Shown here piece by piece: positions 1 to 64,000 of a stretch of 64,000 nt of DNA. Where the stretch lies: the NCBI GenBank assembly GCA_002269645.1, contig NIVC01001143.1, positions 124,001 to 188,000 on the forward strand, read 5' to 3'. Within the stretch, counting starts at the first letter, position 1. Each line of letters begins with the position of its first letter. Made by a program: the position numbers and the translations under genes. Source of the stretch: Macrostomum lignano (taxonomy: Eukaryota). The notes under the pieces were generated by a model, which saw nothing but the letters and a program-made list of their open reading frames with translations, had not been told where the DNA came from and searched no databases.

Positions 1-116
1 CAGACCCTGCTCGCTGTCTCCCTTTAGTAGTATAACAAATCCAAGTCTAGCTCTTCTGCGAACTTCCATCTCTATTGAGACAACCCGGGAAGGCCAGGAG
101 CAGCAGTGAGCAAGCT

Positions 117-530
117 ATGTCCGACTGGCTCACACCTGGGGCAGCGGGCGGCTCAGCCAGCAGCCCACTACTGCCCACCACCTTCGGAGTTGGCGGTGTC
201 AGCAGCGGCCTCGGCGCGGGCGTCGTCGACCACTTTGACATTCTCGACAGCGCCGGTGGCAGCGGCGGTGTCATTGGAGACGGCTGCCTCCTGATGGATG
301 ACGTCGGCCTCGGCGACGAGCCCGAAGTCCTCGGGTTGGAGGCGGCCGCTCTGCCAGCCGTGGAGGCCTCGGAGAACCAGTGCCTGCTGAGCGAGGAGTT
401 GTACAGACTGTCCAGAGTGCGCCGCGTCTGGAAGAAGGAGAGCCTGGAGCTCTGGGCGCTGAAGGATGACGCCGGCTACGTGCTGGAGAGCCGAGGCGGC
501 GTCTTCAGTCAGCAGTTTCAGCGAGCTCAG
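117..530 (+). CDS. Gene A exon 1 (Gly/Ser-rich N-terminus, first half of PH-like domain)
   Basis: MSDWLTPG...EELYRLSRVRRVWKKESLELW resembles PH beta1-beta2; donor CAG|GTGCGC at 531. Could be an internal exon if the gene starts left of the window. Confidence 0.7.
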
Positions 531-3500
531 GTGCGCTCGGTTAGTCTATTATTAACTGGGGCAGCTTAGTTGGTTTGTCGCAGGGTGGCTGTTGGGTTCC
601 GTCATAAATTTATGCGAAAGTTGAGTTGAAAGCAGTTCTGCACATCTTGCTGACCCCTGAGCACGCACAGCGGCCAGGCGTTACCGGTATATTACAAAAA
701 CAAGGGCCAGAGGAGGCGTTGACCCTCATCAGTATGAATCGTATGACTGTTCGGGAGCCCCAGATTAATGTGACCGCTCTCGGAATCGAACCCAGGCAAC
801 CCAGAGCGAGAGAGTCGGGCATGTCACGAGCTACCGCTCCACTGCTCAGCCCCTCTTGACAGGTGGTGCACAGGAGTTTTAAATCTCAGGCCCTGTCTGT
901 AACTCAACCAGGTGCGCTCTTGGACGGAGCTGACTGGCGGCGGCGGTGACGGACGCAGCTCCAACTCGAAGCGCCCCGTTGGCCGCCTGAAGGACCGGCT
1001 GGTGTTCGCCATCCGCTTTATCGCCGACTCGGAGTGCAGCGGCGCCGAGTCGCAACAGCCGGGGGTCGTCGGCGGCGGCGGTGCCAAGTGGCAGCGATTC
1101 CGCGCGGTCTCTGTGCACCAGATGTACCGCTGGATGCTGGTGCTCAGACGCCTGTTTGACGACCCGACCTGCCCCGAGCCGCGGCCCGGCCTCGACTTTG
1201 TCTCCCATGGCAACGAGGTTTGCTCTTACACTGCTGTTCAGCAGATTCATTCCCGATTTGGCTTGCCCGCTCAATGCCCGCCGACTCGAACTGGGAATTT
1301 CTTTTTTGCTTGCCTTCACCTGCTGATAGTCCCCTTGGTTTGAATTGACCCGAAGCTTGTGATTCCCTTAGTTTGAATTCAGCCGAAGCTTGTAATTCCC
1401 TTAGTTTTAATTCAGCCGAAGCTTGTAATTCCCTTAGTTTTAATTCAGCCGAAGCTTGTAATTCCCTTAGTTTTAATTCAGCCGAAGCTTGTAATTCCCT
1501 TATTTTTAATTCAGCCAAAGCTTGTAATTCCCTTAGTTTTAATTCAGCCGAAGCTTGTAATTCCCTTAGTTTTAACTCAGCCGAAGCTTGTAATTCCCTT
1601 AGTTTTAACTCAGCCGAAGCTTGTAACTCCCTTAGTTTTAACTCAGCCGAAGCTTGTAACTCCCTTAGTTTTAATTCAGCCGAAGCTTGTAATTCCCTTA
1701 TTTTTAATTCAGCCAAAGCTTGTAATTCCCTTAGTTTTAATTCAGCCGAAGCTTGTAATTCCCTTAGTTTTAACTCAGCCGAAGCTTGTAATTCCCTTAG
1801 TTTTAACTCAGCCGAAGCTTGTAATTCCCTTAGTTTTAACTCAGCCGAAGCTTGTAATTCCCCAAGTTTTAAAGGTGTTAATTCACCAGAGGCTTGTAAT
1901 ACCCTTGATTAATTTTACTCAACTCTGGTAATTCCCTTAGTTTAAATTCAGTCTCTGGTGGCTCACTTCAATCAAACAGTTTCAGTAAATTTCTTCTTGT
2001 CCAAAGCTTCTGCTGTTCTCTCTCTGGTGCACCAGGCCGCACACTTCTGTTGCCTTTGGCTCGCTTCCAGCGGGGCTCGGCCGGAGCCTCCCTGCCTGCC
2101 AACCTGCCTCAAGTGCTGCTAGACGGGGGCGTCCTTCACGGGGGTCACCGGTGGGGGGGCATGTTTTCCCTGTCTGTCCGAAACGCCGACCCCTCGCCCC
2201 ATCGTCTTAAGCGATTCGCCAACGCCCCGCTGCGCCGCCCACTTTCCAACAAAAATTTATAGTTCGCTTATTCGCGAGCCGCCGGCTTGGCTAATTAAAA
2301 AATCTGCTGTTGCGGACTGCCGGCGGAGGCGCTGCTGGCCGGCGCGGGCCGGTCGTAAACAAACACCGGCCGCTCCGCTGGTGGCGATCCGCTCTGCCGC
2401 CGTGTCCGGGTGACCCCTCGAGCGACACTTTGTTAGCGGCGGGGGGGGGGGTCCGGGGCTGCCCGGGCCCGCCGGAATTTCTGTGGCTCTTCAATGCGCC
2501 CTGCTCTCTTCTGCCTGACTCCCGGGCAGGAAGGCAGGCGATTCCTCAATAGCCTGCCTGCTGCACATATCGGGCCGGGGTCGGATTCCCATACCGGCCC
2601 TTCTTCCCGCTTTTATTCAAGTGGCTTTTCAGGTGGCTTCGCGTTGGTAGAAAGACTGACTACTCCCTGCTCGTCTCGGGACGGTTTGATCGGCACTTGG
2701 GGATTTTTTTAGATATGGCCGCTTCCTCAATGCGGGGAATTCGCCTCTCCGCCCTTCCTGAGGGATATTTTGGGAGTGGCCGCTTCCTCAATGCGGGGAA
2801 TTCGCCTCTCCGCCCTTCATGAGGGATATTTTGGGAGTGGCCGCTTCCTCAATGCGGGGAATTCGCCTCTCCGCCCTTCATGAGGGATATTTTGGGAGTG
2901 GCCGCTTCCTCAATGCGGGGAATTCGCCTCTCCGCCCTTCATGAGGGATATTATCTAGCATGGGAGTGGCCGCTTCCTCAATGCGGGGAATTCGCCTCTC
3001 CGCCCTTCCTGAGGGATATTATCTAGCATGGGAGTGGCCGCTTCCTCAATTGGAAAACTCTTGTCTCCACCCTGAGGGGGATATTTTGGGAGTGGCCGCT
3101 TCTCCATTGGAATAATTCCACTGTCACCTGTTTAAACCGCAAAATGACATTTGCATCGCGAACGCCCGCGGCAGGAGTTCCAGGGCCGCTGGGACAAGTG
3201 CCACCCCAGCATGCTGGACGCCCAGCTGTCTCACGAGGCGCACAGCAGCGAGTCCCGCGGCTCCGACACTGGCCGGCCGAGTTCCCGCTATCAACCTACC
3301 GGCCAGAGCCAGCAGCCGCCAAGCTATGAGTCCATCATGACTCAGATGAAGTCCTGCCAGGTGCCCGCTGTGGTGAGTGCTCGAAAGGGCGCTGGGCTGA
3401 TAATTGAATGATGAGCACTTGGGGGATGGACTGAGCACCTGAAGGGGATGAGGCTTAGTCTGAGCACCTGAAGGGGATGAGGCTTAGTCTGAGCACCTGA

Positions 3501-6500
3501 AGGGGATGAGGCTTAGTCTGAGCACCTGGAGGTGATGAGGCTCAGTCTGAGCACCTGGAGGTGATGAGGCTCAGTCTGAGCACCTGGAGGTGATGAGGCT
3601 CAGTCTGAGCACCTGGAGGTGATGAGGCTCAGTCTGAGCACCTGGAGGTGATGAGGCTCAGTCTGAGCACCTGGAGGTGATGAGGCTCAATCTGAGCACC
3701 TGGAGGTGATGAGGCTCTGTCTGAGCACCTGACTAATTATGCCTTGTCGCCGCCCCACCCGGCCGGCAGTTCCGCCAGCAGGATCACACGCCGCCACCCC
3801 TGCTGGCTGCCGGAGACGGCGCCTCGCAGAGCCGAAGGCGCCGCCGCCAGGAGGATGACACGTTCTTGCCGCCGCACGGGCCGCCGGTCCGCTGGCCGCT
3901 GAACCTTGGCGAGGGCGAGGAATTCGGCCTGCCTGAGCACGTGCAGCACCTGTGGGACTTCAACCTGGACCGGGCGGTGTTCGTGGACCACGCCAACAAG
4001 GCCGTGTTTTACGAGGACCCCCGCGGTGCCGACCGGGCCACCGCCAACGACCAGCTGCAGCAGCCGTGCCAGCAGCCCACCAAGTACGTCATCTACCGCG
4101 AGCCGGAGGGCCGGCAGAGCTCCACGGCCGACATTCTGCTGTCCCCGGAGAATCTCAGCGTGCTGGAGGCCGAGAAAATGGCTGAGGCCGCTCGCTCTAA
4201 GGTGAGGCTTTGGGGAGGCCTCCCACTGGTTTTCAGCCGCTACCTACCCTTTCATCCTAAGGGGGTTGTAGCCTAGTATTGTAATGCCCTTGAGAGCCAA
4301 GGCACAGTGAAGTGTAGCTCGTACCTACTAAATACTTAAGGATAAACAAAGTTGGGGCCGCTGTACACTCCTGTGTGGCTGCTCAGGGGAGTCAGCGGAA
4401 TGGGCAGTAACATGACTCTTGCCGGTTGTGAAAATTGCCTCTAATAAAAAATCAGTCCTTCAGGGGACTGTTAATACCCGCCCATCGCTGCAAATAGCAC
4501 TGAGGGCTCCATCTTCTCAAAGATCTGCCAGTCTTTCATAGCCTGCCTCTGCTCTTCTTTTCTCTTCGTTTTTAAGCACTTTTAGCAGAGATCCGCTGAA
4601 GAAGTCCGTTGCAGTGAGTGAGGATGATGGCGCTGCATTCACCGGCTTGCCAGATAAGCTCAGCTGCTGAGCAGCTGATAGAGGCAGAGAGAATGGGGAA
4701 ATGGAGTAAGCTGAGGCTAAAATAGCCGGACAGCAGCGAATCCCAGGGATAAAAGCAGCTTAGTTAAGGGAGGGCAGCCCTGAACTCGCGCTGCCGTGGG
4801 AAAAGCGCCGGGCTGCGATGCGGGCTTCGGCGCTGCCTGCCTGCCATGCGTGAAAGAGGCCGGGGGGGCGGTCCGGGCTGGGCAGATCTGTCCGCCCCGG
4901 CTTCCCGTGCCCCCCCCCCGCTGTCTCGCCAACTGGGTCGAATCTGGGGCGACTGCTGCTCAGAGTGAGTAGGGGAGGGGAGGGGGAGGGGGCGGATACA
5001 CGGGGACTGGCACAGTTGCCTGATACAGGCTCGCGCGTTCTTCATCTTGCTGCCCAAGCCGCCTCTCTCACTGCTCTGTTTTCAAGCTGTGATTCGTTGG
5101 GGAGGAAAATTTTAACTTTTTGTAAACCTGGATTTGGGTGAGCAGTGTCACTGAATTTGGGTGAGCAGTGTCACTGAATTTGGGTGAGCAGTGTCACTGA
5201 ATTTGGGTGAGCAGTGTCACTGAATTTGGGTGAGCAGTGTCACTGAATTTGGGTGAGCAGTGTCACTGAATTTGGGTGAGCAGTGTCACTGAATTCAGGT
5301 GAGCAGTGTCACTGAATTGGGTGAGCAGTGTCACTGAATTCAGGTGAGCAGTGTCACTGAATTTGGGTGAGCAGTGTCACTGAATTTGGGTGAGCAGTGT
5401 CACTGAATTGGGTGAACAGTGTCACTGAATTTGGGTGAGCAGTGTCACTGAATTTGGGTGAGCAGTGTCACTGAATTTGGGTGAGCAGTGTCACTGAATT
5501 TGGGTGAGCAGTGTCACTGAATTTGGGTGAGCAGTGTCACTGAATTTGGGTGAGCAGTGTCACTGAATTTGGGTGAGCAGTGTCACTGAATTTGGGTGAG
5601 CAGTGTCACTGAATTTGGGTGAGCAGTGTCACTGAATTTGGGTGAGCAGTGTCACTGAATTTGGGTGAGCAGTGTCACTGAATTTGGGTGAGCAGTGTCA
5701 CTGAATTTGGGTGAGCAGTGTCACTGAATTTGGGTGAGCAGTGTCACTGAATTTGGGTGAGCAGTGTTACTGAATTTGGGTGAGCAGTGTCACTGAATTT
5801 GGGTGAGCAGTGTCACTGAATTTGGGTGAGCAGTGTCACTGAATTTGGGTGAGCAGTGTCACTGAATTTGGGTGAGCAGTGTCACTGAATTTGGGTGAGC
5901 AGTGTCACTGAATTAGGGTGAGCAGTGCGCTGAATTTAGGTGAGCAGTGTCACTGAATTTAGGTGAGCAGTGTTACTGAATTTGGGTGAGCAGTGTCACT
6001 GAATTTGGGTGAGCAGTGTCACTGAATTTGGGTGAGCAGTGTCACTGAATTTGGGTGAGCAGTGTCACTGAATTTGGGTGAGCAGTGTCACTGAATTTGG
6101 GTGAGCAGTGTCACTGAATTAGGGTGAGCAGTGCGCTGAATTTAGGTGAGCAGTGTCGTGAATTTGGGTGATTGTTGAGGGGTTTTTTGTACTTTTGAAA
6201 TCGGAGATTTTTTGCTGGCGCATCTCAATTCATGATGAAGCTGAACTCCGGGAATCTGCGATGCAGAGAGAGCAGAGGCTGATGCATTCATGGGAAAAGA
6301 GCAGGGGAATTTTTTTAAAGTATCCCATTTTAGACAGAAGCTCTTCTCGATGAAGCTTTGAATGTGATGGGGAGTCTGGGCCTTAGTTGTAGCGGCGCAG
6401 TGAGAGCCCAGCCTCGTTAACAAACAATGCCTCCCCGGTTGGAAGCGAGCCAAAAAAGTCAGCGAAATTCCGCGACTGCGGTCTGCCAGCCTGGCTTGGT

Positions 6501-8360
6501 CGGTGGCTATTTTTAGCAGCATTGTGCGGCCGCGCCTGCAGCCCTGCGTTCGCCTGCACTTTTGGACCGGGGCAGGGCTGGGGATCAGACCACTGCCAGG
6601 CTGCGCTGTCCCTAATCCGCTTCCTGGATTGCGCCAGGGGGAGAAGGCATAATCAGAGCAGTTTACCTGGGACATTAGCGGGATAAGACGGCTTAACTGG
6701 GAATTTTATTTTATTAATTCCCATGGGAACCTCTTGAGCTCTGGCACTTCAAGTTGCTTCATTTCCTGTGTCGGTTTTTCCCACCGTTGACCTCAGCTCA
6801 CCTCTGTCCGCTCCTCTGCGCGGCCGCATGTCCGATCTCTCTGTTTTACTCGTATCTCCTGTCCCAACCAAAGACCGTAGCTGAGACCGACCAAAAGACG
6901 GCTGTGTCCGACCAAAAGAACACTTAGCTGTCCGACCAAAACACCACTCAGCTGTGTCCGACCGAAAGACAGCCACTTAGCTGTGTCCGACCAAAAGACC
7001 ACCTAGCTGTGTCCGGCCAAAGACCACCTAGCTGTGTCCGACCAAAAGACCACCTAGCTGTGTCCGGCCAAAGACCACCTAGCTGTGTCCGACCAAAAGA
7101 CCACCACCTAGCTGTGTCCGGCCAAAAGACCACCTAGCTGTGTCTGGCCAAAAGACCACCTAGCTGTGTCTGGCCAAAAGACCACCTAGCTGTGTCCGAC
7201 CAAAAGACCACTTAGCTGTCCGACCAAAAGACTGCCACCTAGCTGTGTCCGACCGAAAGACCGCCACCTAGCTGTGTGAGACCAACAGTGGGAAAAGCTT
7301 TGAAAGCATCGCCACATACGAGTATTAAATCGATCATTTCCCCCTTTTTCAGCCCCAGCTCATTGTGATCTCATCGTGCGGCCTGAACGGAGTCGACGGG
7401 CTGAAGGGCGAAGACGGTCGGGACGGCCACCCGGGCGAGGAGGGTATGCCGGCCTGCATCGGTGAGCTGCGTGGGCGTCCCACGTTGCACTTTTTAGCAT
7501 TGCCTGTGTCCGCTTCAGAATCAATTTGTTTTTTGATGGCGAGACAGTCTATTGTTAAAAATAATGCTTTTAGAGACGCGGAGGCTGGAACAATCTCAGA
7601 CTAATCTGCTTCTGCTGGCCCTCGCGCTGGGACTAATTGCCTTTTTTCATTTTCGAGACAGATAAGCTCGCCGCTGAGTGTAGCCGAATGGCGCTGTAGA
7701 TTAATATTGGGGTTTGGAATCGGTTGGGAAGTGCGGGGCCAGGTGGGGATCACCGGGGGGGGGAGTTAGGAGAGTTCGTAGAACCGCAGCAGCTCAGCCT
7801 GATGGACTCTCAGAGGTCTCGAGCAGGCTGGGGGGGCGCCTGAATAAAAATAATATACTTCTGCCACTCTGGGAGGCCCCGCTGCTCCGCTTCCCATGGG
7901 AATTGCGCCAGAGGAAGGAAGGGCCGAGAGAGGCAGGCAGCGGCCGGGAGGCCACTTGGCCCGGGCGTTTAACCGGCCCCGGTTCTCGGCGGCCTCGCCC
8001 TCCCCCACCCCCTGCTCCCGCCGGCCGGCTACTTTGTACTTTTGCAGAGAGAGGGGGGCAGTTTCGAGTCTTTTGCTGCCTCCCCCCAGTGTTTCTCTCT
8101 GCGCTGCTCACCCCGCGGCCATTGATTGTGCGAAACACTGGAAGGGAGGGCTTCATCTCCCAGCTTCCCTGGCATTGCTCACATTGGATTATCAGCACTG
8201 AGCACAAATTTGCCACCGCATCCCCACCAGCTCACGCCTTCCGCCCGCCACTCAGCCCAACTGCCCGGGCCGCATCTGGCCCAGCCCCAGACTCCACCGC
8301 AGAGCTTCATCCTTCATCTATATCCCCGCAATGCTGCCCAGCTAAAATAGGCAGGCAGGA

Positions 8361-8451
<91 letters not shown>

Positions 8452-11400
8452 GAATCCGCTGCCCTCTGATTTGCCCCATGAATCCCCAAAACTGGCCCAT
8501 GAGGCCAATTTGCGGCTGTGCAGCCCTGCTGGCCGTGTTTGGCTCAGGCCGCCAAAATCTCCTCCGGTGCCTTTGTTGTTGCCGCGCCCGCTTATTTAAT
8601 CTCGCGCGCGTGGGTGGCTTCTGAGCAGCGCTCAAAATGCCATTGTGCGCGCCGGGAATGAAGCCGTTTCTCTTCTCTACTACACAATCTTTAATAAGCC
8701 CTTCTCAAGTTAAGCAGGCCGGGCTCTCATTTACACTTCATCCTAGCTCGCATCCCGCGCATTCAAACTGCTCAAAGTGAGATGCGAGGGGTTTAATCTG
8801 CTTTCCTAGAAGCCAAGTTCAGAATGCTACCGTAGAAGTATCGAGAATCTGGTCTGGGAGAATTCCAGCAGCCTTATTTACCCTCGTATTCCCCCCTGCC
8901 TTCATCCCCCATCTGTTCTCTCAGAATCCCGGAACCCGAGTTTACCCAAGGCAATTCCTGGAATATTTGGCGAATATTGCTGTGCTGTTAAATAATTCAA
9001 AAATTTGGTCGGCAGCTGCTCCTGCAATGTGAGCTGCCTGCTGTGCACGCGGGTCAGTAGACTGGAATCCCGGATGCTCGGAGGCTGCTACCCCATGCCA
9101 GTTGGAGTTCCAAGTGGCTGATGGAGCATTTTGGAGCATTCAGGCCCGCTGTCTCATTCCACTCATCCAAACTCTGCAGCCGGTGGTCGCGGCGAAGACG
9201 GCGGTCGCGGCGGCGACGGTGGCCGCGGCCTGAACGGCGAGGACGGCGAGGCGGGCGAGGACGGGCACTCCTTCCACCTGCTGCTGTCGGGCAACCCCGC
9301 CTCGCTTCGCGTGTCCGGCGGCGGTCTGGAGGAGGACTGCGTGGACATGGGCCGCGACGCCATCATCTTCGCCGACTTGCACGGCGGCCGCGGCGGCCGG
9401 GGCGGTGCCGGCGGTTGCGGCGGCCACGGTGGACGAGGCGGCGGCGGCGGACCCGGCGGCCGAGGCGAGGAGAGCCGCTCCGGCGAGGGCGGCCGCGGCG
9501 GAGACGGCGGCTGCGGCGGCAACGGCGGAACGGTGAGTGAAGATGCTGGACCGCTTTGCCGGGAAGAAGATGCAGAGGAGTTAAATGAGGAGGAAAGCAA
9601 GCAAGCACTGGAAGGTACCCAAGTAGGGGGTCATTGCACTGAGCGAGACACTCAATTTTAGCCGAAGAACGAAGCCAGAAGTGGCGTCACTGGCAGCAGA
9701 GTGCGGGCGTGCGGGCCTGATCAGGCCGGCATTCCCAGCAGCAGGGGAGCTGTCAGCGGCCTGCCAAATGCCCCTGCCGACTGTTTGCTTTATTATTCGT
9801 GAACTGCGTGGCTGCATGATGCGGCAGCTGAGTCACTCCCGCTCTGCCACCCACTCCGCGGCCACCCGACCCGATGACGGACGACTTTCCGAGTCAAGCA
9901 GAGAGATTACTGTTTGCATTGAATTAGCCCGCCAGCCGGGAGTTACGGCGCGGCCCGACCCTTTGATGGCCGGCAGTCATGTGTTGCCTGTTTGATAGCA
10001 AATTGAGCGGCAGTTCAGCGACTTCCTTTCCAATTGACACATCTGCTTGCCACATTACTTACAGCAGCAGATTTGCCTACAATGCTTACTTGGCTACTTG
10101 TGAGTAGTCTGCTTTAGGCATGCTGTACTAAAATTACTTCAATCGAAATAAATTTGAAGCCTGCTCAGCATCGTCTCCTGGCTTGATGCCAGTTTCGCCG
10201 CCACGGTGGCTGGCGCACGTTGCATTGAAGTTCAGCTCTGCTAGGGCCTCCCATGAGTAGGTGCACGAGCTTCAATTCTGTCACTACAAGGGGAACTGGT
10301 TGGCTTTTTTCATATCGCCCCCCTCCCTCCAACTTCTGCTGCGAAAATCTTCCGTGTCAAGTTATGCAGCAGCACAGCTGGGATGCGGATAAGGAGAGGC
10401 CAGTTGTCAGGCGTCTTCTGGCTGCGATGCCCACCACTGACGGCCCATGCAGCGGGCGAGAAACCCGAACCCTGTGCCTCAGTTATCCCCCCCCTCCAGG
10501 CAGCATCGGCTTGCGGGTCTTGGGTTAAGCTTAAGCGATAGCAACTTCTCCCAGCCCCTGCCTGTGCAGTGCAAGCCGCTCCCCCCGCATATCCCGCCCG
10601 TGTTTTCGCCATTGCCCCCCCCACCGGCACTCGAGCCCACCGTCGAACCCTATACTGCGCGCTGCCCCGGGACGGTGCGCGCTTCAAGCTTTTACGAGCT
10701 AAAATGGAATGCCTCCTCCCTGCGCCCTGCGCCTGTCTCTCCCCCGCTCCCTCCTTCCTCCCCTCCCCCCGGACTGTCGCTCGATATTGCAGCTTCGAAG
10801 TTCCAGTCTTGGCGTTCGCCAGCGCACGGAGGCCTGCAGAGGGTGCCGCATTCGCTCTCCAGCCCGGGCCTCTCGTCGTCTCGGTTATTGGCGCGCTGGA
10901 GGGCGGGGGGGTCGTGCACTCCGCCAGCCAACCCCCCCTCTCTTCAGCGTCTCTCCGACGCTGGCGGCCATTTATTTGCGGGGGCAGTTCAGGCCGGCCC
11001 CGCGCCAAGCTTGCCCAGCCTCGCTCTGTGTCTGCCCTGCTCGGCGCGGAGGGCTCGCAGGTAAAAAAAACCGTTAGGGAATAAACAATGACTACTAAGC
11101 TGCAGCACCACCTGGTGCATCCGCATCACCAGCACGACAAGACGGACAGCAACATCGCTTCATTCGGCGGCACCGTCACCACCACGTTGTCGGCGGCCGA
11201 GGGCTCCGGCCTGCGCTCAGTGGAGAAGAACGCCGTGCTGACGGAGCAGCTGGGCGGCAACCAGCAGCACCTGCTGCTGCACAGCGTCGGCTCCGACGCC
11301 GCCTCCGGCACCAGCACCGGCGGCACCGGCGACTCCGGCAGCGTCGACGATGATGCTCTGTCAGCCGCGTCCGGCGTCAGCAGCGGCGTCTCCACCGACT

Positions 11401-14400
11401 CGGCCGAGATGCTCGAGCGGCGTCTTCTGCTTCAACGGCAGCAGCTTCTTCTTCAGCAGCAGCAGCAACTGCAGCAGCAGCTTCAGCAGCAGCATCAGCA
11501 CCAGCAGCAGAGTGAGCGGTTCGCCAGCCTGCTGACTGTGGAGCGAGGCCCGGCTACCTGGACCAGTCATGCCCAGGTAACATTCAGGTACCGCAGCGAC
11601 CGACTGTACTACCTGGACAGCGCCAGCCGCCTGCACGGCCCCATGGACCAGCGGGAGCAGTGCCAGGTGGCCTCCGTGCGCCGATACGTCAGCCGGAGCA
11701 GCAGCAGCCAGCCGCCTGTGGCCACCCGCAGCCACCACCGCACGATGCACACTGTACAGACGGCAGCTGCCGGCCCGCCCGCCTCCGGCGCCGCGGCAGC
11801 CACTTCAAGCGGCTTCGTCAGCAGCGCCACTGGCGGCCTCGACGATGGCATTCTGCTGCTGGAGCGGCGGCTTACCTCCCAGAGCCAGCACCAGCACCAG
11901 CACCATCAGCTGCCATACTCCCGGGTGCAGGTCAACCGCTACGACGACTGGAACTCCGGCCCGGCACCGATGCCCCGGTCGTACAGCCAGCAGCTGGACT
12001 ACGGCGCCGGCTTCCGGCGTCAGCGTAGCCACCGCGACCAGCCGGTGCACCAGCAGCACCACTCCTACCACCGCCAGCACCAGCAGTTCCGAGGCCGCCA
12101 GCACAGCAACCCCGGGTTCGACGCCCGCCTGGAGCACCTCGAGCGGTCGCTTAACGACGCCATGGAGTCGATCCGGCGCCAGACTTCAGTTCAGCAGCAG
12201 CAGCAGACGCGCCAGTCGCATCACCACCAGCACCATCAGCACCACGGCGGCCGGCCGCAGAATCAGCAGCACCTGTACATCGCCAGCGAGCACCAGGACT
12301 CGGCAGAGCTGAACCGTCGCTTCAGCTCCGAGCCGCCGTTCGAGTTCCGCTACAGCCAGCGCACCATGACGCACGAGCCGCCGCAGGTGACGGAAGAGGT
12401 CGAGACCACCACGCTGCAGCCGATTGGCCGTGGCATCCACGACCTCGGAAGCGGCAGCAGGGTGATCGCCACTCAGGTGCAGCAGCAGCAGCAGCAGTAC
12501 AGCCTCACCGAGCAGCGAGGGACGGTCGGCCGTGTCAGCCGGCTGGCGGTGCGGCCGCCCGAGGCCGGCGCTCGCAGCCTCAGCGCCAACCGGAACGCCA
12601 CGCTGCGGGCCTCCACGCCCGTGTCGCCGAAGCCGCTGACTGTCGGCGGCAGTGGCGGCGGCGGAGGTGGCGGCTTCTCCCGCGGGCGCCATCTGTCGGC
12701 CAACACCCAGCAGCAGCGGGAGTTCACGCAGGTCTACTGACCTGGCCTGACCTTCGGACCTGACCCGGCTCGACCTGACCTGACCTGGACCATCCTGACC
12801 CGACCTCGCTGAACTACCTGACTCCAGTGCTGCTATGATCAGTCTATTATGAGCGCTTGCAGTCAAAGCTCTCACTGGCCCGCTACTAAGAGCAGGGAGA
12901 GCAAAGCCGACCAGCTCCTGTCTGCGCCTGTTGGCGATCTGAATGCCCAGCCCAGTACAATAATAAACCAAGGATGGCGGCAGACCTGGCATATTTATAC
13001 CCAACAGTTTACAGCCTGCGCTTCACTCTATTATATTATTATTACTAATCACTTACTAATAAACCCATATATGCAATATTGACAGCGGCTTTGCTATCGC
13101 GTGGCGCTGGTGTTTATTTTTCTCACGGCGAAATAATTGTGCGCTAATTAGCTAATTAATAATTAATTGAAACCGCCCTCTTTCTCTGACGCTCCTGCGC
13201 TGCTTTACACAATGTACTTTTTTCTAGCAAATAGACTTTGATATCTGCTAATCTCCCAAGCTGGCTTCTTGTGTCGCTTTGCCGGCTTTGTCAGACATCA
13301 GAATTCGAGCCCGGGACCACCGCTATCGACCGTTTCTCTTCTGTTTAGTGACTATATTAACTATAATGTATGCTTGTGCTTTGGCTGCCACCTGCGCTAG
13401 TCAGTTAAAGTTCGTTGACTTTCTTTCTGAGTATGTCTGGGTGTGCGAAAAATAAACGAATAAAAATTGAACGAGTTGAGCACTTTTTGAGCATCCTGCT
13501 GTGTATTTTTTATCAATTCTTTCGTTTTCCAGCACTTGCGAGCGAGGCGCAAATTCAGCTGTGCTCCAACTTTAACTTCAGTTTTGTGTGGCGGCTTCAT
13601 TCTTGAGACACCAGTTCCACATCGAGTATGTGGAACTTCATTCTTGAGACACTTGTAGGCATCGAGCATGTGGAGCTTCATTCTTGAGACACCTGTAGGC
13701 ATCGAGCATGTGGAACTTCATTCTTGAGACACCTGTAGGCATCGAGCGTGTGGAGCTTCATTCTGGAGACACCTGTTGGCATCGAGTATGTGGAACTTCA
13801 TTCTTGAGACACCTGTAGGCATCGAGTATGTGGAACTTCATTCTTGAGACACCTGTAGGCATCGAGTATGTGGTGCTTCATTCATTCTTGAGACACCTGT
13901 AGGCATCGAGTATGTGGAGCTTCATTCTTGAGACACCTGTAGGCATCGAGTATGTGGAGCTTCATTCATTCTTGAGACACCTGTAGGCATCGAGTATGTG
14001 GAACTTCATTCTTGAGACAACTGTAGGCATCGAGTATGTGGAGCTTCATTCATTCTTGAGACACCTGTAGGCATCGAGTATGTGGAGCTTCATTCTTGAG
14101 ACACCTGTAGGCATCGAGTATGTGGAGCTTCATTCATTCTTGAGACACCTGTGGTGTTCGTTTGGCCAAGCAATCTAAAGTTTCTCTTGGCGGTAGCGTG
14201 TATTATAAAGAATAGAATACTCTATGGTACAAGCATAGATAAATGAAATGAACAATCAGTCTGGGGATACCACATCCCTCCACCTTTAGTAAAATCAGTT
14301 CATTGTAGGGAAACGAACTGGCCTCCTCAGTACAGTCTGTGGTCGGAGTCCACTTCTGCGCATTGTTCTTGGATCACACTGTGGTATTTCGGATGCGTCC

Positions 14401-17400
14401 CTCTTTTCTCGCTGACTGTCGCTCATTCCTCCTCCACCAGAAAACGTTACCAGAGCCTCGTCAGATTCTGAGTCTGGGAATATCTTTCTGGCCTTATTAA
14501 CGTGGCGCTTCTTGATTGTGCCACTTTTGTTCTCCAGGATCAACAGTCCTCCGACTCGCTTCCTTACGTAGTATTGCTCTGTACCAAAAAAACTATCGTA
14601 CTTGTTCCTTGCTTCCCTTTCAATCACTACTGTGTCACCTGTTTTGATGTCGCAGTCACGAGCGTTCCGATTAGCGTAGTTGGACATTTTTCTTTTGTAG
14701 TCGGCGTCTTTATCTTTCTGCTTAATCAAAGGATCTATTGTCTCGTCGTTCATTTGAGGAAGTTTTGTCCGCGCGCTCCACCGAAAGAAAAGGTTTGCTG
14801 GCGCTACGCCTGTTGCTCTCATCGGTGTTGTTCTATAGGCGTGCAAAAAGATTTGCAATTCCTCTTCAAAACTTGATCCATTCAAAATTCTGGATCTTCT
14901 GATGACTTTGTTCAATGTTTCATTGAATCTTTCCACCTCCCCATTTGCTGCTGGGTGACGCGGAATTATCCGAGAGTGAATGACGCCTTGACTGTTAAGG
15001 TATTCGTCAACGACTTTCGAACAGAAATTTGTTCCGTTGTCTGAGACGAGTTCTTTCATTGGTCCAAATAGTGAAATCACTTTCTTTAGAATTCGCACTA
15101 CGTCGCTCGCTTCTGTGCGCTTCATGATGAACACTAGAGGAAATCTCGAGTGGTAGTCGATGAAAACTAACAGGTTGCTACCATTCGGAAGTGGTCCTTT
15201 GAAGTCCATTGCCACTTTGTCCCACGGCTTATCCGGAATTTCCGTTGGCACAATTGGGATCCGACTTCCTTTTTTCGTTGTGTGGATGCACACATTGCAT
15301 TTCTTGCAAAAGATCTCCACGTCTTTGCTTATACCAGGCCAAAATACGGTACTTCGCAGTCGTTCTTTGGCTTTGGAAATGCGTTGATGTCCTTCATGGG
15401 CAATTAACAGAGCTTTTTGTCGCATACTCTTCGGCAAGACAATGCGGTCTTCGTACAGGAGAATTCCATTCTGCTCCGATAGTTTATTTCTTTCTGCAAA
15501 TAGTTTGTTGTGCTTTTTCCATGTTTCTCCTGATACTATTGATTCCAGTGCCTCGACAATTTCATCATCAATCGCAGAATCTTTTCGGATCTGCTCTAAG
15601 CTCAGAGCTGTGCTTACTGCGTTTTCAAGTTTGCTGTTAATGAATGCAATGTCGCGTCGATTGCAGAGTGTGTCGTTTGGTGTTTTCACCGGTTGTCTCG
15701 ACAAAATATCTGCCTCGTTGGTGTCGCCTGGTTCATATTTTATCTTAAAGTTGAATGGCTGCAATCTCATTGCCCAACGCTCAATTCTTGGTGGTGGTTT
15801 TGAGTTCGATGCAAAACATCCGAGTAGAGGTTTATGATCCGTTATCACCGTAAATTCGGCTGCTCCTTTGAGAAAGTGAGAAAATTTCTCGCATCCCCAT
15901 TTAATTGCCAATGCTTCTCGCTCGATTTGACTGTATCGAGTCTCCACGTCTGTGAGAGTTATACTGGCATAGCAAACTGGCTGTAGATTTCCATCTTTCT
16001 GCCGCTGAACCAAGATCGCACCAAGACCGACAGGACTAGCGTCTACTCGCAGCTGAGTTTCTCGCCCTGTTCCAAAGTACGCGAGCGTTTCCGTTGAGCT
16101 GATCGCTGCTTTGATGCTGTTGAAAGAATTTTCTTGTTCTGGACCCCATTCCCAGGTTTTTCCTTTCTTTGTGAGGTCATTCAGAGGCTTCGACAAGGTT
16201 GCTAGGTTTGGTACGAATCGAGCAACAAATTGTGCTAGACCAAGAAACGATTTAACTTCACTTGGATTGCACGGTGGTTTGAACATTTGAATAGCTTCCG
16301 TTTTCTTCTCGTGGATGGTTATTCCCTTCTCGGTTAGAATAAATCCCATAAAAGTAGCTTTACTCATTCCAAATTTGCATTTTTCCTTTCCAACGGTCAT
16401 GCCGTTCTCCACGAGCCTTGCTAAGACCTGCTTTAGCCTGTTGTTGTGTTCCTTGACGTCCTTTCCATACACAATTATATCATCCTGAATATTTAGCAGT
16501 CCTTGTAAACCAGCCAAAACTTTTGTCATGTAGGCTTGAAGATAGAATGACGAGTTGACCCAACCCATCGGCAATCGTTTGTACCTGTACAGCGGTTGTC
16601 CAGGGATTCCTGTTGAGAACGTTGTCAGATGTCTAGATTCACTGTCCAGTTCAATTTGATGGAACATTTTCTTGCCATCAATGTAGCTGAAGCAGCTTGC
16701 TTCTCCCATATTGGTGAGCTGATCATCCAGAGATGGGATAGGAAATTGTAGCTTTTCCGTTGCCTCATTTAAGTTTCGTAAGTCAACGGTCAGTCGTACC
16801 TTACCAGTCTTTCCTTTTGGGACGACAACTAGCCGCGAAAGCCATGCACTGGGACCATCAACTTTCTCTATGATTCCTGAGTTTTCCTGCTCTTCCAGTT
16901 CTTGTAGGAGTGCTTCTCTGAGATGGGCAGCTACTCTTGTTATCGATTGTGATATCGGCGTGCTTCCTTCCTTCAGAGCAATGGTCACTGCTGGCTGCGT
17001 GGTCAATCTACCAACTCCCTGAAATACCTCCTGATGATCTTTCAGAATTCGTTCGATTTCTTCGTTTTTCTTCTCAATCTGATTGATCGTTATCTGCAGC
17101 AAATTCAAATCGATGCTGTCTTGACATCCGAGTATTGTCTCAGCGTTGATACCGCACGTCACGATAAATTTGATTCGCTTCACTGAGTCTCCAGCCATCA
17201 CAACCAGTGTTGTTGTTCCCAAGACTTCCAGCGCCTTTTTCGACATATAGGCATATAGTCTTGGCTTTTCTGATCTGTTTAGGACGGTATCCTTTGACTT
17301 CACTGACTCCCACGATTTCATACTTATCAAACTTGCTGAAGATCCGGAGTCAATGAGCACTGTACTCTCAATACCATTGATCTCCACTTTGGCTCGTGCG

Positions 17401-20400
17401 CCTGCTGATTATTTCGATTCAGTCATAGCGACAGTGTTGATTTCTTCGCCATTCGATTCGTCGTTGCCATTTTGCTCTTCCGGTTGCTCAGATATCTGAA
17501 TATTTCTGGTTTTTATTCTGCTCCCTGTCTTTAGACATAGTCTACATGCTTGCTTGATGTGCCCTTTCTTATGGCAAAATTTGCATTCCATGTTACGAGC
17601 GAAGCAATCCCAGGGACGGTGACCTGTTCTGTTGCATCTGTAGCAGACTCGATCGCACTTGTTGGTGTTTGGAGTTGATGTCCGCTTGTCAGTCTGTTTG
17701 AACTGTAGCTTGTTAGTTGGTCTGTTGTCGATTTTGCTGACTGTGTTGCGCGCCTCATTGGTTGGTTTTTCAATGTCTTTAGCCTGCGTTTTTGTTGCTT
17801 CGAAATTCTTGCTGATTTCTACTGCCTTCTTTAAGGTGAGGTCAGAGCCTTCCTTTAGCAGCAGAGTCCTTAGCGGCTTTGATGTGCTCTTTAGGACTAT
17901 CAGATCGCGTAGCAGGCGATCCTCGAAGCTAAGCTTCACTGTACTCTCATTTCCTCCAGGCTTGTACTCGACGTGCAAGTTGCAGTACTTTGCTGCACTT
18001 TTTAGACGACTGTAGAAGGAATCAAACGTTTCTCCCTCTATCTGGCTAACTGACAGCAGCTTGTAAGTCTCATGGACGCTATTGGTTGCACCTTGGAATA
18101 GAGAGCTGAGCGCTTCCTTCGTTGCTTCGTAGCCTTGTTCATAGCTTACGGTTTGCAACAGCTTTCGGATTTTCGGCCCTGCTAGAAGCAAGAATGTAGC
18201 TTGCTTCTTTTCGTCGGCTATTCCTTGCACTTCCATGAACAGCTCGACTTCCTGCACATACTCGTTCCACTTATCTGCATTGTTGAGCGGATCTTCGTCT
18301 GGATCGAAATGCCCAATGCTGTAGAACTGTGCTGAGGCCATCCTGCGAGGTATTTTCTTAATAGTACATCCGTAGCTTTTCTCTTTTCACCGCTGCCACC
18401 AATGTGGTGTTCGTGTGGCCAAGCAATCTAAAGTTTCTCTTGGCGGTAGCGTGTATTATAAAGAATAGAATACTCTATGGTACAAGCATAGATAAATGAA
18501 ATGAACAATCAGTCTGGGGATACCACAACACCTGTAAGCATCGAGCATGTGGAGCTTCATTCATTCTTGAGACACCTGTAAGCATCGAGCATGTGGAGCT
18601 TCATTCATTCTTGAGACACCTGTAAGCATCGAGCATGTGGAGCTTCATTCATTCTTGAGACACCTGTAAGCATCGAGCATGTGGAGCTTCATTTATTCTT
18701 GAGACACCTGTAAGCATCGAGCATGTGGAGCTTCATTTATTCTTGAGACACCTGTAAGCATCGAGCATGTGGAGCTTCATTTATTCTTGAGACACCTGTA
18801 GGCATCGAGTATGTGGAGCTTCATTTATTCTTGAGACACCTGTAAGCATCGAGCATGTGGAGCTTCATTTATTCTTGAGACACCTGTAAGCATCGAGCAT
18901 GTGGAGCTTCATTCTGTAGACACCTGTAGGCCCGCAGCCCTCCTGCAGTGATCGTTTAATTATTTGTTGCAAAGGCACCTGCAGCCTCTTCCATGCATCC
19001 AGTTAAATAAAATAAGATCTCTGTAAACCAATTATGAGCCCTGGCCCAAAGAGCTTTCAACAGAATTCAAGAAAAACATATTTAATTTTAATGCCGAACT
19101 TTTAATGCCGATTTTGGGGTGTCAGTTGATATCGTAAATTTGAGTGCCGCTGGAGTCGCATCGAATCCTTTTTTATTGATTACAGGGCGGCAACGGCGGC
19201 TGCGGCGGCCGTGGTGGCAACGGCGGCAACGGCGGCCGCCTGCTGATCACCGCCGACAATCCCTGCCTGCTCATGCTGGTCGAGGCCGACCTGCGCGGCG
19301 GTGACTCCGGCAGCGGTGGCGACCTCGGCCCGCCCGGCTCAGGCGGCGCCGCTGGCGTCGGCGGCCGGCCCGGCTTCGGCGGCGGAGGCGGCGGTGGCGG
19401 CGTGCCGGGCCTGGGCGGAGTTGGCCGGACCGACTCGGACGCGAACTTGGCGGGCGGCGGCCGCCTGCGGCACGGCTGTCCCGGCTCTGCCGGGGTGCGC
19501 GGCCAGCAGGGCAAGGCGGGCGTGACTGGACTGGCGGGGCCGGGCGGGCAGCCGGGCAAGCCGGGCTACGTTATCTGGTCCGTGATCGACCCGTCCACAG
19601 GCGAGGTCACCTGCCGCACCCAGCGTCGTTACGACGTTGTTGTTGAGCAGTACGAAGTGGCCTCGCTGTCGCAGGACCCGGAGTTCTTCTTCCCCAGCGC
19701 CCAGGTGGTGGTCACCAACGTCCGCCTGCGCAACCGCGGCGGCATGGCGCTGCCCTGCGGCGCCGTTCTAAGCTTCGCCTCCACCGACAGCCTGGCGATG
19801 CGCAAGTCGGAGACCTTCACCTTGCCGAAGGTGAGCGGCTGACCTCGGCTCGTGTACTTGTAGGAGGGTAGGAGGGTTCTGTAAGTATCCGGCGCTGAGG
19901 CAATTTGCCCATTCCGCTGGCTCCTGCAGAATACTGTACGCATGAACACTCTGCGGCTGGGCATCAAAATTAGCTCTGCTCTGCCCCCCCCCCAGTTAAT
20001 TGCCCTGGCATTTTAATCTTCTGAATGATTTTTCCTGTCTAATTATCTATGAAATTACCTGGGCATGCTCTCTCACCGGCTGGCCTGTCTCTCTGCGCAG
20101 ATGCAGTTTCGGTACCCTCGCTGATTGGCAGCAGCCCCCGGCTTGTGCTTTCCCAGTACGCAGTTGTCGCTTGGCCTGCGGGTTGCAGTCTGGCCGTCTT
20201 GCAGCTCTGTTTGGTGGGTCTTCGGTCCTCCTGTGTGCCACAGAGCTTCTGCGCCTGTTTTGGATCAGGCAGTGGGGTGGCGCTTGTTGCTGCTGCACTC
20301 TAATGGTGCAGGTCGGGGCCGCGGCTGCAATTAATGAATTCGCTTCTAAATAACCCTCAACTTATCATAGATGTCTTTTTATCCAGGAGCCTCTAGAGCT

Positions 20401-23400
20401 CATGACTTCATTCAATATTCATCACTGGGCTCTGATCACAGCATTCTGTGCCAGTCTGTCCTGACCCTAGTATTCTGACACACCCAGCCTGGCCTGACCT
20501 AAACTTTCAGTCACCCAGCCTGGCCTGACCTAAACCTTCTGACACCCAGCCTGGCCTGACCTAAACCTTCTGACACCCAGCCTGGCCTGACCTAAACCTT
20601 CTGACACCCAGCCTGGCCTGACCTAAACCTACTGACACCCAGCCTGGCCTGACCTAAGTCGTCCATCTAAGGTACTTTCAAAAGCCGCAGCCCATCCCTC
20701 TGTCGCACCCGCAGCTGGAGCCGAACGAGCAGTACACAGTGACTGCCCTGTTCCACGGCCGCCTGTCTGACGTGCCAACTCCGAACGAGCCGGTGCGCTA
20801 CGAGGGCGAAGCGGAAATCCGGCCGACAGTCAGCCTGGTTGGCAGGCAGTTCACCGGGGTGAGTGGCCAGGCCGACTGCTTCCATACATTCCCTACACCT
20901 CTCCCCTGCATTCCCTACACCTCTCCCTGCATTCCCTACACCTCTCCCCTGCATTCCCTACACCTCTCCCTGCATTCCCTACACCTCTCCCTGCATTCCC
21001 TACACCTCTCCCTGCATTCCCTATACCTCTCCCCTGCATTCCCTTCATATCTCCCTGCATTCCCTACACCTCTCCCTGCATTCCCTACACCTCTCCCCTG
21101 CATTCCCTACACCTCTCCCCTGCATTCCCTACACCTCTCCCCTGCATTCCCTACACCTCTCCCCTGCATTCCCTACACCTCTCCCCTGCATTCCCTACAC
21201 CTCTCCCCTGCATTCCCTACACCTCTCCCCTGCATTCCCTACACCTCTTCCCTGCATTCCCTACACCTCTCCCCTGCATTCCCTACACCTCTCCCCTGCA
21301 TTCCCTACACCTCTCCCCTGCATTCCCTACACCTCTCCCCTGCATTCCCTACACCTCTCCCCTGCATTCCCTACACCTCTTCCCTGCATTCCCTACACCT
21401 CTCCCCTGCATTCCCTTCATCTCTCCCTGCATTCCCTACACCTCTCCCCTGCATTCCCTACACCTCTTCCCTGCATTCCCTACACCTCTCCCCTGCATTC
21501 CCTACACCTCTCCCCTGCATTCCCTACACTTCTCCCCTGCATTCCCTACACCTCTCCCCTGCATTCCCTACACCTCTCCCCTGCATTCCCTACACCTCTC
21601 CCCTGCATTCCCTACACCTCTTCCCTGCATTCCCTACACCTCTCCCCTGCATTCCCTACACCTCTCCCCTGCATTCCCTTCATCTCTCCCCTGCATTCCC
21701 TTCATCTCTCCCTGCATTCCCTACACCTCTCCCCTGCATTCCCTACACCTCTCCCCTGCATTCCCTACACCTCTCCCCTGCATTCCCTACACCTCTCCCC
21801 TGCATTCCCTACACCTCTCCTGCCCTTTTCCTTTTCCTTTTCCTTTCTCCTTTCAAAAGGAAATCCTTTTCCTTTCTCTAAGTGTTTCGTTGGCTCCATA
21901 CTTGCTACATTTTCCCAGAATTTATTCCGCTGTTATCGTGTGTTTATGATCACCAGGGCCTCCCCAGCCTTCACAAAATCCACTTTCAGTTTTGCTTATC
22001 CGCCTCATCTCAGCTTCCCCTGTCACGCCCCCGATTGCCCCCAATGCGCACTCAGGTCGGCTGCACTCGCAAAGTTCGAATCCGGCACCCGGTGGTTCTG
22101 TCTGCCGTTAACCTGCCGCCGCAGATGGGCCGCGGCGAGCAGTACTGCGTTAATATTGAGGTGAGCTGCTGCTGCTGCTGGGTTCACTCTACTCGTGTGT
22201 GAGCTCATTCTACTCGTGTGTGAGCTCATTCTACTCGTTTGTGAGCTCATTCTACCCGTGTGTGAGCTCACTCTACCCGTGTGTGAGCTCATTCTACCCG
22301 TGTGTGAGCTCATTCTACTCGTGTGTGAGTTCATTCTACCCGTGTGTGAGCTCATTCTATCCGTGTGTGAGCTCATTCTACCCGTGTGTGAGCTCATTCT
22401 ACCCGTGTGTGAGCTCATTCTACCCGTGTGTGAGCTCATTCTACCCGTGTGTGAGCTCATTCTACTCGTGTGTGAGTTCATTCTACCCGTGTGTGAGCTC
22501 ATTCTATCCGTGTGTGAGCTCATTCTACCCGTGTGTGAGCTCATTCTACCCGTGTGTGAGCTCATTCTATCCATGTGTGAGCTCATTCTACCCGTGTGTG
22601 AGCTCATTCTATCCGTGTGTGAGCTCCCTATAGATGCATTGCTTTCAGTTCTTTTATTATGCTGTCATTACATTCTCATATCTAGTTTGAATTGAATCCT
22701 TTAATCGGCATCTTCTTCACCATCCCGCAACAGGTGACCAACCAGTCGGCCTTCAATTTTGTCGCACCCGGAGACGCCGTCGCGGCCACCACCACCTGCT
22801 CCTGCGAGGTCGAGCTGCGCATCCGCCTGGACCGGCGCATGCTGGTGGCAGCCGCCGAACCGACCGGCAGCGGCGGCGACCTCGGCGACCCCGGCTACGT
22901 GCTGAAGTTCCACCCAGACCTCAAGGACACCGTGTACGTTGGCATCCGCAATCTGCCGGCCAAGTCCAGTCTGGTAGTTCGCTTCCCCATGCTGCTGGAG
23001 GACAAGGCGGAGCTGTTTGATCACGTGCTGTGCCAGGTGGAGCTGTACATGGTGAGTGCGGGTTTTTTATGGGTTATGAGGATGTGGTGTCTGCACCTGT
23101 GTCTACAGGTGTTGGGATTGAGGATGTGGTGTCTGCACCTGTGTCTACAGGTGTTGGGATTGAGGATGTGGTGTCTGCACCTGTGTCTACAGGTGTTGGG
23201 ATTGAGGATGTGGTGTCTGCACCTGTGTCTACAGGTGTTGGGATTGAGGATGTGTCTGCACCTGTGTCTACAGGTGTTGGGATTGAGGATGTAGTGTCTG
23301 CACCTGTGTCTACAGGTGTTGGGATTGAGGATGTGGTGTCTGCACCTGTGTCTACAGGTGTTGGGATTGAGGATGTGGTGTCTGCACCTGTGTCTACAGG

Positions 23401-26400
23401 TGTTGGGATTGAGGATGTGGTGTCTGCACCTGTGTCTACAGGTGTTAGGATTAACGAAATGATGTCTGCATCCCTATTACAGTTAAAGAGATCGTAAAGG
23501 AGGTTAAAAAGGTCAGAATGTCCTTCAGGTTATAAATAAATCATAATTCTGAGCATTGGATATTCCCACTCGCGTCAATTACATCCTCACAGCACGGCAA
23601 GCTAGTTGAGTACTGCTCCAACACGGTGCGCGTGGCGCCCTACTTTGTGGTCCGCGACCCGCCCGGCGACGCGCTGTTCGTCACGGGCCGCGGCACCACC
23701 CGCAGCAGCTTCCTGCAGTGGCAGTGCCTGCTGGAGACCCTCCACCTGGACGTGGACTTCTGGGACACGGAGCGCTACGAAGGCTTCAGCTTCTTCCGCG
23801 ACACCGGCCTGCGTCACGAGGTGACCTGGGTTGACCGCTACGGGGACCGCCTGCTCATTGTGCCAGACTACCGGCCCGAGCTGGTCTGCGGCCTCGACCT
23901 CGCCCGCCACTTCACCCTGGCCGCCAGGCTGGGTGACTCCGCCGCGCTGCTCATCGCCGGTGACCGCGCGCCGCTCGCCCGCCTGGTGGCTTCGCTGGCC
24001 GCCGAGCCCGCCAAGCCGCGGCTGGCCTACGGCTGCTCCGGCCGGCTGCTGCATCCCCTCAGCTGCGTCGGCGCCGACCGCGAGGAGGCCGTCAGAGAGA
24101 AGCGAATCCGCCGAATCCTCCGCGACCTCAACGCCGATTCGGCCGCCTCTGCCGCCGCCACCTCCGCCGCCGCTGTCCTCTACCGCCGGCAAGACGTTGA
24201 GATTCGCCGCGTCGGCTGCTGCCGCTGGAGCTACGGCGAGGCCGAATTCCGGCGCCTCGGCCTGCCGAGGACAGCCCGCCTCGCCTTTCTGGAGTTGCCG
24301 GACGGCGAGCCGCTCGAGTGCTGCCCGGCCGCCGCCTCCGTACCGATTGCCTCGCCGTGGGCGCAGGTGAGGCCGATGGGTCGATGACTTCGAAATAGCG
24401 CTTCTATAGAATCAGGCAATTCTGAAACCCATTGGAACAATCTGTGTCCTTGAGCAGGATACTCAACTCTGCATTGCTTCAGTTCACCCAGCTGTAAAAT
24501 GGGTGCCAGCATTAGCTGGGGTAATTGAGAGTGTGGTGACCTCCCAGTCCATGGACTGAACAGACTGAACAGCAATAGCTGCGGCTGAGCTGTCGGTTGC
24601 AGGTCTGGCCCGATTGGGGCAGGTGTAATCAATTATTATTATTACAAATCTAGACTTTTAAATATTGCAACCACCGATCTGTAAGACCAGACTCCTACCT
24701 GGGGAAAACTGGCTGCAGTGGACACGGACCGGCTCACGGAACGCCCTCTCCCCCCCCCCAGCTGTACCTGATCTGCCTGTCCCTGCTGCCCAGCTGCTCC
24801 CGGCGGAAGCTCTACAACCTCAAGCCGCTCAGGCCGCCTTCGACTGTTTCCGCGGCGGCAGACAACGAAGATGACGACGGCGGAGTTCTGTTTGCGCTGC
24901 CGTGGGGCGACACGCTGGAGCTGCCGCTGCTGGCCGCCATGTCGGTGCAGGCCTACCTCAGCGATGAGATCAGCGACTCCATGCGGGTTCGTCCGACTGC
25001 TGCTTTGCTGTGCCCGTGCACCTGTGCGTGTCTGCTGTGCCTGTCTGTGTGGATCCGCGTGTCTGCTGTGCCTGTTTGTGTGGATCCGTGTGTCTGCTGT
25101 GCCTGTTTGTGTGGATCTGTGTGTCTGCTGTGCCTGTCTGTGTGGATCCGTGTGTCTGCTGTGCCTGTCTGTGTGGATCCGTGTGTCTGCTGTGCCTGTC
25201 TGTGTGGATCTGTGTGTCTGCTGTGCCTGTCTGTGTGGATCCGTGTGTCTGCTGTGCCTGTCTGTGTGGATCCGTGTGTCTGCTGTGCCTGTTTGTGTGG
25301 ATCCGCGTGTCTGCTGTGCCTGTTTGTGTGGATCCGTGTGTCTGCTGTGCCTGTCTGTGTGGATCCGTGTGTCTGCTGTGCCTGTCTGTGTGGATCCGTG
25401 TGTCTGCTGTGCCTGTCTGTGTGGATCCGTGTGTCTGCTGTGCCTGTTTGTGTGGATCCGTGTGTCTGCTGTGCCTGTCTGTGTGGATCCGTGTGTCTGC
25501 TGTGCCTGTTTGTGTGGATCCGTGTGTCTGCTGTGCCTGTCTGTGTGGATCCGTGTGTCTGCTGTGCCTGTCTGTGTGGATCCGTGTGTCTGCTGTGCCT
25601 GTCTGTGTGGATCCGTGTGTCTGCTGTGCCTGTTTGTGTGGATCCGTGTGTCTGCTGTGCCTGTCTGTGTGGATCCGTGTGTCTGCTGTGCCTGTCTGTG
25701 TGGATCCGTGTGTCTGCTGTGCCTGTCTGTGTGGATCCGTGTGTCTGCTGTGCCTGTTTGTGTGGATCCGTGTGTCTGCTGTGCCTGTCTGTGTGGATCC
25801 GTGTGTCTGCTGTGCCTGTCTGTGTGGATCCGTGTGTCTGCTGTGCCTGTCTGTGTGGATCCGTGTGTCTGCTGTGCCTGTTTGTGTGGATCCGTGTGTC
25901 TGCTGTGCCTGTCTGTGTGGATCCGTGTGTCTGCTGTGCCTGTCTGTGTGGATCCGTGTGTCTGCTGTGCCTGTCTGTGTGGATCCGTGTGTCTGCTGTG
26001 CCTGTTTGTGTGGATCCGTGTGTCTGCTGTGCCTGTCTGTGTGGATCCGTGTGTCTGCTGTGCCTGTCTGTGTGGATCCGTGTGTCTGCTGTGCCTGTCT
26101 GTGTGGATCTGTGTGTCTGCTGTGCCTGTTTGTGTGGATCCGTGTGTCTGCTGTGCCTGTCTGTGTGGATCCGTGTGTCTGCTGTGCCTGTTTGTGTGGA
26201 TCCGTGTGTCTGCTGTGCCTGTCTGTGTGGATCCGTGTGTCTGCTGTGCCTGTCTGTGTGGATCCGTGTGTCTGCTGTGCCTGTCTGTGTGGATCTGTGT
26301 GTCTGCTGTGCCTGTTTGTGTGGATCCGTGTGTCTGCTGTGCCTGTCTGTGTGGATCTGTGTGTCTGCTGTGCCTGTCTGTGTGGATCCGTGTGTCTGCT

Positions 26401-29049
26401 GTGCCTGTTTGTGTGGATCCGTGTGTCTGCTGTGCCTGTCTGTGTGGATCCGTGTGTCTGCTGTGCCTGTCTGTGTGGATCTGTGTGTCTGGTGTGCGAG
26501 TGTCTGGCTAACTGTGTTTCGCACTCGTTTGTCGAGTGTGTCAGTCTCCCTGTGTCAATATTTCTTCAATCTCTTGTCCTTCCTTTTTTCTGTTGCTTAT
26601 TCGCGCCCAACCAAGGTCGGGTAAAATATTCCTCTTCAAAATCTTTTTGAAATCATACAAGGTAAATATAGTTCCAAGGTGTGTACTTTTAGGCATCGAA
26701 ATTCAAGTGCAAGACTCCGTCACGCCCGCTGTTCCCTTCAATCTGACGCCACCTCCCCAATTCAAAAATTTCCCGTGTTTTGCAAGCGAAAGCAAATGAC
26801 ATCTGCTGCAGCAGTTCGGCTGCCCCAGTCTACCCAAAGATAACTTTTAGCTGACGAGTCATTTGACAACTTGAATGCAGCTATAGTTACTCCCGCCGTT
26901 TACTCCAATAGAAATTAACTGCTACCTTTAGGAAGCGCCCTGACCTGGCTTCTGAGGGTTCATCAACTGCCCCGCCGCGCCTGTGAATCAGCGACCCGTC
27001 ATTCACGCCCTGGCGGGCCCATATTTGGGATGGCCTTCCCTCTGTCTCCCTTGCTGCTGCACGCGGCGATGATGCAGCCTTATAAACACATTGATATTAC
27101 TTGTAGGTGGGCTGGGTAAAGAGGGGATTCGAGGCCCAAATCATGTGGAATACTTGATAGCGGGCCAGCAGCCCCAGCAGCTCCACTGGTCCAATTTGTT
27201 ACACTGGAATCGGCCGCTGCAATCTGCCCAGATTGTAATCTGGTCGGTTCGCTGCGCTTCCAGTGTCCGATAGCGCACGCGGCACGCTTGCTAAGCAGGA
27301 GGCTTTGATAGTGATAGCTGGAAATGCCACCGCCGCTGCCTCCCTTGCTGACCGGCTGCGGCCTGTGCAGTTAATGCCCGGGATTGTAATGCGTTGTCAA
27401 GAGCCTTGAAGGGGAGAGTTCGGCCGCCACCCTCCCAGATTCCCATCTCTCTGTTAGCTACAGCCGCAGCCGCAATGCCGCACCGTCCCCGCCGCCCAAC
27501 CCAGGACTGCCCGAAGCTGAAGTCGCTGAGCTCCGACGTGGCGGCCAACGCTGCCAGCTACAGCCGCAGCCAGCCGGTGTCTCAGCGGGTCATTTTTTAC
27601 CTGCGCGACTACCGCAGGCAGGCGATGCGCTTCGCCCCCAAACCGCTGCGGCCGGCGATCCAGCAGGCGGTGGCCGAGGCGCTGCTGGCCATGAAGAAGG
27701 AGCTGGTGAGCGCCGGACACTTGCGAAGGAGTTCTTTAACCCTTAATGAATCGCCCTCCAGGCACCCTTAATGAATCGCCCTCCAGGCACCCTTAATGAA
27801 TCGCCCTCCAGGCACCCTTAATGAATCACCCTCCAGGCACCCTTAATGAATCGCCCTCCAGGCACCCTTAATGAATCGCCCTCCAGGCAACCTCAATGAA
27901 TCGCCCTCCAGGCACCCTTAATGAATCGCCCTCCAGGCACCCTTAATGAATCGCCCTCCAGGCACCCTTAATGAATCGCCCTCCAGGCACCCTCAATGAA
28001 TCGCCCTCCAGGCACCCTTAATGAATCGCCCTCCAGGCACCCTCAATGAATCGCCCTCCAGGCAGCCTTCATGAATCGCCCTCCAGGGACCCTTAATGAA
28101 TCGCCCTCCAGGCACCCTTAATGAATCACCCTCCAGGCACCCTCAATGAATCTCCCTCCAGGCACCCTTAATGAATCGCCCTCCAGGCACCCTCAATGAA
28201 TCGCCCTCCAGGCACCCTTAATGAATCGCCCTCCAGGCACCCTTAATGAATCGCCCTCCAGGCACCCTTAATGAATCGCCCTCCAGGCACCCTTAATGAA
28301 TCGCCCTCCAGGCAACCTTAATGAATCGCCCTCCAGGCACCCTCAATGAATCGCCCTCCAGGCACCCTTAATGAATCGTCCTCCAGGCACCCTCAATGAA
28401 TCGCCCTCCAGGCAGCCTTCATGAATCACCCTCCAGGCACCCTCAATGAATCTCCCTCCAGGCACCCTTAATGAATCGCCCTCCAGGCACCCTCAATGAA
28501 TCTCCCTCCAGGCACCCTTAATGAATCGCCCTCCAGGCACCCTTAATGAATCGCCCTCCAGGCAACCTTAATGAATCGCCCTCCAGGCACCCTCAATGAA
28601 TCGCCCTCCAGGCAACCTTAATGAATCGCCCTCCAGGCAGCCTTCATGAATCGCCCTCCAGGCACCCTTAATGAATCGCCCTCCAGGCACCCTTAATGAA
28701 TCGCCCTCCAGGCACCCTTAATAAATCGCCCTCCAGGCAACCTTCATGAATCGCCCTCCAGGCACCCTTAACGAATCGCCCTCCAGACAGCCGTGCTCGA
28801 ACCGCCTGCCCATCGCTCACCCACCCTCGTCAGGGCAGTCGCGAGTTCCGCCGCCGCAGCCGCCGCAGCCGGCAGGAGCTGGTCTCTCCGGCCGCGCTTC
28901 ACTTCGCAGACTTGCTGGACTCCAGCGGCGTAGCCCGTCCAGCCCGGCCGCAGCCGGACAGCGACCTGGCCAAACTTAGCGACCTGTTGGACGAGCCGGA
29001 CTACCAGCTGCTGGACCTGATGGCGCACCTGGCCAGCCAGCCCTTTTGA
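117..29049 (+). CDS. Gene A (14-exon model, ~1473 aa): PH-like + degenerate WW + Gly-rich (PGRS/collagen-like) + DUF7932-like large protein
   Basis: Exons 117-530, 912-1217, 3175-3372, 3770-4201, 7353-7443, 9180-9532, 19186-19830, 20715-20858, 22056-22160, 22734-23051, 23593-24366, 24762-24986, 27505-27705, 28834-29049. All introns are GT-AG and phase-compatible; the total is 4422 nt, ending in TGA. Start codon and acceptors of exons 8, 9 and 13 have in-frame alternatives. Confidence 0.75.
773..858 (-). mobile_element. tRNA-derived SINE-like head inside intron 1 of gene A
   Basis: Minus strand has a Pol III B box GGTTCGATTCC (plus 782-792) about 30 nt downstream of an A-box-like TAGCTCGTGAC; no complete cloverleaf, so not called a tRNA gene. 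Confidence 0.45.
912..1217 (+). CDS. Gene A exon 2 (second half of PH-like domain)
   Basis: ccag|GTG acceptor; VFAIRF...WQRFRAVSVHQMYRWMLVLRRL matches the PH C-terminal strand and helix with its conserved Trp; donor GAG|GTTTGC. Confidence 0.75.
1348..1870. repeat. 33-bp minisatellite (TTCAGCCGAAGCTTGTAATTCCCTTAGTTTTAA), ~15 copies
   Basis: Direct tandem periodicity; intron 2 of gene A. Confidence 0.95.
2715..3110. repeat. 61-72-bp minisatellite (GAGTGGCCGCTTCCTCAATGCGGGGAATTCG...), ~6 copies
   Basis: Tandem copies with period 61, some carrying an 11-bp insertion; intron 2 of gene A. Confidence 0.9.
3175..3372 (+). CDS. Gene A exon 3 (linker)
   Basis: gcag|GAG; EFQGRWDKCHPSML...QVPAV; donor GTG|GTGAGT; phase 0/0. 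Confidence 0.7.
3431..3732. repeat. 29-bp minisatellite (CTGAGCACCTGGAGGTGATGAGGCTCAGT), ~10 copies
   Basis: Fills most of intron 3 of gene A. Confidence 0.95.
3770..4201 (+). CDS. Gene A exon 4 (degenerate WW domain)
   Basis: LPEHVQHLWDFNLDRAVFVDHANKAVFYEDPR aligns to the WW consensus LPxGW...xYFVDHxxKTTxWEDPR; donor AAG|GTGAGG. Confidence 0.75.
5132..6170. repeat. 23-bp minisatellite (GTGAGCAGTGTCACTGAATTTGG), ~44 copies
   Basis: Highly homogeneous tandem array in intron 4 of gene A. Confidence 0.97.
6776..7296. mobile_element. Putative MITE-like element with 20-bp imperfect TIRs and an internal ~26-bp tandem repeat
   Basis: Left TTTTCCCACCGTTGACCTCA (6776-6795) vs reverse complement of right end TTTTCCCACTGTTGGTCTCA (7277-7296), 17/20 identical; internal repeat AGCTGTGTCCGACCAAAAGACCACCT at ~6880-7280. 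No clear TSD. Confidence 0.5.
7353..7443 (+). CDS. Gene A exon 5 (start of Gly-X-Y/Gly-rich region)
   Basis: tttttcag|CCC; PQLIVISSCGLNGVDGLKGEDGRDGHPGEE; donor G|GTATGC (phase 1). Confidence 0.75.
8365..8448. repeat. (GA)n microsatellite, ~42 units
   Basis: Pure GA run in intron 5 of gene A. Confidence 0.98.
9180..9532 (+). CDS. Gene A exon 6 (GGxGG repeats interrupted by hydrophobic strands)
   Basis: tgcag|CC (phase 1, matches exon 5); GGRGEDGGRGGDGG...FHLLLSG...IIFADLHGGRGG; donor ACG|GTGAGT. Confidence 0.8.
11088..12740 (+). CDS. Gene B: intronless 550-aa Gln/His/Ser-rich low-complexity protein nested in intron 6 of gene A
   Basis: 1653-bp ORF with strong GC3 codon bias like the other genes here; in-frame TAA two codons upstream of ATG; AATAAA at 12962 and 13058; short GYF-like motif LYYLDSASRLHGPM. 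Confidence 0.7.
   Translation: MTTKLQHHLVHPHHQHDKTDSNIASFGGTVTTTLSAAEGSGLRSVEKNAVLTEQLGGNQQHLLLHSVGSDAASGTSTGGTGDSGSVDDDALSAASGVSSGVSTDSAEMLERRLLLQRQQLLLQQQQQLQQQLQQQHQHQQQSERFASLLTVERGPATWTSHAQVTFRYRSDRLYYLDSASRLHGPMDQREQCQVASVRRYVSRSSSSQPPVATRSHHRTMHTVQTAAAGPPASGAAAATSSGFVSSATGGLDDGILLLERRLTSQSQHQHQHHQLPYSRVQVNRYDDWNSGPAPMPRSYSQQLDYGAGFRRQRSHRDQPVHQQHHSYHRQHQQFRGRQHSNPGFDARLEHLERSLNDAMESIRRQTSVQQQQQTRQSHHHQHHQHHGGRPQNQQHLYIASEHQDSAELNRRFSSEPPFEFRYSQRTMTHEPPQVTEEVETTTLQPIGRGIHDLGSGSRVIATQVQQQQQQYSLTEQRGTVGRVSRLAVRPPEAGARSLSANRNATLRASTPVSPKPLTVGGSGGGGGGGFSRGRHLSANTQQQREFTQVY
13595..14149. repeat. 40/44-bp minisatellite (TTCATTCTTGAGACACCTGTAGGCATCGAGTATGTGGAGC), left arm
   Basis: Tandem array interrupted by the LTR element at ACACC. 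Confidence 0.95.
14150..14274 (-). repeat. 3' LTR (125 bp)
   Basis: TG...CA termini with 6-bp inverted ends; adjacent polypurine tract AAGGTGGAGGGA on the minus strand (14275-14286). Confidence 0.97.
14295..17387 (-). CDS. pol: Retrotransposon Pol (aspartic protease, reverse transcriptase, RNase H, integrase)
   Basis: LIDSGSS protease; RT ...LNIQDDIIVYG; RNase H VDASPVGLGAIL / YSQIEREALAI; integrase HEGH...CKKC, DFKGP, SDNG, GEVERFN. Open over 1030 codons; in frame with gag. Confidence 0.95.
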   Translation of the reverse strand: MEINGIESTVLIDSGSSASLISMKSWESVKSKDTVLNRSEKPRLYAYMSKKALEVLGTTTLVVMAGDSVKRIKFIVTCGINAETILGCQDSIDLNLLQITINQIEKKNEEIERILKDHQEVFQGVGRLTTQPAVTIALKEGSTPISQSITRVAAHLREALLQELEEQENSGIIEKVDGPSAWLSRLVVVPKGKTGKVRLTVDLRNLNEATEKLQFPIPSLDDQLTNMGEASCFSYIDGKKMFHQIELDSESRHLTTFSTGIPGQPLYRYKRLPMGWVNSSFYLQAYMTKVLAGLQGLLNIQDDIIVYGKDVKEHNNRLKQVLARLVENGMTVGKEKCKFGMSKATFMGFILTEKGITIHEKKTEAIQMFKPPCNPSEVKSFLGLAQFVARFVPNLATLSKPLNDLTKKGKTWEWGPEQENSFNSIKAAISSTETLAYFGTGRETQLRVDASPVGLGAILVQRQKDGNLQPVCYASITLTDVETRYSQIEREALAIKWGCEKFSHFLKGAAEFTVITDHKPLLGCFASNSKPPPRIERWAMRLQPFNFKIKYEPGDTNEADILSRQPVKTPNDTLCNRRDIAFINSKLENAVSTALSLEQIRKDSAIDDEIVEALESIVSGETWKKHNKLFAERNKLSEQNGILLYEDRIVLPKSMRQKALLIAHEGHQRISKAKERLRSTVFWPGISKDVEIFCKKCNVCIHTTKKGSRIPIVPTEIPDKPWDKVAMDFKGPLPNGSNLLVFIDYHSRFPLVFIMKRTEASDVVRILKKVISLFGPMKELVSDNGTNFCSKVVDEYLNSQGVIHSRIIPRHPAANGEVERFNETLNKVIRRSRILNGSSFEEELQIFLHAYRTTPMRATGVAPANLFFRWSARTKLPQMNDETIDPLIKQKDKDADYKRKMSNYANRNARDCDIKTGDTVVIEREARNKYDSFFGTEQYYVRKRVGGLLILENKSGTIKKRHVNKARKIFPDSESDEALVTFSGGGGMSDSQREKRDASEIPQCDPRTMRRSGLRPQTVLRRPVRFPTMN
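17409..18341 (-). CDS. gag: Retrotransposon Gag with two CCHC zinc knuckles
   Basis: CYRCNRTGHRPWDC and CKFCHKKGHIKQAC (CX2CX4HX4C); capsid-like ETFDSFYSRLKSAAKYC...LLRDLIV. Confidence 0.93.
   Translation of the reverse strand: MASAQFYSIGHFDPDEDPLNNADKWNEYVQEVELFMEVQGIADEKKQATFLLLAGPKIRKLLQTVSYEQGYEATKEALSSLFQGATNSVHETYKLLSVSQIEGETFDSFYSRLKSAAKYCNLHVEYKPGGNESTVKLSFEDRLLRDLIVLKSTSKPLRTLLLKEGSDLTLKKAVEISKNFEATKTQAKDIEKPTNEARNTVSKIDNRPTNKLQFKQTDKRTSTPNTNKCDRVCYRCNRTGHRPWDCFARNMECKFCHKKGHIKQACRLCLKTGSRIKTRNIQISEQPEEQNGNDESNGEEINTVAMTESK
18388..18401 (-). promoter_or_regulatory. Primer-binding site complementary to the tRNA-Leu 3' end
   Basis: Minus strand TGGTGGCAGCGGTG, 1 nt inside the 5' LTR; complementary to ...CACCGCTGCCA-CCA of eukaryotic tRNA-Leu(AAG/TAG). 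Confidence 0.8.
18403..18527 (-). repeat. 5' LTR (125 bp)
   Basis: 124/125 identical to 14150-14274. Confidence 0.97.
18528..18930. repeat. 44-bp minisatellite, right arm of the array split by the LTR element
   Basis: Same unit as 13595-14149, with TAAGC/CATGT variants. Confidence 0.95.
19186..19830 (+). CDS. Gene A exon 7 (Gly-rich end, start of DUF7932-like region)
   Basis: tacag|GGC continues the Gly repeat of exon 6 in phase 0; GGNGGRLLITADNPCLLMLVEADLRGG...YDVVVEQYEV...VVVTNVRLRNRGGMALP; donor AAG|GTGAGC. Confidence 0.8.
20481..20657. repeat. 31-bp minisatellite (CACCCAGCCTGGCCTGACCTAAACCTTCTGA), ~6 copies
   Basis: Tandem copies just upstream of the exon 8 acceptor. Confidence 0.9.
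20715..20858 (+). CDS. Gene A exon 8
   Basis: gcag|CTG; LEPNEQYTVTALFHGRL...LVGRQFTG; donor GGG|GTGAGT. Alternative in-frame acceptor at 20690. Confidence 0.7.
20883..21822. repeat. 21/22-bp pyrimidine-rich minisatellite (CATTCCCTACACCTCTCCCCTG), ~43 copies
   Basis: Starts about 25 bp after the exon 8 donor. Confidence 0.97.
22056..22160 (+). CDS. Gene A exon 9
   Basis: ctcag|GTC; VGCTRKVRIRHPVVLSAVNLPPQMGRGEQYCVNIE; donor GAG|GTGAGC. Alternative in-frame acceptor at 22013. Confidence 0.65.
22186..22627. repeat. 21-bp minisatellite (GTGAGCTCATTCTACCCGTGT), ~20 copies
   Basis: Fills most of intron 9 of gene A. Confidence 0.97.
22734..23051 (+). CDS. Gene A exon 10 (beta-sandwich-like)
   Basis: aacag|GTG; VTNQSAFNF...CQVELYM; donor ATG|GTGAGT. 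Confidence 0.75.
23077..23447. repeat. 42-bp minisatellite (GAGGATGTGGTGTCTGCACCTGTGTCTACAGGTGTTGGGATT), ~9 copies
   Basis: Intron 10 of gene A. Confidence 0.95.
23593..24366 (+). CDS. Gene A exon 11 (alpha/beta region)
   Basis: cacag|CAC; HGKLVEYCSNTVRVAPYF...DALFVTG...QWQCLLETLHLDVDFWDTERY; donor CAG|GTGAGG. Confidence 0.8.
24762..24986 (+). CDS. Gene A exon 12
   Basis: Poly-C tract then ccag|CTG; LYLICLSLLP...SDEISDSMR; donor CGG|GTTCGT. Confidence 0.7.
25022..26490. repeat. 31-bp minisatellite (GTGTCTGCTGTGCCTGTCTGTGTGGATCCGT), ~47 copies
   Basis: Starts about 35 bp after the exon 12 donor; explains the four 500-aa Cys-rich ORFs. Confidence 0.97.
27505..27705 (+). CDS. Gene A exon 13 (helical)
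   Basis: ccag|GAC; DCPKLKSLSSDV...ALLAMKKEL; donor CTG|GTGAGC. Alternative in-frame acceptor at 27438. Confidence 0.65.
27741..28790. repeat. 25-bp minisatellite (CCTTAATGAATCGCCCTCCAGGCAC), ~41 copies
   Basis: Fills almost all of intron 13 of gene A. Confidence 0.97.
28834..29049 (+). CDS. Gene A exon 14 (terminal)
   Basis: tcag|GGC; GSREFRRRSRRS...LDLMAHLASQPF-TGA. Confidence 0.7.
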   Translation, partial: GSREFRRRSRRSRQELVSPAALHFADLLDSSGVARPARPQPDSDLAKLSDLLDEPDYQLLDLMAHLASQPF

Positions 29050-29112
29050 CCTGCTGGGCAGTCAAGCCAACCTGGCAGTCTAGCAGGCTGGATAGACTAA
29101 CGATCCGCTGAT

Positions 29113-29446
29113 TTCTGAGACACCTGGTCTCTGAGACACCTGGTTTCTGAGACACCTGGTTTCTGAGACACCTGGTTTCTGAGACACCTGGTTTCTGAGA
29201 CACCTGGTTTCTGAGACACCTGGTTTCTGAGACACCTGGTTTTTGAGACACCTGGTTTCTGAGACACCTGGTTTCTGAGACACCTGGTCTCTGAGACACC
29301 TGGTTTCTGAGACACCTGGTCTCTGAGACACCTGGTTTCTGAGACACCTGGTCTCTGAGATACCTGGTTTCTGAGACACTTGGTTTCTGAGACACCTGGT
29401 CTCTGAGATACCTGGTTTCTGAGACACCTGGTTTCTGAGACACCTG
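29113..29446. repeat. 16-bp minisatellite (CTGAGACACCTGGTTT), ~20 copies
   Basis: Just downstream of the gene A stop. Confidence 0.95.
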
Positions 29447-29874
29447 TATCCGCCATCAACCAGCCATTTGCTCTGCCTTCTCTGCATCCAGCCGACTTCA
29501 AGACCCATCCTCTATTGTTCAGCACTGGAACTGCTTCGCCGCCTCGCTCTCATCCATCCGCCTGTCTCAGCCTGAGATCCCATTTAATGGGCCAGAGCCG
29601 CGCACTGTTATTGAGGAGTGGGGGTCAACCGAGGACCACCACTACGGCATTTAATCACTGACTGAACTCTTTTTTGCACTTTTACAGTTTTTTTGGCGCT
29701 TGGGCGATTCGAACGCATCCGTCTGCGAGCCATGACCCCCCCCCATCTCAGAGCTGCCCTCTCCGCTTTTGCCTGTTGCTTTTGCAACTGGTCTGATGCA
29801 ACTGTTTCATGCGAGCAACGGGATCTTCTGACTGCGGCTTTTACTTGCGTACCACTGGTGATGCGCCCAGCTCT

Positions 29875-31015
29875 TCCCCTGCTCTCCCCCTGCCCATATC
29901 CCCACTCCCCCTGCCCATCTCCCCACTCTCCCCTGAACATCTCCCCACTCTCTCCTGACCATCTCCCCACTCCCCCTGCCCATCTCCCCACTCTCCCCTG
30001 CCTATCTACCCACTCCCCCTGCCCATCTCCCCACTCTCCCCTGCCCATCTCCCCACTCTCCCCTGCCTATCTACCCACTCTCCCCTGCCTATCTACCCAC
30101 TCTCCCCTGCCCATCTCCCCACTCTCCCCTGCCTATCTCCCCACTCTCCCCTGCCCATCTCCCCACTCCCCCTGCCCATCTCCCCACTCTCCCCTGCCCA
30201 TCTCCCCACTCCCCCTGCCCATCTCCCCACTCTCCCCTGCCTATCTACCCACTCTCCCCTGCCTATCTACCCACTCTCCCCTGCCTATCTACCCACTCTC
30301 CCCTGCCTATCTCCCCACTCTCCCCTGAACATCTCCCCACTCTCCCCTGCCCATCTCCCCACTCTCCCCTGCCTATCTCCCCACTCTCCCCCGAACATCT
30401 CCCCACTCTCTCCTGAACATCTCCCCACTCTCCCCTGCCTATCTCCCCACTCTCCCCTGCCCATCTCCCCACTCCCCCTGCCCATCTCCCCACTCTCCCC
30501 TGCCCATCTCCCCACTCCCCCTGCCCATCTCCCCACTCTCCCCTGCCTATCTACCCACTCTCCCCTGCCCATCTCCCCACTCTCCCCTGCCTATCTCCCC
30601 ACTCTCCCCTGAACATCTCCCCACTCTCCCCTGAACATCTCCCCACTCTCCCCTGCCTATCTCCCCACTCTCCCCTGCCCCCCTCTCCCCACTCTCCCCT
30701 GAACATCTCCCCACTCTCCCCTGCCTATCTCCCCACTCTCCCCTGCCCCCCTCCCCACTCTCCCCTGAACATCTCCCCACTCTCCCCTGAACATCTCCCC
30801 ACTCTCCCCTGAACATCTCCCCACTCTCCCCTGAACATCTCCCCACTCTCCCCTGCCCCCCTCTCCCTGCTCTCCCTGCCCATCTCCCCACTCTCCCCTG
30901 CCCCCCTCTCCCTGCTCTCCCTGCCCTTCTCCCCACTCTCCCCTGCCCCCCTCTCCCTGCTCTCCCTGCCCATCTCCCCACTCTCCCCTGCCCCCCTCTC
31001 CCTGCTCTCCCTGCC
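29875..31015. repeat. ~20-21-bp C-rich minisatellite (CCCCACTCTCCCCTGCCCATCT variants)
   Basis: Degenerate tandem array with extreme strand asymmetry. Confidence 0.92.
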
Positions 31016-31719
31016 CCAACTGCCCAGTGGCTCCAGTTTCTCTCATTCGACGGGTTGCCTGTCAGCCTGAGGCCGCTCCGCCTGCCGCTCTCCTAGTGAT
31101 GCCGCCACAGCCTCCATTCTGTGTTTTCCATCGCCGCATGCCTGTTTACCGCGTTTTTCTCATTTATTAGTGTACTTTTACATGCACAGTGAAGCTCTGG
31201 TCCCAGCCTCCGCTGCCTTCCTCGCCTCATCGCCCTATCGCCAGCCCGAGATGATGCTGGAGTCTGGGCGATCTCTGCTATTGTGATGCCTTCGATATTG
31301 CTTGCAAGTATTTTATAGAGCAGCCGCTGCCCCAGCCAGCGAGCTCTGTCAGTTTTTAGAGAATCTCTAGTCGGTTCAAATATATGTTGTTATTATTACT
31401 ATTTATATATTCATAACTTAGATTCTGGTTGCTAAGCGGATGTTACTGTCTGCTGCCGAATGTGCTTTGCCGGTGACGAGTCTTGCTGAAAAGGCATGGA
31501 TTTACTTTAATCAGGCGCATTTGAGAACTTGCTCAACTCTTAGTCGTTCGCTCGCTGGAGATCACGGGTTCAGTTGCATCTAACTAATTATTAATTAGTG
31601 CCAACTTGATCAGCGTGCCATGTGGTGAACGCCTTACCTATAGTGGGGAGGCTCTTCACTGGCGTCACTGCCTTGCAAACTGGATTTTAATCTTTAGTTG
31701 GAATTTTTAGTATTTAGAT

Positions 31720-32590
31720 TGTGAGATCTCAGACCGGCTGTCTCACTGTAGGATGGGATCTCAGACTGGCTTTCTCACTGTACATGTAGGATGAGATCTC
31801 AGACCGGCTGTCTCACTGTAGGGTGAGATCTCAGACCGGCTGTCTGACTGTAGGGTGAGATCTCAGACCGGCTGTCTCACTGTAGGATGAGATCTCAGAC
31901 CGGCTTTCTCACTGTACATGTAGGATGAGATCTCAGGCTGGCTTTCTCACTGTACATGTAGGATGAGATCTCAGACCGGCTTTCTCACTGTACATGTAGG
32001 ATGAGATCTCAGGCTGGCTTTCTCACTGTACATGTAGGATGAGATCTCAGGCTGGCTTTCTCACTGTACATGTAGGATGAGATCTCAGGCTGGCTTTCTC
32101 ACTGTATATGTACGATCGAGATCTCAGACTGGCTTTCTCACTGTTGAGTGAGATCTCAAACCGGCTTTCTCACTGTAGGAAGAGCTCCAGATCAATTCTC
32201 TCGCTTCAGGATGAGATCTTAGACCATGTTCTGTTACTGTAGGATCGAGATCTCAGACTGGCTTTCTCACTGTCGAGTGAGATCTCAGACCGGCTTTCTT
32301 ACTGTAGAGTGAGATCTCAGACCGGCTTTCTTACTGTAGAGTGAGATCTCAGACCAGCTTTCTCACTGTAGAGTGAGATCTCAGACCGGCTTTCTCACTG
32401 TAGAGTGAGATCTCAAACCAGCTTTCTCACTGTACATGTAGGATCGAGATCTCAGACTGGCTTTCTCACTATATGTACGATCGAGATCTCAGACTGGCTT
32501 TCTCAGTGTAGGATGAGCTTCAGATCAATTCTCTCGCTTCAGGATGAGATCTTAGACCAGTTCTGTTACTGTAGGGTGAGATCTCAGACC
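31720..32590. repeat. ~29-36-bp degenerate minisatellite (TGAGATCTCAGACCGGCTTTCTCACTGTA...)
   Basis: Units built on the palindrome TGAGATCTCA. Confidence 0.9.
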
Positions 32591-33214
32591 AATATTTTTA
32601 CTTGAATTGCTATCTTTAAAAAAGCAATCCGTGAGCAGTTGGAATATTTGAATAAACATATTGCACTTCATGTCTAGCAAAGCAGCTTGTAAAAACCTGT
32701 GCTATATAAATAATCTGTAAGTGTATCAATGTATTTGTAATCACATGCCTGCGCGGTTGGGGCGGCTCCGCCATGCAATCTGTGGAATACAATGAATAAT
32801 TTATGGCTCCAAGTTAAGCATGAGAATGTGGGCCTGTGCGGGAGCCGCAGAATGCACTGGCTAGATAGGAGTTTTAAGTTTGCAATGAATCTAAAATACA
32901 GATAATAACCGCTGTAATAAATACAGAAATGGTTCTGTCCATTCCGGCGCCAATACAGTACGCAGGCACTCACTCATACACACACGCTCACCAGGGTGTA
33001 CAGCAGCCCTGGCTTTCTAATGGTTCAGGCATGTACACTTTGCACTCTGCAGCCTCCAGTGACCTCAGCAGGACTTTCTATCTTCTCGCTCATGACATGC
33101 TATTGTTGCTGATGAGTAAATAAATACAATAAATATTTGTGGCTGGGAAAATTTCTAAATCCTGACTGCATTTATGGGATTTTTTGCCGCCCATGGAAGC
33201 TGAGCGCTCCGCCA

Positions 33215-36200
33215 TCACTTCTTCTCGTCCGGGTGCAGCAGCCGGTGCCAGCGGCTCACCAGCTCCCCGCGGGCCTCCAGCATGTCGTGCCAGTGGGCCG
33301 CCTCCTCCTCGCCGCTGCTGTTGCGGCCTGTATTGGCAGGGGCACCGGTTTCCATGGGGATTGATGACAGTGATGGATTGATGACAGTGATGGATTGATG
33401 ACAGTGATGGATTGATGACAGTGATGGATTGATGACAGTGATGGATTGATGACTGTGATGGATTGATGACAGTGATGGATTGATGACAGTGATGGATTGA
33501 TGACAGTGATGGATTGATGACAGTGATGGATTGATGACAGTGATGGAGATTGATGACAGTGATGGATTGATGACAGTGATGGATTGATGACAGTGATGGA
33601 TTGATGACAGTGATGGATTGATGACAGTGATGGATTGATGACAGTGATGGATTGATGACAGTGATGGATTGATGATAGTGATGGATTGATGACAGTGATG
33701 GATTGATGACAGTGATGGATTGATGACAGTGATGGATTGATGACAGTGATGGATTGATGACAGTGATGGATTGATGACAGTGATGGATTGATGACAGTGA
33801 TGGATTGATGATAGTGATGGATTGATGATAGTGATGGATTGATGACAGTGATGGATTGATGATAGTGATGGATTGATGACAGTGATGGATTGATGACAGT
33901 GATGGTTTGATGACAGTGATGGATTGATGACAGTGATGGATTGATGACAGTGATGGATTGATGACAGTGATGGTTTGATGACTGTGATGGATTGATGACA
34001 GTGATGGATTGATGACAGTGATGGATTGATGATAGTGATGGTTTGATGACAGTGCTCAGTTGCTGGGCGTGATTAATATTTCTAGCCTTTAGTTTTAATT
34101 AAATTTTGATTGAAGCTTGCGTTCCAAGGCTGCAGTTGTTCCGCATACTACTTATACCCGCAGCTGAGTAGTATCACAGGAGCCCGGCTCACCAATGGCA
34201 AACCATCCGATCATTTCTCGCCGTTTGATTGACCTTTTGGCGTAGATCGACAGCACGGCCGTGACGTCGGCCAGCTGGAATCTGTTGATGGGGAACATGA
34301 AGCTTTCCTTCCAGGTGGGGTTCGGGGTGGCGTTCGCGAAGGACGTCTTCGACTTGAACAGGATCTGCGAGGTGGACGCCATGAGAGCGAGCTTCACGCT
34401 GGTCTCTGCAAGTGGCGGGTGCGGGTGGATCGGATTTTAGGGGTGGCAGATTGATCACAGTGACAGATCGATTGGCAGATTGATCACAGTGACAGATTGA
34501 TCTCAGTGACAGATCGATCACAGTGACAGATTGATCACAGTGACAGATTGATCACAGTGACAGATTGATCACAGTGACAGATTGATCACAGTGACAGATT
34601 GATCACAGTGACAGATTGATCACAGTGACAGATTGATCACAGTGACAGATTGATCACAGTGACAGATCGATTGACAGATTGACCACAGTGGCAGATTGAT
34701 CACAGTGACAGATTGATTGGCAGTTTGATCACAGTGGCAGATTGATCACAGTGACAGATCGATTGGCAGATTGACCACAGTGACAGTTTGATCACAGTGG
34801 CAGATTGATCACAGTGACAGATCGATTGACAGATTGACCACAGTGGCAGATTGATCACAGTGACAGATTGATTGGCAGTTTGATCACAGTGGCAGATTGA
34901 TCACAGTGACAGATCGATTGGCAGATTGACCACAGTGACAGTTTGATCACAGTGACAGATTGATCACAGTGGCAGATTGATCACAGTGACAGATTGATTG
35001 GCAGATTGACCACAGTGACAGTTTGATCACAGTGACAGATTGATCACAGTGGCAGATTGATCACAGTGACAGATCGATTGGCAGATTGACCACAGTGGCA
35101 GATTGATCACAGTGACAGATTGATTGGCAGTTTGATCACAGTGGCAGATTGATCACAGTGACAGATCGATTGGCAGATTGACCACAGTGACAGTTTGATC
35201 ACAGTGGCAGATTGATCACAGTGACAGATCGATTGACAGATTGACCACAGTGGCAGATTGATCACAGTGACAGATTGATTGGCAGTTTGATCACAGTGGC
35301 AGATTGATCACAGTGACAGATCGATTGGCAGATTGACCACAGTGACAGTTTGATCACAGTGACAGATTGATCACAGTGGCAGATTGATCACAGTGACAGA
35401 TCGATTGGCAGATTGACCACAGTGACAGTTTGATCACAGTGACAGATTGATCACAGTGGCAGATTGATCACAGTGACAGATCGATTGGCAGATTGACCAC
35501 AGTGACAGTTTGATCACAGTGACAGATTGATCACAGTGGCAGATTGATCACAGTGACAGATCGATTGGCAGATTGACCACAGTGACAGTTTGATCACAGT
35601 GACAGATTGATCACAGTGGCAGATTGATCACAGTGACAGATTGATCACAGTGACAGATCGATTGGCAGATTGATCACAATGGCAGATTGATCACAGTGAC
35701 AGATTGACCACAGTGACAGATTGACCACAGTGACAGATTGACCACAGTAGCAGATTGATCACAGTGACAGATTGATTGGCAGATTGATCACAGTGACAGA
35801 TTGATTGGCAGATTGATCACAGCTAAATTCTCACCAGGCGCTTTTGAGCTGCCCGGCAACCGGAAGCCGCTGCCCTTCATCACCTCGACGGCGAGCTGGC
35901 CCGTCTTGGCGTTGTAGCCGAGGCCGAGGAACAGCTCGGCGGAGCCCATCACAGAGATGCAGCTGCCGGCCTGCGTGCTGGAAGCCTCGGAGAAGCCGGT
36001 GTCGGAGCCCTGGAAGGTGGCGATAGATGGGAAATGTACAGCTAATGTTTTTGGCTGATTGACAGTAAATGCTCAAGGGGGAAGCTGCGAGGGTTAATGC
36101 CATAGAAATGCGTGAGCCATTCGCTCAGTACACCAGTTATCGAGTCTGCGAACCGGACCTGGGAAGAACTTGAGTCAGTCATGTCGAGTAGTCTTGCTCG

Positions 36201-39200
36201 GCCTGTCCTGAGTATCGTTTTCAATTCCCCAGTTGTTGGGAGGAAAACTGTTATTTATTCCAGTAGCTAGCTGGTTTCCGGGCCGGCGGGGCCAATGGAA
36301 TTCCCGCATGGCGCTGCAGTTCTCTAAAGCGAGCTCGGCCTGTTGCGCATGGCGAGCCCCCCCCCCTCAGAGTCCCGTCCTCGGTCTAATGCAATTCTTC
36401 CTTTAAAAGTGCATCAAAAGGGCGGCAGGCGAACCCGGGGGCTCTAAGCAAATTAGGGATTTGAACAGGCAAAGTGGAAGAGTAGAGAGGATGATGGAGA
36501 TGAGGCTGGGCTGATGCTGCTGGAGCTTGTTGCATGTATTAGGAGTATTCGCGCTTGGCGAGACTGTGGGCGCAGTCACACCCCTTTACAAGTATATTTG
36601 AGTTTGTCCATAGACAATAATGTAGCCGACTGCATGTGAGATAACAGTCAGCAGCTGAGAGCATCGGCCATGCAGTTATGCTCTGCGCGTGACCAGCGGC
36701 CATCTGCATGGGCGATTGCTGCCCCCCCCCCCCAGTAAAAACCGCCCGGCGACCGCCCGGAGTCGCAGATGGAATTTAACGATCCCCGCGCCAGGCCGAC
36801 AGGCGCGCAGCTATCACGTGATTCAGATGTGCACTTTTAATCTGAGATTGCACTCTTGCTGTTGGTGAGGATGCAGGCGTAGAAGGGGATACTCATGAAA
36901 CGCATGTATTCGGGAAACTTTTGCAGTCCTGACGCAAGTTTTGGCGCTCCTGATGATTGTTTGGCGCCCTTGCTCATTGCTTGGCGCCCCTGATGATTGT
37001 TTGGCGCCCTTGCTCATTGCTTGGCGCCCCTGTTGGTTGTTTGGCGCCCCTAATGATTGCTTCACGCCCCTGATGATTGCTTGGCGCCTCTGATGATTGT
37101 TTGGCGCCCCTAATGATTGTTTGGCGCCTCTGATGATTGTTTGGCGCCCCTGATGATTGCTTGGCGCCTCTGATGATTATTTGGCGCCCCTGATGATTGT
37201 TTGGTGCCCCTGTTGATTGTTTGGCGCCCCTGATGATTGCTTGGCGCCTCTGATGATTATTTGGCGCCCCTGACGCAAACCTGGCACCCAAACTCCACTG
37301 AAGCCGCTACGAGCTTCCCTTTCCTCGGAGACTCGGCCCGCCCCTCCCCCCCTCCCTATTCACCACGTGAGACCTCGGCCCACTGCAGGGCAGCAGCGGC
37401 AGCTGTAGCGTCTCCTCCGTGCCGGCCGCTTCGGCCGGGGCTCCGGCGGCGGCTGGCGAGTCGGCCAGGGAGGCAAGCGCCAGGGTGCACTCCCCGATCA
37501 GCAGCTTCCGGCGCTTCCGCTCGCAGCCGTAGGCGCGGAACCGGACGGCCAGGCGAGACAGTTCGCCTGCGGGGTTGGAAAGGCCGCGGTGAAATGCTGG
37601 GAGAAATAATTTAGAAAGTGCACACGCTAAACTCGCTACTTATCTGAGCCAATCAGTAGCATACGTAGAAACTTTTTATTCGATTGAATTTCAGTGCACT
37701 GGGAAGGTAGCGAGTTTTCAGCTCGAACTTTCGCTATGTACTTTGATTTACGAGTATATTATCTGCAGGTGCAAGAGAAATTCTGTTGCCAGGCTTGCTA
37801 AATTATTGATTGGCTCCTCTTAACTCCCCTTTGACGCATTGATCCGGCTTGCGGAATGCCAGGACTTCGAATCTGAGTTGGGAGTTTATAACTCCTTCAT
37901 CGACTGCTTAAGCTCTCTATCGGGAATTGGAAAGCTCACTTTTTAAATTGTTTGCCGAGTAATTTGCTTGTCAAATGTCACAATGTACTTTTCGCAAGCG
38001 CAAGCCAGCCGTAGATCTTTTTTGCGCGTCAGTAAAGTTTGTCAGATTAATTGAGCTGCCGTTATACACTAATACGCCCAGCAACCAACTCACTCTTCCT
38101 TATTTTAATATAGCAACCTGCCTAGCAACCAACTCACTCCTCCCCTATTTTACCATATCAACCTGTCTAGCAACCAACTTACTCCTCCCTATTCTACCAT
38201 AGCAACCTGCCTAGCAACCAACTCACTCTTCCCTATTTTACCATTGCAACCCAGCAACCAACTCACTCCTCCCTATTTTACCATAACAACCTGCCTAGCA
38301 ACTAACTCACTCCTCCCTATTTTACCATAACAACCTGCCTAGCAACCAACTCACTCTTCCCTATTTTACCATTGCAACCCAGCAACCAACTCACTCCTCC
38401 CTATTTTACCATAGCAACCTGCCTAGCAACCAACTCACTCCTCCCTATTTTACCATAACAACCTGCCTAGCAACCAACTCACTCCTCCCTATTTAACCAT
38501 AACAACCTGCCTGGCAACCAACTCACTCCTCCCCATTTTACCATAGCAACCTGCCTAGCAACCAACTCACTCCTCCCTATTTTACCATAACAACCTGCCT
38601 AGCAACCAACTCACTCCTCCCTATTTTACCATAGCAACCTGCCTAGCAACCAACTCACTCCTCCCTATTTTAACATAGCAACCTGCCTAGCAACCAACTC
38701 ACTCGCGTAGATGCCAGAGAACACGAAGCTCTCGCCGAAGGCTGGAGACTCGCCCTTGACCGTCTCAGTCTGGTGGCGCTGCTTCCTGGCCGGCAGCAGG
38801 GCCAGCGACACCAGCACGGAGTTCCACCGGCCCGACAGGTCGACGGCACCAACTGGTCGAAGGTCCAGGGTTCGAATCACACGGACCACAACCTGACGGT
38901 CGGTGCACTCGTACCGAATGCCAACGTCAAGAGCTCCGACTGGCCGGGGACCGGGCGGAGGGGCCCACGCGGGTTGCTGGGTTTGGAGGTGTTTTAGAAC
39001 AGGTAAGTAAACCGGTATTCGGACAGGTAATTAAACCGTTATTCCGACACAAAAGTGAAATATTTCAGATCAGCCACTTCAGCCAATTTCAAATCCAGGT
39101 TATATCATAGAGCTCACAGATGAGGAGATTCCGTCGGGGTCTCTGGGAGCGCCGCTGTCGACGGTTCTGCTGCCGCTCACGGCAGCTGGCATCGACTCTG

Positions 39201-41617
39201 CGCAGTTGCCGTCTTCATTGGCGCCCGCTGAGCAGTTCTCGTCTGTCGGCAAGCTGCTCTGCCGGTGGTTCGAGTCTCTGGTCTCTGCAACGGAGTCGAT
39301 TGGGTCAAGTTTTTCGAGCTTGAGTTGATGGCTTTTCATTTGAATGGATTGCCCAGATAGAAAACTAAATGGGATGAAAATGTTAGGAGGGGCGCGAGAC
39401 AGGAGAGAAAGAAAGAAGTTATGAAAGCAGAGTAGAAGAAGCAGCAAAGAGGCTCTCTTGGGGGAAAGAGGGAAAGATTGAGACATGGGAGAGAGGGAGA
39501 GGGGAAGGAAGGAAAGAAGAGGGAGGGAGAGAGAAAAGAGGGTAAGGAGAGAGAGAGGGGTGAGGAGAGAGAGAGGGGTGAGGAGAGAGAGAGGGGTGAG
39601 GAGAGAGAGAGGGGTGAGGAGAGAGAGAGGGGTGAGGAGAGAGAGAGGGGTGAGGAGAGAGAGAGGGGTGAGGAGAGAGAGAGAGGGGTGAGGAGAGAGA
39701 GAGGGGTGAGGAGAGAGAGATTGGTGAGGAGAGAGAGATTGGTGAGGAGAGAGAGAGAGAGGGGTGAGGAGAGAGAGAGGGGTGAGGAGAGAGAGAGGGG
39801 CGAGGAGAGAGAGAGAGAGGGGTGAGGAGAGAGAGAGGGGTGAGGAGAGAGAGAGAGAGGGGTGAGGAGAGAGAGAGGGGTGAGGAGAGAGAGAGGGGTG
39901 AGGAGAGAGAGAGAGGGGTGAGGAGAGAGAGAGGGGTGAGGAGAGAGAGATTGGTGAGGAGAGAGAGAGAGAGGGGTGAGGAGAGAGAGAGGGGTGAGGA
40001 GAGAGAGAGGGGCGAGGAGAGAGAGAGAGAGAGGGGTGAGGAGAGAGAGAGGGGTGAGGAGAGAGAGAGGGGCGAGGAGAGAGAGAGAGAGGGGTGAGGA
40101 GAGAGAGAGGGGTGAGGAGAGAGAGAGAGAGAGGGTAAGGAGAGATTGGGTGAGGAGAGAGGGTGACAAGAGAGGGGGTGAGGAGAGAGGGTGAGAAGAG
40201 AGAGAGTGTGTGAGAAGAGAGAGGTGAGAAGAGAGGTGAGGAGAGAGGGGTGAGGAGAGAGAGAAAGGGGTGAGGAGAGAGAGAGAGGGTCGAAAAGAGC
40301 TGGAGGGGAGCGACGGATAGAGAGGGAGGAAAGAAAAGAAGAGGGGGAGAGGGAGAGGAGAAAGGAGAGAAGGCAGACGCCGATATCGGAAACCGGATGC
40401 CGAACGGGGAAGCAGCAGCACAATGGATGAATTGGGGAATTCTCTCGCTCACTGGCACCCAGCGGTCTGCGCCCATCGAGTCTGATTGGCATCGGCCGGA
40501 CATCTCAACACAGTATGGGAAATTATCCCATGGTTTTGCAGCAGCCTATCGGAAATTGGCTCGGCCCGAGCGCCACTAATCAGCTACTGGGATGGGCCCG
40601 GCGCCCAAGTGATTGAGTGGCGAGAGTTCCCCGCCCACCCCCTCGTAGCCTCGCAGGTGTCACCTGAACTCCGTGTCGGATTTCAGAAGATGGGCACCGC
40701 CGCCGACTGAGCGAGGAGCTCGACAGGCGGCGGGGATGCTCCGCCAAAGTGCACCCATCCAGCACCCGAGGGATGCAGCGGCTTCTGCCGGACCGCTGAT
40801 TCGATTCTCCACCCTCCCCTCCCCCCGGCCTCGAAGTGCCCCCCTCATCTTCCCAGGGGAAGCCAGAGCGCCAGCCGTCATGACAGGAGCGGAGCGGCGG
40901 CCCGAGCTTCATCCGGGCTCTCCCAGTCTCCGGGCCCGCCTGTTTGCTCCAAGCTTTGAAGCCCCGCAGCCGCCCGGCCCGGCACAGAAAAGTGCGGACA
41001 GAGCGGTGACAAAAATCCCCCGACACCCTGCCGAGCTCCAGCCTCAGATGGAGGAGGCTGACGCCGGATGAGTTCCCCGCCTGCCCTCTTCTATGAGCTG
41101 ATTGAAAAGTACCGAATCTCTCAAACACTGCCGAATGCGAGCGGCTGCGGAGTTCTTTGAGATCGGCTCTCCGAGTGCCGGCTGGGACCGAAGCTGCTTC
41201 AGTGACACCGGCAGCCACTTTGCTCATTAGAACGCTTCATGAACTGGGCTTCTCAAGTGGGCCTCTGGTGGCAGAAATTGTCCGCCTAATACTGACGGAT
41301 CTGCACAGGGCTAATGATCACTGCTCAAGTTACTTGAAGACAAGTTCTCACCAGTATCACCAGCCCGCACTCACCGGTATCACCAGCCCGCACTCACCGG
41401 TATCACCAGCCCGCACTCACCAGTATCACCAGCCCGCACTCACCAGTATCACCAGCCCGCACTCACCGGTATCACCAGCCTTGTCCTCCTCCTGCGGCGG
41501 GCTGCCTGGCCGATCATCTGGCGAGGCCGGTCGGCCCTGGCGGCTGCCGTAGCAGCAGGACAACAGGCCGCGGAGGCTGGTGGCGGGAGTCTGGGCAACC
41601 CGCTGGTAGAAGGCCAT
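33215..41617 (-). CDS. SYT16: Gene C: synaptotagmin-14/16-like tandem C2 protein (7 exons, ~431 aa, no TM segment in this model)
   Basis: Exons (minus) 41617-41467, 39284-39118, 38976-38703, 37566-37364, 36009-35835, 34405-34193, 33327-33215; phases compatible, 1296 nt. C2A GALDVGIRYEC...LLPARKQRHQT...FGESFVF; C2B ELFLGLGYNAKTGQL...PNPTWKESFMF...REMIGWFAIGRNSSGEEEAAHWHDM...RWHRLL is characteristic of SYT14/16. First exon is the least certain. Confidence 0.88.
33358..34055. repeat. 17-bp minisatellite (GATTGATGACAGTGATG), ~41 copies
   Basis: Last intron of gene C. Confidence 0.97.
34445..35822. repeat. 17-bp minisatellite (GATTGATCACAGTGACA) with higher-order variants
   Basis: Fills nearly the whole intron 34406-35834 of gene C. 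Confidence 0.97.
36940..37272. repeat. 20-bp minisatellite (TTGGCGCCCCTGATGATTGT), ~16 copies
   Basis: Intron of gene C. Confidence 0.93.
38081..38702. repeat. 44-bp minisatellite starting exactly at a 5' splice site of gene C, ~14 copies
   Basis: Minus-strand unit GTGAGTTGGTTGCTAGGCAGGTTGCTATGGTAAAATAGGGAGGA. Confidence 0.95.
39545..40280. repeat. GA-rich compound repeat (GGGGTGAGGAGAGAGAGA)n
   Basis: 18-24-bp units; explains the Ser/Leu/Pro ORFs at 39100-40503. Confidence 0.93.
41348..41480. repeat. 23-bp tandem repeat spanning the exon 1 donor of gene C, ~5.5 copies
   Basis: Minus-strand unit GGGCTGGTGATACCG|GTGAGTGC. Confidence 0.9.
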
Positions 41618-43360
41618 GGAGACTCCAGATCAGCCCGAAGACATCGCTGGCGAGTCTCGTTAGTCGCTGGGCTCGCTTAAAGATTCCTCAGCTGGCAAGT
41701 GCGCGCCTGATTAAACAAAAGCCGCCCCAAAGACGTTCAGTTTGCTGGTCCGCCGCCAGAGCCTTGCCGACTCGCTCCGTTCGCCCACGCGGCTCCCAAA
41801 ATTATGCGGGCGGCTCTGCTGGGTCTGAGGGGTGGCGGTGAGCCGGGGGAGGGGGCGGTGCTCGCTCGCAGTGCGGCCCTGACAGTGCCGGGTCAAGCAG
41901 AGGGCGAGGAGCTCAGGGCAGGTCTGGCCAATACGGGCGCAGACTGCAAGCTTATGAGTTCCGATAGCGAACTGCAAATTTTTGCTTGAGCACAGCGGGC
42001 TGAGCACCGTATTGCAACGGACTGCAGCTCAGCTTCGCGAGTCGAGCTCCACCACCGCCGGCCGTAGGGACTTAAATTGATGAAGCTGCGACGGGGCGGG
42101 AAGCTGCGGGGGATCATTGATAAAAAAGCGATGTGAAGGGTAGCGACGCTGCCTCGGTCAGCCAGGTGAATGCAGTGGGTTTTATCCCTGCCCTGGAGTT
42201 GAGAGACAATGGACAGGGAACGGGCATCACCCCCAACTGGCCATCCATCTGACCAGCCGTCTCGGCCGGGCCGGCTGCGGCTGCACAGCCGAAATCTCCT
42301 CAGATTGCTAAAAGTGCGTGCGCCGTTGAGAGGGAGGGTGGGGGAGGGCATCTCCGCGCGTGTCCGAGAGCCCCAGGCGGTGAGCAACTGCTCAGCGGCT
42401 CCGGCCTTGTCTTTATTGACCACCGCTTCAACTGAGATCCCAGATTATGGGATATTGTGACGGGTGTTTATGAAGAACCGGCCTCCCCCAGCCCGGCCCT
42501 CGCCGCCGCTTTCTCTTCTGCGCGCGGAGCCCCGGTGCGGCACTGGGCGCTTTGCCGCTGCCGGCGCCCGAGCTCGCAGCAGATTCGGTCCGGTCGGGCC
42601 CGTATCAGCGGGGCGTGGCCTGGGGCAGCACTGATAAGCCCCGGCCGCCCACAGTGCACCGCCGGCAACTGCGCCTCAGACAGAGAGAGCCGTAAAAAGA
42701 GAGAGGCGCTGCGCTCACCTGCATGCAGCCAGCGCATTGCGATAGCACTGGGGTGGGGTGATAGATCAGGCCCAGCCGATCTGAACTGGGACACTGGCTC
42801 AGCTGGTCGCAGCTCACAACTCATGCAGTCTGTCAAAGCTGTCTTGCAGCTACTTCAGGTACAGAGCCCGCGGCCTGTGAGCTCCGCATTTCTCACGGCT
42901 GCCCCCCTCCCTCTCCACCCCTCCAAAACTGTGAAGCCAAACTGTTGCGGGCTGCAGTGGCGCAGTTCATTCTGGCAATTGTGCGGCTCTGACAAATGCG
43001 GGAGGGTGACTGGGGTGGGGGGGGGGCAGCTCTAGCAACTGAATGCCAATGGCAGCGGGGGTCCCCAGCTGAATAATTCAGCTTATCGATTGCTGCTCCG
43101 CTGGACAGGCCAGCGTCTGCGCGGCCCGATGAAGCCAGAAGCAGCAACCGGAGCCGCCTGCTGAGCAGCGATAATTCCTGCCGAGAATTAGCGTTTCTCG
43201 CTTTCTGCTTTGCAACAATAAATCCATCTGGCCCTCACCGGAGGAGTTGGGGCGCCACCAGTGTCCGCTCGCTCATCTGCTGCTGAGTTCATTTTTCTGC
43301 CAGCGTTGCCGATAATTATTCGTGCAAATAATATTCGAGCAACGCTACTTAAAGTAGGTA

Positions 43361-46300
43361 AGTGTGTCTCATAGCAGTCAGTCAGTGTGTCTGATAGAAA
43401 CCAGTGTGTCTCATAGAAACCATTGTGTCTCATAGAAACCATTGTGTCTCATAGAAACCATTGTGTCTCATAGAAACCATTGTGTCTCATAGCAGTCAGT
43501 CAGTGTGTCTCATAGAAACCTGTGTGTCTTATAGAAACCATTGTGTCTCATAGAAACCATTGTGTCTCATAGAAACCATTGTGTCTCATAGAAACCATTG
43601 TGTCTCTTAGCAGTCAGTCAGTGTGTCTCATAGAAACCTGTGTGTCTCATAGAAACCATTGTGTCTCATAGAAACCATTGTGTCTCATAGAAACCATTGT
43701 GTCTCATAGAAACCATTGTGTCTCATAGAAACCATTGTGTCTCATAGAAACCAGTGTGTCTCATAGAAACCATTGTGTCTCATAGAAACCATTGTGTCTC
43801 ATAGAAACCAGTGTGTCTCATAGAAACCATTGTGTCTCATAGAAACCAGTGTGTCTCATAGAAACCATTGTGTCTCATAGAAACCAGTGTGTCTCATAGA
43901 AACCATTGTGTCTCATAGAAACCATTGTGTCTCATAGAAACCATTGTGTCTCATAGAAACCATTGTGTCTCATAGAAACCAGTGTGTCTCATAGAAACCA
44001 TTGTGTCTCATAGAAACCATTGTGTCTCATAGAAACCATTGTGTCTCATAGAAACCATTGTGTCTCATAGAAACCATTGTGTCTCATAGAAACCATTGTG
44101 TCTCATAGAAACCTGTGTGTCTCATAGAAACCTGTGTGTCTCATAGAAACCATTGTGTCTCATAGAAACCAGTGTGTCTCATAGAAACCATTGTGTCTCA
44201 TAGAAACCAGTGTGTCTCATAGAAACCATTGTGTCTCATAGAAACCATTGTGTCTCATAGAAACCATTGTGTCTCATAGAAACCATTGTGTCTCATAGAA
44301 ACCAGTGTGTCTCATAGAAACCAGTGTGTCTCATAGAAACCAGTGTGTCTCATAGAAACCATTGTGTCTCATAGAAACCAGTGTGTCTCATAGAAACCAT
44401 TGTGTCTCATAGAAACCATTGTGTCTCATAGAAACCATTGTGTCTCATAGAAACCATTGTGTCTCATAGAAACCATTGTGTCTCATAGAAACCAGTGTGT
44501 CTCATAGAAACCAGTGTGTCTCATAGAAACCATTGTGTCTCATAGAAACCATTGTGTCTCATAGAAACCATTGTGTCTCATAGAAACCAGTGTGTCTCAT
44601 AGAAACCATTGTGTCTCATAGAAACCATTGTGTCTCATAGAAACCAGTGTGTCTCATAGAAACCATTGTGTCTCATAGAAACCAGTGTGTCTCATAGAAA
44701 CCAGTGTGTCTCATAGAAACCATTGTGTCTCATAGAAACCATTGTGTCTCATAGAAACCATTGTGTCTCATAGAAACCATTGTGTCTCATAGAAACCATT
44801 GTGTCTCATAGAAACCATTGTGTCTCATAGAAACCATTGTGTCTCATAGAAACCAGTGTGTCTCATAGAAACCATTGTGTCTCATAGAAACCATTGTGTC
44901 TCATAGAAACCATTGTGTCTCATAGAAATCAGTGTGTCTCATAGCAGTCAATCAGTGTGTCTCATAGAAATCAGTGTGTCTCATAGCAGTCAGTCAGTGT
45001 GTCTCATAGAAATCAGTGTGTCTCATAGCATTCAGTCACTGTGTCTCATAGCAGTCAGTCACTGTGTCTCATAGCAGTCAGTCACTGTATCTCATAGAAA
45101 TCAGTGTGTCTCATAGCAGTCAGTCAGTGTGTCTCATAGCAGTCAGTCAGTGTGTCTCATAGAAATCAGTGTGTCTCATAGCATTCAGTCACTGTGTCTC
45201 ATAGCAGTCAGTCACTGTGTCTCATAGCAGTCAGTCACTGTATCTCATAGAAATCAGTGTGTCTCATAGCAGTCAGTCAGTGTGTCTCATAGCAGTCAGT
45301 CAGTGTGTCTCATAGAAATCAGTGTGTCTCATAGCATTCAGTCACTGTGTCTCATAGCAGTCAGTCAGTGTGTCTCATAGCAGTCAGTCACTGTGTCTCA
45401 TAGCAGTCAGTCAGTGTGTCTCATAGCAGTCAGTCAGTGTGTCTCATAGAAATCATTGTGTCTCATAGCATTCAGTCACTGTGTCTCATAGCAGTCAGTC
45501 AGTGTGTCTCATAGCAGTCAGTCAGTGTGTCTCATAGAAATCAGTGTGTCTCATAGCAGTCAGTCAGTGTGTCTCATAGAAATCAGTGTGTCTCATAGCA
45601 TTCAGTCACTGTGTCTCATAGCAGTCAGTCAGTGTGTCTCATAGCAGTCAGTCAGTGTGTCTCATAGAAATCAGTGTGTCTCATAGCATTCAGTCACTGT
45701 GTCTCATAGCAGTCAGTCAGTGTGTCTCATAGCAGTCAGTCAGTGTGTCTCATAGAAATCAGTGTGTCTCATAGCATTCAGTCACTGTGTCTCATAGCAG
45801 TCAGTCAGTGTGTCTCATAGAAATCAGTGTGTCTCATAGCATTCAGTCACTGTGTCTCATAGCAGTCAGTCACTGTGTCTCATAGCAGTCAGTCACTGTA
45901 TCTCATAGAAATCAGTGTGTCTCATAGCAGTCAGTCAGTGTGTCTCATAGCAGTCAGTCAGTGTGTCTCATAGAAATCAGTGTGTCTCATAGCATTCAGT
46001 CACTGTGTCTCATAGCAGTCAGTCAGTGTGTCTCATAGCAGTCAGTCACTGTGTCTCATAGCAGTCAGTCAGTGTGTCTCATAGCAGTCAGTCACTGTGT
46101 CTCATAGCAGTCAGTCAGTGTGTCTCATAGCAGTCAGTCAGTGTGTCTCATAGAAATCATTGTGTCTCATAGCAGTCAGTCAGTGTGTCTCATAGCAGTC
46201 AGTCACTGTATCTCATAGAAATCAGTGTGTCTCATAGCAGTCAGTCAGTGTGTCTCATAGCAGTCAGTCAGTGTGTCTCATAGCAGTCAGTCAGTGTGTC

Positions 46301-47410
46301 TCATAGAAATCAGTGTGTCTCATAGCATTCAGTCACTGTGTCTCATAGCAGTCAGTCAGTGTGTCTCATAGCAGTCAGTCACTGTGTCTCATAGCAGTCA
46401 GTCAGTGTGTCTCATAGCAGTCAGTCACTGTGTCTCATAGCAGTCAGTCAGTGTGTCTCATAGCAGTCAGTCAGTGTGTCTCATAGAAATCATTGTGTCT
46501 CATAGCAGTCAGTCAGTGTGTCTCATAGCAGTCAGTCACTGTATCTCATAGAAATCAGTGTGTCTCATAGCAGTCAGTCAGTGTGTCTCATAGCAGTCAG
46601 TCAGTGTGTCTCATAGCAGTCAGTCAGTGTGTCTCATAGAAATCAGTGTGTCTCATAGCATTCAGTCACTGTGTCTCATAGCAGTCAGTCAGTGTGTCTC
46701 ATAGCAGTCAGTCACTGTGTCTCATAGCAGTCAGTCAGTGTGTCTCATAGCAGTCAGTCAGTGTGTCTCATAGCAGTCAGTCACTGTGTCTCATAGCAGT
46801 CAGTCAGTGTGTCTCATAGCAGTCAGTCAGTGTGTCTCATAGCAGTCAGTCACTGTGTCTCATAGCAGTCAGTCAGTGTGTCTCATAGCAGTCAGTCAGT
46901 GTGTCTCATAGCAGTCAGTCACTGTGTCTCATAGCAGTCAGTCAGTGTGTCTCATAGCAGTCAGTCAGTGTGTCTCATAGCAGTCAGTCACTGTGTCTCA
47001 TAGCAGTCAGTCAGTGTGTCTCATAGCAGTCAGTCACTGTGTCTCATAGCAGTCAGTCAGTGTGTCTCATAGCAGTCAGTCAGTGTGTCTCATAGAAATC
47101 ATTGTGTCTCATAGCAGTCAGTCAGTGTGTCTCATAGCAGTCAGTCAGTGTGTCTCATAGCAGTCAGTGAGTCTCAAACGCAGTGTGTCTCAAACGCAGT
47201 GTGTCTCAAACGCAGTGTGTCTCAAACGCAGTGTGTCTCAAACGCAGTGTGTCTCAAACGCAGTGTGTCTCAAACGCAGTGTGTCTCAAACGCAGTGTGT
47301 CTCAAACGCAGTGTGTCTCAAACGCAGTGTGTCTCAAACGCAGTGTGTCTCAAACGCAGTGTGTCTCAAACGCAGTGTGTCTCAAACGCAGTGTGTCTCA
47401 AACGCAGTGT
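43361..47410. repeat. 4-kb compound satellite (19-bp, then 19/23-bp higher-order, then 16-bp units) with shared core GTGTCTCA
   Basis: TGTGTCTCATAGAAACCAT to ~44925; GTGTCTCATAGCAGTCAGTCAGT mixes to ~47168; GTGTCTCAAACGCAGT to 47410. Confidence 0.97.
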
Positions 47411-48569
47411 GCCCAGAAGATCAAAAGTCAGACCAACTCAGAGACTGAAAGATGGAAAGGAGCTGAAAGCGGTGATTTTGTTTTTTTGCTGATAACTGAA
47501 CGTTTTCAGTCTTAATCCTAATGTAACCCTAATGTGAAAAGTTTTAGCTTTTGCTATTAGGGCAACATGAAAAGGAAGAAACTGATGCACCATGGCTTCA
47601 TTAACTTTTGATTAAATAACTATTGAATCATTGTGCAACCAAGGTAGACAGAGGACACTCTTACAAGTCGTAGGGTTTTTATCGGTGACATCGCCATACA
47701 ACCAACGCTAAGGCAGTTCTGTCCATTCCGCAGACTCCCGAGCACACACAGTACGCAGGCCCGCACTCGCACACACGCTCACCAGGGTGTACATCGGCCC
47801 TGACTTTCAAATAGTCGGGCATGTACACTCTATCACGCCAATGGGTGAGTTTTTGCACAACTTGCAAGCGTCCTTCTTTGGAGTTGTGCGCGATTCTTCA
47901 CCGGCCACATTTAGCCTTCAGCTTTCAGATCTCTTCTCTACCCCTTTCAGTAGCAGCTCACGGGCTCTGTTTGAAATCTGATTCCCATTTAACATAAAAT
48001 TAGCGAGTTCATTGTCCGTGTTGCATTTCCTAATCTGGCAAATCTGATTCCCGGATCTATTGCAGGGCAATAGAACTGTCAAACCAGCTGGCCCGCCAGT
48101 CCCAGGTGACTCCAGCGCTCACCCGATGATGGCCGCTCTGAGTGAGGCTGCAACTTTTTACTGGCCCACCTTTTATTTAGTCAAAATTGTTCCCAGCGCG
48201 GGAAGCTGCGGGCTTGGCGGACAAAAATGCCTCATCTCTGTTGCTTCCGCCCCCTCCGTCCTCTCTCAGCAGGTTTGGCAATTGGAGGGCGTGCGGTAGG
48301 GAGCGCTGAGATCCACCTCAACTCCCCCAACTCACTGCGCTCCTAAAGAAATGGGCCTGAGACGACTCCGTTCCCCATCTGGGAAGCTCAAGATTTGCTC
48401 AGGTACTATAAAAGCCAAAGTGTCGCGTCTTGGAAAAGGGCCGGAGTAGTTGTGAATGTTTGCGCAGCCAACACACATTGGAGGCCGTCCTTCCCGCGCT
48501 TCTCCGAGTTGAAACTTGGGCCGGCTTTCTCCTAGCGCAAACTGAAATTGCGAGGTTTCCCGCCGAGCC

Positions 48570-51138
48570 ATGGGACAGTGCGCCGCCTGTCAGCGTAGTT
48601 GTGAGAATCTCAGATCCTCGATTATTGATTTTGTGAATCTCTTCGCTTACCGGTACAGGGTTAGACTGTATGATGATTAATAACCATTAATCAAATGTCT
48701 GTGGTGGCTCTCTACGAGAACTGTTTGTGGCTTTCTACGAGAAGTATCTGTGGCTCTCTACGAGAACTGTCTGTGGCTCTCTACGAGAACTGTCTGTGGC
48801 TCTCTACGAGAACTGTCTGTGGCTCTCTACGAGAACTTCTGTGGCTCTCTATGAGAACTGTCTTGGGCTCTCTACAAGAACTGTCTGTGGCTCTCTACGA
48901 GAACTGTCTGTGGCTCTCTATGAGAACTGTCTTGGGCTCTCTACAAGAACTGTCTTGGGCTCTCTATGAGAACTGTCTTTGGCTCTCTATGAGAACTGTC
49001 TTTGGCTCTCTACAAGAACTGTCTTTGGCTCCACGAAAACCAAGTCTTGGAGAACTTTTTTGCTTTCATTTTCAATATTTCCCAAACCCTTAAAAACGAT
49101 TTTGCTGACTTTCCACTCGCCGCAGCCACTACCAAATCTGCCAGGCGACTCAACGGACTCGCACAGCCGCACAGATACTTTGAGCTGCCTGACGTCGCCT
49201 CTCCGCTTGGCCGGCGGTCGAGCGACAACGGGAGCAACTTGCGTCGCATCAGGCGCAGCTGCGTGTCGCTGCCCAACTCATTCCACGGCATCTGGCTGAT
49301 CAGTGAGTCCGAGCAGTTGACAGCAGATGCGGCTGCTGAAGTTGAAACAGACTCTGAGCTGTCGAAGGCTTTCGAAGAGAGGGCGGGTGAGCTTGCGGTC
49401 AGCATGCCGCTGCTAAGCTGCGCCGGAGAGCCACCCGACCTGCCGGGGCCGCCATCAACCGCTCAGTCTCCCGACGAGGAGGCTGTCGCACTGCCTGAGC
49501 TGCTCATGCAGGCAAATTGCAAAGCGACGCAGACACCCGAGCCAGGAGAGAGACTGGACAAGAGCTGCCAATGGGAGGAGCCGGCCTTGCTGACGAGGGA
49601 GCTGCATAAAGAAGGAGCAGAAGAGATGCCAACCCTGGATGATGCTCCAAACCAAGCAATGCAAAGCTCTGAAACAGCTGAGGAGGCCGCGCTCCAATAC
49701 CTGATGAGGCAGACCGAGGCGCTGCTGGAGGCCCTAGTCGAGGACAGTCCCTCTGCGCAGCCTCGGGCGCCAAAATCATCCACTCAGCCAGCCCGGAATG
49801 ATGGCGCAGCTGATTTGGATTTTCAGCCTCTTCAGGCACCGAGTTCCCTTGCTGCTAATCCTTTGGCCAAGAACGGATTATCTCCGGGTGTCCCGAACTC
49901 GCCAGTCCCGACCTCGCCAGTCCCGACCTCGCCAGTCCCGACCTCGCCAGTCCCGACCTCGCCAGTCCCGACCTCGCCAGTCCCGACCTCGCCAGTCGCG
50001 ACCTCGCCAGTCCCGACCTCGCCAGTCCCGACCTCGCCAGTCCCGACCTCAAGTTCGAGTACCCTTGAGTCCTTCAGTCCGAGCGCGCCCTGTGCAGGCC
50101 CGAGTTTCTCATCGAGTGGGCCGCTGACGGCCTCACGGCGCAGCTCGTCGGCTGTCAGTCGCAGTTGCGGCCGCGTCGCAGACGAGCTCAGCACCCGCTC
50201 GGCGCTGTTCCAGCTGGAGCGGCAGCTGGCGGGATCGCAGCTGGTAGCCCGGCAGCTCCTGGACCGGTGCCAGCAGCCGCAGCCGGACGGAGCCGCAGCC
50301 ACCAGGCGGGTCAGCGAGTACAGGCGACGGCTGGCAGCCGAGCGGAGCCGCCTCTTGCTGCTGACGTCAGCGGAGGCATCGTCAGTCAGCTGCTCGCTGG
50401 ACGACGCGAGCGAATCGGCAACGTCCCCTGACTCGATGTCGTCCTGCACGCTGCCCGCGGAGACAGCGTGGAGCCGTCAGGAGAGCCGCGGCAGCAGCTG
50501 CGTCACTGACGCTGAGCAGCCGCAATCTGGGCCGCGCCGGCGGTTCGGTCGGACGGCTTCCGGCGGCGGTGGAGATGTTCGAGATCCTGATGCCGCAGCC
50601 GCCCTTCGACAGTCGGCCCAGGTGTGCCAGGTGAGATGCGCCAAGGGGTTGAATGCTGGGCAAGGGAGCTGAGATTAGACTGGATCGGACAGACAGGAGG
50701 GGGAAACAAGCTGAGTCGGACAGACAGGAGGGGAAACAAGCTGAGTCGGACAGACAGGAGGGGGAGACAAGGCTGAGTCGGACAGACAGGAGGGGGAGAC
50801 CCCAAGGCTGAGTCGGACAGACAGGAGGGGGAAACAAGCTGAGTCGGACAGACAGGCAGGGAGACAAGACTGAGTCGGACAGACAGGAGGGGGAGACAAG
50901 GCTGAGTCGGACAGACAGGAGGGGAGACAAGGCTGAGTCGGACAGACAGGAGGGGAGACAAGGCTGAGTCGGACAGACAGGAGGGGGAGACAAGGCTGAG
51001 TCGGACAGACAGGAGGGGGAGACAAGGCTGAGTCGGAAAAAACCCCAGGTCGCAAATTTTCAGGCAATCGACCAGGACCTGCGGTGGCTGAGGACTCAAT
51101 ACGCCAGCCTGGGCCGCAGGGCAGCCGGCGCTGACTAA
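48570..51138 (+). CDS. Gene D: uncharacterised Ser/Pro-rich, partly coiled-coil protein (~537 aa, 3-exon model)
   Basis: Tentative exon 48570-48652 (MGQCAAC...), main exon 49175-50630 (acceptor could instead be 49125), donor CAG|GTGAGA, terminal exon ttttcag|51064-51138 AIDQDLRWLRTQYASLGRRAAGAD-TAA. Confidence 0.55.
48695..49030. repeat. 23-bp minisatellite (AACTGTCTGTGGCTCTCTACGAG), ~14 copies
   Basis: Lies in the inferred first intron of gene D. Confidence 0.93.
49891..50050 (+). repeat. 15-bp coding tandem repeat encoding (VPTSP)x10
   Basis: TCCCGACCTCGCCAG, 10 full copies in frame within the gene D exon. Confidence 0.9.
50685..51036. repeat. ~31-32-bp minisatellite (CTGAGTCGGACAGACAGGAGGGGGAGACAAGG), ~11 copies
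   Basis: Fills the last intron of gene D. Confidence 0.93.
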
Positions 51139-51644
51139 AGCTGGTTCAGGATTTGACTAAGAATTGACTGTGACGAATTCTTATCTGTTCAAAAGACTTA
51201 TATTTTTTAATCCTATTATCCAACGCGTTTGTCAGGTCTTAGAATTTTGATGCCAAAGTATACGTTTTAAAATACCGGTATTTTGACAAGTTTTTGTACG
51301 AGTATTTTAAGCCGCTCGAAAATGCGCGCTGCAAATTTCGAAACGTATTTTTCAATTAATTTCATAAGATGAAACTACTTAAAGTAATATAGTGCGAAAG
51401 TGGACGCGGTCGCTATTGAGCCAGCAAGACTCGTAATCCGACTTGACTTCGGAATCGTCCAACCGAATTCCAGGGGCCATCCGGGACCACTTCGCCAGCC
51501 AATGAGCGGCCGAGCGCAACTTGGCCGCCTGGCGACAAGAAACTGCCTCGAGTCCTCTTCGAGTATCAGGTCTCTGGATTAGGTATAATAGATGCTAAAT
51601 CCTCGTTTCATATCTAGAATCCAGTTGAAGATTCTCAGTCTCCG

Positions 51645-51897
51645 ATCCCAGTCTCATATCTGAGATCCCAGTCTCATATCCGAGATCCCAGTCTCACATC
51701 TCAGGCTCCAGTCTCATATCTGAGATCCCAGTCTCACATCCGAGATCCCAGTCTCACATCTCAGGCTCCAGTCTCATATCTGATTTCCCAGTCTCATATC
51801 AGAGATCCCAGTCTCACATCTCAGGCTCCAGTCTCATATCTGAGATCCCAGTCTCACATCCGAGATCCCAGTCTCACATCTCAGGCTCCAGTCTCAG
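51645..51897. repeat. 20-bp minisatellite (CCCAGTCTCACATCTGAGAT variants), ~12 copies
   Basis: Ends about 14 bp before the NK7 ATG. Confidence 0.9.
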
Positions 51898-51911
51898 ACC
51901 CGCAATCGCAG

Positions 51912-58621
<6,710 letters not shown>

Positions 58622-61438
58622 CTGGGAGCGAATAAGAGTTTTGATAACACAGCTTACTCGGACAACTCGGATGTCTGTGCTGCTGAGCTGAACTTCCTGC
58701 AACCCATTCGATACATTATTGAGAACCGAGTCCCTCCGATCCGATCATCATTTCTTATCATGCGTTATAAAATTTATTCTCGCACAACGCAACCGTAAGC
58801 TGTTGGCGGAAGCTGCAATAAATTAGATGAAGGATGCCAGCATAAAGGTTACTTTACTATGAGTTTTTTGTCGGATCCTCCGAATATCATCAATATAAAA
58901 TTATTTCCTTGCTACTTACTTTCGGACTTGAGTAGCATCCTGAGCACGCGGTAGCTGAAGTTTCATGAACGCCTTCTCCGAAGCATGAATGCCTCGACCT
59001 CCTGCCGGCGCGCACCCGCTCACTTCTACGTTGATATTATTAGATAAAACCTTATTGGACAGCGTCTCGACTTACTCGACTGTTTCATATTGCAGATGCT
59101 TGCAATTCAAAAAAATTCTCTATTGAACTAACCGGATTCGAATTGCGTGCTTTGAGTACAGCAGCTTCGTTTGGTCAGGGTGGCAACGTCTTTCTGGACT
59201 AGGCCGTAGATCCTTTGCAGTCCGAATTGCATGAGACTTTTAACTTATACTTCAGTAGTAGCTATCAGTGCAGATTAGCCACAATTGTACCGGTAGAAGC
59301 AGGTTTATTTAGCTGAAATCCCAATGCTCTTTAAATTGCGATTGAAGTACTGAGGAGCTAAGGGCCGACTTGGTAAACTCTTTACTTATCAGTTTATGAA
59401 CCTGTCAGTTTATTTGCATGATCAAATAAAACTACTGTGGGTGTAGATTTAGAACTACATTATTTAAAACCAAGATGAACTTCGACTAAACGAAGCATTA
59501 GCCCTTGTCTTGGAGATTTCTGCATGAATCTCGCAGGACAGTGCTCAAAGTTACTTAAAATTGCTTCATCAGAATGTGGCCGCATTGCAGAGGCGTTATT
59601 CTTGGTACAATTTCCTCTGCATCTAGCTTCATTAGTGGCGCGATGTTCCAAAGAATTTCTAGAAGAAACATTCGGTTTTCTGAAAACAGCTCGAGCTCAG
59701 ATCGCACTATTCTGCAGCGAGGATCTGCAGAAAGAGGATCTGCATGGAGGTTGCTTATGGTCGCAGCGGGTGTCTCCTACATCCTCGGTATGAGTCTTAG
59801 AATCCCTTAGGCAGCGGAGATAAGCCTGCTCCGAGAGTGAGGGAAAAGGGGGAAAGGAAGGCGAGGAAAGAGAAAGCGAGAGACCAAGGAAGGCGGTTTC
59901 GGCGAGACTGTGAGGATAATTTATTGGTCCATTCACCGGCTCCGTCCGCCCAACCGCTCATGCGCTTCCTTCCGCTCGGCTTCAGTTCTGCCCCAACTCT
60001 GCAGCAATGGACTGCCGAGCGAGCGAGAGGAGGGAGGCTGCAGGACGCGGATGAAACGATGGAGGAGACGCATGACAGGACGAGTAGGCGATAGTGCGGG
60101 AATGAATCAGAGTTAGTTCTGTTCTTGTTCTCAGAGGGGGAGAACAAGTGTAGACAGTAATGGAGGCCCTTGTTTGGACTCTGAAGTATCGGATGGATCC
60201 AGGTTTGATTTCACGCGCGGTGGCATGCAGCATTAACTTGTGAATCGTGCGGGCGATTCTCGCCAATAGACCAACCCTTAAAAGGCAAGCTCAAATGTGT
60301 ACATGCAGTGTATGAGCGAATGGGCATGATCACTGCTTCCCTTCTCACTGGCTGCAGATTTGCGGCGTGCCATACTGAATTTATCCAAGTAGCTGATCTG
60401 TTCACTGCTCTGCTACTCTCGAGTCTGAGCGCACCACCTGGATGCGGGTTAGAGAAATAAAACGCGCAGTCGGCAAGTAGGCACAGGCTTTTATAGAATG
60501 GCGGCAGGTAAAGCCACTTTGATTTAGTTAAAGCGGAATATATTTAATTAGCGAGCTATGCACGTACGATAATGTTATTATTGCCATGAATGGCGTGACC
60601 AAGTGACAATGCTTGCAGGTTGAGTGAGCCAGTTAAGCGCGTGACTCGGTCGGGTCTTTCGCCTTTAAGCAAACGCATCATTTGTTCGTTCTACGAGTAA
60701 TCGGGGACGTGGTCGGCGTCGACTGGGAGATGGCGGCGATGGACTTTAAACTACACGACGGAGGGCTTGAGTCCACACGCGCACACGAAGCACAGGTCAC
60801 AGAGTGAAGAGCGACTGAGCTGGGGAACACCGCAATAGTTTAATTTAGCTAGTTTGCTGCTCACGGGCCACAATGAGACAGTGGGGAGAGAAACGGCCAT
60901 AAAGCTTTTTGGGTTCTTTCAATTGTTTGCTAAGCTATAAGCCAATTAAGCTACGAGCGTATCTCCGCCCTTGGGCTGATGTCGCAATTCAGTGCACAGA
61001 TGCGATGACAGTGTAATGATAGGAGTATTTCGGAGACGCAGAGAAGGCTGGGAGATGGGTCTGCAGGCTTTGACTGGCGATGATGCAAGAGGGCAATCGG
61101 TGACTATTGATGTGTACTGCCCTCGTCGATCTTTGCAAAGAAACGTCTACAGTAAGCTCCAATCTTATCTGATCTATGAAGTATGCAATATGTAAATAGA
61201 TATAGACAATCAAAATAAAAAGCACTGTAAAATTAATCGTCGTATACAGATCATTGATCAATAGAGAACGTCCACGATCAGGTGCTGAGTCAATATCAGT
61301 AAGATACCTATATGAGTTGGGTTTGTGTTGAATATATGACAACAATGGTCCCTGGAGACAAGGGAGAGGCAGCTCCCGAGTCCCAGCGACTGGCGAAAAC
61401 CGAAACAAGTGGACAGAGAGAGAGAGAACGAACAGGTG

Positions 61439-62479
61439 TCACTTGGCAGTCCAGATGAAGCTGTTGTTGTCCCAGGCGCCAGTGGCCACAGCCAGCCCGC
61501 TGGGACTGATGCCCAGACAGGAGATGCGGTTGTCGTGGCCCAGCATGATGCCTACCCGCTCTTCCAGCAGCGTGTCCCACACGTGGCAGTTATAATCGTC
61601 GTAGCCTGCAATGAGAAGGCGGCCGCTGCGGGACACGGACAGACACGTGCTACCACACTGGATGAATTCATCACTGAAGTTGGCGAGCATCTGATCGGCG
61701 CGGATGTCCCACATTCGGCAGCTGCCGTCGTCGGAAGAGGTGGCGAAGGCGTAGTCGCACTGCGGAAAGTAGTCGACGCCGTTGACGTCCATCTCGTGGC
61801 CCTCGTAGGTGGCCCGGCAGTGGCGCTCGCGCAAGTCCCACAGCTTGGCAGTGTGGTCGCTGGAGGCGCTGACAAAGTGGCGGTGGCTGTCGGCGAGTGC
61901 CAGCGCGTTCACGTCGTTATCGTGGCCCTCAAAGCGGTGCACAATTTTGCCGGTCTCCAGGTCCCAGAAGGCGCAGGTTTTGTCGCCTGACGAGGTGACA
62001 CAGTGCTTGGCGTCAGTGAATCGGATGCAGGCCAGGTAGCCATCATGGCCTGTGAGCTCCACCGGCTCTGCCTCAGTGTCATCCAGGTTGTGGATGGACA
62101 GCAGGTTGTCCAGGCCGCCGCTAGCCACCCGGGTGTTGTCGGGGTTGAACCGGCAGGACATGACCCAGGCAGTCTTCAGGAAGATGGCGTTCAGCTTCGC
62201 GCAGGAGAACGCGTCCCACAGGAAGATCTTGCCATCCTGACCGGCTGTGATAAGGTTGGTGGACTCGTTGCCCCACTGCAGATCTGTCAGCTTGGCCAGG
62301 TGACCGTGAAGCTCCTTGCGCACCTTGAACTTCAGCCGGCCCAGGGGCTGCTGGTTCTCGGTGGCTGTCACGTAGTCGGCGTCGGCGACCTCCTTGCGCG
62401 CAACCTTGATCTTTGCCTTCATCTCCTTGATCTCTTCCATGAGCTTCTGTTCCTCCTCGCACGGCTGATCATCGTCCAT
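61439..62479 (-). CDS. Gene F: heterotrimeric G-protein beta subunit-like WD40 protein, intronless and divergent (346 aa)
   Basis: N-terminal coiled coil, then LHGHLAKL, TAWVM, SGGLDN, GHDGYL, TSSGDKTC, GHEMDVN, FATSSDDGSCRMWDIRADQ, SGRLLIAGYDDYNC, GHDNRISCLG, ATGAWD, all collinear with Gbeta. First ATG at 62479; the track extends it to a GTG at 62497. Confidence 0.93.
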   Translation of the reverse strand: MDDDQPCEEEQKLMEEIKEMKAKIKVARKEVADADYVTATENQQPLGRLKFKVRKELHGHLAKLTDLQWGNESTNLITAGQDGKIFLWDAFSCAKLNAIFLKTAWVMSCRFNPDNTRVASGGLDNLLSIHNLDDTEAEPVELTGHDGYLACIRFTDAKHCVTSSGDKTCAFWDLETGKIVHRFEGHDNDVNALALADSHRHFVSASSDHTAKLWDLRERHCRATYEGHEMDVNGVDYFPQCDYAFATSSDDGSCRMWDIRADQMLANFSDEFIQCGSTCLSVSRSGRLLIAGYDDYNCHVWDTLLEERVGIMLGHDNRISCLGISPSGLAVATGAWDNNSFIWTAK

Positions 62480-64000
62480 GCCTTGGCTGTTTCTCACTGT
62501 GCAGGCCGCAGCTGTCGGTTTGTTTTCTGTGGGCGCCTCTTGGCTGGCGATAAGTCCGAGACTGCGCAGCTCAGGGGTGCAAGCAGGCTTAAAGCTGTAG
62601 TTAAGCAGTCAAAGAAAATATCGGAGTGTCAGATTTTCCTGCTTGGCTTGCTCCCCTCTCGAGTCTGTGAACTCAGCTCACCCTCCCTGACTCTGTTGTA
62701 TGCGGAGCGGCCTGTTTCCCCACTCGCCTTGAGAAGTCGGCTAACGCTAAAGCAAGGGAAGAAGGGAAATCTGGACCGGCTGAAAACAGACACAGGCTCG
62801 GGTGTACCCTGGCCTGGGGGGTATCTCTTCCCTTACTGCCTTTCCACTCCTTTCTTCCCTCTACATAACCCTCGCTAGAATTGTGGAGAGACGAGAGTGC
62901 AGTCTAGGACGGGGGTGACTGGGGTGGATCGGAGGGTATGGAAAGGACTTCAGATTTTGGGGGGCTGCGCACGACCCAGCCCCTGACAGAAAGTTATCGA
63001 TCGGAATCGCTCGCCACACCAGTGAATCGGGGGTGGGGAAAGCGTGCTGGCGGCGGAGGGGGCGGGCCGCAGCGCACGTGCTTAAACCCCCCAACCCCCA
63101 TCTCACACGGATCAATAACTTTGCGCGCGGGAGGCCTCCCTTCTGCGCGTACCGCACGGGGCTGGGGAGACACGAAGCGCCTTCTCGTGCTTTGCTATTT
63201 GCCCCGCATTATTTCTAATTAAGTCGTCGCCTATCAGCCCCCGCCACCCCCTCAGTCCTCATCCCTATCCATCTCGCTCCGCCCGCCCTGCTCACTGCAG
63301 TTATTCCTGCCCGCTACTCCTGGCCTGTCCTGTCCGGCCAATTCTGCGCGAGAGTGGGGCAAAACTGCGCAGCGCCCCTCTCTCCCTACGGCCCTACCCC
63401 AAACCCCCTATCCATGTCCCCGCAGTCCTCCACGCAAACTTGCAGCGAACAGGAAGAACTTCTCTGGGCCCTGCCCCTGCCACTGAAGTGAAGAAGCATT
63501 GCATGCCTGCCAAAGCTGCCAGAGACAGAAAGCAGACCCCTCAGCCTCAACTCCTCCCCAGTCTGCATGCCCTGCTGCACCAAGTGGCTGACGGCCACTG
63601 CCACTAAGCTAGCATTGCTGGCGTATCTGCGGTGGCTGCGGTGGTGTGGGGGGGTTGGTTCGCTACTTCCTGCTGCAGGTGGAAGAAAACCTTGCGCTGT
63701 GCGGAAATTTAAGCCATATCTGACACTGCAAAACTGCTACATAAGTGCTACGTACTGTGTGTCATGTACTATGTCATATGTGCCATTTGCGCACACAATG
63801 TTTTCAGCTATAAAAATGGAACTTGTACAATAAAAAAGCCGCGTATACTACTAACAGCTTTCATAGCGAACTGGCTGTGGCTGCTGCCCCATTTCGAGTA
63901 TGATATTATTGAAAATTTTATTTGCTAAGATACAGCACGCAGCTCGGCACGGCTGAGCTCTTATCTCGCTGACACTTTTGATTTACTGCAATGCGCCTAC

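What the first reader, a model, noticed from the sequence alone, without database searches (positions are those of the whole stretch)
117..29049. Large animal gene joining PH and degenerate WW modules to a PGRS/collagen-like, DUF7932-type body
Seen: a phase-consistent 14-exon frame with PH-like and WW-like motifs at the N-terminus, then GGxGGxGG repeats broken by hydrophobic strands (FHLLLSG, IIFADLHGG, LLITADNPCLLMLVEADLRGG), then YDVVVEQYEV...VTNVRLRNRGGMALP, RKVRIRHPVVL...GE...VTNQS and DALFVTG...QWQ..LE.L.LDVDFWD. From memory, these last motifs follow the order of an uncharacterised family known mainly from fungi and protists (DUF7932-type) that I do not recall carrying PH or WW domains. 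Inference: a membrane-recruited, proline-motif-binding version of a patchily distributed family, possibly acquired horizontally and then fused to animal signalling modules. This is the best candidate for an undescribed system in the window.
Basis: partly seen in the sequence, partly recalled or inferred. Interest (0 to 1): 0.72.

Follow-up and report, generated by a model that had tools for sequence, protein, structure and literature searches.

The report
Flatworm DUF7932-family gene, full length
This is a real 14-exon gene of the flatworm Macrostomum lignano encoding a 1487-residue member of a conserved but unstudied protein family (PH-like and WW-like modules, a glycine-rich block, Ig-like DUF7932 domains and an unknown tail); the same layout occurs in a sponge, a ribbon worm and many other eukaryotes, so it is not a flatworm novelty.

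Summary
A phase-consistent 14-exon GT-AG model (117-29049, + strand) encodes 1487 aa. Its junctions match two partial deposited Macrostomum lignano models, and a family profile built without any Macrostomum sequence recovers exons 4-12 in order.

The family call is right: Pfam DUF7932 scores 37 bits (cut-off 27) over its full length, but only after exons 7-9 are spliced. The WW-like module is supported by a family profile, whose PDB hits are almost all WW domains (best E 4.5e-6). In this protein the first signature Trp is kept and the second is Tyr. The PH-like module has only weak support.

PH-like, WW-like, Gly-rich, DUF7932 and tail occur together in at least 22 other clusters, including a sponge and a nemertean. 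The window protein groups with trematode homologues. So there is no recent transfer and no flatworm-specific fusion. Bacteria and amoebae carry the body without the N-terminal modules.

Function is unknown. My best guess is a cytosolic, membrane-recruited scaffold; other relatives carry FYVE or a canonical PH domain instead. Verdict: new member of a known, uncharacterised family; moderate-to-low interest.

The parts
117..530 (+). Exon 1 (aa 1-138): start codon, low-complexity leader, first half of the PH-like module (LLSEELYRLSRVRRVWKKESLELWAL...)
   Evidence: Open frame and donor CAG|gtgcgc. The paralogue P0005 begins MTDW... and runs through exons 1+2. No profile detected it.
912..1217 (+). 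Exon 2 (aa 139-240): second half of the PH-like module, including the C-terminal helix (KWQRFRAVSVHQMYRWMLVLRRL)
   Evidence: P0004 starts inside this exon. The N-terminal HMM built without Mlig hits 1089-1145 (rank 3 of 1770, E 0.38). It aligns with the family motif FRA..IVQ.R.FMA.LG.
3175..3372 (+). Exon 3 (aa 241-306): linker with the conserved GxWD motif and a PPxY-type motif (PPSY at 3316-3327)
   Evidence: Junctions identical to P0004. HMM without Mlig gives E 0.024, rank 2. A [PL]PxY motif is present in 14 of 18 family N-termini; in 10 of them it lies at this aligned linker position.
3770..4201 (+). Exon 4 (aa 307-450): invariant F.PP.GPP segment and the WW-like module (about 3851-4027; W368 kept, second Trp position is Y387, DPR kept), then a helical linker
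   Evidence: HMM without Mlig gives E 1.5e-25. PDB hits are WW domains. AF2 gives three to four short strands at pLDDT 53-63. The top Foldseek hits, though weak, are WW domains.
7353..7461 (+). Exon 5 (aa 451-486): start of the Gly-x-x region
   Evidence: Donor ATCG|gtgagc at 7461 reproduces P0004 (GEEGMPACIAGG). An alternative in-frame donor at 7443 would remove 6 aa. Family HMM hit.
9180..9532 (+). Exon 6 (aa 487-604): Gly-rich block 1-2 with hydrophobic strands (FHLLLSG, IIFADLHGG)
   Evidence: Family HMM E 3e-18. AF2 pLDDT 85-97.
19186..19830 (+). Exon 7 (aa 605-819): Gly-rich blocks 2-3 with LLITADNPCLLMLVEADLRGG (to about 19563), then the first half of DUF7932 (from about 19642)
   Evidence: Family HMM E 1.1e-44. 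Pfam hits. P0001 starts at this exon.
20691..20858 (+). Exon 8 (aa 820-875): middle of DUF7932
   Evidence: Only the acceptor at 20691 keeps the frame. Family HMM E 8.6e-14. It completes the Pfam match.
22056..22160 (+). Exon 9 (aa 876-910): end of DUF7932 (to about 22085) and start of the second Ig-like domain
   Evidence: E 3e-4.
22734..23051 (+). Exon 10 (aa 911-1016): second Ig-like beta-sandwich
   Evidence: Family HMM E 7.5e-13. AF2 strands at pLDDT 70-89. Foldseek matches tandem beta-sandwich proteins.
23593..24366 (+). Exon 11 (aa 1017-1274): conserved C-terminal region 1 (KLxEY...DxLFVT...VDFWD...RH...), predicted to open with an alpha/beta element
   Evidence: The acceptor is confirmed by P0001 (HGKLVEYCS). 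Family HMM E 6.6e-39. W and D of FWD are invariant or nearly so. No Pfam or PDB match.
24762..24986 (+). Exon 12 (aa 1275-1349): start of helical C-terminal region 2
   Evidence: P0001. Family HMM E 0.008. Top hit of the region-2 HMM built without Mlig.
27505..27705 (+). Exon 13 (aa 1350-1416): C-terminal region 2
   Evidence: P0001. Second-best hit of the region-2 HMM built without Mlig (E 0.5).
28834..29049 (+). Exon 14 (aa 1417-1487 plus TGA)
   Evidence: P0001 covers it up to ...DLAKLSD. The stop is at 29047-29049.

Best explanation
**What it is (shown; about 0.9).** This is one 14-exon gene of Macrostomum lignano. It encodes a 1487-aa member of a conserved, uncharacterised eukaryotic subfamily of DUF7932 proteins. 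From N to C the protein has:
- a divergent PH-like module
- a linker with a PPxY-type motif
- an invariant F.PP.GPP segment followed by a degenerate WW-like module
- about 280 residues with Gly at every third position, interrupted by conserved hydrophobic strands
- two Ig-like beta-sandwich domains, the first being DUF7932
- a conserved alpha/beta-plus-helical tail of about 470 residues with no known relatives

The whole architecture is inherited. It was not assembled in flatworms.

**How it most likely works (inferred; about 0.3).** It is probably a cytosolic protein that is brought to phosphoinositide-containing membranes by its N-terminal PH-like module. Other branches of the family have acquired FYVE fingers or a canonical PH domain instead. 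At the membrane, the rigid Gly-rich and Ig-like body would present the conserved C-terminal region as the working part, either as a binding or oligomerisation platform or as an unrecognised enzyme. The WW-like module probably packs against its own neighbouring proline segment, or serves as a latch with the PPxY motif, rather than acting as a free proline-motif reader. The PPxY-type motif could recruit NEDD4-type ligases.
For: **Identity**
- Gene model and junctions.
- Deposited partial models P0004, P0001 and P0005.
- Colinear recovery of exons by profiles built without Macrostomum.
- Pfam DUF7932 at 37.1 bits over its full length.
- 228 representative relatives, 38 of them at E<=1e-30.
- The same five-module order in at least 22 clusters.
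- Named orthologues in sponge and nemertean. The trematode homologues lack a detectable PH-like/WW-like region.
- The flatworm sequences group together in the tree.

**WW-like module**
-.

**PH-like module**
-.
- Classic beta1 pattern, read directly in the Lineus sequence (GYLWRKKRVFKKWQKIEFVL).

**Cytosolic and membrane-linked**
- No signal peptide or hydrophobic segment in the translated N-terminus.
- P0058 carries three FYVE fingers (E 3e-36).
- P0102 carries Pfam PH plus SPRY.

**Body**
- Gly lag-3 autocorrelation is 0.60.
- AF2 gives pLDDT 85-97 for the Gly-rich part with almost no helix or strand.
- The Ig-like tandem has pLDDT 60-89 and matches integrin leg, complement MG and transglutaminase barrel domains.
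- The C-terminal FWD, Y and H positions are nearly invariant.
Against: - No experiment or transcript was available.
- Pfam does not detect the PH-like or WW-like module in this protein itself. The PH-like region was modelled at pLDDT 30-53.
- The second, ligand-contacting Trp of the WW is Tyr here and is variable across the family. Canonical proline-motif binding is therefore doubtful.
- The tail was modelled poorly (pLDDT below 50 from residue 403 of the fragment), because only 9 sequences were allowed in the alignment. It has no Pfam or PDB relative.
- One bacterial homologue has a signal peptide (P0183). The body is therefore not intrinsically cytosolic.
- A paralogue gene model (P0007) joins a different, Q/H-rich 5' exon to the body. 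Isoforms without the PH-like and WW-like modules may exist.
Confidence: 0.6

Rival explanations
1. Two genes: exons 1-6 (PH-like, WW-like and the first Gly-rich part) and exons 7-14 (body and tail) are separate transcription units. Alternatively, the main transcript of the body starts at the Q/H-rich ORF inside intron 6.
For: - Deposited models are split exactly there: P0004 ends by reading into intron 6, and P0001 starts at exon 7.
- Intron 6 is 9.65 kb. It holds a 551-codon same-strand ORF (11088-12740) and a retroelement.
- The paralogue model P0007 joins a homologue of that ORF to the body exons.
Against: - Orthologues encode both halves in one uninterrupted ORF: P0180 (1306 aa), P0008, P0009 and others.
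- Exon 6 ends and exon 7 begins in phase 0 inside the same conserved Gly-rich block. Family profile positions 295-420 (exon 6) and 414-612 (exon 7) abut.
- I could not find a donor after the intron-6 ORF that fits the exon 7 acceptor in this copy (by reading the sequence).
Confidence: 0.12
2. Recent horizontal acquisition: the DUF7932 body entered the flatworm (or animal) lineage from a microbe and was then fused to pre-existing animal PH and WW exons.
For: - Bacterial homologues of the Gly-rich, DUF7932 and alpha/beta body lie on clearly bacterial contigs.
- Amoebozoan and heterolobosean homologues lack the N-terminal modules.
- The distribution is patchy, and no vertebrate, insect or nematode name appeared among the 30 clusters whose names were looked up.
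- Many relatives are intronless.
Against: - The fused architecture is shared with a sponge, a nemertean and more than 20 further clusters. Any fusion therefore predates flatworms by far.
- The window protein clusters with trematodes.
- The gene has 13 spliceosomal introns and host-like composition.
- The PH-like and WW-like modules are family-specific and divergent. They are not copies of ordinary animal PH or WW exons.
Confidence: 0.08
3. Secreted collagen-like or PGRS-like structural protein: the Gly-x-x region forms a collagen triple helix and the protein works outside the cell.
For: - Weak Pfam Collagen hits (17-20 bits).
- Strict Gly period of 3.
- PDB hits to collagen VI and to the C1q stalk at E 0.05-0.1.
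- One bacterial homologue has a signal peptide.
Against: - All collagen scores are below the 27.2-bit cut-off.
- Most triplets are GGx with few prolines, and they are broken by conserved hydrophobic strands.
- There is no signal peptide.
- PH-like, WW-like, FYVE and PH partners are cytosolic modules.
- AF2 models the region as a compact, confident monomeric unit.
Confidence: 0.05

Closest known systems
DUF7932-domain proteins of other animals: Oopsacas minuta KAI6661803.1 (1298 aa) and Lineus longissimus XP_064649595.1 (1243 aa); also trematode proteins of Calicophoron daubneyi and Opisthorchis viverrini
   Same: The module order is the same from the PH-like start to the helical tail. Identity is 26-28% over the body. 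The motifs F.PP.GPP, LWDP...FLDH...DPR, DP.LLMLVE.DC, KLIEY and VDFWD are shared.
   Different: - The window protein has a longer low-complexity leader and a 30-residue insert in the PH-like module.
- It is the most divergent of the full-length set.
- The trematode proteins have lost a detectable PH-like and WW-like region.
- None of these proteins has been studied. A full-text search for DUF7932 finds no paper.
WW domains of NEDD4-family ligases, KIBRA, YAP and MAGI (Pfam PF00397)
   Same: - The beta2-beta3 signature (aromatic-aromatic-x-[DN]-H ... DPR) is shared.
- The first Trp is kept.
- The family profile finds about 50 PDB WW domains.
- 5 of 18 relatives hit Pfam WW.
   Different: - It is below threshold in this protein.
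- The beta1-beta2 loop is shorter.
- The second (ligand) Trp is Tyr here and is variable in the family.
- It is always preceded by an invariant F.PP.GPP...GYG.EVGL extension that AF2 adds as a fourth strand.
Glycine-rich polyproline-II (polyglycine-II) helix bundle domains: snow-flea antifreeze protein, Obg N-domain, phage S16 gp38 tip, ALK/LTK glycine-rich domain (reviewed in bioRxiv 10.1101/2023.11.25.568672)
   Same: - Gly falls at every third residue over long runs, mostly as GGx triplets.
- The predicted structure is confident and lacks helices and sheets.
- It tolerates inserted loops and strands.
   Different: - There is no sequence or Foldseek match to any of these structures.
- I could not inspect the coordinates of the model, so the helix type is inferred.
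- The only structural neighbour is an uncharacterised phage protein in BFVD (E 9e-4, 213 columns, rmsd 3.3).
Pleckstrin-homology domains (Pfam PF00169), such as the Tiam PH-CC-Ex domain
   Same: - The beta1 pattern with basic residues and the C-terminal amphipathic helix with a conserved aromatic or Arg residue are shared.
- One relative hits Pfam PH (3.4e-4).
- The family profile hits Tiam2 (0.02).
- The weak Foldseek hits are PH-like FACT domains.
   Different: There is no significant match for the window protein itself, and the model has low confidence. Lipid binding is untested.

Membership tests
Pfam DUF7932 (PF25560) | Profile score at or above the curated gathering score (27 bits) over most of the 130-position model | tested here: met
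   37.1 bits, E 5e-9, profile positions 4-129 of 130, residues 751-879 of the first spliced model. Exon 7 alone gives 27.3 bits.
Pfam DUF7932 (PF25560) | Beta-sandwich (Ig-like) fold | tested here: met
   AF2 gives an all-beta structure at pLDDT 60-89. Foldseek gives E 1e-8 to 1e-6 against integrin leg, complement MG, transglutaminase barrel and bacterial adhesin domains.
PH-like/WW-like subfamily of DUF7932 proteins (defined here) | Colinear PH-like, WW-like, Gly-rich, double Ig-like, C-terminal region 1 and region 2 | tested here: met
   All five local HMMs hit the model in order, as they do in at least 22 relatives. HMMs built without the window protein still find exons 2-13.
WW domain (PF00397) | Pfam profile above threshold | tested here: not met
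   No hit at E<=10 for the whole protein or for the isolated segment. At family level, 5 of 18 relatives match (best E 1.6e-4), and the family profile finds PDB WW domains (best E 4.5e-6).
WW domain (PF00397) | Two signature tryptophans 20-22 residues apart and a C-terminal proline | tested here: not met
   W368 is kept and the second position is Y387. The spacing is 19, and DPR is kept (reading).
WW domain (PF00397) | Three-stranded antiparallel sheet | tested here: inconclusive
   AF2 predicts strands at VQHLWD, RAVFVD and AVFY, but at pLDDT 53-63. The best Foldseek hit is MAGI WW1 at E 0.7.
WW domain (PF00397) | Binds proline-rich ligands (PPxY and similar) | not testable with these tools
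   Needs a binding assay.
PH domain (PF00169) | Pfam profile above threshold | tested here: not met
   No hit for the window protein. 1 of 18 relatives matches at 3.4e-4, and PH_20 matches at 0.047.
PH domain (PF00169) | Seven-stranded beta-sandwich capped by a C-terminal helix | tested here: inconclusive
   AF2 gives three strands plus a terminal helix at pLDDT 30-53. There are weak Foldseek hits to PH-like Pob3/Spt16 domains (E 3-7) and a Tiam2 PH-CC-Ex profile hit at E 0.02.
PH domain (PF00169) | Phosphoinositide or membrane binding | not testable with these tools
   Needs a lipid-binding assay or a localisation experiment.
Collagen triple helix (PF01391) | Pfam profile above 27.2 bits; Gly-X-Y with frequent Pro; secretion | tested here: not met
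   17.4 bits. Gly periodicity is present, but the triplets are mostly GGx. There is no signal peptide.
Glycine-rich PPII/PGII helix bundle domains | Structural match to a solved bundle (sfAFP, Obg, gp38, ALK) | tested here: not met
   No PDB match at E<=10 covers the Gly-rich part.
Glycine-rich PPII/PGII helix bundle domains | Gly every third residue in runs that are ordered but neither helix nor strand | tested here: met
   Lag-3, lag-6 and lag-9 autocorrelations are 0.60, 0.53 and 0.45. pLDDT is 85-97 with DSSP '-' across the Gly runs. Backbone angles were not inspected.

The most novel reading that the evidence does not exclude
The family may be an undescribed cell-biological machine. In this reading it is a cytosolic scaffold whose ordered glycine-rich block is a new kind of polyglycine-II/beta hybrid fold. 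Interchangeable lipid-binding heads (PH-like, FYVE, PH) would target it to membranes. Its conserved tail, with invariant Trp-Asp, Tyr and His positions, would be a new enzyme or assembly domain. The body would be old enough to be shared with bacteria, kept in sponges, nemerteans and flatworms, and apparently lost from the standard model animals.
Probability: 0.2. Interest if true: 0.6.

Novelty: new member of a known kind. Interest (0 to 1): 0.35.

Why it matters
For this window the gain is mainly annotation. Two partial deposited Macrostomum models (exons 2-6 and 7-14) are one 1487-aa gene.

For the family, this work adds three points that Pfam does not record:
- A large subfamily carries conserved PH-like and WW-like modules in front of the glycine-rich block.
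- Other branches carry FYVE or PH domains, which points to membranes.
- Bacteria have the body alone.

The family is large, conserved from sponge to flatworm and entirely unstudied. Macrostomum lignano is a laboratory animal with RNAi and transgenesis, so a first functional test is feasible there. It would matter more if the glycine-rich block proves to be a new ordered fold, or if the tail proves to be an enzyme.

Tried and rejected
**Splice-site choices**
- Acceptor 20672 for exon 8 and acceptor 23606 for exon 11 break the frame. I replaced them with 20691 and 23593.
- Donor 7443 for exon 5 is in frame, but donor 7461 reproduces the deposited model.

**Searches that gave little or nothing**
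- Single-sequence word-indexed searches found only Macrostomum copies.
- The third word-indexed search, run with a full-length profile, was swamped by glycine-rich candidates and returned only 22 proteins. This also limited the alignments allowed for structure prediction to 9 sequences, so the PH-like part and the tail were modelled poorly.
- Sequence search of PDB with the core, the PH-like segment, the Gly-rich segment and a tail profile returned nothing useful.
- Pfam on tail fragments, NCBIfam and PADLOC on bacterial and eukaryotic relatives returned nothing.
- Literature search for DUF7932 returned no paper.

**Questions left open**
- I could not name the organism behind the intronless orthologues. 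The neighbouring gene is a POLQ orthologue, which I take as a sign of a eukaryote, but the cluster look-ups carried no names.
- I considered a TIR-like or receiver-like reading of the DxLFVT...VDFWD element, from its pattern alone. No profile supports it, so I do not claim it.
- My first reading, that both WW tryptophans are lost (from the HMMER alignment), was wrong. The family alignment and the model place W368 at the first Trp position.
Full report
**1. What is in the sequence**

The window has eukaryotic features: about 55% G+C, many minisatellites and a retroelement. Starting from stop-to-stop open stretches and GT/AG sites, I rebuilt a model on the + strand. It has 14 exons:
- 117-530
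- 912-1217
- 3175-3372
- 3770-4201
- 7353-7461
- 9180-9532
- 19186-19830
- 20691-20858
- 22056-22160
- 22734-23051
- 23593-24366
- 24762-24986
- 27505-27705
- 28834-29049

All introns are GT-AG, the phases agree and there is no internal stop. The product is 1487 aa.

**2. Is the model real?**

Four independent lines say yes.

(a) Pfam DUF7932 is borderline and half-length on exon 7 alone (27.3 bits, profile 4-67). After exons 7-8-9 are spliced it becomes full-length and clearly significant (37.1 bits, 4-129 of 130).

(b) Deposited Macrostomum lignano proteins reproduce the junctions.
- BOX15_Mlig010679g1 (P0004) equals exons 2-6 with 2 mismatches in 396 aa. This fixed the exon 5 donor at 7461.
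- P0001 equals exons 7-14.
- The paralogue fragment P0005 joins exons 1 and 2.

(c) A profile of 39 relatives, none from Macrostomum, was searched against all six-frame fragments of the window. It hits exons 4 to 12 in colinear order, with E-values from 1e-44 to 8e-3, and nothing else.

(d) An N-terminal profile built without the window protein ranks exons 4, 3 and 2 as the three best of 1770 fragments, again in order. A tail profile ranks exons 12 and 13 first and second.

Exon 1 and exon 14 have the least support. The organism is Macrostomum lignano, going by the names of the identical or near-identical proteins.

**3. What the protein is made of**

*DUF7932 and the second beta domain.* AlphaFold (9-sequence alignment) gives an all-beta tandem at pLDDT 60-89. 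Foldseek matches it to tandem beta-sandwich proteins: integrin alpha legs, complement MG domains, transglutaminase barrels and bacterial adhesins, at E 1e-8 to 1e-6. DUF7932 is therefore an Ig-like domain.

*WW-like module (exon 4).*
- Pfam does not see it in this protein.
- Its best PDB sequence hits are nevertheless WW domains.
- A profile of 18 family N-termini finds about 50 PDB WW domains and almost nothing else: WWP1 4.5e-6, Itch 6.6e-6, NEDD4L 1e-5, KIBRA 1.4e-5.
- Five of the 18 relatives hit Pfam WW.
- The family alignment and the model place W368 at the first signature Trp and Y387 at the second. DPR is kept.
- The module is always preceded by an invariant F.PP.GPP...GYG.EVGL segment, which the model adds as an extra strand.

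'Degenerate WW' is a fair description.

*PH-like module (exons 1-2).* Support is weak but consistent.
- One relative hits Pfam PH (3.4e-4) and one hits PH_20.
- The family profile hits the Tiam2 PH-CC-Ex domain (0.02).
- The Lineus orthologue has a textbook beta1 pattern.
- The low-confidence model has strands followed by a terminal helix.
- The weak Foldseek neighbours include PH-like FACT domains.

*Linker.* A [PL]PxY motif (PPSY here, 3316-3327) occurs in 14 of 18 family N-termini. In 10 of them it lies at this aligned linker position.

*Glycine-rich block (exons 5-7).*
- It is 38% Gly with a strict period of three (autocorrelation 0.60, 0.53 and 0.45 at lags 3, 6 and 9).
- Most triplets are GGx, broken by conserved hydrophobic strands such as DP.LLMLVE.DC.
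- AlphaFold models it with pLDDT 85-97, yet DSSP assigns almost no helix or strand.
- No PDB structure matches it. One uncharacterised phage protein in BFVD does (E 9e-4).
- Collagen profile scores stay below threshold.
- Ordered glycine-rich domains with this periodicity are known as polyproline-II/polyglycine-II helix bundles: snow-flea antifreeze, Obg, phage gp38 and ALK (bioRxiv 10.1101/2023.11.25.568672). I infer something of that kind, mixed with beta strands. I could not inspect coordinates, and the membership test by structure failed.

*Tail (exons 11-14).* It is conserved, with invariant or near-invariant FWD, Y and H positions. The model opens it with an alpha/beta element, followed by long helices, but at low confidence. 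No Pfam or PDB relative exists.

**4. Relatives and distribution**

An exhaustive HMMER search with the 757-aa core found 228 representative clusters (38 at E<=1e-30). Mapping five local profiles on the best 147 shows two layers.

*Inner layer.* These proteins are about 1200-1300 aa and carry the complete order: PH-like, WW-like, Gly-rich, double Ig-like, tail regions 1 and 2.
- At least 22 clusters have this order.
- Named members are Oopsacas minuta (sponge) and Lineus longissimus (nemertean).
- P0180 and P0181 also belong here.
- Many copies are single uninterrupted ORFs on contigs of up to 4.5 Mb, from unnamed eukaryotes. One lies next to a POLQ orthologue. Its apparent break is a one-base frameshift in an A-run.
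- Trematode homologues (Calicophoron, Opisthorchis) are longer and have lost a detectable N-terminal pair.

*Outer layer.* These proteins have the Gly-rich block, the Ig-like domains and tail region 1 only.
- It includes Willaertia (Heterolobosea) and Vannella (Amoebozoa).
- One protein has three FYVE fingers.
- One has a canonical PH plus a SPRY domain inserted in the tail.
- Three homologues lie on plainly bacterial contigs, one of them with a signal peptide.

In a quick neighbour-joining tree, the window protein groups with the two trematodes. The sponge and nemertean branch near the base of the inner layer. The tree has no bootstrap support, so I treat it only as an indication.

**5.

The observation and the family recall were right. 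The idea that this is an unusual, possibly horizontally acquired body newly fused to animal signalling modules is not supported.
- The fusion is a shared, old feature of a whole subfamily.
- The flatworm sequences behave as vertically inherited.
- The two N-terminal modules are family-specific divergent versions, not ordinary animal PH or WW exons.

What remains true is that the family is patchy and that its body is shared with bacteria. An ancient transfer in either direction is therefore open.

**6. Mechanism**

Nothing is known experimentally, and a full-text search for DUF7932 finds no paper.

My best-supported guess, at about 0.3, is a cytosolic peripheral-membrane scaffold.
- *Shown:* the translated N-terminus has no signal peptide or hydrophobic segment, and three different lipid-binding heads (PH-like, FYVE, PH) have been joined to the same body in different branches.
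- *Inferred:* membrane recruitment by the PH-like head, a rigid spacer made of the glycine-rich and Ig-like parts, and an effector role for the conserved tail.
- *Inferred:* the WW-like module probably serves a structural or latch role with its neighbouring proline segment or the PPxY motif, because the ligand-contacting Trp is not conserved.

The rivals are two transcription units, recent transfer and a secreted collagen-like protein. They are listed with their evidence in the Rival explanations section.

**7. Verdict**

This is a correct and careful observation of a real gene. It is a new, full-length member of a known but uncharacterised family, and its N-terminal modules were not previously annotated. 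It is not a new kind of system as far as the evidence goes. Interest is moderate to low. It would be higher if the glycine-rich block or the tail turns out to be structurally or enzymatically new.

Noticed in passing
window 11088-12740 (+), inside intron 6: A 551-codon ATG-to-stop ORF lies on the same strand as the host gene. It is rich in Gln and His and ends in a poly-Gly run. It has no Pfam hit. A paralogue gene model (P0007) joins a homologous stretch to the body exons 7-13. It may therefore be a nested gene or an alternative 5' exon. I found no donor in this copy that fits the exon 7 acceptor.
   Followed up: partly
window 14295-18341 (-), inside intron 6: An LTR-retrotransposon-type element lies here. 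It has an intact 1030-aa pol ORF with RT, RNase H, integrase zinc finger and integrase core domains. It also has a 310-aa gag-like ORF with two CCHC knuckles. Minisatellite arrays of a related 40-44-bp unit flank it on both sides (13594-14152 and 18528-18913).
   Followed up: partly
window introns: 1332-1872, 2716-3102, 3431-3731, 5128-6171, 6901-7285, 20887-21820, 22184-26497 (several arrays), 27739-28786; downstream 29108-31016: Almost every intron of the gene holds a long, well-kept minisatellite array (period 16-61 bp, up to 52 copies, 87-98% matches). These arrays create the long spurious repetitive ORFs seen.
   Followed up: partly
window 61439-62497 (-): An uninterrupted 352-aa ORF encodes a heterotrimeric G-protein beta subunit (Pfam WD40_Gbeta, E 8.7e-115).
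   Followed up: partly
window about 58298-58351 (+), within ORF 57803-58621: This is the C-terminal third of a homeodomain ([14 protein letters not shown]; Pfam Homeodomain positions 40-57, E 2.9e-6). It is presumably one exon of a homeobox gene whose other exons I did not locate.
   Followed up: no
window 49002-50672 (+): A 556-aa ORF contains an SPVPT repeat run. It has no Pfam match.
   Followed up: no
L001 12355-12370: The orthologue P0006 is split into two called genes by a single-base frameshift in an A-run (GAAAAAATTC). This is either an assembly error or a very recent pseudogene. The 76%-identical P0180 is intact.
   Followed up: yes
relatives P0058 and P0102: Distant family members carry other lipid-binding modules. 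P0058 has three FYVE fingers at its C-terminus. P0102 has a canonical PH domain and a SPRY domain inserted in the tail.
   Followed up: partly
L002 7278-9995, L003 5872-9351, L004 6001-9144: Bacterial homologues of the Gly-rich, DUF7932 and alpha/beta body lie among ordinary bacterial genes: FtsQ-type POTRA, MurB, a histidine kinase, peptidases, NUDIX, KsgA and CobW. No neighbour is shared between the three loci. P0183 has a signal peptide.
   Followed up: partly
window 7443 versus 7461: Exon 5 has two in-frame, same-phase donors 18 nt apart (AGG|gtatgc and TCG|gtgagc). The downstream one matches the deposited model. The upstream one would delete GMPACI, so alternative use is possible.
   Followed up: yes
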